Program-made: the position numbers and the translations under genes | DNA from: Psammoneis japonica | Taxonomy: Eukaryota | DNA length: 36,680 nt | Direction of reading: 5' to 3' | NCBI GenBank assembly: GCA_008632985.1 | Contig: QPGO01000282.1 | Span: forward strand, 1-36,680 | The notes under the pieces: model-generated | What the model saw: only the letters and a program-made list of their open reading frames with translations | Told to the model about the DNA's origin: nothing | Database searches by the model: none | In this document: one piece after another, positions 1 through 36,680 of the stretch | Layout: every line of letters begins with the position of its first letter | Numbering within the stretch: position 1 is the first letter of the stretch

Positions 1-110
1 CAACAACCATCACATCAAAAAAAGTGAGCTAGAAAAATGAGGATGACGTCAGGCGAGGAATCAGGAAAGCGTGCTGCGCGCACAGACGGGTGGGTTTCGG
101 ACAAGAAAAG

Positions 111-469
111 CAAGTGGCACCGAAAAACTCAAAAAACTGACATCATGACGGGTGGGTGAAGTAGATTTTGGCCATTTTATGAAAAAAAATGAAGTGGATT
201 TTTTGCTGAAGTCTTCTGGATTTCCACAGGCAATCTTGGTGCAGTCTGCACGTCACCCCCAAAGGTGGAAAAAGCACGAAGAACCTGTTCTGCATGGAGT
301 CTTCATTCGCGTGATGTCGCGCATGACCATCCCAGATTTTCTTGCAGTGGGAGCTCGTTTTCTGACTGACAAGTGGTTTTCAGGCAAGTGGAAGTAGATT
401 GTGTAGATTTCGAGCAATTTAGCAAAAAAACGTCATGATGTCGGAAGTTGAGTTTTTCGGTGACACTTG
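111..469. mobile_element. MITE-like element with ~40-bp imperfect TIRs
   Basis: CAAGTGGCACCGAAAAACTCAA..GACATCATGACG (111-150) versus CGTCATGATGTC..TTGAGTTTTTCGGTGACACTTG (431-469); absent from homologous sites near 17040 and 36000. Confidence 0.8.
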
Positions 470-998
470 AGATGAGAGCACAAGAATGCACCTTGAAAGC
501 AAACAACACAAGAAATGAGTGCCTGTGACTTGCCGGTGTTTCAATTTTGTCACAACGTCCACCAAGTTTGTTTCACCATCTTCCTGTCTTGACACCCGCT
601 GTGACAGCTCCCCAAAGCACATGATCGTTTGTCACACTCACGCGCTTTTGTTTTCTTGTGTTGTGCGTGGCGGGGCAGAGGGACTCCACAGAGTGTGCCA
701 ACATTTTTCGCAACTCCGCTGTCACAAAGTGCACTTGCGGGGCCCTCAACAAGCATGCAAAACATCCACAATTTGTGCTGCAATCTTTTTTTGCCATGTG
801 CGAGACAACAGCCAGCAGCTTGCTCCCAAAAAAGCAGCAGAGAGCCAACACTCTGTTCTTGCAGCGTGTTCTCTCCTCTGCTTCTCTTGCTCGGCCAAGC
901 CACAGAGGTGCGCTCTGGACATGAGTCAAAGCCCTGCTGTGTGACCTCCATGTGACCACATTTTCAGCATGATTTGTGTTGACAACAGAGCAGGTGGA

Positions 999-1248
999 GG
1001 CCTGTTCCAGCTCCAGGTGATCAGCTTTTCACCACGCGAGAGGCCAATTTTCTGCGCAACTGACTCCTTCAATTTTGATCGCTTCGAAAATCGAAAGGTG
1101 AGTGCACACCCAAAAATGCATGCAAAGTGTGCACTCACCCTTCGATTTGGCAAAAAATGGATGTGGAAAAAGTCAATTGCGCCAAATGCACAAATTTCCA
1201 AATGATGGGAATCAAACCCGCGCGGAGCACCTGGAGCTGGAACAGGCC
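999..1248. mobile_element. 250-bp fold-back MITE with 21-bp perfect TIRs and 4-bp TSD (TGGA)
   Basis: GGCCTGTTCCAGCTCCAGGTG (999-1019) and CACCTGGAGCTGGAACAGGCC (1228-1248); TGGA at 995-998 and 1249-1252; internal inverted repeats ~1088-1109/1128-1149; empty site near 36500. Confidence 0.88.
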
Positions 1249-1590
1249 TGGATGATGCTGACCAGACTTTCTTTCAACAGTTTGGTTGGTGGCATCTTTG
1301 GCAAGATGCTTTTTTCTTTCTTCTTCCCCACATCATTGCCGCAAAACTCAGCCAAACTTGCATGGTTGTTGTTGAAAGCTGACTCATCAACTGCTGTTTC
1401 CTTGATGTCACACCCTTTTTTTTGTCCTGGCACTTCTTCAAGTGTGCAAACATGCGACACAATGCACCCAAGTGAACTTTTCTGGGATTTGCTTTGCAGT
1501 GAGACAGACAAGACACCCAGCTGAAAACATGTCAGTCCTTCCAAGCTCAACTGCCAGCCTGCAAATGCCAGCCAACTGAAGACACCATGC

Positions 1591-2186
1591 NNNNNNNNNN
1601 NNNNNNNNNNNNNNNNNNNNNNNNNNNNNNNNNNNNNNNNNNNNNNNNNNNNNNNNNNNNNNNNNNNNNNNNNNNNNNNNNNNNNNNNNNNNNNNNNNNN
1701 NNNNNNNNNNNNNNNNNNNNNNNNNNNNNNNNNNNNNNNNNNNNNNNNNNNNNNNNNNNNNNNNNNNNNNNNNNNNNNNNNNNNNNNNNNNNNNNNNNNN
1801 NNNNNNNNNNNNNNNNNNNNNNNNNNNNNNNNNNNNNNNNNNNNNNNNNNNNNNNNNNNNNNNNNNNNNNNNNNNNNNNNNNNNNNNNNNNNNNNNNNNN
1901 NNNNNNNNNNNNNNNNNNNNNNNNNNNNNNNNNNNNNNNNNNNNNNNNNNNNNNNNNNNNNNNNNNNNNNNNNNNNNNNNNNNNNNNNNNNNNNNNNNNN
2001 NNNNNNNNNNNNNNNNNNNNNNNNNNNNNNNNNNNNNNNNNNNNNNNNNNNNNNNNNNNNNNNNNNNNNNNNNNNNNNNNNNNNNNNNNNNNNNNNNNNN
2101 NNNNNNNNNNNNNNNNNNNNNNNNNNNNNNNNNNNNNNNNNNNNNNNNNNNNNNNNNNNNNNNNNNNNNNNNNNNNNNNNNNNNNN
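1591..2186. other. Assembly gap
   Basis: Run of N. Confidence 1.
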
Positions 2187-4078
2187 TTCTCTGCACATGC
2201 CAGTGTGCTCAAACACATGTTTTCTGCCAGAAGCTGTGGCCCCAATGTCTGTGACATGTTTTGGTGCTTGCCAAGAATGAAGCTTGTTGACAAACAAAAT
2301 CATTGCATGCGTGCTGTCTCTGTCCACCAATCTTTAATTTTCTCACTTGTTGGCTGTGCATTCATGGAAACGTTCATTCATGAACAGCTTGATTGTGAAA
2401 CTTGTTGACAAACAAAATTGTTGCAAACATGCTGACTCTGTTCAGTTGTTGGTTGTGCATTTTTACAAATGTTAAGTCACAAATGATTTGACCATTTTTT
2501 TTGCCTGCGTGGCCCAATTCGCGGTTGGCGGACACACATTTTTTCACACCACACCACCACCACATTGACGCCAACAGCTGCAATGATGTTGACACAACCC
2601 CCATGCTTCGATGTGTGTTTGTTCAATGCATCTCCTCTCTTGCATGCCATTGCTGTCATCTCTTCATTGTAGATGTGAAAAGTGCCCCCTGTCTTGTTTG
2701 TGCTGTGTGCTTGATTTGTGGCAAGAAATGTCGGCCACACTTGTGTGGTCTCGTGCCAGCCATTTGTGACCATCGCTGACCCATGCTTTGATGTTCATTC
2801 ATCCATTTCTTTCTTTGCTCACACTTCTTTGTTCCAGTCTCTTCTTTGTGTTTTCAAAAAGATTGTTTTGTCTTGTGTTTGCTTTTGGCGGGGTCTGTGA
2901 AGAGCAAGCATCTTTCATGCCAACTGCGGCATGCGCCAAAGCCTTCTCCTGGCTTTCCCAGCTGTTGTGGCAGTGCTCTTTTCAACTGAGGCAGCGGGTG
3001 TGTTGGAAGCAAGGAACCAGGATCTCGAGCACATGTGGAGGGTGCATTTTCTTTGTCAGGTGTCCACCACCAATGTGGGGAGCGCACCTGAGACAGCAGC
3101 ATCAGCGATGACTGTAAGATCCAATGCAAGGCAATCAACAAGGCCAAAAAGCTTGGAGCTGTGGGTGCAAGAGTGGGAGGCAATGCAATGAAATGACAAG
3201 GACAGTTGAAGCAGCCAAAGAAGCTTCTAGATGCCACAAATTGAAGTGCAAGACGTTCATCAAGTGGTTTCAATGCTGTCATCAATTCGGAGAGACACCG
3301 GCCAAAGGAGTGTGATGCATGATGCCACCAATGAAAACAAGGAAGTGACAGCTTCAGACAACAGAAGAATTTGGTTGGTGTTGCCACCCCATTTTATGAA
3401 TCGATTGGTGTCCAACAGATTGGACAAACAGGAAAGATGTGTTCTTGGAAGCAAGGAGAAGGCTTGGTGCATGTGAGAAAGGCACTTGGCACTGCACCTG
3501 CTGCTGCTGGAACTGCTGCTTGGGACTGTGGTGGGGTGGTGTGTTTTCTGCCAAATTGTCAACATTGACACATGTCAGTGGAAATGCCCCACTCTTCACC
3601 CATGGAATGTTGAAGGTGCCAAACGGGGCTTGTGCTGCATGCATGCTGACACCATCTGATGCCGACGGTTGGCTCAATTGCTGCGACAATGGGTTGATGC
3701 TGCTTCTTCTTGTTTGACATTTTCTTGACTCTCCAAAGACTTTTTCAAAGGCATTTCCAGTGCTCTTTTTTCTCCATTTTGGCCTGAACCCTGACAATGA
3801 CTTTGGCAAGCACATCCCCACCCAATGCTGCAGGAAGAGAAGCACTGGGAAGAGCAGGAAGAGTTGCTCAGATTTAAACTTGCCAAGGCATGGTCTTTGC
3901 ATCTCATGAAGCAAGCAACACCACTGCTGCTTGGAAAGCCATTGCCAGATGACAGAGACTGGGAAAAATGTCTCATCTTCTTCCCTCTTGCCATCACTGC
4001 AAATGAGGACAATTGCCAGAGTTCATCAGCCACACATCCTCAGCTCCAAGGGGTTCACTCTGGTGGCAAGTTTGATGG

Positions 4079-6000
4079 CATGTCTTGCTGGTGTCTCCAG
4101 CTGGAGCAACAAACTTGCTGGGGGGGATGGTGCACCATGATGCACAGGCCAGTGCCACTTGAAAAACTAAAATGGATCATGCAGCGGTGCTCCACATCAT
4201 CATCATCACCATCAATGCACACTGGTTTGAGTTGCTGCCTGCATGACATGCACCCCAAATGCACTCAGCCTGCATTTGTTGAGTGGTTTCTTGACCCAAG
4301 TGTGGTGTCTTTGCAATCCTGATTTGGGAAGCTGCAAGCCATGTCTTGGGCAGCAGCAGCAGCCCCTTGCATGATTCCTCCACACAAGAAAATGCCCAGC
4401 TGCACAAGGTGTGAAAGCACCACACCCACAGATGTGGCAAAGGAGGTTCGCAGCATTCTTGGGATGGCATTGGAGGACTCCAGTGGATTGCAGAGGATGC
4501 AACAACAACAACAATGGTTGGGAAGCAAAGGCTTTGTCTTGTGTCCATGCAGCCCTTTGTCTCTCTGACATGACTGGGTTTCTTGGCCCAGCCGTGCCAC
4601 CTGCAAAAACAAGAAAACCATCTGTGCAACAGCGCAAGTGCTCTGTCATTTTGGGGTGGCCTTGGAAGACTTGATTGATCGGGTCCCAGAGAATGCAACA
4701 ACAACAATGGTTGGGAAGCAAAGGCCTTGTCTTGCATTGGTGCAGCACCTTGTCTCTCTGGCATGGCTGGGTTTGACCAAGCCAAGGACCTTCCTGCTGC
4801 AAGAAAGACGTGGGAAATGTCTTTGTGACAGCGCAAGCACTCCATGTTGTCTTGGGACATTTGCAAGAGACTCCATTGGGTCCTCAAGGAGGCAACAACA
4901 ACAGTGGTTGTGAAGGAAAAGCCTCATCTAGTTGTGAGTTTGAGCACATGTCTTGGTGCCTCCAGCTGGAGCAACAGGCTTGCCGAGGGGTGCACGGCAC
5001 ATGAACGGTGCACAGGCCAAGGCTGCTCAAGAAACTGAAGTGGAGCATGCAGTGGTGGTGCCCCCATGTTCCAGCAAACATTTGCCAAATGCCAAGCCAG
5101 ATCATCATCATCACATCAATGCACATTTGTTTGAGTTGCTGCCACCTGCATCATGACATGGACCCCAAAGAATGCACTCAGTCTGCATTTTTTGAGTGGG
5201 TTCTTGACCCAACTGTGGTGTCTTTGCACTCTTGATTTTGGAAGCTGCAAGCCATGTCATGGGCAGCAGCAGCAGCCCCTTGCATGATTCCTCCACACAA
5301 GAAAATGCACAGCTGCACAAGGTGTGGAGGCACCAGCCAACCTGCAAAGAGAAAAGGGAACCATCTGTGTGATGGTGCAAGCACTGCGTTGTCTTGGGAT
5401 GGCTTTTGGCAGCTCAACCTGCAAGAAAGACAAGGGAGTCATCTGTGTGACAGTGCAAGCACTCCATTGTCTCAGGATGGCTTTTGGTGGCTCAACCTGC
5501 AAGAAAAACAAGGGAGCCATCTGTGCGACAGTGCAAGCACTCAGTTGTCTGAGGGTGGGCACAAGAGACTTTGTTGGGTCCAGGAGGAGGCACAAAACAC
5601 ACGGTGGTTGGGAAGGAAAAGCCTTGTTTTTGGCCAATGCAGCCCCTTTTCTTTCTGATGTGATCAGCTTGCGTTGGTGACCAAGCCACCACACGCCCTG
5701 CAAAGGCAAGGGAGCTTTTTGTGGACAGCACAAGTGCCCAGATGTCTTTTGCTGGCCCCTTGGGTGATTCCATTGTGTCCCAGGAGAGCCAACAACAACC
5801 TTGGTTGGGGAGCAAAGGCTTGTCTTGTGTCAACAATGTGGCCCCTTTTCTTTCTGACATGACTGGGGCCTTCTTTGGCCCATCCAACACACCTGTTCAG
5901 AGACCATCGAGCCATCTGTGTGACAGCGCAAGTGACCAGTTGTCTTGGGATGGCTGTGGGAGGAGACTCCATTGGGTGCCAGGGTGTGCAACAACAATCA
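4079..6000. repeat. Degenerate nested tandem-repeat array
   Basis: ~4079-4410 recurs at ~4947-5325; CAACAACAATGGTTGGGAAGCAAAGGC-like motif near 4505, 4700, 4897, 5600 and 5790; ~78-bp unit AACCTGCAAGAAA...CATCTGTGTGACAGTGCAAGCACT near 5340, 5416 and 5494. Confidence 0.8.
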
Positions 6001-7741
6001 TGGGAACTTTGTGCCAGTGCATGAGAAGTTCAAGATTTTTGGTTGCAACAATGGCTGGAGAGTGGTGCAAGCCCACATTGGCATGGTGGGCAGCAGCTTT
6101 GTCATTGTGAAGGCAGCAGCAGTGGCGCATTGCCGGTTTGACCATCAGCCTGCGCTGCAGCAGCTCCAGCAGCAGAGCCTTGGTTTCTCTGAGGGCTCCT
6201 GCTGCTGAGCTCTTGTGGCTGAGATTGAGCTTGAGATTTGCCAGCTCAACCTGCACAGCAAGACTGTGAAAATGTGCATCTTAACAAGAGCACATTGACG
6301 TGATGAAAGCTGTGCAGCAAGACTGTGAAAATTTGCATCTTGACAAGAACACATTGGCACAATGACAGATGAGAAATTGACCGACTGCCAACACACATGC
6401 AAAACCTGCATGAATGGATGATTCATCAAATCATTTCAAATCATTCAAACCTTCAAAACTGAATGTGAGCATGGAATTTTAAAACAAAATTGTCACTTGA
6501 AAAATGATGCTGACAGGAGTCACCAGGCAGACAGACTCGACATTGCTGCAAAAACACGAACCATCATTTCCTCATGAGACACAAAGGACAAGGCTTGTCA
6601 AACATTGTGACACCAATGACATCATCAACAAGGGAAGGCAACAAAAGAGCATCAGGCGGGGGAGGACAATGCAGAACACAAGGCAAGAGAGAGGCAGGAA
6701 CTGAGTTGGTGAGTGCATGGAGCTTGGGCAACAATGCAAACAACTGATGCTTTTGCCAATTTTTCAACTCAGACATGATGTTGATGACATGCAAAGGGAG
6801 ACTGGAGGGAAGACGGCCCTGCAGTGGCCACACAAAGGTGAGCAAAGCATGTTCAAAACAATGCAAGCACAATGCTCTCATCTGTTGTGTGCTCTTTTCT
6901 CTTCTTTGCAGGCGATGCTTTGGCAAACTGGTGCAAAGCCTGAAAGAGACATGGTTGCATGCAAAGGTGAGCAGAAGTGCTGTTTTTGTCAAGACAAGCA
7001 GCCCATTCAAAAACAAAGCACACACACAGTGCTCTGATCTGTTGCAAGCTCTTTTCTCTTCTTTGCAGGCAAAGCTTTGGCAATCTGGCATGACGAGCAA
7101 AAGAGACAAGGTCACAACATGGAACAAATGACAGGATTGTGCTTGGCAAGCAAGAGCGGATGCAAGGGTCTGCAAAATGAGCAAAGCATCATGCCATCAC
7201 TGCAGCATGGGAGAGCCGGCAGGAGACAGGAGAAAGCCAAGGAGGGAAGAGCAGGAAACAGGAAGCAAGAACACATTCACTGCAGAAATGATGAAACACA
7301 GCTGGCACAATCACATTGCAAGAAACATGCAGCCAATGTACGAGCATCTTAATGCAACAAATGAATGTTGCAGTTGTCAGAAATGAACAATGTTGCAAAG
7401 CAGTTGTGGTTGCACCCTTGTCAAGAAGCTTCAATTGTGAACGAAAACTGAGCAATTTTAAAATCATTGTGGTCACAATCTTGTCAAGATTGAACAAAGA
7501 ATTAGAGTCATTTTCATTGAGTGTTAAAGCCTGCTTGGAATGTTGAAAAAATTGCCAATTTGATTTTGCACAATTGATGAGCACTTGTTGAGAACACAGG
7601 AATTCTTGACAAGAGCAAAACAAGTTCTGAACAAGAGCCACAACATTTTCCAGACAAAACCATCCAATGCTGCCAAAAGCAAAAAAGTGCAAATGCCGTC
7701 TCTTGATGCAACACTTGAACATGCAACTCTGACCAGAGCTT

Positions 7742-8113
7742 NNNNNNNNNNNNNNNNNNNNNNNNNNNNNNNNNNNNNNNNNNNNNNNNNNNNNNNNNNN
7801 NNNNNNNNNNNNNNNNNNNNNNNNNNNNNNNNNNNNNNNNNNNNNNNNNNNNNNNNNNNNNNNNNNNNNNNNNNNNNNNNNNNNNNNNNNNNNNNNNNNN
7901 NNNNNNNNNNNNNNNNNNNNNNNNNNNNNNNNNNNNNNNNNNNNNNNNNNNNNNNNNNNNNNNNNNNNNNNNNNNNNNNNNNNNNNNNNNNNNNNNNNNN
8001 NNNNNNNNNNNNNNNNNNNNNNNNNNNNNNNNNNNNNNNNNNNNNNNNNNNNNNNNNNNNNNNNNNNNNNNNNNNNNNNNNNNNNNNNNNNNNNNNNNNN
8101 NNNNNNNNNNNNN
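7742..8113. other. Assembly gap
   Basis: Run of N. Confidence 1.
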
Positions 8114-9554
8114 CAAAGCTGTGTGAGCAAGAAGCAAAGTGCAGCACACAAGCACAAGGCTGCTGTGTGGTTCTCGTGAGTGGCGGTGGTGGCAGCACAT
8201 CAAAGCTCTTGTGCAAACTGCTGAGAGAAGCAATGTTGAATTGCACAAAACAGCAAGGCTGCATGTTTTCTGTAGAAAAACAGCAGCAAGTGCAGAAAGT
8301 GTGGCGGCACACTCTCAATGGAAAAGAGCAAGACAAAGCTCACAAAGCTGTGTGAGCAAGAAGCAAAGTGCAGCACACAAGCACAAGGCTGCTGCAGTGA
8401 AAAAACAAAGTCTGACAATGAGGTTCATGCCATGGAGAAAACATTTGGCATTGAGCAACCTGCTGAAGCTGATGGCCAAGGGCCAAGTTGAGGACTTGGA
8501 AGTGTTTGGTGTGACATGGTGTGAAGCCTGTGGGAAAGCAAGAAGCTTGTGCAGGCCCCCAGCTGAGGTTTGGGAACAAGGCTTGAAAGAAATCTCCACC
8601 CAAGGAATGAACATTTGCACCCAAGCACAGGAGCAGGGTCTGGGCAATTGAGTGGTGACAGAAACTCCAGTGTTGTGGAAATTGTGAGACTGTTCTGTGC
8701 AAGCTCAAGCATTTGGTGATGAATGGCTTCTGTGCCACTCCTTCATGCAATGAGATGTGCCAATTGTGAGGCAGTCAGCTGGGTCATGATTTGCCTGTGC
8801 AAAACTCCTGTGGATGACAGCAGGCTCACAAGGTGCTTCTGCATGATCAGCTGCACCTGTGGGCCAGCCTGCAGACACAGCATGTGCTGTGCAATTCAGT
8901 GTTTTCCACTGCACAGTGGCACAAGATTGTCGTTGTTCAAACCAGCTGGTGCTGCACAATTGTTCAGGTGAACAATTCTTGATGAACACCCACCCACTCC
9001 TCAATCTCATTGACTGGAGCTGCTGATGGCATGGTTGCCAACAATCTGGGCTTGTGCCCTGGTGCTTGCGGTGCTGCTGCTGGCACCAAGAACTTTGTCA
9101 TGTGCCAAAGAGTGCAAACACCTTTGAAACATGCATCAATCTGCACAGCTGCCACTGCATGCTGGGTTGACCCAAAGTCTGGTCAACCTCACCTGCTGCC
9201 AGCCCACAAGGCCATGTGCTTTGAGACCCAGATGAAAATTTGCTCTCATGCCTTGGCCAACTGTGCAGCTGCATTCTTCCCTGGTGCTCAACAAAAGTCA
9301 CAACCCTGCTGCAATCAGAGGGAGTTTTTCTGGCAATTGAATCTGACAAACCTGTGCAGGTGAACCCAGACAATCTTCCATGGCTGGAGCTGACATTGCT
9401 GCTGAAGTTGGAGCCCTTGTTGACACTTCTTTTGGACAAAAGGAGGGAGATGTCCAAAGTGAAGGTGGTGCGGTGGCACCCCAGAACAGATCAGGGAAGG
9501 CAAGAACCCAAATGTGGTTGGCTGTCAAAAGATCACACATCATTTGGGTGGAAG

Positions 9555-9885
9555 ACACTTTCTTCTTGACTGTGACATGGAGTCAAGAGCCTCCATCACA
9601 TCATGGGCAATGGCAAGAATTTCACAGCCAATGTGGAAATGGTGGAACAGACACAGGTGCATGCCAACATTGTGACAGCTTTGGTGCAAAACCTGAATGC
9701 TCGTGAAGTGCGGTTGATGAGATTGCAGCGCTGTTTGTCCAATGGATTCATCCTGTCAATTGCTGAGTGTGCTGATGCCATGGGCTTGAGCAAGAGCAGG
9801 GCGCAGCTTTTGGTTGGCGGCAAGATGGTTAAAGAAGTTGTGTGAGGCACACGATGCATCCAGTTTCCAAGAGCATCTCTTGATG
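9555..9885 (+). pseudogene. Sigma-70 factor C-terminal fragment (regions 3.2-4; probably nuclear-encoded plastid sigma), copy A
   Basis: IVTALVQNLNAREVRLMRLQRCLSNGFILSIAECADAMGLSKSRAQ.L..RWLKKLCEA fits region 4 (LxxRExxxxRLRYGL..G..RSxxExAxxMGLSxxRVxQ....LKKLR). Confidence 0.75.
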
Positions 9886-10664
9886 ATCGCCTAAACAGGA
9901 TGTACAATGCAGAAGCTAACGTGTCATTGGAACCAGAGTAGATGCATTGAGCTTGACCGTGCCTGAACTTTGCCTCTAATCCTGTCAGCACACAAATCGT
10001 CACCACCCCGACAGCACTGACATGGAGCTTGAGCGCCTTCTCTCCGTTCCCTGTCTGCTCATGGGGTTTGGTCGATTCCGACCACCAAACCATCTGTGCA
10101 ACAATTGGGTTTCTCTCGGGCTTTACAACCCCGCTGGTTGGAGAGCAGACGTGTGTCTCCAACAAAATTACAGTGGGTGTGACCGCATTTCCAGACCTTG
10201 ACAGGGAATGAGAGGAGCTCGGTCAAATGGGACGAAAAGCAACAGGTTGACGCATCCCCAGTGTGTCTGGGATGGCCAGTCCCTTCCAATTGAGACATGT
10301 GGTGTGCTGGTGCAGTGGTGGGGATTCCTTCGTGCCGTGCCTTGACCAGTTGTTCACCCTGCAACCACTGCAGATTTTCTCGATGCCTTTGACGCGTTTC
10401 TGTTTTGCTGGCAATTTTCGAAGCTCTCTGCCGTCGTCCGCATGGGTGAATGATGAAACGCAGTCACAATGAAGCGCAGTCATTCATTGGCATTTTGGCA
10501 TGCGCCAGGGCATCTGACCACAGTGATGTTAAAAATGACACACGGACACCGCACACATCTAGAGCCTCCTTCTCTAGTGCAAATCTCGTTCTGTGCATAC
10601 GAGCCATCACCACCACTCCGACACACTTCTTGATTTCCTGCCTCGGGCATTGTGTGTCTCCGAC

Positions 10665-11960
10665 CTGCATGCGTGCTCTCAGCAAACTCAACAGCAACAT
10701 CCCGTGCTTGGCATGCCTGAAACGAAGCTACCACCAACCCCCATGTGGCAACAACCAGCACAGATGCGCACCCTGCAAACGCGTCGGACTTGCAAATTCC
10801 TCCTGTTTCCACTGTCTTCCCAAACACGTCCACTTGGAGCATCTCACGCTCCCACGCCAAGGGAACTGTCCCCGTCCATATTGCGAGCGTCACCGCATCA
10901 ACAAGCAAGAGAGCGACCAACGGCGCCATTGGGTTTATGAAACATTTTGTTTGTCCGCCATGTCATGCTGAACTACGCAGAAAAGGCAAGAGCAAAACCA
11001 AGGATGAACAGCCAAGGTGTGCTTTGACATGCAAGGTCACAACCAGCTTTGCTCGCAATTCTGTCGTCAAAACTCAAAGGAACAATGGCGACCTTAAAGA
11101 CACACACAAGATTGCGCAACCAAAACATTGTATGAGCCCTGTCTTCACTTTATGCGGCAAAACACAGACGGCTGTTGTCATGCAGCACCGCATGTGAAAA
11201 GCAAGAAAATGGACTGTGACGCCTTGACGACTCTGCCCATTCTGTAGCGGGTGGTCCAGACCCCGAATGCAATAGAAAGAAGAATTATGATGGCGGAAAG
11301 GGTAAAGCCAAGGCCACGCAGCACCCCGTTCAGGCAGCTGTAATCCACCTGGACCTTTGGCAGAGGCGGATGCATGTTGGTTGTTCCGTCGCAGGAAACA
11401 CAGGGTCAAACTACGCCACGTTCCATCTCGAATGATGTCTGTCCGAACAGCTTCAAACATGACATTTTCGGTTTCTGGGTCTTTTCGTTCGACAAAGTTG
11501 AGCAACTGGTAATGCGCAGTGGTGAAATCACGAGACCCTGTCTTTGGGTCAACGACAACAGGACCCGCAGCACCCACAAAGCTTGCATTGATGATTTGCT
11601 TGTAATGGGAGACGCCGTCAAAGTAAGTGACGGTGTCTGATGCAGCACAAGCAGCCAATCCCATGGAGATTGTGGAACCACACAGAAAGATCCCCAGATC
11701 TGGAGACTTGAACATTCTTTTGACTGGAAGCTGATCTCCACGTGATCGGGATGGTTCTGGAGCTCTTGCATGCTCGAAACCAATGCATCTAGCGCACGAG
11801 TTCCTGGTGTCGCTGTCTGGAAAAAGAGCATGGAACTTGTTCCACGAGCCACTTGCAGGATGCAGGCTGTCTGAGAAAAATCCAGACACAGTCAGTTCCA
11901 GCAATCCCCTGGTGACAGTAAACCAAGGGTGTCAGGTGGTTTAGCTGAGGGAGAGATTCC
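10665..11960 (-). pseudogene. Class C (GABA-B-like) GPCR fragment: end of ectodomain plus TM1-TM5/6, copy A
   Basis: Across frames: GIAGTD(C)VWIF, GLAAC, FVGAAGPVVVDPKTGSR, PPLP..LRGLGFTL..VVKASQSIFL, IVPLSFDD..GCDLACQSTPWLFILGF..FSA*FSMTWR, WTGTVPLAWERE..DVFG..C, QA(C)QARDVAVEFAES; frameshifts and a stop. Confidence 0.85.
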
Positions 11961-12429
11961 GGGCCGTAAAACAGCAAAGTGTTGCCCATGATGGTGTTGT
12001 GTGTGGTGTGGTTGGCCGCCGCTGGTGCGTGCGAAACAGCGATCCACATCACAAAAAACATGTCTTTCAACAGCCCCACAATTAACAAAACTGACTGTCA
12101 TGCGCGTGTCAACGGAAAGCACGACACAGATGTGTTGCCTCACACAGACTTGTGGCGAAGTCGTCAGGAGCAAACGAGCAGAAACGAAAACACGCCGTGG
12201 CCATGACGATGAAGATTGCAGCGGTGTTCCGAGTTTGGAGTCGAGATGATTACTTGGATCAAACCCAGCACCGGTTTAAATTGTGTCAAAACCAACTTGC
12301 CACTTCGCGGACACTGTTCCCTGCACGCGAAAATCTGAGGTGCGCAAGCACGCACTTTCCCACGCACTTTCTTCGTCTCACAATCGCAGTTCTGGCAAGA
12401 AAGCAAAGCATCGCATCAACAACATCACC

Positions 12430-13666
12430 ATGTTGTACGCTTTCCTCTTCTTGAACGCTTTGTTTCTCATTGGTGACTGTGGCCGAGCCATCTCTTGCCT
12501 GCGCAGGGATCCTAAAGAGTTCCCGGTGGGCGCGCTGCTCTGCTTCGTCTTGTGTTGCTTGTTGAGGAACATCGACGTCTGGATCGTCGTCCGAACCTTT
12601 GTGGTTGCATTTCTCATCTGGCTCTGTGCGATCCTCACTACGGCATTGCCCAAGCAGACAAGGTGGAATTGTTCTGAATTTAACCAGCATCCCCACGTTC
12701 CTCGCAGCCACTTTGTGGAGGCGCAACGCAAGACGTGTCGTTGCGACGTCAATGAGCCATTTGCATCGTAAGTTTTTGTTGCTCTTGTTGTACTGCCTTT
12801 TATTATGACGCTTGTTTCTAACGTCACCTTCTTTCTTTGATGTTCCATTTCTTGCGTTCAGCTCTGCTGACGGCACTGGTTCCAACAGTGGAGTGGCTCA
12901 CGAGCCGTCTTCAAACTACAACCCCCCACCCTCCGTCGATTTTAAAGAAAAAGACAACGTCAAAGCTTCATCCCCCCAAGCCGGGCCTTCCAAAGTACCG
13001 CTGCAACGTCAAACCAGAAAAAGACAACGTCCAAGCTTCACCTGTCAAGCCGAGCCCTCCAAAGCACCAGTGCAGAGTCGGTGAGAGAGTTTTGCACACG
13101 AACGGAAAAATACCAACGACGTCGCTTCTGCCAAGATCATCAGCATTCACCGCGACGACAAAACTCCACACTACACCATCCTCTTCTCTAATGACAGAGA
13201 GAGGCAGACGGTTGAAAAGAATCTGTCGCCCATCCCAAAAACACCAACGTCAGAAAAAGACGACATCAAAGCATCGCCTCACAAGCCGAGCCCTCCAAAG
13301 CACCAGTGCAAAGTCGGCAAGAACGTCAAGCACACGAACAGCAATGCCAACGACGTCGCATCTGCCAAGATCATTGGCATTCACCTTGACGACAAAACTC
13401 CGCACTACACTGTCCTCTTCTCCAACGGCAGAGAGCGACAGACAGAAGAAAAGAATCTATCTCCCGCCCCAAAAAAACCGACGTCCAAGTGCGAGAAGGG
13501 CCAAGACGTGCATTGCTGCCGCAACAACACTCGTGCATTGGCCAAGATTCTCAGGGTGTACTTTGATGATGATCTCGTGGCGCATTACGACATCAAATGT
13601 ATGGATGGGAGCGAGAGGCAGACGATTGACAAGCACCTGGAGGAATGTCCGGCTCCCGAGTTGCAG
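12430..13666 (+). pseudogene. Two-exon gene for a membrane protein (2-3 hydrophobic helices) with three C-terminal Tudor/SH3-like repeats, copy A
   Basis: caccATG at 12430; intron 12768-12861 (GTAAGT..CTAAC..TTCAG) joins in frame; repeats (Y)KVGExVx(Y)...AKIIxxHxDDxxx(Y)YTxxFSxGRERQTxEKNL; inferred ancestral TAG at 13664 now reads CAG; homopolymer frameshifts. Confidence 0.8.
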
Positions 13667-14369
13667 GGAGTGCGACGAGGCTGAGTTTTTTGCTGTTGCG
13701 GGTGGAGAAGATCGTCTGTGATTGTACATCTTATTTTTCGTTCAGGCCTGCATTGTCGTGAAGACGTGTTGGGCAGAAATTGTTTCAGATGTCAGCTTGT
13801 GGTGCGCATTCACTTGTCATTTTGGCACTCGAGTTTAACTGCAGCAGCAAAGTTGGAAGAGGCTTTCCAGATCTCGCATTCAGGCACGCATTGTCAAGAC
13901 GACACATGTGAGTTGGCCGCCGTTTCGGAACTGGTTTTGTGTGCCGGCAGAAGAGAATGCAAGATCTAGTTTGCCTCTGAAAGCTAATGTTGAACAGCAG
14001 CAACACTTGTTCCAATGTTCAAGTCGAAAACCATTGCAGGACTGGCGGAATCGAATGAGAAAATGAGAAACAAACATTGGACGGGCTTTTTGCGTGCAAG
14101 GTAGAAGCTCACGGATTGTCAGGTTTAGCATGGCAGGCATGGGGCATGGGAGTGGGGCTGGGGCTCGAGAGGGATTAGTTGGCGCACTGCAGAGTGCCAG
14201 GCCTGCAGATCAAGATTGTGAAAACAAAACAAAAATTAGAAAATGCACCACAATCAGAACATCTCTTTCGCGCTTTTGAAAACTCTCTTTCACATCGTCC
14301 CACTTGCAACCATCTGCTGATGGTGCAAGTGAGGCAATTGAGACTGTCATTGAGTGCAAGGTCATTGGT

Positions 14370-15035
14370 TAAGAGCGTCTGCTTTGTCCAAAGATTACCA
14401 CACAGGTTGCGACCATCAGCATTGAGCATCTCATGCACCGCACGAATCCACCAGGCCCGTTTCAGGCTGGGTCGGCAATCTCAAGGGCGATCTCCATCAG
14501 AACATCAAGGATCTTTGCATCGTTCAGGACCCGACAAAGGAAAAAAAGCATCCCAAGTAGCTCGCGGCCAGTTGCAAATCATTTGGTGCCGAGGAGGACG
14601 CGTCCGTGAAGGTGTTGCTTGCATCGGATCGGGTGTCTGCACACCTCACTCGACCTTTGCCGACGCCTGTCCATTGGCGCCTTGTGCTGATGCTGTGGAC
14701 GACACAGGCTGTGCCTCAGAACGGCAAGACATGCGTGCAAGACTTGGTTGCCATTGCCGATGATGCCCGTCGTCTGTTGCGTGAGCGCACCAACGGCATG
14801 CTTTGCGTTCGTGGCAACCGGAGCTTGCCCAAACCTCTTCAGGACGCCCTTGTCAAGAGCTTTTCCGAAGCGAGCGAAGATCCATCTGAGATAGAAGCCG
14901 CGACTGCTGTTGTGGAAGATGTGTTTGTCCAAGGTCGTGCTCAGCAAGGGGTTTGGTTGAACACGGGCGCCGCATTAAAGCAAAATCGTGCCAGACTACC
15001 CACAACCCATGACGACAAAAAGAATGGCAATTGGA
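14370..15035 (+). pseudogene. Fragment of an unidentified protein-coding gene
   Basis: Protein-like reading across copies: GNLKGGLHQNIKDLRIVKDPTKDKKYPK..AFGYKSLGAEEDASVKVLL..PVHWRLVLML..VQDLVAIADDARRLLRER; no family recognised. Confidence 0.4.
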
Positions 15036-15039
15036 AAAT

Positions 15040-15920
15040 TCTTGACGGAAAAGAGGGTCGCAGACATTCTTTCTGTGTCTTCATGCGCCACAATTGTTTG
15101 GGGTGGAGGCGAACATGATGGCTTCTTGTCGCCATCTGTGCCGGTTTGTGGCTGCATCGGAGTTGAAGCAGTTTCCGACTTGGAAATAAAGTTTGCAAAG
15201 TGCTTGGATGATTTAGCACTGAACAAAAGACGAGCAGCGTGCAACAATAATGCACATGCGTCCGTTCAACAAAAAGCATTAAATAAAAAGAATGACACGC
15301 ACCCTTCGCCAAGCATGCTTGCTGTCTGGAATGGGATCAATTGTTTCACAAATTCGCCTCAGCTGATCGTTTTCACAACCGTGAGGTGCATGGACAATCC
15401 GAGAAACAGTTCTGCCGCCACGCGTCCCAAGGACCACATGTCAAAAGCGGAATCGCACGGCAGCCGTAGAGTGGAAGAACTTCCGGGCTGCGGTAAAACC
15501 GAAATTGAATGTAGCTGTGAGCCGTGTTTCCTTCACAGCAAGCCGAACCGAAAACAGTTGACTTGACATTGCTCGAATGAGACTGCTTCTCGGTCGAACA
15601 ATTGATCGCTGGCACAATTCCTTCACGCTGCCGTCCATTGTTTTCATGAGCAGCGGCCGAACCTTTGTCAAGGGCAACCTTCTGAACTGCCGCTGATTCA
15701 AAACCTCTTGTGTTCATCCCAACAATTCAAACACCAAGCAAAGGTGATTCTGATGCGGACTGTACGATTGCAGGTGCGCTGTCTTGCGGTTTTCGCTTTG
15801 ACGTTAATGGCCAAGAAATCCTTGTCTTGCTCAGCACCCAAAGACACCAATCTCCACAGCTGCTTGTTGTGTACAAGCTTGCCTGTTCTTCACCACTTTC
15901 AGGGCTACAAAGACTGCCAT
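15040..15920 (-). pseudogene. DYRK-family (YAK1-like) protein kinase fragment, copy A
   Basis: VALKVVKN..QAAVEI, HLCLVFELLG, QRQFRRLPL, FGSAC(C)EGNTAHSYIQFRFYRSPEVL, MWSLG.VAAELFLGL; intron with donor at 15302; HCDLKPEN region missing. Confidence 0.9.
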
Positions 15921-15984
15921 GACAAACAGGGAGCGAGTTGAGACACGCATGTGCCACTCCAGTGCGGCTCTTTAAGCCACAGAC

Positions 15985-16570
15985 GCACCTTTCCACCGCC
16001 TGGTGGACTGGTTCCCTGCGCAAGGCGTCTGCATGCTTTTCGTGCACCAACAAGCAATCAGGAGCCACGCGCTAATTTTTCATTGCAAAAACAGAAACAG
16101 AAATGAGTTCCACAGCAGCAATTCAAAATCAACAGGAACAGCATTTTCAAATTCCAAAACTCCATTTACATGGCCTTTGTCCCACATAGAAAGTTTTGCC
16201 CAATGATGCATTCCTCGGCTCAATCTTTAAAAGAGAGAAAAGAGCAGTTGGCAAGATTAATGCGTTGGGTAATTCCGCCACTTTCACGCGCAACATGCAG
16301 CATGCTCACCCTTCCAACTTCCAATGCGTTCCGATCCGGCAAACAAAATGGTTCATCATTCTTTTCCAAGAGCATCTCTGTTTCTTCCACGCCGCCTTGA
16401 ACAACTGTTTGACAAAGAAGAGGGAAAACAGGAAGCGTCAGAAGAACGAGCTCTTCCACAAGACATGCAATGCACACACATGAGCATCTGCCAGGGGGTG
16501 CATGCACACACCTTGCAATGCTCCCGGATCAAAACAGTGTGTCACCAATTCTTGCAGGAGCACCAAGAGT
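15985..16570 (-). pseudogene. Aldehyde dehydrogenase (ALDH3-like) fragment with introns, copy A
   Basis: LLQELVTH(C)FDPGALQ/VVQGGVEETEMLLEK (joined by an intron with donor at 16511), ILFAGSERIG (FTGS motif), RII.GKTF..GQ, VAPD(C/Y)LLVHEKHADAL. Confidence 0.82.
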
Positions 16571-16584
16571 GCCCGACCGCACTG

Positions 16585-16893
16585 CGTCTCTCCTCCCAGA
16601 GTCGGTCCGACATCTTTCAGCTCTTGAATCTCCACCACACTTTTGTGCATGCGAGGAAAGGCGCTTCTGGCAATGACAGCAGCACCGGAAGCACCAAAAA
16701 CCAAATGAAAAAAGGACGTCCGCGAAGCTTCCAAAGCCTCGGAAACGATTGGGGCAGCGGAGGTTCCATCCGGAATTGCTTCAAGCCGCGACTTTGTGAA
16801 TGCAATTCGTGGGTCTCCATTGTCACTCGGACAAAAGGAGTGAACCATGCAGGTCACGATCAGCACAACAAGAAATGTGAGAAGGCACCTCAT
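16585..16893 (-). pseudogene. N-terminal fragment of a signal-peptide (possibly plastid-targeted) hypothetical protein, copy A; copy B at ~35550-35859
   Basis: caccATG followed by MR(C)LLTFLVVLIVTCMVHSF, a signal-like peptide; IWFFGASGAAVIARSAFPRM(H)..IQELKDVGPTLGGET. Confidence 0.55.
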
Positions 16894-17869
16894 GGTGAAC
16901 GGGACGGGAGCGCCAGTGCAGCACCGACAAAAAAAAAAGAAAAAAGTGAGCAAGAAAAATGAGGATGACGTCAGGAAAGCATGCGTGCTGCACACACTGT
17001 GCAGACGCACGACGCACGGGCGGGTGGCTGTTTTTCGGACGACAAAACAGCACAAGAATCCAACTTGAAACCAAACAACAGAGAAAATGCCCATGACTTG
17101 TTTCAATTTTGTCAAAATGTCCGCCAAGTTTCACCATCTTCCTTTCATGACACCCACTGCAACAGCTTCTCAAACCACATGATGGTTTGTCACACTCTTG
17201 TGTTTGTTCCTGTTTGGGGCCGACTCTCTGCAGGACCCTCGGCAGGCCTTGGTTTCTCAAGTTTCTCAACGTCTTATCCCAGACGACACATTGGTTCTCT
17301 GGCTCTGCCTGGTTTGACCTTCATGACTTCATTGAGTTGTTTGACAGTCAACACATGCCAGCAGCATTTCAAGGTGCTCGTGACCATGTCTGCTGTGGTT
17401 GTGTTGCAGCACAAATTCACATGTCAGGGTCAGGCCACGGCCAATCAAAAATCTAAACCTCAAATGACAGAAGAAGCAAGATGCATCCTCCAAGAACATC
17501 CAGCACACCATTCAAACATGCAGTGCTCACCTGACAGTTGGCATCTGGCCTTTGCCCTTCTTGCCACATTCTGAGGCCCCGCAGCCCTTCAAACCATGTT
17601 TTTTCTCCGCACAGCCCATGGCGCGCACTTAAACACAAACACAGGAGCACCTGCCATCCATCATCCAGCATCCTCTGTGCTCTTGCCAGTTTCCAACAAG
17701 GTGTCAGAGACACTCTTGAAGAAGCCAGGGAAGTTCTTGGTCTTTTCCACTGGCTTGCTCATTCTGAGCAGACATTTGGGAGCCTTCTGGCAGCGCTGGG
17801 TTTGCTGGTGCATTGCAAAGCAACCTCTTTCAGCACAGTTTCCAGCAGCAATCTGTGCATGAGTGCTGT

Positions 17870-18390
17870 TCTGTTGGTGGTGGCAGTGGCACACATTGAA
17901 GCTCTGGTGGTGTGAAATGCTGAGAGAAGCAATGCTGAGTTGCCTTTTGTGCAAGACTGCATTTCATGTGGAAAAACATCAGCAAGTGCAGAAAGTGCAT
18001 TGGCACACTCTCAATGGAAAAGAACAAGACCAAGCCAACAAGCTGTGTGAATGAGGAGCAGAAGACAGCACACAAACACAAGGCCACAGTCACAAAAATG
18101 TCTGACAATGAGGTCCACAACATGGAAAAAACAGCTGACATTGAGCAACCTGCTCAAGCCAATGCCAATCTGAAGGCCAAGTCCAAGGATCAGAAGAGCT
18201 GTGCACGAAGTGCACAGGAAAGCAAGAAGCTTGCACAGGCACCCAGTTTGGGCACAAGGCTTGCAAGAAACCTCCAGCTGAGGAACGAATGGTTGCACCC
18301 AAGCACAGGAGCAGGGTCTGGGCAATTGGGTCGTGATGGAAAGTCCAGCATTTTGCAGAAATTGCAAGAACACTCTGTGCAAGCTTGAGT
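17870..18390 (+). repeat. Diverged copy of 8170-8710
   Basis: Shared TGCTGAGAGAAGCAATG...GGCACACTCTCAATGGAAAAGA...GCACCCAAGCACAGGAGCAGGGTCTGGGCAATTG. Confidence 0.85.
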
Positions 18391-19493
18391 TTTTTTGTGT
18401 GGAACTCAAGCAGCCAACTGTGGGCTTGCACAGGGCCATGCTTTCCATGCAGCATGGTTTGGCATGATCTGCTGCACCCCATCTGGGATTGCATGCTGTG
18501 CAAAAACTTGAAGCGGGCCACAGCTGGCACATCTGGAAATTGTCCTGAGGTCAGTTGACCTTTTTGTTGCAGGTTCTGATGAGCTTTTTCATTGTGTGTG
18601 CCCTTCATGTTGTTGGGAACAACACACGTCACTTGGAGCCCATGTTGTCAGTCACAAGTGTTTGTTTTGCCCCACATTTTTGAAGCATCTGCACAATCCA
18701 TTTGCTCTTCTCTCTGAAGTCACTCACAAACAAAGTGGTCTGCAGCCTGTTCTGGGTGGTGGAGTGGTCCTCCTCTTTCAAGCAAGAGCCTGTTGACTTC
18801 AGGGCACAACCATTTTTCATGTTTTGTGTTGTTTTGATTCGCACCTTCTGAGCATTTCATCAAGCAACATCTCTTGCTCAAGCAAAAGTGTGCACAGCTG
18901 CTCTTGCTGTGCATCACATCTGGGCTTTTTGTTTGATGTGCCACACCTTGATCACAGTTGCTGCGTGCTTGCATGCACGTTGAAGCAGCACCAGCATGTC
19001 TTCTGTGTGAAATGCAGAGCCAATGTTTTGCATCAGAACATGTGCATTGGCTCTAGAAGGAGCCACTCAATGGCCTTTCTAGGAAAGTCTTGTCCAGCCC
19101 ACACCCCCTGGCAATGTCAAAAATGTGCCAGCAGCAGTGTCTCAATTTTTTTCCAGGTGAGCCCCTTTCTGCTTCAGCCATTTGGTGCATGTGCCCAAGC
19201 TGTTGCAGTCACTCAATTTGCTGCCATGTTGGCAGTCACAAAGTTTTGAACATGACATTGTGCCTCACAGCTGGCTTCAACATCTCTCCTGCTGGTTGTG
19301 TGAAATGCAGCATCTGCAGCATGTTTGTGTCAAATGAGTTGAATCTTGGAATTTTTGCCATCTTGTGCTGACACGTGTGAGGTTGCAGCACATCACTGCC
19401 ATTTTGTTGAGCGGGGCAAAGGTTCTGAAAAATGATTGTGTGCACTCTCAACTGCACGAGCAACGCCACTGCAATTTTGCTCTTTGCTCCCCT

Positions 19494-19769
19494 TGGCAGG
19501 ATTTGAACAGGATTTAGGTGCGCGCGAAGCATCGCGCGCTGTTTAGTTTACCGCGCACAGTTTTGTGTGCTTTAGTTCCGCGCGTTCACGCGCGATGCAG
19601 TTTGCTTTCGAGCCACAAGGCTCACAAGAATGATGACAGTAGCCTGATTGCACCGACTTGCACGTCTTTCGGCTCCTGTGACGGTCTCTGAACGGAGACT
19701 CATCTGCCATTTAGACAGCAGTGAGGAGTTGTTGTTTGAATTCTTGCCATTTGCCTTCAATTTGCAACA
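19494..19769 (+). repeat. 5' LTR
   Basis: TGGCAGGATTTGAACAGG...TTTGCAACA; aligns without gaps to 26295-26570 (offset 6801). Confidence 0.96.
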
Positions 19770-19786
19770 GATTAACAGTCTTGCTC
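19770..19786 (+). other. Primer-binding site, complementary to a tRNA-Asn(GUU)-like anticodon arm (half-tRNA type)
   Basis: GATTAACAGTCTTGCTC directly follows the LTR CA; its reverse complement GAGCAAGA-CTGTTAA-TC contains the Asn anticodon loop CUGUUAA. Confidence 0.7.
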
Positions 19787-20717
19787 ATTGTCAACCCATT
19801 GAGCAACCGCCATCGTCGTCGTTGATTTACCAACGACACCACTTCAATTCTACGTGGACCTCCGCATGTGTTCTACATACATCGGCAAGTCTACGTGCAT
19901 TCAACACCAGGGCATTGGCAGGAAGTTAACGTCACCGTCAAGTCTCCTCACCGCTGGACATCTGGATTGATCATGCTGCCTTTGATCGCTGAAGACTTGT
20001 GTTCAACGGTCACATCCAAGTCTGTCCTTGATCAACATCCCTTGATGTGCCTGTTCCTCGGTTGACGGTCAAGAACCCTGCACATTCAAGGATCTTAGTC
20101 GCTGAAGACATGTGTGCACATGTGTGTGTGCATGTCTTCACGGCCAAGAACCTTCATCCACTCTTCGGACTGCGGTTTTGCTGCCACTCTGCAAGCACAC
20201 CGAGTCCACTGCACCTGATCCACCCCGGACTGCTGGTGCTCCACAGTTCTGCTGGGTCCACGAGGACGACTGTGAGAGCAAGCAGCCATGATTACAGCCT
20301 GCGTTGGGGCGAGGGTGTTTTTCCCGCGTTTGTTCGTTCGTCCACAGCGCCTGACGCCTGCGTCAACTGGCCAGCCTGATTGGGAAATCCAACCGACATA
20401 AAACAAGAACGGTTCGGGGGTCTTGTCCACCTCTGGTCAGCTTACCTGCAGGGGTTTACAACCCGCTACTCCGCTCGTAAGCAACCCAAAGCACCACCAG
20501 CTGCGGGTTCGGACGTGCCGGCACAACTCTACGGACCGGATGGGAAGTTTAGCACTCAACAACGAACGGGATAACAAAGCCAGGCGACTTCTGATTTTAA
20601 GACAGTTCAAGATTTCAAGTCAAGTCCATTTCAAGTCAAGTCTGTTCTCACCCAAGTTTCGAGTCTACCTTCGCTTCCCAACCAGAATTGATTGTCCTGA
20701 CACCACTTTTGTCTGCC

Positions 20718-23700
20718 ATGGTTCTCACTCGTCAGCAACAAACCGATGGTTTCGAGCACGTTGTTGGAACCGTGCTTGCCCAAGGTGCTGGGAGTCCTCT
20801 TCGTTTGGCTTTGGCCCAAGACGGCACGGACTCGTGTCAGGAACTGTTCACGTTCATACCGTCCCAAATCGACTCGCTTGAGTGCGACAACGGCACTGGT
20901 GTAATCCCCTTGCCCCGTGGTCATAAGAACATGTTAGCAGCACCAGTCAGTCTGTACATTGTCAAAGCACACAAAGGTCTTGACGTTGCCAACGACTCCT
21001 CTTTGTTCGCGCATGACAAGTTCCTTGCCTGCCGCCTCAGCCCCGACTGCATGTCTTCTGTGTCCATCGGCAGCTCACCCCTTGCACCTCCACATGTCAC
21101 CAACCCGACCAAGGCACGCGACCCGGTGAGAGACTTCAAGCGAGGCATCAAGCGTGATCCCACCGCTTTCACGGCTCTCAAATCCGACAAGCAGTGGCAC
21201 ACTTGGCACACCTCACTTGTGGCACAAGCCCGTGCCCAAGACGTCGAGTGCATTCTAGACTCGTCGTACAAACCGACCAGCCCCGAAGACAAACTGCTCT
21301 TTGCTGAACAGCAAAAGCACATGTTCGCCATCTTCGAACGCATCCTTCTCACCGACAAGGGCAAGGCTCTCATTCGCGAAAATGTGGGGTCTTCTGACGC
21401 ACAGACCGTCCACCGCTCCTTGTCTGAGTGCGCGCTTGCCTCCACCCATGCATCTGTCGAGTCCTCCACCCTGCTCACGCACCTCACCACCGCACGTCTT
21501 GGTGATGGCACTTGGAAAGGTCCGACCCACGGGTTCATCCTTCATTGGCAAGATCAGTTGCGCAAGTGCGAGGCACTCATCCCCGCCAGTGACCACTTCT
21601 CTGAAGGACAGAAGCGCGTCATGCTCGAGAATGCCGTGCACCCTGTCGAGGAACTCCGTGCTGTCAAGAACCAAGCTGATCAGCATCGCACGCAGAGTGG
21701 CAAGAGCCTCACATGCGATCAACACTGTGGCTTGCTCCTCTCCGCGGCAGCTCAGTGCGACAGCACGTTTCAACCCAAGACGACACCCAGAGCTCCCCGA
21801 TGCGCCATACACGCACACGACGTCTGCTCCGAGGAACCGTCCGAAGATGTGTTCTACGACATTGACAGTGACGTTGACGTCCTTCAAGCCAATGCTGCCT
21901 GCACCCGCGGTCCCAGCCTCACCGGTGTCCAATGGAGACGTCTCCCTCCCGACCACCAACGGCTCTGGGATTCGTTGCCCGATTCCTCCAAGGCGATCAT
22001 CCTTGAGCATTCTCGTCCGCCTCCCCGCAACCCGCGAGCCAGCAACTGCCATGAGTCTGTTACGGCCAACCTTCACGACCAACACCTTGGGAGTGACGGT
22101 GATGTCAACTTGTCCAACACGACTCCTGCTGACTCTGGTGACTCCGCTCCACATGTGGACGCCACTTCGGACAATCCCATCCTGGCGCACCTCACCAAGC
22201 GCAAGCCACTGCCACCCGGTGATCTGCAACGTCTGTTGTCTCCTAACCAAGCCCCCAATGCCAGTCGACCGGGGCCATCCGCCGCTTCCTCTACCCTGCC
22301 AGCTTCTGCAGATGACACAGAACTTAACGGCCGCACTTGCCGCCGCGTCAACAACCACAATGTCATTCACTCTGCCTCTGCTCATCGCTCCACACGCACT
22401 GGCGCTCTAGTCGATCGTGGGGCCAACGGCGGCATTGCTGGCGACGACGTTTGCGTCATTGCACGCACCTCTTGCCAAGTCGACGTTCAGGGCATTGACG
22501 ATCATCAATTGGTGGACATCCCCATTGTCACCGCTGGTGCCGTTGTTGAGACCCAGCGTGGTCCCGTCATCGCCATCCTCCATCAGCACGCATGCACGGG
22601 CAAGGGCAAGACCATCCATTCCTGCGGCCAGCTCGAATGGCACAAACAGGATGTCAACGATCGCTCTGTCAAGGTGCCCAACGGCTTGCAACGCATTGCC
22701 ACTCCTGATGGCTGTGTCATCCCCATTGACATCAAGGCTGGCCTGCCTCATGTTGCCATGCGACCTTGCACTGACGCCGAATGGGACACCCTGCCCCATG
22801 TCATCCTCACCGGTGATGACACATGGGACCCTTCCGTCCTCGATCACTCTGTCACTGATGACGACCAGTGGCACGACGCGATCTCTGACCTGCAGGACGA
22901 TCCCACTGCCAACCTATTTGACGAATGCGGCAACTGCCGTCATCGTGTCGTTGTCAATGAGACCATCATGTCCACTTCCTTGTCTGCCGATCACGCGTCC
23001 GCCCTCGATGATCACCTCATTCCGAACAACGACGTGTTCTACGAGTGTCATCTGCGCACTGTACAGCCCAAGGACCCCCCCTTCGAGTCTCTTCGGCCTT
23101 GCTTTGGCTTCCCACCTGCCGATGCGGTCCGTCGTACTTTTGACTGCACCACGCAGTGCGCCCGCATGCCCGCCGGTACACACCTTCGCAAGGCCTGCAA
23201 ATCACCCAACCCCGCCCTCAATGTGCACCGCCGCAACGAGCCTGTCGCCACTGACACCGTTTGTGCCGACACCCCGGCCGTCGACTCTGGTTGCACCAGC
23301 GCCCAACTGTTTGTTGGCACCGAGTCTACCGTCACTGACGTCTGCGGCACTGAGACGGACAAAGAGTTTGTCAACACACTCGAGGATCAGATCCGTGAAC
23401 GTGGTGCCCCATCCAAACTCATTGGCGACCGTGCTCAAGTTGAGATCAGCAACAAAGTGCTCGGGATCCCACGCGCCCTCTTCATCTCCAGCTGGCAAAG
23501 TGAGCCTCACCAGCAACACCAAAACTTTGCCGAGCGTCGACACCAGACCGTGAAGCGCATGGCAAACACTGTCATGGATCGTTTTGGTTCGCCCGCCCAC
23601 ACATGGCTGCTGGCGCTCATGTGCGTGTGCTTCGTGCTCAACCATGCAGCGTCCCCACGTCTCCACTGGCGCACGCCCCTCGAGACTCTCACTGGCTCCA

Positions 23701-26294
23701 CCCCGGACATCAGCCCATTGCTTCGCTTTCACTGGTGGGAACCCATGTGCTTCCACCTCGATGACTCCGATTGGCCGTCCGAATCCCGTGAGTTGCGTGG
23801 ACGCTTCGTTGGCATTGCTGAGCACGTCGGCCACCAAATGACCTTCAAAAATTCTATCTGACGAGACTCAGAAGATCCTCTGCCGGTCCAACGTCCGCTC
23901 CGCCACCCCCGATCCTGCCGTTCGAAACCTGCGTCTTGATCCTCCTGATGGGGAGCCACCTGAACCCATCATCAAATCTCGCCATGACGACAACCCCGTC
24001 GATTCTCCTGATGGGGAGATCAGGACACCCAAGATTCCAGTTTTTTGATCCGCAAGACATCATTGGACGTGCCTTCCTCATGCAGCCACAAGAGGACGGA
24101 CAACGCCACAGAGCTCGCATCGTCAAGGCCGTCGAAGACCACGAATGGAAAGTGAACGGCAATCCCGAGCTCACTAAGTTCGTCTGCTCTGTCAACAATG
24201 ACGAATACGAGGAAGTCCTTGCCTGCAATGACATCATGAATCACATTGAGCAAGAAGACGAAGACACCACTGTTTGGAAATTTCGACGCATCGTGTCACA
24301 CGAAGGACCTCTGAAGCCTCACGACCCAACCTGGAAAGGCTCCAGCTACAACATCATGCTTGAATGGGAAAGTGGGGAGATCACGTCCGAGCCTCTTGCC
24401 ATCATCGCCAAGGACGACCCCGTCACCTGTGCCATCCATGCACGAGAGAACGGACTCCTCGACACGGATGGCTGGAAGCGGTTCCGCACCATCGCGAGGC
24501 GCCAAAAGAAGCTGTTTCGCATGGCCAACCAAGCCAAGCTTCGCTCCTTCCGCACTGCACCTCGCTGCAAGCATGGGTGCGAAGTTCCCCAGAACTACAA
24601 ACACGCCATGTCACCAGACAAACGCAACGGCAACCGCAAGTGGGGAGACGCAACTAATCTCGAGATGGACCAACTCGACGAATACGAAGTCTTCCATGAC
24701 TGCGGGCCCTTCAAGTCTTCCACTCCTCCTGCGGGACACAAGAAGATCCGAGTGCACCTGGTGTGCGACGTGAAACACGACGGTCGCCACAAGGCACGAC
24801 TCGTAGCCGACGGGCACCTCACAGACGTACCTGTCGACAGTGTCTGCTCCGGAGTAGTCTCCCTCCGTGGCCTTCGGCTGATGATTTTCCTGGCCGAACT
24901 CAACGAGTTGGAGACATGGGCCACCGACATTGGCAATGCCCACCTTGAAGCCACCACCAAGGAGAAGCTTTACATTGCAGCTGGACCCGAGTTCGGCAAA
25001 CTCGAAGGACACATCCTTGTCATCCACAAGGCACTGCATGGACTGCGCAGCTCCGGTCTCCGCTGGCACGAGCGCTTCGCCGACTGCCTGCGAGCTGAAG
25101 GCTTCTTCCCCTGCCGCGCCGAACCCGACATTTGGATGCGCAGGAATGGCGACCACTGTGAACACATTGCCGTTTATGTGGATGACCTCGCCATTGCCAT
25201 GAAGGACCCTCAATCTTTCGTCGACACTCTCACGGAAAAGCACAAGTTCAAGCTCAAGGGCACGGGACCCATTGAGTTCCATCTGGGTTGCGACTTTTCC
25301 CGGGAACCCGACGGAACCTTGTGCCTGTCTCCGCGCAAGCACATCGAGCGCATGGTCGACAGCTGTGCCCGACTGTTTGGGGAGAAACCTGCCACCAACG
25401 CCCTGTCACCTCTAGAGAAGGGTGACCACCCCGAACTGGACACTTCCGAACTGCTGGGACCTGATGGCATTCGCAAGTTCCAGTCTCTTGTTGGTTCACT
25501 CCAATGGGCAGCATCCCTTGGTCGAATTGACATCACCACGGCCGTCATGTCACTCTCTAGCTTCTGAGCTGCGCCCCGTCAAGGCCACTTGGATCGTGCC
25601 AAACGCGTCTGTGGGCACCTCTCCAAGATGCGACACGGTGCTCTCCGCGTTCACACGGAAGAGCCCGACCATTCGGATCTCCCTGCTCCGGCCTGTGAAT
25701 GGATGCATTCCATGTGTGGTGAAGCAGAAGAGATGATCCCAAAGGACGCTCCACCGCCCCTTGGCAAGTTCGTCACTGCCACCCACTACGTCGATGCAAA
25801 CTTGTGCCATTGCATGCTCACCGGACGCTCTGTCATGGGAATGCTCCACTTCCTCAACAAATTCCCGGCTGATTGGTTCTCTAAGAAACAAGCCACCGTG
25901 GAGACTGCGACCCACGGGTCTGAATTTGTTGCCGCAAGGACTTGTGTTGAGCAGATCATCGACCTGCGCATCACCCTGCGCTGCCTTGGCGTCCTGATCC
26001 GCAACGTTAGTTACATGTTCGGTGACAACAAGTCGGTTGTAGACAGTGCCACCATCCCACACTCCAAGTTACACAAGCGACACACCGCACTGTCGTTCCA
26101 CCGTGTGCATGAGGCAATTGCCTCTGGTCACCTTGAGCTCCACTTCATCGAAGGCTCCCGCAACCCTGCTGACATTCTCAGCAAGCATTGGGGTTGCTCC
26201 CAAATCTGGGACCTTCTCCGCCCCCTCATGTTCTGGAACTTCATTCCATCCGAAGTCGAATCTGTTTCTGTGGCTCCTCAAGCAAACTGGGGAG
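20718..26294 (+). pseudogene. gag-pol polyprotein (Gag, aspartic protease, integrase, RT, RNase H), disrupted
   Basis: Gag FKRGIKRDP; PR ALVDRGANGG; IN ATDT...GDRAQVE...QNFAERR; RT HKARLVADGH, DIGNA, YVDDL (25175); RH YVDANL, GSEF, GDNKSV, NPADILSK. Frameshifts near 23850 and ~24010, in-frame TGA at 25565 (probably from CGA), and pervasive Tyr->Cys/His. Confidence 0.95.
26289..26294 (+). other. Polypurine tract (short)
   Basis: GGGGAG directly upstream of the 3' LTR TG. Confidence 0.7.
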
Positions 26295-26570
26295 TGACAG
26301 GATTTGAACAGGATTTGGGTGCGCGCGAAGTGTCGCGCGCTGTTTAGTTCACCGCGCACAGTTTTGTGTGCTTTAGTTCCGCGCGTTCACGCGCAATGTG
26401 GTTTGCTTTCGAGCCACAAGGCTCACAAGAATGATGACAGCAGCCCGATCACACCGACTCACACGTCTTTCGGCTCCTGTGACGGTCTCTGAACGGAGAC
26501 TCATCTGCCATTTAGACAGCAGTGAGGAGCCATTGTTTGAATTCTTGCCATTTGCCTTCAATTTGCAACA
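26295..26570 (+). repeat. 3' LTR
   Basis: TGACAGGATTTGAACAGG...TTTGCAACA; preceded by a purine run and followed by the TSD CCCCT. Confidence 0.96.
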
Positions 26571-27734
26571 CCCCTCTTGGCAAACACACATTTTTGCACT
26601 TGCACAGGGCAACATTCCTGCAACCTGCACAGGAATGGGGTCCAACCACTCAGGCAGTGACATGTGAGTTCAGTGCCATGGAAGTTGCAAGACCACTCTG
26701 TGCACAACTCACATGCATGGGGCAGCAAAACATGCTGCAGAGCTTGAGTCCACATTTGACACTGTGCATCTTCTGCAAAGCCACCCCTTTGTGCAAGATG
26801 TGCCAATTGCAGGATGAACAGCTGGGTCATGACTTTCCTGCATGAAACTCATGTGTGCAACAACAGGCTTGCAAGGTGCTTCTGCATTGTGATCAGCTGA
26901 TCCTGCGGGCCAGTCTGCAGACATGCAGAATGGCAGCCTTGCTGCATGCAATCCAGGGTTGCTTGCTGAACAGTGGCTCAAGATCATTGCTGTCCAAACC
27001 AGCAGCTGGCACCATGCAATGTTTTCAGGCAAACTGTTCTTGGTGAACACTCATCCACTCCATTTTGTCAGCTGGAGCTGCTGACAGCATGGCTGCCAAG
27101 AACAACCTGGGCTTGTGCCCTGATGCCTGTGGTGCTGCTGGCACCAATTTTGTCACATCCAAGCAGTGCAAACCTTTGAAAGATGTGCCAATCTGCACAG
27201 CTGCTGCTGTGTGGGTTGACCCAAAGTTGGGTCAACCTCACCTGCTGCCAGCCCGCAAGCAGGCCATGCACTTTGAGGGCTGGATGAAAAAATTGCTCTT
27301 GTGCCCCAGCAGCTGCACCCAAGTGGGTTGGAACTGTTCATGGCACACCTTGCCAGTTTGACAGGAGCAGGAATGCTCCTCACCCAGCTGTGCTCTTCCC
27401 TGGTGCTCAACAAAAGTCACAAACCTGCTGAAACCAGAGGTCACAACCCTGCTGCAACCAGAGGGAGTTTTGCTGGCATTTGAATCTGACAAATCTGCTC
27501 AGGTGGATCTGAACAACCTGCCATGAGTGGAGCTGATGTTGCTGCTAAAGTGGGGGGGCTTGTCGATGCTTCTTTTGGACAAAAGGAGGGAGATGTCCAA
27601 AGCAAAGGTGGCATGGAATGAGGAGGACAATGGTGGCACCCCAGAACAGATCAGGGAAGGCAAGAACCCAAATGCGGCAGGCTGTCAGAAGCTCAAATGT
27701 CATTTGGGTGGAAGAAATCATGGTCGCCAACTTC

Positions 27735-28070
27735 AAAATGAAGCAAGCCTTGTCACTTGACTGTGACACAGAGTCAGGGGCCTCCATCATGGGCAATGAC
27801 AAGAACCTCACAGCCGATGTGGAAATGATGGAACAGACACAGGTGCAAGCTGATGTTGTGGTGGCTTTGGCACAAAACCTGGATGCTCGTGAAGTGCGGT
27901 CAATGAGGTTGCAACACTGTTTGTCTGATGGATTTATCCGGTCAATTGCTGAGTGTGCCGGTGCCATGGGCTTGGGCGAGTTGTGCACAGCACTCAGTTG
28001 GCGGCAAGATGTTTGAAGAAGTTGTGCCATGAGGCACACGTTGCATCCAGTTTCCAAGAGCATCTCTTGA
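27735..28070 (+). pseudogene. Sigma-70 factor C-terminal fragment, copy B
   Basis: KQALSLD...ADVVVALAQNLDAREVRSMRLQHCLSDGFIRSIAECAGAMGL. Confidence 0.75.
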
Positions 28071-28939
28071 TGATTGCCCAGACAGGATGTGCAACACAGA
28101 AGCCAACATGACATCAGAGCCAGAATGGATGCACTGAGCTTGACCGTGCCTGCTGAACTTCACCTCCAATCCTGTCAGCACACACATCGTCTCCTCCCCA
28201 ACAGCACTGGGGTTTGGTTGATTCCAACCACCAAACCATCTGTGCAATGACCAGGCTTCTCATGGGCTTTACAACCCCACTGGTTGGAGAGTGGATGTGT
28301 GTTTCCAACAAAATTGAAGCAGGTGTGACCACATTTCCAGACACTGACGGGAAATGAGAGGAGCTTGGTCAAATCGGATGAGAAAAGCAACAGGTCAACA
28401 CATCCCCATCACACCTGGGATGGCCAGTCCCTTCCAATTGAGGCATGTGGTGGGAATCCCTTCATGCCGTGCCTCAACCAATTCATCCGCAACCACTGCA
28501 GATTTTCTTGACTCCACTGAATCGCTTCTTTTTTGCTGACAATTTCGAAGCTCTGTGCCGTCATCCATTTGGGTGAATGACAAAGCGCACTGCTCATTCA
28601 TTGACATTTCAGCCTGTGCTGCGGCATCTAACCACAGCGAAGTTCCCAACACATGGACACCACAAACATCCAGTGCCTCCTTCTCCAGCAAATCTTGTTC
28701 TCCTCTGCATGCGAGCCACTCCCGCTGCCCCAACACCCTTCTTGATTTCCTGCCTTGGATGTTGCACATCTCCTGATTTCCAACAACAAACAATGTCTCT
28801 TCAAACTGATCAGTTTGCTTGTGCAAGAAAGCATGCAGTGAGTTGGTTTAAGACAAGCCTGATGTCACCGAGCAATGCCAAGACAGAAGCACGCCACCGA
28901 ACAAATGAAATTTTCTCATGCACTTGCTGATTCCAACGC

Positions 28940-29550
28940 CAGACAGAATGCTTCACAGTGGCAACACTTTGAAAGTTGCTCCAGTCAGAAATGTAAAAAT
29001 GAATCACCAAGTCATTTGTGGACAGGAGTGCCAGTTGATTTGAGTCCCTGTGCTTCATTGGCATCTCATCACACTTTCTTGCAACCAAAGACTTCAGCTC
29101 TCCTGCCTCTTCTAAGGATCTCTGCTTGGCGCATTTGGCAAGATGCACAAATCCAACGTTCCAAGCAATGAAGACAGACTCTGGGCAAGGTGCAATCAAA
29201 GTTGCATCTCCTCCAAGATTGGAAAATGTGCAGCAACATTCAGCTCCTTTGGCACTGCATTCTTTGTTCGTTTCCTCAACATTTTGATCTAAACTGCTCT
29301 CAATGTGATGGTTCTCGACCGTGTCGTCACCGCTGCTTGTTGTGTCCCAGCCACCATCCCTCCTGCAGCCTGCCCAATTGTTGCTTTCAGCATCCCAATT
29401 GATTTCCATCCAAAATCTTTGTGCACATCATCACTGCAACTGGCAGATCCAAACAGATGTTCAGAAAAGGTTTCGGGGTCAGCCTCAGCTGCACTCTCTA
29501 GATCAAGAGACGGGCCCAGGGCAAACTCAGCTGGAATGAATCTGCACTTC
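28940..29550 (-). pseudogene. Fragment resembling DUF6940-type proteins (family name from memory), copy B only
   Basis: EF..ADPETFSEHL..TFSNLGGDATLIAPCP..HLA..LST..HF*LEQLSK(CC)H(C), compared with the recalled motif FxNLGGDAxLxxP..HLA..LST..LHxRLDxxPKYY. Confidence 0.5.
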
Positions 29551-29569
29551 CTCTGCACTTGAAAATTGA

Positions 29570-30380
29570 AAGCAAGAAAATGGGCTGTGATGCCTTGATG
29601 ACTCTGCCCATTCTGCAGCGGATGGCTCAGACCCCAAATGCAATGGAAAGAAGAATCAATGTGGCCGAAAGGGCAAATCCAAAGCCACGCAGTGCCCTGT
29701 TCAGGTGCTGCAGCTGCAATCCACCTGGACCTTTGAGTGGAGGCAGAGACACCTCATGTTGGTTGTTCCATTGCAAGAGACACGGGGTCAAACTGCACCA
29801 CGTTCCCATCTCGAAAAATGTCTGTCCGAACAGCACCAAAGGCGACATTTCCGGTTTCTGGGTCTTTTCGTTCCACAAAGTTGAGCAACCGGTGCAATGC
29901 ACAGTGGTCAAATCATGAGACCCTGTCATTGGGTCAATGACAGCAGAATCCGAAGAATCCACAAAGCTTTGCATTGACAGCATGCTCGCAATGGGAGACG
30001 CCGTCAAAGCAAGTGAGACGTCGCGCAAGCAGCCAGCCCATGGAGATTGTGGAACCATGTGCAGAAAGATCCCCAGATCTGGAGACTTGAATGTTCTTTT
30101 GACTGGAAGCTGATCTCCACGTGATCTGGATGGTTCTGAAGCTCTTGCATGCTCGAAACCATTGCACGCAGATCGCAAGAGTTCCTGGCATCCTGGCTCT
30201 GGACAAAGAGCACGGAACTTGTGTGTTCTACGAGCCACCTTGCACAGGACGCAGGTCATCTGAGAAAAAACCAGACACAGTCATTTCCAGTGATCCCCTG
30301 GCAATTGTAAAGCAAGGGTGTCAGGTGGTTTTGCTGAGAGAGAGATTCCGGACCGTAGCAGCAAAGTGTTGACCATGGTC
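29570..30380 (-). pseudogene. Class C GPCR fragment, copy B (truncated at TM2)
   Basis: Aligns to ~11195-11985; more degraded than copy A. Confidence 0.8.
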
Positions 30381-30827
30381 TTGTGTGGTGCGGTTGGGCG
30401 CTGGCAGGTGGTGCGGCACAGCACGTGCGAAAAAGCGATCAATCGAACAGAAGAAAAAATTTTGTCCATCACCAGCCCCACAACAAACAAAAATGACTGT
30501 CATGTGCGTGTCAACGGAAAGCACGACACAGATTTGTTGCCTTGCAAACTTATGGCGAAGTCGCATCAGGAGCAAACGAGCAAAGAAAAAGCGGCTGTGG
30601 CCATGACGATGAAGATTGTAGCGGCATTCCGAGTTTGGATTCGAGATGATTACTTGGATCAAACCCAGCACCGGTTTAAATTGTGTCAAAACCAACTTGC
30701 CACTTCGCGGACACGATTCCCTACACGCGAAAATCTGAAATGCGCAAGCACGCACTTTCCCACGCACTCTTCGTCCCACAATCGCAGTTCTGGCAAGAAA
30801 GTAAAGTGTCGCATCAACAATGTCACC

Positions 30828-32063
30828 ATGTTGTGCGCTTTCCTCTTCTTGAACGCTTTGTTTCTCATTGGCAACTATGGCCGAGCCATTTCTTGCCTGC
30901 GTGGGGATCCTAAAGAGTTCCTGGCAGGCGCGGTGCTCTGCTTCGTCTTGTGTTGCTTGTTGAGGAACATCGACGTCTGGATCGTCGTCCGAACCTTTGT
31001 GGTTGCATTTCTCCTCTGGCTCTGTACGATCCTTGCTACGGCATTGTCCAAGCAGACAAGGTGGAATTGTTCTGAATTTAACCAGCCTCCCCACGTTCCT
31101 CGCAGCCACTTTGTGGAGGCGCAACGCAAGACGCATCGTTGCGACGTCAATGAGCCATTTGCATCGTAAGTTTTTGTTGCTCTTGTTGTGCTGCCCATTG
31201 TTGTGACGCTTGTTTCTAACGTCACCTTCTTTCTTTGATGTTCCATTTCTTGTGTTCAGCTCTGCTGACGGCACTGGTTCCAACAGTGGAGTGGCTCACG
31301 AGCCGTCTTCAAACTACAACCCCCCACCCCTCCGTCGATTTTAAAGAAAAAGACAACGTCAAAGCTTCATCCCCCAAGCCGAGCCTTCCAAAGTACCGCC
31401 ACAACGTCAAACCAGAAAAAGACAACGTCCAAGCTTCACCTGTCAAGCCGAGCCCTCCAAAGCACCAGTGCAAAGTCGGTGAGAGAGTTTTGTACACGAA
31501 TGGCAATGCCAACGACGTCGCTTCCGCCAAGATCATTGGCACTCACCTTGATGACAAAACTCTGCACTACACTGTCCTCTTCTCTAACAACAGAGAGAGG
31601 CAGACGGTTGAAAAGAATCTATCGCCCATCCCAAAAACACCAACGTCAGAAAAAGACGACATCGAAGCATCGCCTCCCAAGCCGAGCCCTCCAAAGCACC
31701 AGTGCAAAATCGGCGAGAACGTCATGTGCACGAAAAACAATACGAACGATGTCACTTCTGCCAAAATCATCAGTGTTCACCGCGACGACAAAACTCCGCA
31801 CTACACTGTCCTCTTCTCCAACGGCAGAGAGCGACAGACAGAAGAAAAGAATCTATCTCCCGCCCCCCAAAAAACCGACGTCCAAGTACGAGAAGGGCCA
31901 AGACGTGCATTGCTGCCGCAACAACGCTCGTGCATTGGCCAAGATTCTCAGGGTGCACTTTGATGATGATCTCGTGGCGCATTGCGACATTAAATGTGTG
32001 GATGGGAGCGAGAGGCAGACGATTGACAAGTGCCTGGAGGAACATCCGTCTCCCGAGTTGTGG
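30828..32063 (+). pseudogene. Same TM plus 3x Tudor/SH3-like gene, copy B
   Basis: ATG at 30828; intron 31166-31259 (94 nt); inferred ancestral TAG at 32061 now reads TGG; frameshifts in C-runs near 31325 and 31865. Confidence 0.8.
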
Positions 32064-34014
32064 GGAGTGCGACGAGGCTGAGTTTTTTGCTGTTGCGGGT
32101 GGAGAAGATTGTCTGTGATTGCACATCTTATTTTTCATTCAGGCCTGCATTGTCGTGAAGACGTGTTGGGCAGAAATTATTTCAGATGTCAGCTTGTGGT
32201 GCGCATTCACTTGTCATTTTGATGCTCGAGTTCAACTGCAGCAGCAAAGTTGGAAGAGGCTTTCCAGATCTCGCATTCAGGCACGCATTGTCAAGACGAC
32301 ACATGTGAGTTGGCCGCCGTTTCGGAACTGGTTTTGTGTGCCGGCAGAAGAGAATGCAAGATCTGGTTTGCCTCTGAAAGCTAATGTTGAACAGCAGCAA
32401 CACTTGTTCCAATGTTCAAGTCGAAAACCATTGTGGGACTGGCGGAATCGAATGAGAAAACGAGAAACAAACATCAGACGGGCTTTTTGCGTGCAAGGTA
32501 GAAGCTCACGGATTGTCAGGTTTAGTGTGGCAGGCATGGGGTGTGGGAGTGGGGCTGGGGCTCGAGAGGGATCAGTTAGCGCGCTGTAGAGCATTGGGCC
32601 TGCAGATCAAGATTATGAAAACAAAACAAAAATTAGAAAACGCATTGTCAGAACATCTCTTTTGCACTTTTGAAAACTCGCTTTCACATTGTCCCACTTG
32701 CAATCATCCGCTGTCAGTGCAAGTGAGGCAATTGGGGACCATTGCTGAGTGCAAGGTCATTGGTTGAGAGCGTCTGCTTTGTCCAAAGATTGCCGCACAG
32801 GTTGCGACCATCAGCATCAAGCATCTCATGCACTGCACGAATCCACCAGGCCCGCTTCTGGCTTGGTCGGCAATCTCAAGGGCGGTCTCCACCAGAATGT
32901 CAAGGATCTTTGCATTGTCAAGGACCCAACAAAGGACAAAAAGCATCCCAAGTAGCTCGGGGGCCGGTTGCAGATCATTTTGTGCCGAGGAGGACGCGTC
33001 CGTGAAGGTGTTGCTTGAATCGGAACAGGTGGTGCTGCACATCTCATTCGACACTTTGCCCACGCTTGTCCATTGTCGCCTTGTGCTGATGCTGTCAACG
33101 ATGCAGCCACATGCCACTTTGTTCAAAGATTGCCACATGCCGCAGGTTGCGACCATCAGCACGAAGCATCTCCTGTGCCGCACAAATCCACCAGGCCCGG
33201 TTCAGGCTTGAACGGCAATCTCAAGGGCGGCCTCCACCAGAACATTGGGAACTTCGCATCGTCAAGGACCCGACAAAGGATAAAAAGCATCCCAAGCATC
33301 TCGCGTTCGGTTACAAATCACTTGGTGCCGAGGAGGACGGGTCCATGGAGGTGTTGCTTGCATCGGCACGGGCAATGCTGCACACTTCACTCGACACTTT
33401 GCCGACGCCTGTCCATTGGCGCCTTGTGGGGCTCGAGAGGGATTGGTTGGCGTGCTGCAGAGCATCAGGCCTGCAGATCAAGATTATGAAAACAAAACAA
33501 AAATTAGAAAACGCATTGTCAGAACATCTCTTTTGCACTTTTGAAAACTCGCTTTCACATCGTCCCACTTGTGTCATCCGCTGTCAGTGCAAGTGAGGCA
33601 ATTGAGGCTGTTGTTGAGTGCAAGGTCATTGGTTGAGAGCATCCACTTTGTCCAAAGATTGCCGCACAGGTTGCGACCATCAGCACCAAGCATCTCATGT
33701 GCCGCACGAATCCACCAGGTCCGCTTCTTGCTTGGTCGGCAATCTCAAGGGCGGTCTCCACCAGAATGTCAAGGATCTTCGCATCGTCAAGGACCCGACA
33801 AAGGATAAAAAGTATCCCAAGTAGCTCGCGGGCGAAGATCCATCTGAAATAGAATCCGCGACTGCTGTTGTGGAAGATGTGTTTGTCCAAGGTCGTGCTC
33901 AGCAACAAGGGGTTTGGTTGAACACGGGCGCCGCATTAAAGCAAAATCGTGCCAGACTACCCACAACCCATGACGACAAAAAGAATGGCAATTGGAAAAC
34001 TTTTGACGGAAAAG

Positions 34015-34885
34015 AGGGTCGCAGATTTCTTTCTGTGTCTTGATGCGCCACAATTGTTTGGGTGGAGGCGAACATGATGGCTTCTTGTCGCCATGTGTGC
34101 CAGTTTGTGGCTGCATCGGAGTTGAAGCAGTTTCTGACTTGGAAATAAGTTTTGCAAAGTACTTGGATGATTTTGTGCTGAACAACGACGAGCAGCGTGC
34201 AACAATGAACAAGCACATGCGTCCGTTCAATGAAAAAGCATCAAATGCAAAGAATGACACGTGCCCTTCGCCAAGCATGCGCACTGTCTGGAATGGGATC
34301 AATTGTTTCACAAATTCGCCTCAGCCAATCGTGTTCACAACCGTGAGGTAGTGTGGACAATCCGAGGAACAGTTCTGCCGCCACGTGTCCCAAGGACCAC
34401 ATGTAAACAGCGGAATCGCAGGGTAGCCGTAGAGTGGAAGAACTTCCGGGCTGCGGTAAAACCGAAATTGAATGTAGCTGTGAGCCGTGTTTCCTTCACA
34501 GCAAGCCGAACCGAAAGCAATTAACTTGACATTGCTTGAATCAAACCACTTCTCGGTCGAACAATTGATCGCTGACACAATTCCTTCACGCCACCGTCCA
34601 TTGTTTTCATGAGCAGCGGCCGAACCTTTGTCAAGGGCAACCCTCTGAACTGCCGCTGATTCAAAACCTCTCATGCATTCATCCACAACAATTCAAACAC
34701 CAAGCACAGGTGATTCTGATGCGGACTGTACGATTGCAGGTGCACTGTCTTGCGGTTTTCGCTTTGACGTCAATGGCCAAGAAATCCTTGTCTTTGCTCA
34801 GTGCCCAAAGACATTGATCTCCACAGCTGCTTGTTGTGCACAAGCTTGACCATTCTTCACCACTTTCAGGGCTGCAAAGACTTCC
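34015..34885 (-). pseudogene. DYRK/YAK1-like kinase fragment, copy B
   Basis: ALKVVKNGQACAQQAAVEINVF; NVKLIAFGSACCEGNTAHSYIQFRFYRSPEVL. Confidence 0.9.
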
Positions 34886-34954
34886 AAGACAAGCAGGGAG
34901 CGAGTTGAGATGCGCATGTGCCACTCTAGCACGGCTCTTTGAGCCATGAACGTA

Positions 34955-35530
34955 CCTTTCCACCGCCTGGCAGACCAGTTCCCTGCGCAAGGCGTCTGCA
35001 TGCTTTTCGTGCACCAACAAGTAATCAGGAGCCACGCGCTAAGTTTTGATTGCAAAAACAGAAATGGAAATGAGTTCCACAGCAGCAGTTCAAAATCAAC
35101 AGGAACAGCATTTTCAAATTCCAAAACTCCATTTACATGACCTTTGTCCCACATAGAAAGTTTTGCCCCAATGATGCGTTCCTCGGCTCAATCTTTAAAA
35201 GAGAGAAAAGAGCAGTTGGCAAGATTAACACGTTGGGTAATTCCGCCACTTTCACGCGCAACATGCAGCATGCTTGCCCTTCCAACTTCCAACACGTTCC
35301 GATCCGGCAAACAAAATGGTTCATTTCCCTTTTCCAAGAGCATCTCTGTTCTTCCACGCCCCCTTGAACAACTGTTTAACAAAGAAGAGGGAAAACAGGA
35401 AGCGTCAGAAGAACGAGCTCCTCCTCAAGACACACAATGCACACACGTGCGCATCTGCCAGGGGGTGCATGCACATGCCTTGCAAGACTCCTGGATCAAA
35501 ACAGTGTGTCACCAATTCTTGCAGGAGTGC
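34955..35530 (-). pseudogene. ALDH3-like fragment, copy B
   Basis: APDYLLVHEKHADALRREL, FAGSERVG, LLQELVTHCFDPG; splice donors mutated to GC. Confidence 0.82.
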
Positions 35531-36680
35531 CAAGAGCGCCCGACCGCACTGCGTCTCTCCTCCCAGAGTCGGTCTGACATCTTTCAGCTCTTGAATCTCC
35601 ACCACACTTTTGTGCATGCGAGGAAAGGCGCTTCTGGCAATGACAGCAGCACCGGAAGCACCAAAAAACCAAATGAAAAAGGACGTCCGGGAGGCTTCCA
35701 AAGCCTCGGAAATGATTAGGGCAGTGGTGGTTCCATCCGGAATTGCTTCAAGCCGCGACTTTGTGAAAGCAATTCGTGGGTCTCCATTGTCGCTCGGACA
35801 AAGGAGTGAACTGTGCAGGTCACGATCAGCACAACAAGAAATGTGAGAAGGCGCCTCATGGTGAACGGGACGGGACACGGGACCGCCGCAACATGCCGGG
35901 TCCAACCATCACATCAAAAAAAGTGAGCAAGAAAAATGAGGATGCGACGTCCGGAATCAGGAAAGCGTGCTGCGTGCAGACGGGTGGGTTTCGGACAAAG
36001 CACAAAGAATGGCGAACAACAAAGAAATGAGTGCTTGTGACTCACCGGTGTTTCAATTTTGTCACAATGTCTGCCAAGTTTGTTTCACCATCTTCCTGTC
36101 ATGACACCCGCTTAGACAGCTTCCCAAACCACACGACCGTTTGTCACACTCATGCCCTTTTGTTTCTTGTGTTGTGTGTGGCAGGGCAGAGGGACTCCAC
36201 AGAATGTGCCAGCATTTGTTGCAACTCCGCTGCCACAAAGTGCACTTGCAGGACCCTCAACAAGCATGCCAAACATCCACAATTTGTGCTCCAATCTTTT
36301 TTTGCCATGTGCAACACAACAACCAGTTTGCTCCCAGAAAAGCAACAGCCAAGACACTCTGTTCGCGGTGTTTTCTCTCTGCTTCTCTTGCTGGGCCAAT
36401 CCACAGAGGTGCGCTCTGGACATGAGTCAAAGCCCTGCTGTGTGACCTCCATGTGACCTCATTTTCAGCATGATTTTTTGTGTGGTTGACAACAGAGTGG
36501 GCAGATGATGCTGACCAGACTTTCTTTCAGCCAGCTTGGTTGGGGGCATCTTTGGCGGGATGCTTTCTTCTTTCTTCTTCCCCACGTCATTTTGCCGCAA
36601 AGCTCAGCCCAACTTGCGTGGTTGTTGTTGAAAGCTGACTCATCAAGTGCTGGTTGCTTGAGATCACACCCTTTTTTTGT

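Follow-up and report, generated by a model that had tools for sequence, protein, structure and literature searches.

Depletion of TpA in a 36.7-kb stretch of repeats, probably by TpA-specific A:T to G:C hypermutation of integrated and duplicated DNA

The window, which here means the whole stretch of DNA analysed (36.7 kb, positions 1 to 36680), consists of repeats only. Pfam analysis of its 149 stop-to-stop open reading frames (ORFs) of at least 100 amino acids yielded only RVT_2, DUF6940 and weak Tudor- and DUF1918-like matches, and neither a recognisable single-copy gene nor a deaminase gene was detected among them. No Rfam family, rRNA or tRNA was found in the window, 44 of its ORFs gave no match to PHROGs, and no close relatives were found among viral contigs. 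Homologue searches with the DUF6940 ORF and with the ORF at 30294-31166 found no homologues. An exhaustive search with the ORF at 31220-31960 resulted in 24 weak matches (best E = 5.7e-10); ten of these were analysed by Pfam, of which five showed weak Tudor-like, DUF7141 or DUF1918 similarity, one contained ankyrin repeats and four showed nothing. The long ORFs of the window are mostly spurious, as the rarity of TA makes the stop codons TAA and TAG rare. Over all six frames, 189 TAA, 142 TAG and 1478 TGA codons were counted. The features of the window are as follows (O/E, observed/expected).

1-36680, no strand: TA-poor domain, TA O/E 0.13, TG 1.68, CA 1.59
2187-7741, no strand: old tract, TA O/E 0.045, CpG O/E 0.19
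8734-17200, + strand: ~9-kb repeat copy A; main part 10647-17200 with TA O/E 0.19, CpG O/E 0.82
17201-19493, no strand: old tract, TA O/E 0.033, CpG O/E 0.17, ending sharply at the Copia insertion
19489-19493, + strand: left copy of the target-site duplication CCCCT, exact over 5 bp; right copy at 26571-26575
19494-26570, + strand: Copia-type LTR retrotransposon, TA O/E 0.20, CpG O/E 0.90, GC 56%
19494-19769, + strand: 5′ LTR, 276 bp, starting with TG and ending with CA
20601-23858, + strand: Copia polyprotein frame, N-terminal part, aligning to residues ~1-1100 of full-length relatives
23990-26347, + strand: Copia polyprotein frame, RT/RNase H part, Pfam RVT_2
26295-26570, + strand: 3′ LTR, 93.8% identity to the 5′ LTR
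26571-29568, no strand: old tract, TA O/E 0.048, CpG O/E 0.21, containing 26571-28780
26780-36154, + strand: ~9-kb repeat copy B; main part 29569-36154 with TA O/E 0.17, CpG O/E 0.79

The dinucleotide TA occurs 265 times in the whole window compared to approximately 2154 expected occurrences (mean of 200 mononucleotide shuffles, sd 34, minimum 2074), and AA reaches an O/E of 1.28. Between 26571 and 28780 only 4 TA were found where 130.9 are expected, clearly confirming the original prediction that TA is almost absent over long tracts. The deepest loss, with TA O/E values of 0.03-0.09, was observed at 2187-7741, 8170-10646, 17201-19493 and 26571-29568. In these four tracts CpG is depleted as well (O/E 0.17-0.29), so that CpG decay is also present in the oldest DNA. 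Tracts for which the window contains no second copy are as TA-poor as the duplicated ones.

The region 19494-26570 carries an LTR pair, a target-site duplication and a polyprotein with an RVT_2 match (E = 1.4e-25), characterizing it as a Ty1/Copia element, and it aligns over the full length of relatives of ~1900 amino acids. Judged from its reading frame, the element is dead: the frame shifts twice near 23850-23990 and is interrupted by a single stop, whereas its natural TAG stop is retained at 26345-26347. A stop codon had been listed in the original prediction as evidence for changes at TA, which was not reproduced. For the only in-frame stop of the Copia frame, a TGA at 25565-25567, 36 out of 38 relatives possess Arg, which points to CGA→TGA and thus to CpG decay.

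The direction of change became evident from the tyrosine codons. At 40 columns conserved as Tyr in the relatives, the window element has retained Tyr only eight times and shows Cys 15 times, His 14 times, Phe twice and Trp once, whereas 657 out of 751 conserved non-Tyr columns are retained (Fisher p = 2e-20). An HMM-based variant of the analysis gave the same picture (7 of 39 Tyr retained, 15 Cys, 14 His). Cys or His thus accounts for 29 of the 32 changes at conserved Tyr, and the two are balanced between the strands, in agreement with the prediction that TA has turned into TG or CA on either strand. In all 79 metagenomic Copia relatives, TA O/E is 0.33-1.02 compared to 0.20 in the window element. 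Signatures of TA loss were detected in three out of 199 other Copia relatives, namely P0114, L020 and P0051. In L020, 27 out of 67 TA sites have become TG, compared to 4-13% in the other NA contexts, and five control relatives used in this comparison showed 0-10% change at TA.

The two LTRs differ at 17 positions, all of them transitions, and 13 of these differences trace to TA sites, in line with the original claim for the LTR pair: five are doubles with TG facing CA, and at three sites TA faces TG or CA. Each LTR carries TG as well as CA products, with opposite products at five sites. The same was observed for the ~9-kb repeat, in which Pfam analysis of the window ORFs revealed no retroelement domain, when the main parts of copies A and B were compared site by site. 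Both copies have retained TA at 35 sites, and at 54 sites TA in one copy faces TG or CA in the other, representing 54 out of 59 changed partners of TA (TG 30, CA 24). Pairs of TG facing CA were found 71 times, whereas any other type of double transition at neighbouring bases occurred only 2-5 times. These copies have kept most of their CpG, with 240 sites retained and 72 at which CpG faces CpA. When it was duplicated, the repeat is estimated from the site counts to have held ~231 TA or more within 5.8 kb, corresponding to an O/E of ~0.65. Since TG faces CA both in the LTR pair and in the ~9-kb copies, the TA changes arose after integration or duplication and by action on both strands. The 5′ part of copy A has decayed far more than its main part.

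Counting the sites with A in at least one of the two ~9-kb copies, differences affect a share of 0.44 at TA, 0.08 at CA, 0.05 at AA and 0.04 at GA; with the corresponding values for L020 (0.40 versus 0.04-0.13), A→G is clearly enriched at TA over the other NA contexts, as had been predicted. Strand-coordinated, processive editing was considered and rejected, as runs tests detected no such runs in five repeat alignments. One repeat alignment showed strand alternation above expectation (29 runs versus 22.2). For the base following TA, the tests disagree and allow only a first, rough view. A survival analysis, with other elements rather than the ancestor as baseline, gave the order TAT >> TAC ~ TAG > TAA. 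Among 63 events with TA still present in one copy, a 3′ C is favoured (30 versus 15) and a 3′ A disfavoured (14 versus 27), and in L020 changes were counted at 15 out of 30 TAC and 8 out of 23 TAT.

These findings are most probably explained by a TpA-specific process that would turn A:T into G:C in this repeat-only region. Its target was chromosomal DNA, after the elements had integrated or been duplicated, and either strand of a TA was struck independently to give TG or CA. Compared to the other transitions in this DNA, the rate at TA is raised roughly 50-200 times, with older tracts near saturation, and the process is presumably directed against DNA that is silenced, foreign or repeated, and not against the genome as a whole. 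As to the chemistry, adenine might be converted to hypoxanthine by enzymatic deamination. In tRNA, A34, the natural target of TadA/ADAT2-like enzymes, always follows U33, and this analogy makes a TadA/ADAT2-like enzyme a possible, though tentative, candidate for the deamination step.

The process is in all probability of the same kind as one described in Bigelowiella natans. The original prediction knew of no published description, but Mettrop et al. report that viral DNA integrated in this organism undergoes TpA→TpG/CpA hypermutation (bioRxiv 10.64898/2026.01.13.699255). Two regions yielded 231 de novo mutations, of which 230 changed A to G or T to C, all of these at TpA as the preprint states, and an ADAT2-like candidate is proposed with the enzyme left open (bioRxiv 10.64898/2026.01.13.699255). 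The preprint also reports 124 TpA-depleted clusters, with RT and DDE domains enriched among the TpA-depleted coding sequences (bioRxiv 10.64898/2026.01.13.699255). Both cases share nearly exclusive A:T→G:C transitions, restriction to TpA, TG or CA products depending on the strand, and regional TA depletion accompanied by a gain of CA and TG. The window may come from the same species, but the two cases differ in their targets. In B. natans the active targets are two viral inserts, one from a giant virus, which is single copy (Rho TpA 0.45), and one from a virophage, whereas in the window an LTR retrotransposon and other repeats are affected and the depletion is much deeper, with 0.03-0.20 over 36.7 kb. 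The kind of evidence differs too: for B. natans it consists of de novo mutations, and for the window the evidence is evolutionary, derived from the LTR pair, the paralogous copies and the Tyr codons.

The same targeted TpA process might also proceed by another chemistry, either a lesion or modification of T that pairs with G, or patch synthesis by Pol eta. Thymine can be oxidized to 5-hydroxymethyl- or 5-formyluracil by TET/JBP-type enzymes, T→C at TpA is equivalent to A→G at TpA on the opposite strand, and no enzyme for either route is encoded in the window. Sequence alone does not separate deamination of A from damage to T on the other strand, and nothing in the present counts speaks against T; the case for adenine is confined to the U33-A34 analogy and the candidate proposed in the preprint. 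The WA motif of Pol eta predicts AA→AG as well. However, AA facing AG differs at a share of only 0.05 in the ~9-kb copies compared to 0.44 for TA, AA is in excess rather than depleted, and in L020 only 13 out of 127 AA have become AG compared to the TA→TG changes given above. We regard a chemistry other than adenine deamination as rather unlikely. Of the originally predicted mechanism, the class stands, being TA-specific and acting after integration, and the Pol eta option does not.

A genome-wide context bias against TpA, with genes keeping TA by selection and repeats not being targeted, would agree with the observation that all 1-kb bins of the window are TA-poor (maximum O/E 0.31), and the window lacks a recognisable single-copy gene as a control. 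Nevertheless, a rate at TA elevated at least 50-200 times would burden each Tyr codon heavily, TA in the ~9-kb repeat is estimated to have stood at an O/E of ~0.65 when it was duplicated, and in B. natans, the one organism with such measurements, the rate is ordinary outside the hypermutable regions (bioRxiv 10.64898/2026.01.13.699255), all of which makes such a bias improbable. Editing of an RNA or cDNA intermediate during retrotransposition, by an ADAR-like enzyme or a minus-strand cDNA deaminase, would deliver copies that arrive already mutated. The best-resolved target is indeed a retrotransposon, and ADAR prefers a 5′ U according to the preprint (bioRxiv 10.64898/2026.01.13.699255). But the LTRs, identical at integration, both carry TG and CA with opposite products at five sites, there is no strand bias between Tyr→Cys and Tyr→His (15 versus 14), and the ~9-kb copies, devoid of a retroelement domain, diverged independently at TA, so that we consider this origin very improbable. 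Even less credit can be given to a sequencing or assembly artefact, for instance a modified base misread at TpA. The scaffold that makes up the window contains two runs of N (596 and 372), yet the changes behave like inherited substitutions, being fixed, codon-consistent and different between paralogous copies. The signature was also found in three independently assembled environmental sequences, and in B. natans such changes were called as de novo mutations from Illumina reads of mutation-accumulation lines (bioRxiv 10.64898/2026.01.13.699255).

The prediction that the established processes fail to account for the pattern was supported. Like the proposed TpA-specific hypermutation, RIP introduces large numbers of transitions at a particular dinucleotide, acts on chromosomal copies and inactivates repeated DNA. 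It changes C:G to T:A, mostly at CpA, and hence creates TpA (PMC2621366); the window shows the reverse direction, with TA at an O/E of 0.13 and CA and TG at 1.59 and 1.68. RIP is triggered by duplication. The TA loss in the window came after duplication or integration, and the main target in B. natans is single copy. APOBEC3 and the process in the window would both hypermutate retroelements by deamination and prefer certain neighbouring bases. APOBEC3 converts C to U on minus-strand cDNA before integration, which is seen as strand-biased G→A, in contrast to the strand-symmetric, post-integration A:T→G:C changes in the window. With ADAR, the window shares A→G with a preference for 5′ U or T, the ADAR preference being taken from the preprint. 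ADAR acts on RNA, and a genomic trace would require reverse transcription and be fixed before integration, which is contradicted by the two LTRs and by the paralogous copies. Decay of 5-methylcytosine gives the same products, TG and CA, but leaves TA untouched. In the Copia element and in the main parts of the ~9-kb copies, ~80% of the TA has been lost, and CpG O/E is still 0.79-0.90.

To our knowledge, a cellular system changing A:T to G:C in chromosomal DNA at one specific dinucleotide had not been described before 2026, and a full-text literature search found no report besides the preprint on viral inserts of B. natans. The window extends this signature to an LTR retrotransposon and further repeats, which are disabled by it almost to saturation. 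The window further reveals, from the DNA sequence itself, action after integration and on each strand independently, together with a first, rough view of the preference for neighbouring bases. One conceivable reading, though less likely than not, is that the window originates from a marine protist other than B. natans and that TpA hypermutation would be a widespread genome defence against transposons, leading to near-complete loss of TA after integration and visible in environmental sequences (three out of 199 relatives of the Copia element). A natural adenine deaminase acting on DNA, if this is what the enzyme proves to be, would be the counterpart both of APOBEC-type defence and of engineered adenine base editors.

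The window, 36,680 bases long, contains 265 TA dinucleotides, compared to an average of 2154 (sd 34) and never fewer than 2074 in 200 mononucleotide shuffles, corresponding to an observed/expected ratio (O/E) of 0.13, and the highest TA O/E of any 1-kb bin was at most 0.31. TG (O/E 1.68) and CA (O/E 1.59) were in excess, and AA (1.28) and TT (1.30) showed no depletion. Counts and shuffles thus confirmed the scarcity of TA over long tracts claimed by the original prediction, including its near-absence from 26571-28780, where exactly 4 TA were found versus 130.9 expected. Two runs of N are present (1591-2186 and 7742-8113). Six-frame stop counts (TAA 189 and TAG 142 versus TGA 1478) indicate that most long ORFs in the window are composition artefacts due to the scarcity of TAA and TAG. 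The recognisable content of the window consists of repeats alone.

Repeats and tracts of the window
4-1422 and 35903-36678 (window ends): partial third copy of a ~9-kb repeat
8734-17200 and 26780-36154: two copies of the ~9-kb repeat
19494-26570: Copia-type LTR retrotransposon with LTR pair, target-site duplication, RVT_2 domain and polyprotein frame
2187-7741, 17201-19493 and 26571-29568: old tracts, TA O/E 0.03-0.05, CpG O/E 0.17-0.21

The Copia element carries two LTRs of 276 bp each (93.8% identity), a perfect 5-bp target-site duplication (CCCCT) and a Pfam RVT_2 domain (E = 1.4e-25). Its polyprotein frame could be aligned over the entire length of ~1900-aa polyproteins from relatives on metagenome contigs. 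Judged by its frame, which shifts twice around 23850-23990 and contains one in-frame TGA, the element is a dead copy; the natural TAG stop (26345-26347) is retained. Global alignment gave ~91% identity between the main parts of the ~9-kb repeat, and BLAST alignments 89%; its 5′ parts share 78-83%. The sole signal in this repeat came from a 234-bp tandem duplication (13015-13485, 31413-31861) with weak matches of the Tudor/DUF1918 type, no transposase or RT domain was found in it, and all 24 database hits were weak. Pfam analysis of the 149 window ORFs of at least 100 aa detected no recognisable single-copy host gene, no deaminase and no polymerase besides RT, in agreement with the earlier statement that the window encodes no responsible enzyme; a marker gene was likewise not found in the window. 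One ORF (28813-29427, minus strand) matched Pfam DUF6940 with 34.5 bits, over the gathering cut-off of 27, and a word-indexed protein search returned no homologues of it.

The direction of change was examined in the Copia polyprotein. When the RT frame was used as a protein query, 8000 candidates were scored, of which 1707 qualified as relatives at E ≤ 0.001 (47-72% identity for the best 120); a metagenome scan yielded 79 related loci with DNA. Three unmended pieces of the window frame were compared with 38 full-length relatives, columns with the same residue in at least 70% of the relatives being taken as conserved. Conserved non-Tyr columns were retained in 657 of 751 cases (87.5%), versus 8 of the 40 conserved Tyr columns (Fisher p = 2e-20), the remaining Tyr columns being occupied by Cys (15), His (14), Phe (2) and Trp (1). 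Since Cys (TGY) and His (CAY) are the exact products of TAY, these replacements match TA→TG or TA→CA, as had been argued from Tyr codons before, and the Cys:His ratio of 15:14 indicates no coding-strand bias. An HMM-based repeat (7 of 39 retained, 15 Cys, 14 His) and the RT part alone (5 of 18 retained, 5 Cys, 6 His) gave similar patterns. Some further replacements are compatible with TA across a codon border or with CTA→CCA, and seven of the 12 cases in which Arg is replaced (by Cys, His or Gln) with ordinary CpG decay. The earlier stop-codon argument could not be reproduced, as the in-frame TGA (25565-25567) sits at a position with Arg in 36 of 38 relatives and is consistent with CpG decay (CGA→TGA).

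The related loci showed a TA O/E of 0.33-1.02 in all 79 cases, compared to 0.20 for the window element. Median retention of conserved Tyr was 0.89 among 199 relatives (the 79 loci and the best 120 of the 1707 proteins), and just three of these fell below 0.6 with Cys or His as substitutes.

Conserved Tyr columns in the three relatives with the signature
P0114 (protein): 3/25 retained, Cys 9, His 10
L020 (metagenomic locus, 1-2363): 7/22 retained, Cys 4, His 10
P0051 (protein): 11/25 retained, Cys 8, His 5

Close relatives of these three, e.g. loci L001-L009, are free of the signature. With nine relatives of 76-81% nucleotide identity as reference, private changes of L020 comprised TA→TG at 27 of 67 sites, the figures for AA, CA and GA being 13/127, 22/170 and 7/165; the same treatment of five relatives gave 0-10% TA→TG. 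The signature is therefore present in independently assembled environmental DNA.

The two LTRs of one insertion are identical at the time of integration. All 17 differences between the LTRs of the window element are transitions, among them five adjacent doubles with TG in one copy facing CA in the other, three sites with TA facing TG or CA, which bears out the earlier LTR argument, and two with CpG facing TpG or CpA. Such doubles arise when an ancestral TA (or CG) is hit on a different strand in each copy, and the intact CpG runs in the LTRs make TA the likely ancestor. The presence of both-strand products in both LTRs argues against editing of RNA or of a single cDNA strand before integration.

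In the main part of the ~9-kb repeat, TA was found in both copies at 35 sites and opposite TG or CA at 54; TG-facing-CA doubles numbered 71 and each other adjacent double transition 2-5. CpG was mostly preserved (240 sites retained, 72 CpG facing CpA). Assuming that double losses in the same direction equal those in opposite directions in number, we estimate at least ~231 TA in 5.8 kb at duplication (O/E ~0.65) and a subsequent loss of ~73% per copy. A single-rate model was rejected, as it predicts ~10 doubles versus 71 observed, so that TA sites differ in mutability. Non-TA, non-CpG A/G differences amount to 4-5% between the repeat copies and to ~4 per 276 bp in the LTRs, and the TA mutation rate would be, to an order of magnitude, ~50-200 times that of other A/G changes.

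Enrichment of A→G at TA over other NA contexts, on which the original prediction had been staked beforehand, was observed: among sites with A in at least one repeat copy, the differing share was 0.44 for TA versus 0.04-0.08 elsewhere (CA 0.08, AA 0.05, GA 0.04), and 54 of 59 altered partners of TA were TG or CA. These shares argue against error-prone synthesis by Pol eta, proposed earlier on account of its WA signature and unlikely as the mutator, since AA is spared. The order of TG and CA along five repeat alignments (runs observed/expected 29/22.2, 17/15.0, 15/15.1, 17/13.5 and 9/10.5) showed no excess of same-strand stretches, indicating that neighbouring TA sites were hit independently, unlike the strand-coordinated clusters of processive single-strand deaminases. 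In one alignment (11198-14702 versus 29569-33101), alternation of TG and CA was above chance (29 runs versus 22.2 expected).

TA survival in the window relative to TA contexts in 76 control loci (the 79 loci minus the three lowest in TA)
ATAT: 0.006
ATAC/GTAT: 0.036
ATAG/CTAT: 0.053
ATAA/TTAT: 0.116
GTAC: 0.134
CTAG: 0.179
CTAC/GTAG: 0.191
GTAA/TTAC: 0.203
CTAA/TTAG: 0.329
TTAA: 0.441

An additive per-strand model ranking the base 3′ of the edited A as T >> C ~ G > A accounts reasonably well for the mixed contexts. This ranking was matched partially by two smaller comparisons in which the direction is known, namely the 3′ base on the edited versus unedited strand at 63 sites with TA in one copy (C 30/15, A 14/27, T 8/5, G 11/16) and the change rates in L020 (TAC 15/30, TAT 8/23, TAG 2/8, TAA 2/6). 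It appears safe to state that edited TA favours a pyrimidine and disfavours A at the 3′ position.

The tracts lowest in TA were also lowest in CpG, and both switch abruptly at the two Copia insertion ends in a 250-bp table. In the main repeat copies and in the young Copia element, ~80% of TA is gone at a CpG O/E of still 0.79-0.90, so the TA process is faster than CpG decay and independent of it. Age alone can suffice to explain the joint loss in old tracts; a tie between TA loss and methylated chromatin is possible. The oldest TA-free tract includes a 78-bp tandem repeat (2.9 copies, 5334-5558). The 5′ part of the ~9-kb repeat (8170-10646 versus 26571-29568) is far more diverged than the main part (10647-17200 versus 29569-36154) at every site type, e.g. 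0.14 versus 0.05 for AA facing AG and 0.62 versus 0.13 for CpG, and CpG and TA content switch abruptly, inside what looks like one repeat unit, near 9750-10000 and 29500-29750. Greater age of an element or locally faster mutation could account for this part. Three related loci (L045, L049, L011) with strong CpG depletion (O/E 0.23-0.24) and moderate TA depletion (0.41-0.50) look like methylation decay without TA hypermutation.

The process shown by these sequence comparisons acts on DNA after integration, TpA-specifically, from A:T to G:C, strand-symmetrically and non-processively, and the original prediction had identified this type of mechanism correctly. Adenine deamination by a TadA/ADAT2-like enzyme may be the underlying chemistry. 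In tRNAs, U33 always precedes A34, the ADAT substrate, which would explain the T-A requirement if the enzyme is ADAT-like. A thymine lesion at TpA pairing with G is not separable from adenine deamination by these substitutions.

No published description had been known to the original prediction, a reasonable position in the absence of searches that no longer stands; a literature search for TpA→TpG/CpA hypermutation yielded one matching account (Mettrop et al., bioRxiv 10.64898/2026.01.13.699255, dated 2026-04-14). According to this preprint, 231 of 302 nuclear single-nucleotide mutations in Bigelowiella natans mutation-accumulation lines lay inside two viral inserts (giant virus, 186 kb; virophage, 25 kb), 230 of the 231 being A→G or T→C, all on TpA per the authors. 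Rates per site per generation were ~6e-7 in the inserts versus 3.5e-10 elsewhere, and hypermutation was confined to part of the lines. The preprint also describes 124 genomic clusters of TpA-depleted, CpA+TpG-enriched 1-kb windows, enrichment of RT and DDE domains in TpA-depleted CDS and an ADAT2-like protein as the proposed deaminase. As the main target there is single-copy (bioRxiv 10.64898/2026.01.13.699255), RIP-like homology dependence is not the default expectation; duplication, silencing or foreign origin are possible regional selectors.

The finding is real and striking. It is not categorically new and represents a further case of a recently described, mechanistically unsolved phenomenon, which the window shows in retrotransposons and other repeats, near saturation.

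Follow-up and report, generated by a model that had tools for sequence, protein, structure and literature searches.

In decayed, duplicated gene fragments of Psammoneis japonica, three splice donors have GTG in the first copy where the second has GCA, and TpA-specific hypermutation of the fragments very probably explains this difference. The analysis covered a stretch of 36,680 nucleotides (assembly GCA_008632985.1, contig QPGO01000282.1), referred to here as the window. An earlier note, made from the letters alone, had described three such donors on the minus strand, and all six hexamers were re-read as it gave them (Table 1). It had also proposed that the three descend from GTA, which is the best reading. 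We infer this ancestor from the doublet counts given below, in which CpG decay and two-step change account for fewer than 4 of 24 doublets, and not from a parental locus; the donor of a related copy was read for intron 3 only (GTATGT).

Table 1. Positions of the splice donors, the duplicated regions and the copia element in the window.
Feature	Position	Strand	Remarks
DYRK/YAK1-like intron 4 donor, copy A	15297..15302	-	GTGCGT; intron 15219-15302, 84 nt
DYRK/YAK1-like intron 4 donor, copy B	34259..34264	-	GCACGT
ALDH-like fragment intron 1 donor, copy A	16506..16511	-	GTGTGT; intron 16405-16511, 107 nt
ALDH-like fragment intron 1 donor, copy B	35473..35478	-	GCATGT
ALDH-like fragment intron 2 donor, copy A	16304..16309	-	GTGAGC; intron 16225-16309, 85 nt
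ALDH-like fragment intron 2 donor, copy B	35272..35277	-	GCAAGC
Intron 3 donor, copy A	15983..15988	-	GTGCGT; intron 15914-15988; absent from the earlier note
Intron 3 donor, copy B	34950..34955	-	GTACGT; TA retained
Copy A, focal duplicate	14870..16909	-	chimeric, frameshifted ALDH-like + DYRK-like gene fragment, 4 introns
Copy B, focal duplicate	33828..35875	-	counterpart of copy A
Duplicated block A, whole	8170..17200		in pieces 76-93% identical to block B
Duplicated block B, whole	26796..36160		counterpart of block A
Ty1/copia element between the blocks	19494..26570	+	used as control for the direction and clock of the mutator
Copia LTRs	19494-19769; 26295-26570	+	LTR pair
Copia open frames	20601-23861; 23822-25567; 25568-26347	+	frames of the element

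TpA is depleted throughout the window. Its observed/expected ratio (O/E) is 0.12, and it makes up 0.7% of dinucleotides; the ratios of CA and TG are 1.55 and 1.63. In every one of the 37 1-kb bins rho_TpA stays at or below 0.31; in 20 of the 37 the value for CpA+TpG, by our own formula, is at least 1.52 as well. The depletion depends on the flanking bases, being strongest in ATA/TAT (O/E 0.05) and weakest in TTA/TAA (0.18). Most of the 265 TAs still present have TTA/TAA flanks. NCG contexts are uniform (0.53-0.64). In the focal region CG is at an O/E of 0.74-0.86, versus 0.10-0.20 for TA. CpG loss is found elsewhere, in older parts of the window at 3-10 kb, 17-19 kb and 27-28 kb, where rho_CG is 0.08-0.2.

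The copia element revealed the direction of the change. Tyrosine is conserved in at least 70% of copia homologs at 28 columns. Only 6 of these are kept in the element; 10 have become Cys (TGY), 9 His (CAY), 2 Phe and 1 Trp. Across all other conserved residues, the element departs from its homologs at 46 of 490 columns. Of the 38 columns with conserved Arg, 33 retain it and only 3 show a CpG-type change. The two 276-bp LTRs differ by 17 mismatches, 15 of them in YR doublets and 2 elsewhere. The doublets comprise five TG/CA, three TA versus TG or CA, and two CG versus TG or CA. These data show that TA was converted to TG or CA, that the conversion took place after integration, and that it struck the copies independently of each other.

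The focal pair of 2,035 bp is 92.8% identical over 2,054 alignment columns. Apart from the doublet differences, copies A and B differ at 57 mismatches and in indels. Placement of 421 related contigs, assembled from sequencing reads, on 2.5 kb indicates that the block is multi-copy. Part of the fragment is similar to DYRK2 (E 3e-5, residues 47-90 of the minus-strand frame 15373-15726), and two Tyr residues of DYRK2 are aligned with His (CAC) and Cys (TGT). DYRK-like motifs are spread over three frames in copy A and likewise in copy B. Judged by these frames, the DYRK-like part is a pseudogene fragment. The YAK1 label of the earlier note is right as to DYRK homology.

The ALDH or ALDH3 label fared worse, finding no support in Pfam, the PDB, the protein collection or the Atlas. 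It is based on the motifs VAPDY.. and GGVEET..LL, which we take to be those of the family, and we keep 'ALDH-like' as a name only. Against the protein collection, the ALDH-like frame gave 625 candidates with none at E <= 10, and the DYRK frame gave 134 with none at E <= 0.001. Twelve frames matched no Pfam family; eight of nine in-frame exon pieces had no Pfam match either, and the ninth had a chance match to DUF6303 (E 0.075). In the PDB, three ALDH-like pieces were without a match and the fourth hit one unrelated chain (E 1). The Atlas returned no usable match and no aldehyde dehydrogenase. Searches of the window found no Rfam family, no tRNA and no dinoflagellate spliced-leader motif. Metagenomes, scanned with a 25-base string from an exon of the parent-like contig, gave no matches.

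Introns 1 and 3 are demonstrated to be introns. In a contig of a related, spliced gene (X2), 16404 is joined to 16512, and exactly the 107 bases of intron 1 are absent. At intron 3, related genomic contigs (X1) go on with GTATGT after the same exon end, and one X2 contig proceeds into exon-like sequence instead. Homology to other copies ends at 15909-15912, adjoining the predicted intron 3 acceptor. The region of intron 2 (16070-16318) measures 152 letters in the X2 contig versus 247 in the window, which is roughly, not exactly, the intron-removed size. Intron 4 was called solely on its GT..AG ends (acceptor AG at 15220-15219), a tract of pyrimidines and the continuity of the frame. The exon upstream of its donor is similar to DYRK2, and the X2 contig spans 370 letters there, versus 332 expected if spliced and 416 if unspliced.

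TG/CA doublets fall on positions +2/+3 of three of the four recognized donors (binomial P about 7e-6). Copy A has TG at 4 of 4 donors, and copy B has CA at 3 of 3 changed ones. This one-sidedness has a chance of about 1 in 32; it is unexplained and not significant. Among the three sites, at least one might be no real donor and carry an ordinary reciprocal doublet after a G. The ALDH label without matches would permit this, as would the basis of the intron 4 call and the X2 length there. We consider it unlikely, because the 16404-16512 junction fits intron 1 to the base, the copies lose homology beside the predicted intron 3 acceptor, and three chance matches on four donor positions would have the low P given above. 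Even with the donor argument set aside, about 84% of the focal reciprocal doublets would be left to a TA origin.

A TA origin of the donor doublets is also favored by the doublet counts. The focal pair contains 24 TG/CA doublets among 2,034 doublet positions (1.2%), the flagged donors being 3 of the 24. Over the 5.5 kb where A and B align well there are 67, and the next commonest doublet with a double substitution occurs 6 times. The focal pair further contains 14 TA/TA doublets, 15 single-step differences from TA, 89 CG/CG doublets and 14 single-step differences from CG. Two sites where TA is kept in copy B illustrate the single step: TAC at 35023-35021 is TGC in copy A (16056-16054), and the intron 3 donor is GTA in copy B and GTG in copy A. 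The fraction with a 5' T is 0.11 among reciprocal doublets versus 0.39 among surviving TA/TA sites. Such a dependence on the flanks fits reciprocal doublets that arose from TA. Runs of TG or CA along one strand, as left by a processive single-strand event, were sought in two pairs and none was found; the two forms are interleaved, with counts of 12 and 12 for the focal pair and of 19 and 24 for the neighboring pair. The hits are therefore independent. Together with the reciprocal doublets of the LTR pair, this bears out the earlier claim of a TA-specific mutator acting on each copy separately.

Homogeneous rate models alone were computed, for TA and for CG, and neither reproduces the number of reciprocal doublets. 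With the rate taken from the 14 TA/TA and 15 single-step sites, the TA model predicts only about 2. Hot and cold classes of TA, or a burst, must therefore be assumed.

Slightly less likely than the absence of a donor is that GTG, the state of copy A, is ancestral. Copy B alone would then have changed, by a background G to A substitution giving GTA, followed by the mutator giving GCA. G is common at position +3 of donors. At the reciprocal sites 15848 and 15884 the X2 contig appears to match the state of copy A (among the rows listed, 40 of 198), and the Gln codon of the DQL motif (15364) is CAG in copy A versus TGG in copy B. These cases suggest that some reciprocal doublets are two-step changes within one lineage, and GTACGT at intron 3 of copy B is readable as the intermediate. 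However, if the 308 TG/CA doublets common to both copies changed in two steps, at the transition rate of 2.3% found elsewhere, about 3.5 doublets would be predicted versus the 24 found. This amounts to ~1% for each doublet, whereas reciprocal hits would come to roughly 30-45% for each GTA site. Three of four donors would be very unlikely to arise by this route, and the intron 3 donor in the related genomic copy is GTATGT.

CpG decay is a still less probable origin of the donors. The ancestors would have been GCGCGT, GCGTGT and GCGAGC, and deamination of methyl-cytosine would have left TG in copy A and CA in copy B. TG versus CA is the classical product of two independent CpG decays, and decay has operated in the CG-poor parts of the window. 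In a 235-bp tandem repeat, two reciprocal pairs (columns 152 and 177) have CG in both outgroup copies. Across the multi-copy sets, outgroup copies assigned two reciprocal pairs to CG and two to TA; parsimony counted 14 losses of CG versus 2 of TA, a count biased by outgroups that are themselves mutated. Sites with three states were CA/CG/TG in six cases versus CA/TA/TG in one. In the focal pair, however, where CG is mostly kept and TA is not, a homogeneous decay model predicts 0.3 TG/CA doublets versus the 24 observed, which upholds the argument against CpG decay in the earlier note. The retained Arg codons of copia also speak against it, and NCG contexts are evenly depleted, yet the reciprocal doublets avoid a 5' T. 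Donors need T at +2, so a GCG ancestor is excluded at a functional donor, let alone at all three introns. Least credible is a sequencing or assembly artefact, in which a modified base was miscalled as TG or CA by read strand in identical copies: the assembly has gaps, and the single DNA run found contains only 45% of the words sampled from this stretch, no RNA run being listed, but the copies also differ at the other mismatches and indels, X1 contigs show both states as linked doublets (e.g. 15780/15781, in 4 of 12 contigs, and 16991/16992), and the Tyr to His or Cys pattern is visible against independent homologs.

We propose that the window is silent, repeat-rich DNA subjected to TpA-specific hypermutation. 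The A of TpA would be changed to G on either strand, with TG and CA as the end states. A ~9-kb block, carrying dead chimeric DYRK/YAK1-type kinase and ALDH-like fragments, would have been duplicated as DNA with its introns. Most susceptible TAs would then have changed separately in each copy with a random choice of strand, and half of the TAs changed in both copies would end as TG on one side and CA on the other. GTA-type donors would have been among the targets; three became GTG in copy A and GCA in copy B, and the fourth would have become GTG in copy A and stayed GTA in copy B. The chemistry may be adenine deamination of DNA, as proposed in the available text of a preprint on Bigelowiella natans (bioRxiv 10.64898/2026.01.13.699255), which names an ADAT2-like candidate.

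The retained introns and the X2 junction indicate duplication at the DNA level, so intron-bearing duplicates without passage through reverse transcription were affected, as the earlier note had maintained. Its further statement, that splicing signals were damaged, has no functional meaning, since both copies were already frameshifted chimeric fragments of a multi-copy repeat. GTG donors are still canonical. No function is at stake at the three donors, the gene fragments being already dead.

Whether duplication or copy number triggers the mutator, making it an adenine-directed analogue of RIP outside fungi, is a more tentative matter, and we regard such a trigger as possible but doubtful. By a rough back-calculation, TA made up about 4% of dinucleotides in the block at duplication, which is close to normal, versus about 1% now. 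Each copy would have lost some 85-95% of its susceptible TAs while the LTR pair gained 2 other mismatches. Expressed, parent-like copies in the read data are TA-rich, with about 15 TA in ~320 non-overlapping loose-end letters (343 with overlaps; among the loose ends listed, 12 of 77), versus 0.7% in the window. Fungal RIP likewise makes transitions at one dinucleotide across repeated or foreign DNA, independently in every copy. It differs in changing C to T at CpA and thereby creating TpA, whereas here TpA is destroyed and CpA and TpG are created. As for a repeat trigger, both copies changed after duplication, yet stretches that occur only once in the window are just as poor in TA (TA O/E 0.14 at 17.2-20.6 kb).

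The closest known system is that of B. natans, where a signature of TpA to TpG or CpA was measured directly in mutation-accumulation lines (Mettrop et al., bioRxiv 10.64898/2026.01.13.699255); the DNA concerned there is that of integrated viruses and transposons. According to the available text of that preprint, the rate is about 1000 times background, the process is active in some lines only, and the cut-offs are <= 0.43 for rho_TpA and >= 1.52 for rho_CpA+TpG. Both systems target TpA alone, through T:A to C:G transitions giving TpG or CpA. Both show regional TpA depletion with CpA+TpG enrichment, and both have reverse-transcriptase sequences among their targets. A rate that exceeds background by orders of magnitude is suggested here too, indirectly, by the LTR pair with its 5 reciprocal doublets versus 2 non-YR mismatches. 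As far as the available text goes, there are also differences. The evidence here is historical, from paired copies and homologs, and there it consists of measured mutations. Besides the copia element, the targets here include DYRK-like and ALDH-like fragments of cellular origin, bearing introns, in a multi-copy block; the NCLDV region there is single copy. TA is at 0.7% of dinucleotides here versus 3.3% in that region. Here the flanking bases matter, ATA/TAT being hottest and TTA/TAA coldest, and CpG is lost in parallel at a slower pace.

Other processes share parts of the pattern. Decay of 5-methylcytosine at CpG has the same end products and the same reciprocal signature between duplicates. 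Its source dinucleotide is different; focal CG is mostly retained (89 conserved versus 14 changed), and hardly any TA is left. A-to-I hyperediting of the ADAR type, like the editing of retroelements by APOBEC, offers A-to-G changes, a preference for 5' U/T and an anti-repeat or antiviral role. Their substrates are RNA or the cDNA of reverse transcription, whereas here the substrate is chromosomal DNA, because the divergence of LTR pairs followed integration and DNA duplicates that bear introns are affected. RNA-level editing fixed by reverse transcription was considered and rejected: the LTRs differ from each other, and the duplicates retain introns.

In the available text of the 2026 preprint (bioRxiv 10.64898/2026.01.13.699255), TpA hypermutation of chromosomal DNA, so far reported once, concerns viral insertions. 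New here is that a retrotransposon and intron-bearing pieces of cellular genes carry its signature almost to saturation. Natural paired clocks are available in duplicates and LTR pairs, where each reciprocal TG/CA doublet stands for a double hit. The preference for ATA/TAT over TTA/TAA is one that any candidate deaminase has to reproduce.

The window contains 51 open frames of at least 170 amino acids in 36.7 kb, some of which span two assembly gaps (N; 1591-2186 and 7742-8113). A change of TA to TG or CA makes no in-frame stop and removes TAA and TAG, so dead sequence keeps very long open frames. Annotation of such DNA should allow for this survival, and for Tyr having become His or Cys.

Self-comparison of the window revealed a large diverged duplication (blocks A and B), which contains the focal minus-strand copies A and B and four intron donors (Table). 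The coordinates and hexamers that an earlier note gave for three of these donors, at introns 1, 2 and 4, were correct on rereading both copies. The focal pair has 134 mismatches over 2,035 aligned bases, including 102 transitions. Forty-eight mismatches form 24 reciprocal doublets, in which one copy has TG where its partner has CA, and three of these are the flagged donors. In the two well-aligned pieces (5.5 kb), 67 TG/CA doublets are found; the runner-up double-substitution doublet occurs 6 times. At the donors, TG is always in copy A and CA, at the three that changed, in copy B. This is expected about 1 time in 32 by chance and is not significant.

Table. Features of the window. Duplicated pieces are from self-comparison; donor hexamers are read from sequence.
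Feature	Block A or first copy	Block B or second copy	Identity	Strand
Whole duplicated regions	~8170-17200	~26796-36160		
Focal piece (copies A and B)	14870-16909	33828-35875	92.8%	-
Neighbouring piece	11198-14696	29569-33095	89.3%	
Remaining, older-looking pieces			76-83%	
Donor, intron 1	GTGTGT 16511	GCATGT 35478		-
Donor, intron 2	GTGAGC 16309	GCAAGC 35277		-
Donor, intron 3	GTGCGT 15988	GTACGT 34955		-
Donor, DYRK intron 4	GTGCGT 15302	GCACGT 34264		-
235-bp tandem duplication	13015-13485	31413-31882	80-85% inside a block, 91-92% across blocks	
Local duplication, block B only	32556-33085	33117-33833	92.4% (32556-32964 vs 33427-33833)	
Third copy of block B right end	4-1422 (window left end)	35903-36678	89-90%	
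Ty1/copia element, between blocks	19494-26570			
LTRs of the element	19494-19769	26295-26570	93.8%	
Open frames of the element	20601-26347			

The polarity of the change was read from the copia element, whose open frames are 1,086, 581 and 259 aa long. It has 1,696 homologs at E <= 1e-10, 55-72% identical among the best 120 of the 1,696. Alignments contained 30 homologs at the integrase end, 60 in the reverse transcriptase frame and 92 in the RNase H frame, and columns with at least 70% homolog agreement were treated as conserved. Tyr is kept in 6 of the 28 conserved Tyr columns. The other 22 carry Cys (TGY, 10), His (CAY, 9), Trp (TGG, 1) or Phe (2), with the long frames intact, while among the columns of other conserved residues 46 of 490 differ. 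Of the 38 conserved Arg columns, 33 still encode Arg, and only 3 of the changes are CpG-type (2 His, 1 Gln). This shows that TA->TG and TA->CA are about equally frequent in the element and that CpG decay there is slight. The open frames are uninformative on function, since these changes make no in-frame stop and erase TAA and TAG.

LTR pairs are identical when integrated. Here they differ at 17 of 276 bp: 10 mismatches in 5 TG/CA doublets, 3 TA versus TG/CA, 2 CG versus TG/CA and 2 elsewhere. Two-step changes predict about 0.3 doublets (from 41 shared TG/CA doublets) and CpG decay about 0.03 (from 19 CG/CG sites and 2 single-step sites). The focal pair contains 24 TG/CA, 14 TA/TA and 89 CG/CG sites, with 15 TA and 14 CG single-step sites, 308 shared TG/CA doublets and 25 transitions at 1,107 sites outside YR doublets. 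The two-step route is expected to yield about 3.5 of the 24 reciprocal doublets and CpG decay 0.3, in agreement with the earlier note's argument against CpG decay at the donors. About 20 are left for reciprocal hits on ancestral TA. A homogeneous TA model predicts about 2 versus the 24 observed, which calls for either a burst or a division of TAs into susceptible and resistant classes. Flank data support the two classes. The 5' flank of reciprocal doublets is A 0.26, C 0.19, G 0.44 and T 0.11 (n=54 sites), that of surviving TA/TA sites is A 0.07 and T 0.39 (n=35), and 5' flanks of CG/CG sites are even.

Part of the reciprocal doublets nevertheless look like two-step changes within one lineage. 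The Gln codon of the conserved DQL motif is kept as CAG in copy A and is TGG in copy B. Among the differences listed (40 of 198), a related contig from X2, a run of a public sample, appears to share the copy A state at 15848 and 15884 and to have TA at 15835-15836. In three- or four-copy sets, the unmutated outgroup state of reciprocal pairs is TA in 2 cases and CG in another 2, the latter at columns 152 and 177 of the 235-bp tandem repeat. Simple parsimony in these sets gave 14 CG losses, 8 apparent CG gains, 10 direct TG<->CA changes, 2 TA losses and 6 apparent TA gains; such gains are expected where outgroups themselves mutated. Three-state sites are CA/CG/TG in 6 cases versus CA/TA/TG in 1, and CpG loss in 13-14.7 kb is real. 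Doublet direction is mixed (12 versus 12 in the focal pair, 19 versus 24 in the neighbouring pair) without runs of one direction in either, indicating separate events; the interleaving rules out a single processive strand-specific event.

If the sites were donors of once-functional genes, position +2 was T, and their ancestor would be GTA or GTG, never GCG. From GTA, a single mutator hit in each copy would give GTG and GCA. This outcome has a probability near q^2/2, or ~0.3-0.45 at q 0.85-0.95, the value implied for susceptible TAs by the LTR and A/B pairs. A GTG ancestor would need a background G->A change in copy B followed by a TA hit, a route with a yield near 1% per site. The GTA reading predicts what the four donors show, three reciprocal hits and one single hit; if the 24 doublets were placed at random, the probability would be ~7e-6. 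The three flagged donors were thus probably GTA ancestrally; the main limits are that the DYRK intron is putative and that the ancestral state is deduced from the duplicates themselves. The copia Tyr polarity, the LTR and A/B pairs and the ~20 doublets support the earlier proposal of a mutator acting independently on each copy. As to the damage to splicing proposed with it, the alteration of probable GTA donors stands, but it has no functional weight because both copies share frameshifts and an ALDH-like/DYRK chimeric layout. GTG donors are still canonical.

The YAK1/DYRK label used earlier is backed by a DYRK2 match (E 3e-5) of frame 15373-15726 (minus strand) over the DFG..YIQSRFYR region. 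Two DYRK2 Tyr are opposite His (CAC, 15519-15517) and Cys (TGT, 15537-15535). Kinase motifs are spread over three frames in both copies, hence the fragment was dead before duplication. The ALDH label gained no such backing: the upstream exons, which resemble an ALDH3-type gene in motifs only, had no match in Pfam, PDB, the protein collection or Atlas.

Separate from the gene labels, introns were assessed with contigs of the public sample aligned on 14700-17200. An X2 contig joins 16404 to 16512, exactly intron 1 (acceptor AG 16406-16405). Between 16070 and 16318 it has 152 letters versus 247 in the window, close to, not equal to, the 162 expected without the 85-nt intron 2. At the intron 3 donor, three contigs of X1, the DNA run, continue with GTATGT, whereas an X2 contig departs into a different sequence that looks like exon. 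X2 thus resembles a spliced transcript or processed copy. For the putative DYRK intron (15302-15219), support consists solely of GT..AG ends, a pyrimidine tract and frame continuity. Intron-bearing duplicates were thus hit without passing through reverse transcription, as proposed earlier. RNA editing fixed by reverse transcription is ruled out, since the LTR pairs and these duplicates diverged once in the chromosome.

The stretch is multi-copy, with 421 X1 contigs of 80-100% likeness over 2.5 kb and a summed depth of 200-1,800 versus ~96 for a perfectly matching contig. The family to which the block belongs has perhaps 5-20 copies. In the one DNA run found, 45% of sampled 31-mers from 14700-17200 are present. 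More distant X1 contigs have loose ends with ordinary TA content.

TA is depleted throughout the window (265 of 35,709 dinucleotides, 0.74%). Its O/E is 0.12 window-wide, with 0.04 for 2300-7100 and 0.16 for the copia element, and rho is at most 0.31 in 37 of 37 1-kb bins. Window-wide O/E is 1.55 for CA, 1.63 for TG and 0.60 for CG. By flank, TA O/E is 0.05 for ATA/TAT, 0.13 for CTA/TAG, 0.14 for GTA/TAC and 0.18 for TTA/TAA, while the four NCG contexts are uniform (0.53-0.64). CG is more variable than TA: its rho is 0.74-1.01 over 12-17 kb and the copia body but drops to 0.08-0.2 at 3-10 kb, 17-19 kb and 27-28 kb. In 3000-10000, 17000-19000 and 27000-30000, TA (rho 0.00-0.09) and CG (0.08-0.39) are both almost lost, and CA+TG rho reaches 1.6-2.0. 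In the oldest parts of the window, TA loss seems to have been followed by a slower loss of CpG. Counted over both strands of the 36.7 kb, 51 stop-to-stop frames reach 170 aa or more, some of them crossing N gaps. Many overlap on opposite strands, and they are rich in Cys, His and Trp. They are a by-product of TA loss, because TGA is nearly the sole remaining stop.

A full-text literature search found one report with this TpA signature, a 2026 Bigelowiella natans preprint. It reports 302 new mutations in mutation-accumulation lines, 231 of them within two integrated viral regions; 230 of these are A->G or T->C changes, every one on TpA, and the mutation rate is ~6e-7 there versus 3.5e-10 elsewhere (bioRxiv 10.64898/2026.01.13.699255). 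The genome has 124 TpA-depleted, CpA+TpG-enriched clusters, TpA-depleted genes are enriched in reverse transcriptase and DDE domains, and an ADAT2-like adenosine deaminase is the proposed agent (bioRxiv 10.64898/2026.01.13.699255). The window shows the TpA signature and regional pattern described there. Compared to that system, its targets include intron-bearing cellular gene fragments within a repeated block, TpA depletion is far deeper, and a flank preference and a parallel, slower CpG loss are seen. Fungal RIP has the opposite direction: it makes TpA, whereas the process in the window destroys it. TpA hypermutation in the window is real and striking, yet already in print as a kind. What is new is that paired copies point to near-saturating, copy-independent action on non-viral DNA. 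Duplication itself is a possible trigger.

Additional duplications are found in the window. The 235-bp tandem duplication, present in both blocks, lies within a long open frame that encodes a recurring peptide motif. Across 407 bp of the local duplication in block B, 5 TG/CA doublets occur. The left-end third copy shows just 2 over 465 bp, although its divergence outside YR doublets is 11.6%, as though no TA had been left to mutate by the time it arose.

Follow-up and report, generated by a model that had tools for sequence, protein, structure and literature searches.

The window analysed here, a stretch of 36,680 nucleotides, contains a Ty1/copia LTR retrotransposon on its forward strand, recognised by LTRs with TG...CA ends, a CCCCT target-site duplication and a reverse transcriptase domain of the RVT_2 family. 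Specifically, the 5′ LTR (19494..19769, 276 bp, TG...CA ends, repeat family D12) and the 3′ LTR (26295..26570, also 276 bp and 93.8% identical to the former by alignment) are bordered by the two copies of CCCCT at 19489..19493 and 26571..26575. Both copies were read from the letters and agree with a public contig that carries the empty site, in which position 19488 is joined to 26571, 7082 bases are skipped and five letters at the joint fit both sides. The flanks of this contig differ from those of the window at 5 of 618 bases. A purine-rich stretch with a GGGGAG end (26280..26294), just 5′ of the 3′ LTR, is the putative polypurine tract, and no further copies were found within the window besides the LTR pair.

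The coding interior begins with a gag-protease-integrase open frame of 1086 aa (20601..23861, assigned by translation and BLASTP), whose integrase-like C-terminal part (residues 718-1083, about 22753-23849) gave alignments with 24 out of 240 homologues, in each case with the N-terminal part. It is followed, in a different reading frame, by a reverse transcriptase frame of 581 aa (23822..25567) with RVT_2 (PF07727) at residues 303-513 (E = 1.4e-25, or 1.6e-25 in a second run; score 90.8 bits, cut-off 31.6). This frame closes at an in-frame TGA (25565-25567), whose column holds Arg in 114 of 131 relatives, and the pol frame continues past the stop as the RNase H part (25568..26347), which homologue alignment, with the stop entered as X, follows as far as read-through residue 832. 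No Pfam match with E <= 0.01 was obtained for the 1086-aa frame, in which a D,D-35-E-like pattern was seen by eye only, and none of the gag, protease or integrase Pfam families was found in the other frames of the element. Among the matches listed, the best relatives are 66-72% identical and nearly all environmental sequences, the nearest named one being a diatom protein from Epithemia at 55% identity. Protein searches for close copies returned none above 72% identity among the best 120 of 2137 and the best 120 of 3832 matches, and a degenerate LTR pattern gave 0 matches in viral_contigs, metagenome_contigs and genome_contigs.

In the public contigs of one sample, on the other hand, the family is large, with roughly a thousand copies: depth is 62,000-165,000 over the element against 175-375 over its flanks, and 14,056 contig pieces match the element at 80-100% likeness. 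The letters of the window at 21009, 21018 and 25473 occur in no contig of the public run. Four sequencing runs were listed, all from this sample and a single study, with none of RNA among the listed holders.

The element is flanked by two copies of a duplicated block, found by repeat comparison and both on the forward strand; the first (8734..17200) is TA-depleted and partly CG-depleted, and the second (26780..36154) is 75-89% identical to it. The ratio of observed to expected TA ranges from 0.03 to 0.13 in the flanks and rises to 0.19 in the interior of the element and the 3′ LTR and to 0.37 in the 5′ LTR, TA being rarer in the older sequence than in the young element. The same ratio is 1.2-1.9 for CA and TG and 0.16-0.6 for CG in the older flanks, and the GC content of the element is 56.6%, compared with about 46% in its relatives. 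A Pfam search of 99 open frames outside the element returned only DUF6940 and weak matches to DUF1918 and DUF4537, with no host gene among them.

Differences between the two LTRs

When aligned at an offset of 6801, the two LTRs differ at 17 of 276 bases, with 0 gaps, and 17/17 of these differences are transitions. The initial annotation had reported the same number and kind of differences and had sorted them into site classes, all of which were reproduced by repeat alignment, with one correction: the first of the sites with TA against TG is genuine, but its differing base is 19516 and not 19515. Two further sites have TA against CA (19549 and 19640). Five sites are reciprocal, with CA in the 5′ LTR and TG in the 3′ LTR (19530-31 and 19598-99) or the other way round (19649-50, 19659-60 and 19730-31). 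The remaining four differences are G/A at 19496, CG versus CA at 19594, TG versus CG at 19645 and T/C at 19729. Both T>C and A>G changes are present in each LTR.

Counted as paired dinucleotides, the TA-type sites comprise three TA/TA (19544, 19573 and 19712, where TA is kept in both LTRs), two TA/CA, one TA/TG and five CA/TG pairs, and the CpG-type sites 19 CG/CG, one CG/CA and one CG/TG pair. Loss of TA accounts for 13 of the changes, CpG-type change for 2 and other causes for 2, so that the earlier tally of 13 TA-loss changes against four others is also obtained from the dinucleotide table. The concentration of the differences is well beyond chance: 15 of the 17 lie in YR dinucleotides, which make up 146 of the 276 bases (binomial P = 0.0025), and six pairs of differences are adjacent, compared with 0.99 expected (P = 0.0001 from 200,000 random placements). 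The chance of 17/17 transitions is 0.005, with the transition share in the window's other duplicated blocks (350/477) as the null.

Reciprocal sites are also frequent in the duplicated blocks, where 66 CA/TG sites were counted, compared with 1-5 for each other adjacent double-transition type. A hand calculation under a homogeneous-rate model leads to about 12 reciprocal sites, and the excess of 66 over this expectation implies that rates vary among sites, or that two-step paths via short-lived TA or CG contribute.

TA loss after integration and on both strands

The direction of the changes can be read from the protein relatives of the element. In 27 columns with a conserved Tyr (TAY) in the relatives, pooled from three comparisons of 17, 3 and 7 columns, the element has Tyr at 6, His (CAY) at 8, Cys (TGY) at 10, Trp at 1 and Phe at 2; Tyr has thus been replaced by His or Cys in 18/27 (0.67). 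Conserved Arg was kept in 28 of 31 columns, the other three being two His and one TGA, and 16 of the 17 Arg codons read in the reverse transcriptase part are CGN. In this part Tyr was replaced by His or Cys at 11 of 17 columns, compared with 13 changes in 259 other conserved columns (about 5%; Fisher P = 1.6e-9), and Tyr is retained in 94% of these 17 columns by the median homologue but in 4/17 by the element copy. The five reciprocal sites of the LTRs are likewise better fitted by TA ancestry (lnL -5.91, with loss probabilities of 0.69 for TA and 0.05 for CG per site-copy) than by CG ancestry (lnL -14.41), by 8.5 ln units. Both the likelihood fit and the Tyr/Arg polarity therefore bear out the proposal, already made on first inspection, that these five sites descend from TA, and they support the reading that the LTR changes run from TA to CA/TG and not from CG to CA/TG.

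Other copies and other genomes were also compared. At 11 listed sites with CA or TG in the element, TA makes up 10-74% of the family depth; the family contigs have a majority of T at 19640, and at 19598-99, the only reciprocal site of the five read in the family, one contig end has TA. At six listed sites, TG or CA in the window corresponds to CG in the family, and among the sites listed family polymorphism is mostly at TA/CA/TG sites. A control LTR-like pair of a related element in an ordinary genome (L001, 683 bp) has 16 differences, with 25 TA/TA, two TA/CA and 0 CA/TG pairs. Observed/expected TA is 0.47-0.70 in relatives of L001, and TA content is ordinary at 8 loci of P0105 relatives.

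The LTRs of a retrotransposon are identical at insertion. Those of the present element now differ almost only at lost TAs, and the TA-specific process has therefore acted on the chromosome itself; the evidence supports action on chromosomal DNA, after integration and on both strands. The initial annotation had placed the process on chromosomal DNA and not during reverse transcription, and this is upheld by the presence of both types of change in each LTR and by the balance of 8 His and 10 Cys among the replaced tyrosines. Post-integration timing is corroborated by the loss of TA per site-copy in the LTRs (0.69), which equals the loss of Tyr in the interior (0.67), and by the existence of the empty-site contig. 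It had further been suggested that dating from these LTRs would give inflated ages. Indeed, their divergence falls from 6.2% overall to 1.4% without TA-type sites and to 0.7% without both TA-type and CpG sites, the divergence between the flanks and the empty-site contig being 0.8%. Ages estimated from LTRs are thus four to eight times too high in such genomes.

Several other explanations have to be weighed. Ancestral CpG at the reciprocal sites, with methylated cytosines deaminated on opposite strands, would yield the same CA/TG pairs and would let ordinary CpG decay explain most of the pattern. Traces of such decay are present, namely the two CpG-type LTR differences, the six listed sites with CG in the family, the CGA>TGA and two Arg>His changes, and the low CG ratio of the older flanks, and CpG decay is a real, minor second process in this copy. 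As the origin of the reciprocal sites it is nevertheless very improbable: 19 CG dinucleotides are intact in both LTRs and two were hit once, for which a hand estimate predicts 0.03-0.13 reciprocal sites where five are seen; the likelihood is worse by the 8.5 ln units given above; Arg was kept in nearly all of its columns and Tyr in 6/27; and the family contig end at 19598-99 has TA, not CG. A reversed direction, in which RIP-like C>T change at CpA/TpG creates TpA in some copies, might be entertained since polymorphism of TA, CA and TG among copies gives no direction by itself. Moreover, parsimony in the 3-4-copy sub-repeats of the older blocks, a test whose limited size and saturation prevent it from giving these TA changes a direction, counts 15 CG>TG/CA, 6 CA/TG>CG, 1 TA>TG, 5 CA/TG>TA and 11 CA<>TG changes, i.e. 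five apparent TA gains against one loss. However, TA stands at 0.03-0.19 of expectation, the opposite of the enrichment brought about by RIP, conserved Tyr codons have been replaced by His and Cys, and the older sequence is poorer in TA than the young element, which leaves a reversed direction with almost no credibility.

Loss of TA being the better reading of the direction, it may still be asked whether the differences arose within this one copy. The LTR sequences could be mosaics, produced by assembly or polishing over about 1000 copies, or by gene conversion, in which case their differences would sample the polymorphism of the family. The extreme depth of the element, the number of similar contig pieces, the polymorphism concentrated at TA/CA/TG sites and the window letters absent from all public contigs are all in keeping with this. 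On the other side, the agreement of the two CCCCT copies and the exact joint in the empty-site contig indicate a single insertion, and TA loss per site in the LTRs matches that of the interior; we consider a mosaic unlikely, and even then TA would have to have been lost copy by copy from chromosomal DNA to explain the polymorphism of the family and the direction of the Tyr>His/Cys changes. Retroelement intermediates are well known to undergo editing, and changes could also have been made during retrotransposition, by ADAR-like RNA editing or by APOBEC3-like deaminase editing of single-stranded cDNA. RNA editing before reverse transcription would leave the two LTRs identical, but cDNA editing after plus-strand strong-stop synthesis could, by reasoning, in principle make them differ. 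Editing of either kind is confined to one strand, whereas each LTR has A>G as well as T>C changes and His and Cys replacements are of similar number; in addition, the duplicated blocks, which are not part of the element, carry the same CA/TG signature. We regard changes during retrotransposition as extremely improbable.

Proposed mechanism and known systems

The explanation that we favour, and hold to be highly probable as a whole, is a post-insertion TpA -> CpA/TpG process on chromosomal double-stranded DNA, with slower CpG decay alongside. A Ty1/copia element would have inserted and made its 5-bp duplication, after which TpA would have been changed to CpA or TpG (A>G on either strand) on the double-stranded DNA of the chromosome; by our estimate, TpA changes about 250 times faster than other bases and about 20 times faster than CpG decays. 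Each LTR, and the coding interior as well, would by now have lost about two thirds of its TpA sites, the two LTRs independently of each other; where the same TA was lost on opposite strands in the two LTRs, CA would have come to stand against TG. CpG>TpG/CpA decay would have proceeded more slowly in parallel, and the older repeats around the element would have been nearly purged of TpA by the same process. The pattern, its direction, its post-insertion timing and its symmetry between the strands are read from the data above; as for the enzyme, we infer that the most likely chemistry is enzymatic adenine deamination in the TpA context of DNA, with the product read as G at the next replication. 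The enzyme may serve to defend the genome against repeats or foreign sequence, as a counterpart of fungal RIP in which the base change runs the other way.

If so, a process working at TpA about 250-fold above background kills a retrotransposon by replacing its conserved tyrosines, and the LTR pair serves as a natural clock in which post-integration, two-strand action is visible without a culture experiment. There are practical consequences as well: TAA and TAG stops vanish, thus producing spurious long open frames on both strands, and Pfam-based repeat annotation fails in such genomes.

In RIP, C is changed to T, mostly at CpA, which creates TpA and lowers GC. The present case resembles RIP as a dinucleotide-specific transition hypermutation of repeated chromosomal DNA that affects both strands and inactivates transposons, but here TpA is destroyed and GC raised, and the TpA excess and AT enrichment by which RIP is recognised are not seen. 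Deamination of 5-methylcytosine at CpG has the same products, TpG and CpA, and can give reciprocal CA/TG sites between duplicates, yet it does not explain the loss of TA, the Tyr>His/Cys replacements or the number of reciprocal sites beside 19 intact CpG pairs. With APOBEC3 and ADAR editing the element shares a context-specific transition hypermutation of retroelements and, as suggested above, probably a deaminase; those systems work prior to integration, on RNA or single-stranded cDNA, and change one strand, in contrast to the post-integration, strand-symmetric changes described here. In its anatomy (276-bp LTRs, TG...CA ends, a 5-bp duplication, RVT_2, and a putative integrase 5′ of the reverse transcriptase) the element is like the Ty1/copia elements of protists, from which it differs in having no Pfam match for integrase, protease or gag.

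The closest parallel comes from mutation-accumulation lines of the alga Bigelowiella natans, where de novo TpA>TpG/CpA mutations were described in integrated viral DNA (Mettrop et al., bioRxiv 10.64898/2026.01.13.699255). The mutations were located in two inserts, one of a giant virus and one of a virophage, and the TpA-depleted coding sequences of that genome show an enrichment of reverse-transcriptase Pfam families, while the words LTR, retrotransposon, copia and CpG do not occur in the text searched (bioRxiv 10.64898/2026.01.13.699255). The process is described there as episodic in culture and as confined to foreign or mobile DNA in an otherwise ordinary genome. In our literature search no other paper on TpA-to-CpA/TpG DNA mutation was found, and hypermutation of the A>G type at TpA in chromosomal DNA has so far been reported from a single preprint and a single alga. 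The two cases have in common (i) TpA>TpG and TpA>CpA changes on both strands, in chromosomal DNA of foreign or mobile origin, and (ii) TpA depletion with an excess of CpA and TpG. They differ in that the B. natans evidence consists of de novo mutations, while here it comes from the LTR clock, protein outgroups and the polymorphism of a very high-copy copia family; TA depletion is also far deeper here (0.03-0.19, against 0.45 in the giant-virus region of B. natans), and CpG decay runs alongside.

More tentatively, and with less than even probability, the window may represent a second, far more pervasive case of DNA editing directed at TpA, in a host distinct from B. natans, acting in a RIP-like manner on a copia family of about 1000 copies and on neighbouring tandem repeats, removing as much as 97% of TpA across tens of kb and coupled to CpG decay in the same compartments. 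Coupling of TpA loss with CpG decay would fit one system acting on both self-complementary YpR dinucleotides, e.g. a DNA deaminase for A and C. If the host is other than B. natans, the process is wider than known and the search for its enzyme becomes a comparative problem. We take the element as a further case of the TpA>CpA/TpG DNA hypermutation known from B. natans, with a new line of evidence.

The copia element and its LTR pair

The element is an LTR retrotransposon of 7077 bp (window 19494-26570), whose two LTRs (19494-19769 and 26295-26570; 276 bp each) start with TG, end with CA and are bordered on both sides by CCCCT; this pair represents the only LTR copies in the window. The interior encodes a copia-type reverse transcriptase (RVT_2, E = 1.4e-25), and a purine-rich tract immediately precedes the 3′ LTR. 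Upstream of the RT lies an open frame of 1086 amino acids. Its last 365 residues, an integrase-like end, align to the N-terminal regions of 24 out of 240 homologues; Pfam searches of the element frames found no gag, protease or integrase family. The integrase-like and RT parts are found in separate frames (23822-23861 region), and at least 24 homologues have both in one protein. An in-frame TGA at 25565-25567, in a column that is Arg in 114 of 131 relatives, interrupts the pol frame. The closest protein relatives (66-72% identity, among the best 120 of 2137 and the best 120 of 3832 matches) are almost all unnamed environmental sequences, and among the matches listed the nearest named relative is a diatom protein (55% identity).

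The LTR alignment of the initial annotation was reproduced exactly, with 17 of 276 bases differing, all by transitions. Specifically, three sites are TA versus CA/TG, five reciprocal sites have CA in one LTR and TG in the other (19530-31, 19598-99, 19649-50, 19659-60 and 19730-31), and a further two are CpG-type; the last two are of other kinds. TA is intact in both LTRs at three sites, and CG at 19. The TTTAG context holds all three of these intact TA sites. The pattern exceeds chance: YR dinucleotides contain 15 of the 17 differences (P = 0.0025), and six adjacent difference pairs are seen against 0.99 expected (P = 0.0001). Under a model with one loss probability per copy per site class, where same-direction doubles are unseen, a TA origin of all five reciprocal sites yields lnL -5.91 (p_TA 0.69, p_CG 0.05) and a CG origin -14.41, and each mixed split of TA and CG ancestries fits worse than all-TA. 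Events per site in the LTR pair stand at roughly 1.16 : 0.05 : 0.005 for TA, CpG and other sites.

Direction of change from protein outgroups

Since TA>CA/TG and CG>CA/TG mirror each other, an outgroup is required, and the coding interior supplies one. The RT frame was aligned with the best 120 of 2137 homologues, keeping columns with at least 70% agreement among at least 60 homologues (n = 276). In this part, the 17 conserved-Tyr columns now hold Tyr (4), His (CAY, 6), Cys (TGY, 5), Trp (1) and Phe (1), Arg persists in each of the 17 columns where it is conserved (as a CGN codon in 16), and the other 242 conserved columns show 13 changes; Tyr>His/Cys is thereby strongly set apart from the 259 other conserved columns (Fisher P = 1.6e-9). 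The median homologue retains 94% of the same 17 Tyr columns. Three further conserved-Tyr columns at the integrase-like end (threshold of at least 10 homologues) are now Cys, Cys and Phe, and the RNase H part adds seven conserved-Tyr columns (Tyr 2, His 2, Cys 3) and 12 conserved-Arg columns (Arg 10, His 2).

Over the three parts Tyr is kept in 6 of 27 columns (His 8, Cys 10) versus 28 of 31 for Arg. Together with the retention among homologues, these counts establish that TA>CA/TG prevails among the directed changes of this copy. The direction proposed in the initial annotation, from TA and not from CG, is therefore borne out by both the coding columns and the LTR likelihoods, and so is its action on both strands, which are struck equally as judged by His versus Cys. 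CpG decay is real in this copy, and several-fold weaker than TA loss. The LTR estimate of TA loss also equals the interior Tyr loss (18/27 = 0.67), an agreement that would follow if almost all of the TA erosion in this copy post-dates integration.

Two other copia proteins, both environmental and of different origin, carry this signature in the 17 conserved-Tyr columns: P0105 (Tyr 3, His 7, Cys 5) and P0044 (Tyr 9, His 2, Cys 6). This hints that the TA-eroding process may not be limited to a single genome. TA content is ordinary in the relatives of P0105 (8 loci, 76-82% identity).

The surrounding window, family copies and dating

The entire window is almost devoid of TA. The TA observed/expected ratio is lowest in the flanks (0.03-0.13), rises to 0.19 over the element interior and 3′ LTR, and peaks at 0.37 in the 5′ LTR, with CA and TG at 1.2-1.9; in absolute terms, the window has 0-17 TA per kb versus about 62 estimated by hand from base composition. 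The scarcity of TAA (91) and TAG (69) triplets, against 737 TGA, produces spurious long open frames over both strands. TA depletion and CpG depletion coincide in the same compartments: the older stretches, at about 2-10, 17-19 and 26.6-30 kb, do not exceed 6 TA and 23 CG per kb, against about 4-17 TA and 40-82 CG per kb in the element and duplicated blocks. TA survival is context-dependent, from ATAT (1 versus 369 CA/TG in the same context) through ATAC and ATAG (about 1.3%) to the best-retained TTAA (7.6%). Runs of N occupy 1591-2186 (596 bases) and 7742-8113 (372 bases).

The element is located between the two copies of a duplicated block (8734-17200 and 26780-36154, 75-89% identical). An alignment of the 89%-identical parts covers 5761 bases and contains 350 transitions against 127 transversions; its YR pairs comprise 36 TA/TA, 54 TA/CA or TA/TG, 242 CG/CG, 68 CG/CA or CG/TG and 66 CA/TG. 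Every other adjacent double-transition type numbers 1-5, and this CA/TG excess makes the reciprocal signature general in the window. A homogeneous model, hand-fitted to the block counts, predicts about 12 reciprocal sites versus the 66 seen, so that either rates vary among sites or older DNA swaps CA and TG via short-lived TA or CG. In a control, the related copia element L001 on an ordinary background (TA observed/expected 0.57), an LTR-like pair of 683 bp has 16 differences, 13 of them transitions, with 25 TA/TA, 2 TA/CA, 6 CpG-type and 0 CA/TG pairs.

No recognisable genes were found in the duplicated block. Pfam matches outside the element, namely DUF6940 (E = 3e-8) and, within the block, weak DUF1918, DUF4537 and Tudor-knot-like matches, are confined to 28813-29427 (-), 13085-13681 (+) and 31220-31960 (+). 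Tandem sub-repeats of about 234 bp lie inside both block copies (12973-13485 and 31371-31881), and 78-bp tandem repeats further upstream (5350-5583). The window start (4-1422) matches its end (35903-36678), an arrangement suggestive of a tandem array of long units.

Contigs from four public sequencing runs of one sample were aligned to window 18500-27600 at 80% likeness or more. Depth reaches 62,000-165,000 over the element versus 175-375 in the flanks (where a single contig has a depth of 70-100), and one run, X1, contributes 14,056 aligned pieces; the family therefore numbers roughly a thousand copies. A pattern scan for the LTR in three collections (viral, metagenome and genome contigs) gave no match. 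Among the variants listed, most of the family depth at 19640 has T, as in the window (C in 27% of depth), so the CA of the 3′ LTR is derived; C at 19645 makes up 99% of family depth, so the TG of the 5′ LTR is private CpG decay. In the interior, again among the variants listed, TA accounts for 10-74% of family depth at no fewer than 11 sites that read CA/TG in this copy, and at least six sites that read TG or CA here are CG in the family. The TA ancestry claimed for the reciprocal sites found family support at the one site of five that was read, 19598-99, where one contig end has TA; other contigs carry CA against a TG shared by both LTRs of this copy.

One X1 contig links 19488 straight to 26571, skipping 7082 bases with five letters matching both sides, and this joint is the exact pre-insertion (empty) site. 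Along 618 flank bases this contig and the window disagree at 5, and the insertion is thus younger than this 0.8% split of the flank. At several flank positions every covering public contig disagrees with the window, so the run does not simply represent the source data of the window. LTR divergence is 6.2%, falling to 1.4% without TA-type sites and to 0.7% when CpG sites are also removed; LTR dating would be inflated four- to eight-fold, and strong inflation had been anticipated in the initial annotation.

Mechanism and known systems

The evidence shows a TpA-specific, strand-symmetric A:T>G:C process acting on integrated DNA. The adenine in TpA would be enzymatically deaminated and then read as G at replication, with deamination probably targeted to repeated or foreign DNA. 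Alternatively, the thymine at TpA may be modified and then mispair, a chemistry that cannot be separated from adenine deamination. CpG depletion, which shares its compartments with TpA loss, may reflect either ordinary decay of 5-methylcytosine or a second activity of the TpA-directed system.

A literature search for TpA>CpA/TpG DNA mutation found one relevant work, a preprint on B. natans (bioRxiv 10.64898/2026.01.13.699255). It describes de novo TpA>TpG/CpA changes in integrated giant virus and virophage DNA, arising with a rate of about 6e-7 per site per generation, 124 TpA-depleted clusters, an enrichment of reverse-transcriptase domains in TpA-depleted genes, and an ADAT2-like deaminase as candidate enzyme. 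This kind of process is therefore already known, although described very recently. Fungal RIP is a functional analogue with the opposite chemistry. TpA depletion is much deeper in the window than reported for B. natans, and LTR, retrotransposon, copia and CpG are nowhere mentioned in the preprint text (bioRxiv 10.64898/2026.01.13.699255); the new evidence here comprises timing by the LTR pair, polarity from Tyr>His/Cys replacements, the thousand-copy family and the empty site.

Follow-up and report, generated by a model that had tools for sequence, protein, structure and literature searches.

A Copia-Type Retrotransposon within Repeated DNA

The DNA analysed here, referred to below as the window, is a 36,680-nt stretch of scaffolded draft sequence with two N runs. 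It consists entirely of repeated DNA, with neither a host gene that could be recognised nor any single-copy sequence to serve as an internal control. It harbours a Ty1/copia-type LTR retrotransposon, as established by a reverse transcriptase domain (RVT_2), by direct LTRs that start with TG and end with CA, and by a target-site duplication of 5 bp, together with two copies of a non-copia repeat. The features are the following:

1..36680 (no strand): the whole window, TpA-depleted with TG/CA excess; TA observed/expected ratio (o/e) 0.13, bins 0.00–0.31
11198..17200 (no strand): non-copia repeat, copy A; 87–89% identity to 29569–36154 by self-BLAST
19489..19493 (+): 5' target-site duplication CCCCT; the identical 5 bases directly follow the 3' LTR
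19494..19769 (+): 5' LTR, 276 bp, TG...CA ends; aligned to 26295–26570, 259/276 positions equal
19770..20717 (+): leader from the 5' LTR to the polyprotein ATG; TA survival relatively higher
20718..23849 (+): polyprotein part 1, N-terminal, about 1044 codons; 49.7% identity by tblastn of P0004 residues 1–1046
23848..24045 (+): short third-frame polyprotein stretch between two frameshifts, near 23849 and 24043
24044..25564 (+): polyprotein part 2 with the reverse transcriptase; RVT_2 at about 24728–25360
25565..25567 (+): in-frame TGA stop replacing a conserved Arg (R>X)
25568..26294 (+): polyprotein part 3, C-terminal, in the frame of part 2; the tblastn match runs across the stop to 26257
26295..26570 (+): 3' LTR, 276 bp, paired with 19494..19769
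26571..26575 (+): 3' target-site duplication CCCCT, matching 19489..19493
29569..36154 (no strand): non-copia repeat, copy B, paralog of 11198–17200 by self-BLAST

The RVT_2 match (PF07727; E = 1.6e-25; 90.6 bits, cut-off 31.6) covered residues 303–513 of the ORF at 23822–25567 and was the only one recognised by Pfam, in the element as well as in its relatives. No Pfam family was found in polyprotein part 1 (20718–23849), and none of the rve, protease and gag families was detected by Pfam upstream of the reverse transcriptase. The approximately 1100 residues upstream of this domain were collinear with full-length relatives, which carry a single polyprotein of about 1850–1950 aa, as do Ty1/copia elements of the CoDi type. 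The element resembles this diatom 'CoDi' type in RVT_2, in its short TG..CA-ended LTRs and in the 5-bp duplication, although no search returned a CoDi or diatom assignment.

In tblastn, P0004 showed 71.4% identity to the element over 739 aa (24044–26257), and its residues 1001–1150 mapped in order to three frames. Run contigs without one base at 23849/23850 and without one at 24041 were also present. Furthermore, one X1 contig contained the precise empty site, joining 19488 to 26571 with 5 letters in common; together with the intact target-site duplication, this identifies one clean insertion.

Selective Loss of Tyrosine from the Polyprotein

The polyprotein contained 13 Tyr in 1890 codons (0.7%), compared to 3.0–5.0% in 120 of 120 long relatives, while Cys and His reached 3.0% and 5.2%, as opposed to 0.5–1.9% and 2.7–4.5% in the relatives (n = 120). 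Among the 1890 codons, TAT and TAC occurred 2 and 11 times, TGT and TGC together 57 times, and CAT and CAC together 99 times. With regard to the individual ORFs, four Tyr were located in 20601–23861, seven in 23822–25567 when counted from stop to stop (six if counting starts at the later Met) and two in 25568–26347. The initial annotation had given 4, 6 and 2, which agrees with the later-Met count, and a first ORF of 1057 aa, which amounts to 1047 aa from the ATG at 20718.

At columns that were at least 80% conserved among 45 full-length relatives, Tyr was retained in 6 of 39 cases, in contrast to 631 of 690 for other residues (Fisher p = 1e-26). The reported tyrosine scarcity is therefore real, and the substitutions, tabulated per residue against these relatives, are not evenly spread. 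The relatives carry Tyr at these columns, where the element now has Cys (16), His (13), Phe (3) or Trp (1). A similar profile was observed at columns at least 95% conserved, with 3 of 21 Tyr retained versus 402 of 422 other residues (95%; p = 8e-19). At columns at least 60% conserved, 21 Y>C and 19 Y>H changes were counted, and the balance of these orientations upholds the claim that both strands are struck (TAY>TGY and TAY>CAY). Eight of the nine motifs singled out for Cys or His at a Tyr position had consensus Tyr in the 45 relatives, the exception being VHLVCDVK (F 35, Y 10). In HQHACTGKG, which had been read as HQYAY, the His column conformed (Y 39, F 6), whereas the Cys column did not (L 19, Y 13).

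Other TA-containing codons behaved alike, as had been proposed. All three L>P changes were encoded by CCA; the GIPRAL and AMSPDKRNG columns, with consensus Leu, are now CCA (CTA>CCA), the QWAASLGR column, with consensus Val, is GCA (GTA>GCA), and the GMLHF column, with consensus Ile, is ATG (ATA>ATG). Across codon boundaries, A followed 11 of 381 T-ending codons versus 282 of 798 C-ending ones, and TA was depleted in every codon phase. The view that this is not general ageing holds in that the CpG o/e of the element was 0.89 and non-Tyr residues were 95% kept at the most conserved columns, but CpG decay is present nonetheless: six of nine changes at conserved Arg columns, including the sole in-frame stop, were of CpG type.

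TpA Depletion across the Whole Window

TpA depletion spans the entire 36.7 kb, non-copia DNA included, and is limited neither to the polyprotein nor to tyrosine, a scope that the initial annotation had missed; the polyprotein is merely where the depletion becomes readable as amino acids. Over the whole window, TA o/e was 0.13 (265 TA in total), TG 1.68 and CA 1.59, and no 1-kb bin reached a normal TA level (0.00–0.31). The lowest values (0.00–0.09) occurred in window DNA without TE hallmarks, and the bins over the leader gave 0.23 (19001–20000) and 0.31 (20001–21000). TpA made up 0.7% of dinucleotides over this 36.7-kb repeat region, a near-saturated end state, and TpC was not depleted (TC o/e 1.05). 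For the element alone, the values were TA 0.16, TG 1.52 and CA 1.32, and its GC content was raised to 57%, compared to 39–54% in relatives.

As a further consequence, TAA (91) and TAG (69) were about 10-fold rarer in the window than TGA (737). With TAA and TAG nearly absent, each of the six frames contains long spurious ORFs (96 with a length of 120 aa or more over the 36.7 kb), which calls for caution in annotation.

The relatives are not poor in TA. TA o/e was at least 0.52 at 48 of 51 metagenome loci (median 0.71), with 51.6 TA per kb as against 9.6 in the element; the signature of Tyr-poor ORFs rich in Cys and His was present at 3 of 51 environmental loci and in 6 of 269 database homologs, the latter with less than 2% Tyr.

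TA loss also depended on flanking bases. With the ancestral TA context approximated from relatives, ATA/TAT were lost most, and TTAA and CTAA/TTAG were most resistant. ADAR prefers a 3' G, which the TAT/ATA preference does not resemble.

Changes after Integration and Duplication

The two LTRs of a retrotransposon are identical at the time of insertion. Here, the pair differed at 17 of 276 positions, 13 of them at inferred TpA sites, and its alignment contained no transversions and no indels. The differences comprised five doubles in which one LTR had CA and the other TG (10 positions), three single differences (TA versus TG or CA), two CpG changes and two other transitions. Since the LTRs differ at TpA sites, and often as CA versus TG, independent changes took place after integration. 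Arithmetic from this alignment gave at least 13 changes on about 22 TpA site-copies, compared to two changes among some 40 CpG site-copies and another two among the other 400 or so.

The same profile was found between copies A and B of the non-copia repeat, with 71 CA/TG doubles, 54 singles (TA versus TG or CA) and 35 common TA. From CpG ancestors, 2.7 such doubles would be expected, and the next commonest adjacent double occurred 6 times. The TpA changes thus came after integration and duplication, in DNA, and their presence in non-copia paralogs indicates a process independent of retrotransposition.

Further copies agreed. Two members of another copia family (L035 and L037) showed 99 differences, 65 of them TpA-type. 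Many variants of the family were present in contigs from four runs and differed almost solely by transitions; the runs derive from one sample, possibly the source of the assembly, and are not fully independent. X1 variants comprised 81 A>G, 76 C>T, 65 G>A and 65 T>C changes versus 28 transversions, and among the 40 of 333 variant places listed, 33 were transitions inside the TA/TG/CA/CG network.

Comparison with Known Systems

Judged from sequence composition and type of change, the signature of the window matches the TpA>TpG/CpA hypermutation of Bigelowiella natans. According to the accessible part of the preprint describing it (Mettrop et al., bioRxiv 10.64898/2026.01.13.699255), two viral inserts had acquired 231 mutations in mutation-accumulation lines, 230 of them A>G or T>C and all on TpA; TpA-depleted coding sequences were enriched for reverse-transcriptase and DDE/transposase domains, and depleted 1-kb windows clustered. 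In both cases, a transition of A to G or of T to C within TpA yields TpG or CpA by strand, with TpA depletion and CpA+TpG excess. The two differ in that de novo changes were recorded there in viral inserts still holding TpA (3.3% and 9.2% of dinucleotides; same source), whereas here repeats of 36.7 kb and an LTR family are near-saturated. Relative to the cut-offs of the preprint (Rho TpA <= 0.43 and, at 5%, Rho CpA+TpG >= 1.52; same source), the window lies beyond both, and the element alone falls below the second in its combined excess, with the proviso that Rho and our o/e may differ in calculation. In the accessible main text (same source), copia, LTR, retrotransposon and tyrosine are not mentioned, nor are flanking context and LTR-pair timing.

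Fungal RIP likewise riddles genomic repeats and transposons with missense changes through dinucleotide-specific transitions on both strands. Its direction is the opposite one, CpA/TpG being turned into TpA with enrichment of TA and AT content (RIPCAL, PMC2621366, accessible part), whereas the present process removes TpA and raises GC; the low TA o/e of the window and the elevated GC of the element do not fit RIP.

Vertebrate APOBEC, which edits LTR retrotransposons and retroviruses (PMC4866542, accessible part), also burdens retroelement copies with numerous missense changes through deaminase-type hypermutation. It differs in acting as C>U on minus-strand cDNA, seen as one-strand G>A before integration, whereas the element bears symmetric, post-integration A>G or T>C changes at TpA. 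Pre-integration editing of the APOBEC or ADAR kind was rejected on the TpA differences between the LTRs and the balanced orientations.

Possible Causes of the TpA Loss

The TpA specificity, strand symmetry, post-integration timing, window-wide spread and context bias are direct observations. On balance, we consider it probable that the tyrosine loss is the coding footprint of DNA-level TpA>TpG/CpA transitions, a hypermutation that would be aimed at repeats or foreign DNA; by analogy with B. natans, it may be enzyme-driven. The strand-symmetric TpA transitions, some two orders of magnitude above the rate of other substitutions, struck after copia integration, and equally on the unrelated repeats around the element. 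Because the reverse complement of TA is again TA, a single A>G (T>C on the partner strand) produces either TG or CA, according to which strand was struck. TAY (Tyr) thereby becomes TGY (Cys) or CAY (His), TAA and TAG are removed, GC rises and the element proteins are inactivated. As the leading chemistry, the A of TpA would be deaminated to hypoxanthine and then read as G.

It is possible, though we think it rather unlikely, that a genome-wide TpA bias operates instead, with selection keeping Tyr and other needed TA only in functional genes and with neither targeting nor a defence role; the copia element and the DNA around it would then be under no selection and drift towards the equilibrium of the genome. 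Every 1-kb bin is low, DNA without TE hallmarks lowest of all; the unidentified repeats are struck like the retroelement, and normal-TA sequence was not seen in any DNA examined from the organism. Since the window contains neither host-gene nor single-copy control, such a bias would look identical here. Against this reading, DNA made up of repeats is uninformative on unique DNA, and a rate about 100-fold higher at each TA would place a load on all Tyr codons, which is not impossible. In addition, B. natans, so far the one case on record, shows a regional effect, TpA being normal elsewhere (6.0% of dinucleotides) according to the accessible part of the preprint.

More doubtful is a thymine route, in which the T of TpA in silenced repeats would be hydroxylated by TET/JBP (5-hydroxymethyluracil, 5hmU, or J-type) and mispairing or mis-repair would lead to T>C. 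T>C and A>G at the palindromic TpA look alike, so adenine deamination and a thymine route are inseparable from sequence. In dinoflagellates, older biochemistry placed 5hmU mostly at TpA and TpC; in the window, by contrast, TpC is not depleted, and no candidate enzyme gene, TET/JBP included, was found there. In the dinoflagellate Amphidinium carterae, a TET/JBP homolog produces 5hmU, which is enriched in TEs and represses them, and Copia and Gypsy LTR elements are among the repeats of that genome, but a T>C mutational signature is not reported in the accessible part of that work (PMC11572971).

Animals are known to carry retroelement copies that have been edited. A-to-I editing of an ADAR-like kind, acting on the retrotransposon RNA before reverse transcription so that the changes would be preset at integration, is nevertheless very improbable. 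ADAR favours a U 5' of the edited A, as the accessible discussion of the preprint also indicates (bioRxiv 10.64898/2026.01.13.699255), but RNA editing as the sole cause is contradicted by the LTRs of one insertion differing mainly at TpA, by balanced orientations within one element and by non-retroelement paralogs with an equal pattern. The intact target-site duplication speaks against recombination of two separately edited elements.

A sequencing or assembly artefact, such as systematic miscalls at modified TA or a polishing error, might be suspected in scaffolded draft sequence with N runs, but is highly implausible: contigs of the four runs reproduce the locus with copy-to-copy CA/TG/TA variation at equal sites, miscalls would not give CA versus TG between LTRs in identical context, and unrelated metagenome assemblies contain copies bearing an equal signature. 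Finally, a reassignment of codons or selection favouring a protein without tyrosine, to which the low Tyr count alone could point, is practically negligible and is contradicted by conserved Cys (6/6) and His (28/28) columns being encoded by the same TGY and CAY codons as former Tyr columns, by equally low TA in non-coding DNA, on both strands and at codon boundaries, and by an ORF broken by two frameshifts and a stop.

Implications

As a tentative generalisation, the process could represent a broader eukaryotic system and reach beyond two viral inserts of a single chlorarachniophyte: a TpA-specific, strand-symmetric DNA-editing defence, the mirror image of RIP, which would act after integration, drive repeat arrays and multi-copy LTR families to near-complete TA loss, prefer ATA/TAT, spare TTAA and be recognisable in unannotated genomes and metagenomes from transposon ORFs that lack Tyr and are rich in Cys and His. 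Such ORFs, poor in Tyr, offer cheap markers for genome screening, as do CA/TG doubles in excess between paralogs. Beyond the accessible main text of the preprint, the present data add post-integration accrual, as shown by the LTR pair, the involvement of both retroelements and non-retroelement repeats, the absence of strand bias, and a flanking-base preference, which narrows down the enzyme and can guide a search for it. So far, the only account of such a TpA-rewriting pattern is that 2026 preprint, which deals with a single alga; should the process be targeted, the locus would constitute a second, far more advanced example of a eukaryotic TpA-rewriting genome defence.

Tyrosine loss in the copia polyprotein

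The copia-type LTR retrotransposon (19494–26570) is inserted in one copy of a larger repeat and is flanked at both ends by the 5-bp target-site duplication CCCCT. Its parts are as follows.

5′ LTR: 19494–19769, 276 bp, with TG..CA ends
Polyprotein ORFs, three: 20601–23861, 23822–25567 and 25568–26347, the last two in one frame
Frameshifts, two: near 23849 and 24043, interrupting the polyprotein
In-frame TGA stop: 25565–25567, at a conserved Arg column
3′ LTR: 26295–26570, 276 bp, with TG..CA ends

Apart from the frameshifts and the stop, the polyprotein was collinear with the relative P0004 (1859 aa), with an identity of 49.7% in the N-terminal part and 71.4% in the reverse transcriptase and C-terminal part. 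RVT_2 (E = 1.6e-25) was the sole Pfam family detected in the three ORFs.

Tyr codons made up 13 of the 1890 codons of these ORFs (TAT 2, TAC 11); the Cys and His contents were 3.0% and 5.2%. In the best 120 of 1432 protein matches, the corresponding ranges were, without exception, 3.0–5.0% Tyr, 0.5–1.9% Cys and 2.7–4.5% His. We aligned the first 45 of the 76 listed relatives sized 1800–2050 aa, with the two pieces from the window added separately and stops entered as X. At columns conserved to at least 80%, Tyr was kept at 6 of 39 positions and other residues at 631 of 690 (Fisher p = 1e-26); at those conserved to at least 95%, the values were 3 of 21 and 402 of 422, respectively (p = 8e-19). 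Replacements of Tyr at the 80% level were mainly Y>C (16) and Y>H (13), followed by Y>F (3) and Y>W (1). Of all differences, Y>C and Y>H together made up 29 of 92 at this level and 17 of the 38 found at columns conserved to at least 95%. The initial annotation had named nine motifs with Cys or His in place of Tyr, and in eight of them a consensus Tyr was found at all the named residues; the claim did not hold for VHLVCDVK, whose column reads F in 35 relatives and Y in 10, nor for the Cys of HQHAC, where L (19) outnumbers Y (13) among the 45 relatives.

A TA effect in codons and across the window

The erasure of Tyr is a TA effect and not a Tyr effect. Other TA-containing codons were nearly absent from the polyprotein ORFs (ATA 2, CTA 4, GTA 6, TTA 2) and, as the initial annotation had proposed, they behaved alike at conserved columns: all three L>P changes read CCA and the single I>M change reads ATG, while GCA was found in one of three V>A changes. 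The effect was also visible across codon boundaries, where, of 381 codons ending in T, 11 had A as the next base and 210 had G, and A came next after 282 of the 798 codons ending in C. Reassignment of codons, under which TGY or CAY would now be read as Tyr, is excluded, because conserved Cys columns keep TGY (6/6) and conserved His columns keep CAY (28/28).

The Tyr loss described in the initial annotation was confirmed; its mutational reading was supported and its scope widened, as TA depletion spans the whole window. Observed/expected (o/e) ratios were 0.13 for TA (265 occurrences), 1.68 for TG, 1.59 for CA and 0.62 for CG, and in 1-kb bins the TA ratio reached at most 0.31, with several bins at 0.00–0.06. 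By comparison, 48 of 51 metagenome loci of relatives had a TA o/e of at least 0.52 (median 0.71). The number of TA per kb was 51.6 for the relatives, 9.6 for the element and 7.4 for the whole window; GC content was 39–54% in the relatives and 57% in the element.

CpG formed a mosaic, with o/e values of 0.08–0.24 at 3–10 kb, 0.14–0.32 at 17–19 kb and 0.15–0.39 at 27–30 kb, 0.49 in the bin 26001–27000, which contains the CpG-rich 3′ LTR, and mostly 0.6–1.0 elsewhere. The CpG-poor blocks (3001–10000, 17001–19000 and 26001–30000) showed TA o/e values of 0.00–0.12, and the CpG-richer ones (10001–16000, 20001–26000 and 30001–36000; CpG o/e 0.63–1.01) showed values of 0.09–0.31. It appears that CG, like TA, decays into TG/CA and that the relative speeds of the two vary by block.

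Among stop trinucleotides, TAA (91) and TAG (69) were scarce next to TGA (737), which leaves 96 frames free of stops over 120 aa or more, located on both strands and in many cases overlapping. In DNA nearly devoid of TAA and TAG, gene finders would call too many ORFs. No host gene or unique DNA was recognisable in the window, so that a process acting on the whole genome would look the same here as one aimed at repeats.

Strand symmetry and flanking context

That both strands are affected, also part of the initial annotation, was confirmed at columns conserved to at least 60%, with 21 Y>C and 19 Y>H changes. This balance speaks against a process that is biased by transcription strand or acts on single-stranded cDNA. 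The flanks of surviving TA were compared with those of TA in the 48 non-depleted relatives, which stand in for the ancestor.

Frequency of surviving TA by flanking context, relative to the relatives
ATAT: 0.05×
ATAC/GTAT: 0.24×
ATAG/CTAT: 0.35×
CTAA/TTAG: 2.25×
TTAA: 3.1×

With the ancestor approximated in this way, ATA/TAT was the context most prone to loss and TTAA the least. The Tyr of the YVDD motif of the reverse transcriptase (25172–25183, within DHCEHIAVYVDD), among the few intact Tyr codons, is still TAT, although TAT is elsewhere the context most prone to loss.

Timing and rate from the LTR pair

The two LTRs of an element are identical at the time of integration. Those of the copia element now show 17 differing positions, grouped into 11 places, and neither transversions nor indels were found between the two 276-bp sequences. 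Five places (10 positions) carry CA in one LTR and TG in the other, which is what a single ancestral TA yields when it is hit independently in each LTR; at three places TA stands against TG or CA, and the remainder comprises two CpG-type differences and two other transitions. Three TA are common to both LTRs, each within TTTAG. By rough arithmetic, about 22 TpA site-copies took at least 13 hits, compared with 2 changes each for the CpG site-copies (about 40) and the other site-copies (about 400), which places the TpA rate on the order of 100-fold over background and about 20-fold over CpG decay. These differences and rates indicate changes made at the DNA level and after integration, and they contradict RNA edits fixed by reverse transcription as the source of all changes.

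The flanking repeat

The signature is not tied to retroelements. The repeat that received the element was 87–89% identical between 11198–17200 and 29569–36154, with further pieces at 75%. In the two best segments of this paralogous repeat we counted 71 CA|TG doubles, with the next commonest adjacent double occurring 6 times and only 2.7 CA|TG doubles expected from CpG ancestors. The two segments also differ by 54 singles (TA|TG or TA|CA) and have 35 TA in common.

The following repeats were observed in the window.

8170–17200 and 26780–36154: large repeat of at least 9.7 kb, two to three copies, 75–89% identity
477–1422, matching 36012–36678 and 17049–17197: further matches of the large repeat
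13015–13485 and 31413–31861: 234-bp tandem unit, repeated about twice in each copy of the large repeat
5334–5558: 78-bp tandem unit, 2.9 copies
4192–6003: dispersed repeats of about 200–400 bp, 67–90% identity, between 4.2 and 6.0 kb

The nature of the repeat was not revealed by Pfam or homolog searches of the flank ORFs. Pfam, applied to 80 longer ORFs (120 aa or more) and 93 shorter ones (70–119 aa), gave one match above the cut-off, DUF6940 at 28813–29427 (−) (E = 3.2e-8; 34.5 bits against a cut-off of 27), located where the two repeat copies differ. Two weak collinear matches below the cut-off (E ~1e-3) were to 7tm_3 (class C GPCR), at 10483–10962 (−) and 11181–11405 (−), covering profile positions 122–199 and 8–49, respectively; they could be chance matches or the decayed remains of a host-type gene within the repeat. 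The few other Pfam matches had no supported stretch, and the homolog search returned nothing for the DUF6940 ORF or the larger 7tm_3 ORF (10483–10962).

Other copies and environmental relatives

Four sequencing runs, all from one sample of one study and none of them of RNA, carried the stretch. As they may be the assembly's own source, they weigh against assembly error rather than providing independent biology. In one of them, X1, 13,553 contigs matched the element at an identity of at least 85%, with up to 55 different contigs per variant place, indicating that the family is multi-copy and diverse. One X1 contig connects 19488 with 26571, with 5 letters in common, and thus shows a precise empty site; it is either allelic or derived from a paralogous copy of the flank. 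Variant places comprised A>G 81, C>T 76, G>A 65 and T>C 65, against 28 transversions. Among the 40 of 333 places listed, other copies read TA where the window has TG/CA at 16 and the reverse applied at 2; a further 15 were either of CpG type or one half of a CA/TG double, 2 were other transitions and 5 transversions. The depth still reading TA at TA-variant places ranged from about 10% to 74%, so copies differ in the extent of conversion.

Three of the 51 environmental loci were TA-depleted, all of them copia copies of other families.

L037: JAAUXZ010118282.1, TA o/e 0.13
L035: JAAUXY010165635.1, TA o/e 0.27
L024: Ga0209536_100168619, TA o/e 0.31

L035 and L037, from another copia family, were 94.5% identical; of their 99 differing positions, 40 belong to 20 CA|TG doubles and 25 are TA singles. 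Among database homologs, 6 of 269 had less than 2% Tyr, two of them (P0147 and P0184) with 0%. The signature hence recurs beyond the window.

Relation to known systems

We regard it as nearly certain that a TpA-specific mutational process lies behind the loss of Tyr. The best explanation, TpA>TpG/CpA hypermutation acting on repeated DNA after integration, is in our view moderately probable when its targeting is included. In a full-text literature search for this signature, the sole match was a 2026 preprint on Bigelowiella natans (bioRxiv 10.64898/2026.01.13.699255). According to that source, 231 of 302 nuclear mutations in mutation-accumulation lines fell in two viral inserts, 230 of these 231 being A>G or T>C and all at TpA; 324 TpA-depleted CDS, enriched for reverse-transcriptase, endonuclease-RT and DDE domains, and 124 clusters of TpA-depleted windows were also reported, and an ADAT2-like deaminase was proposed as the enzyme. 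Its main text, supplements aside, makes no mention of copia, LTR, retrotransposon or tyrosine.

As regards the chemistry behind the TpA changes, a thymine-hydroxylation route is a live alternative: the transposable elements of a dinoflagellate are enriched in 5hmU, which represses them (PMC11572971). An Alexandrium paper (PMC3229502) contained no dinucleotide information. Retroelement editing by APOBEC or ADAR is strand-biased and pre-integration, unlike the pattern in the window, and fungal RIP runs in the direction opposite to the TpA loss seen here.

The window of P. japonica fits the signature recently described in B. natans, in a far more saturated state. To the B. natans account the window adds timing from an LTR pair, hits on repeats that are not retroelements, strand symmetry and a flanking-base preference.
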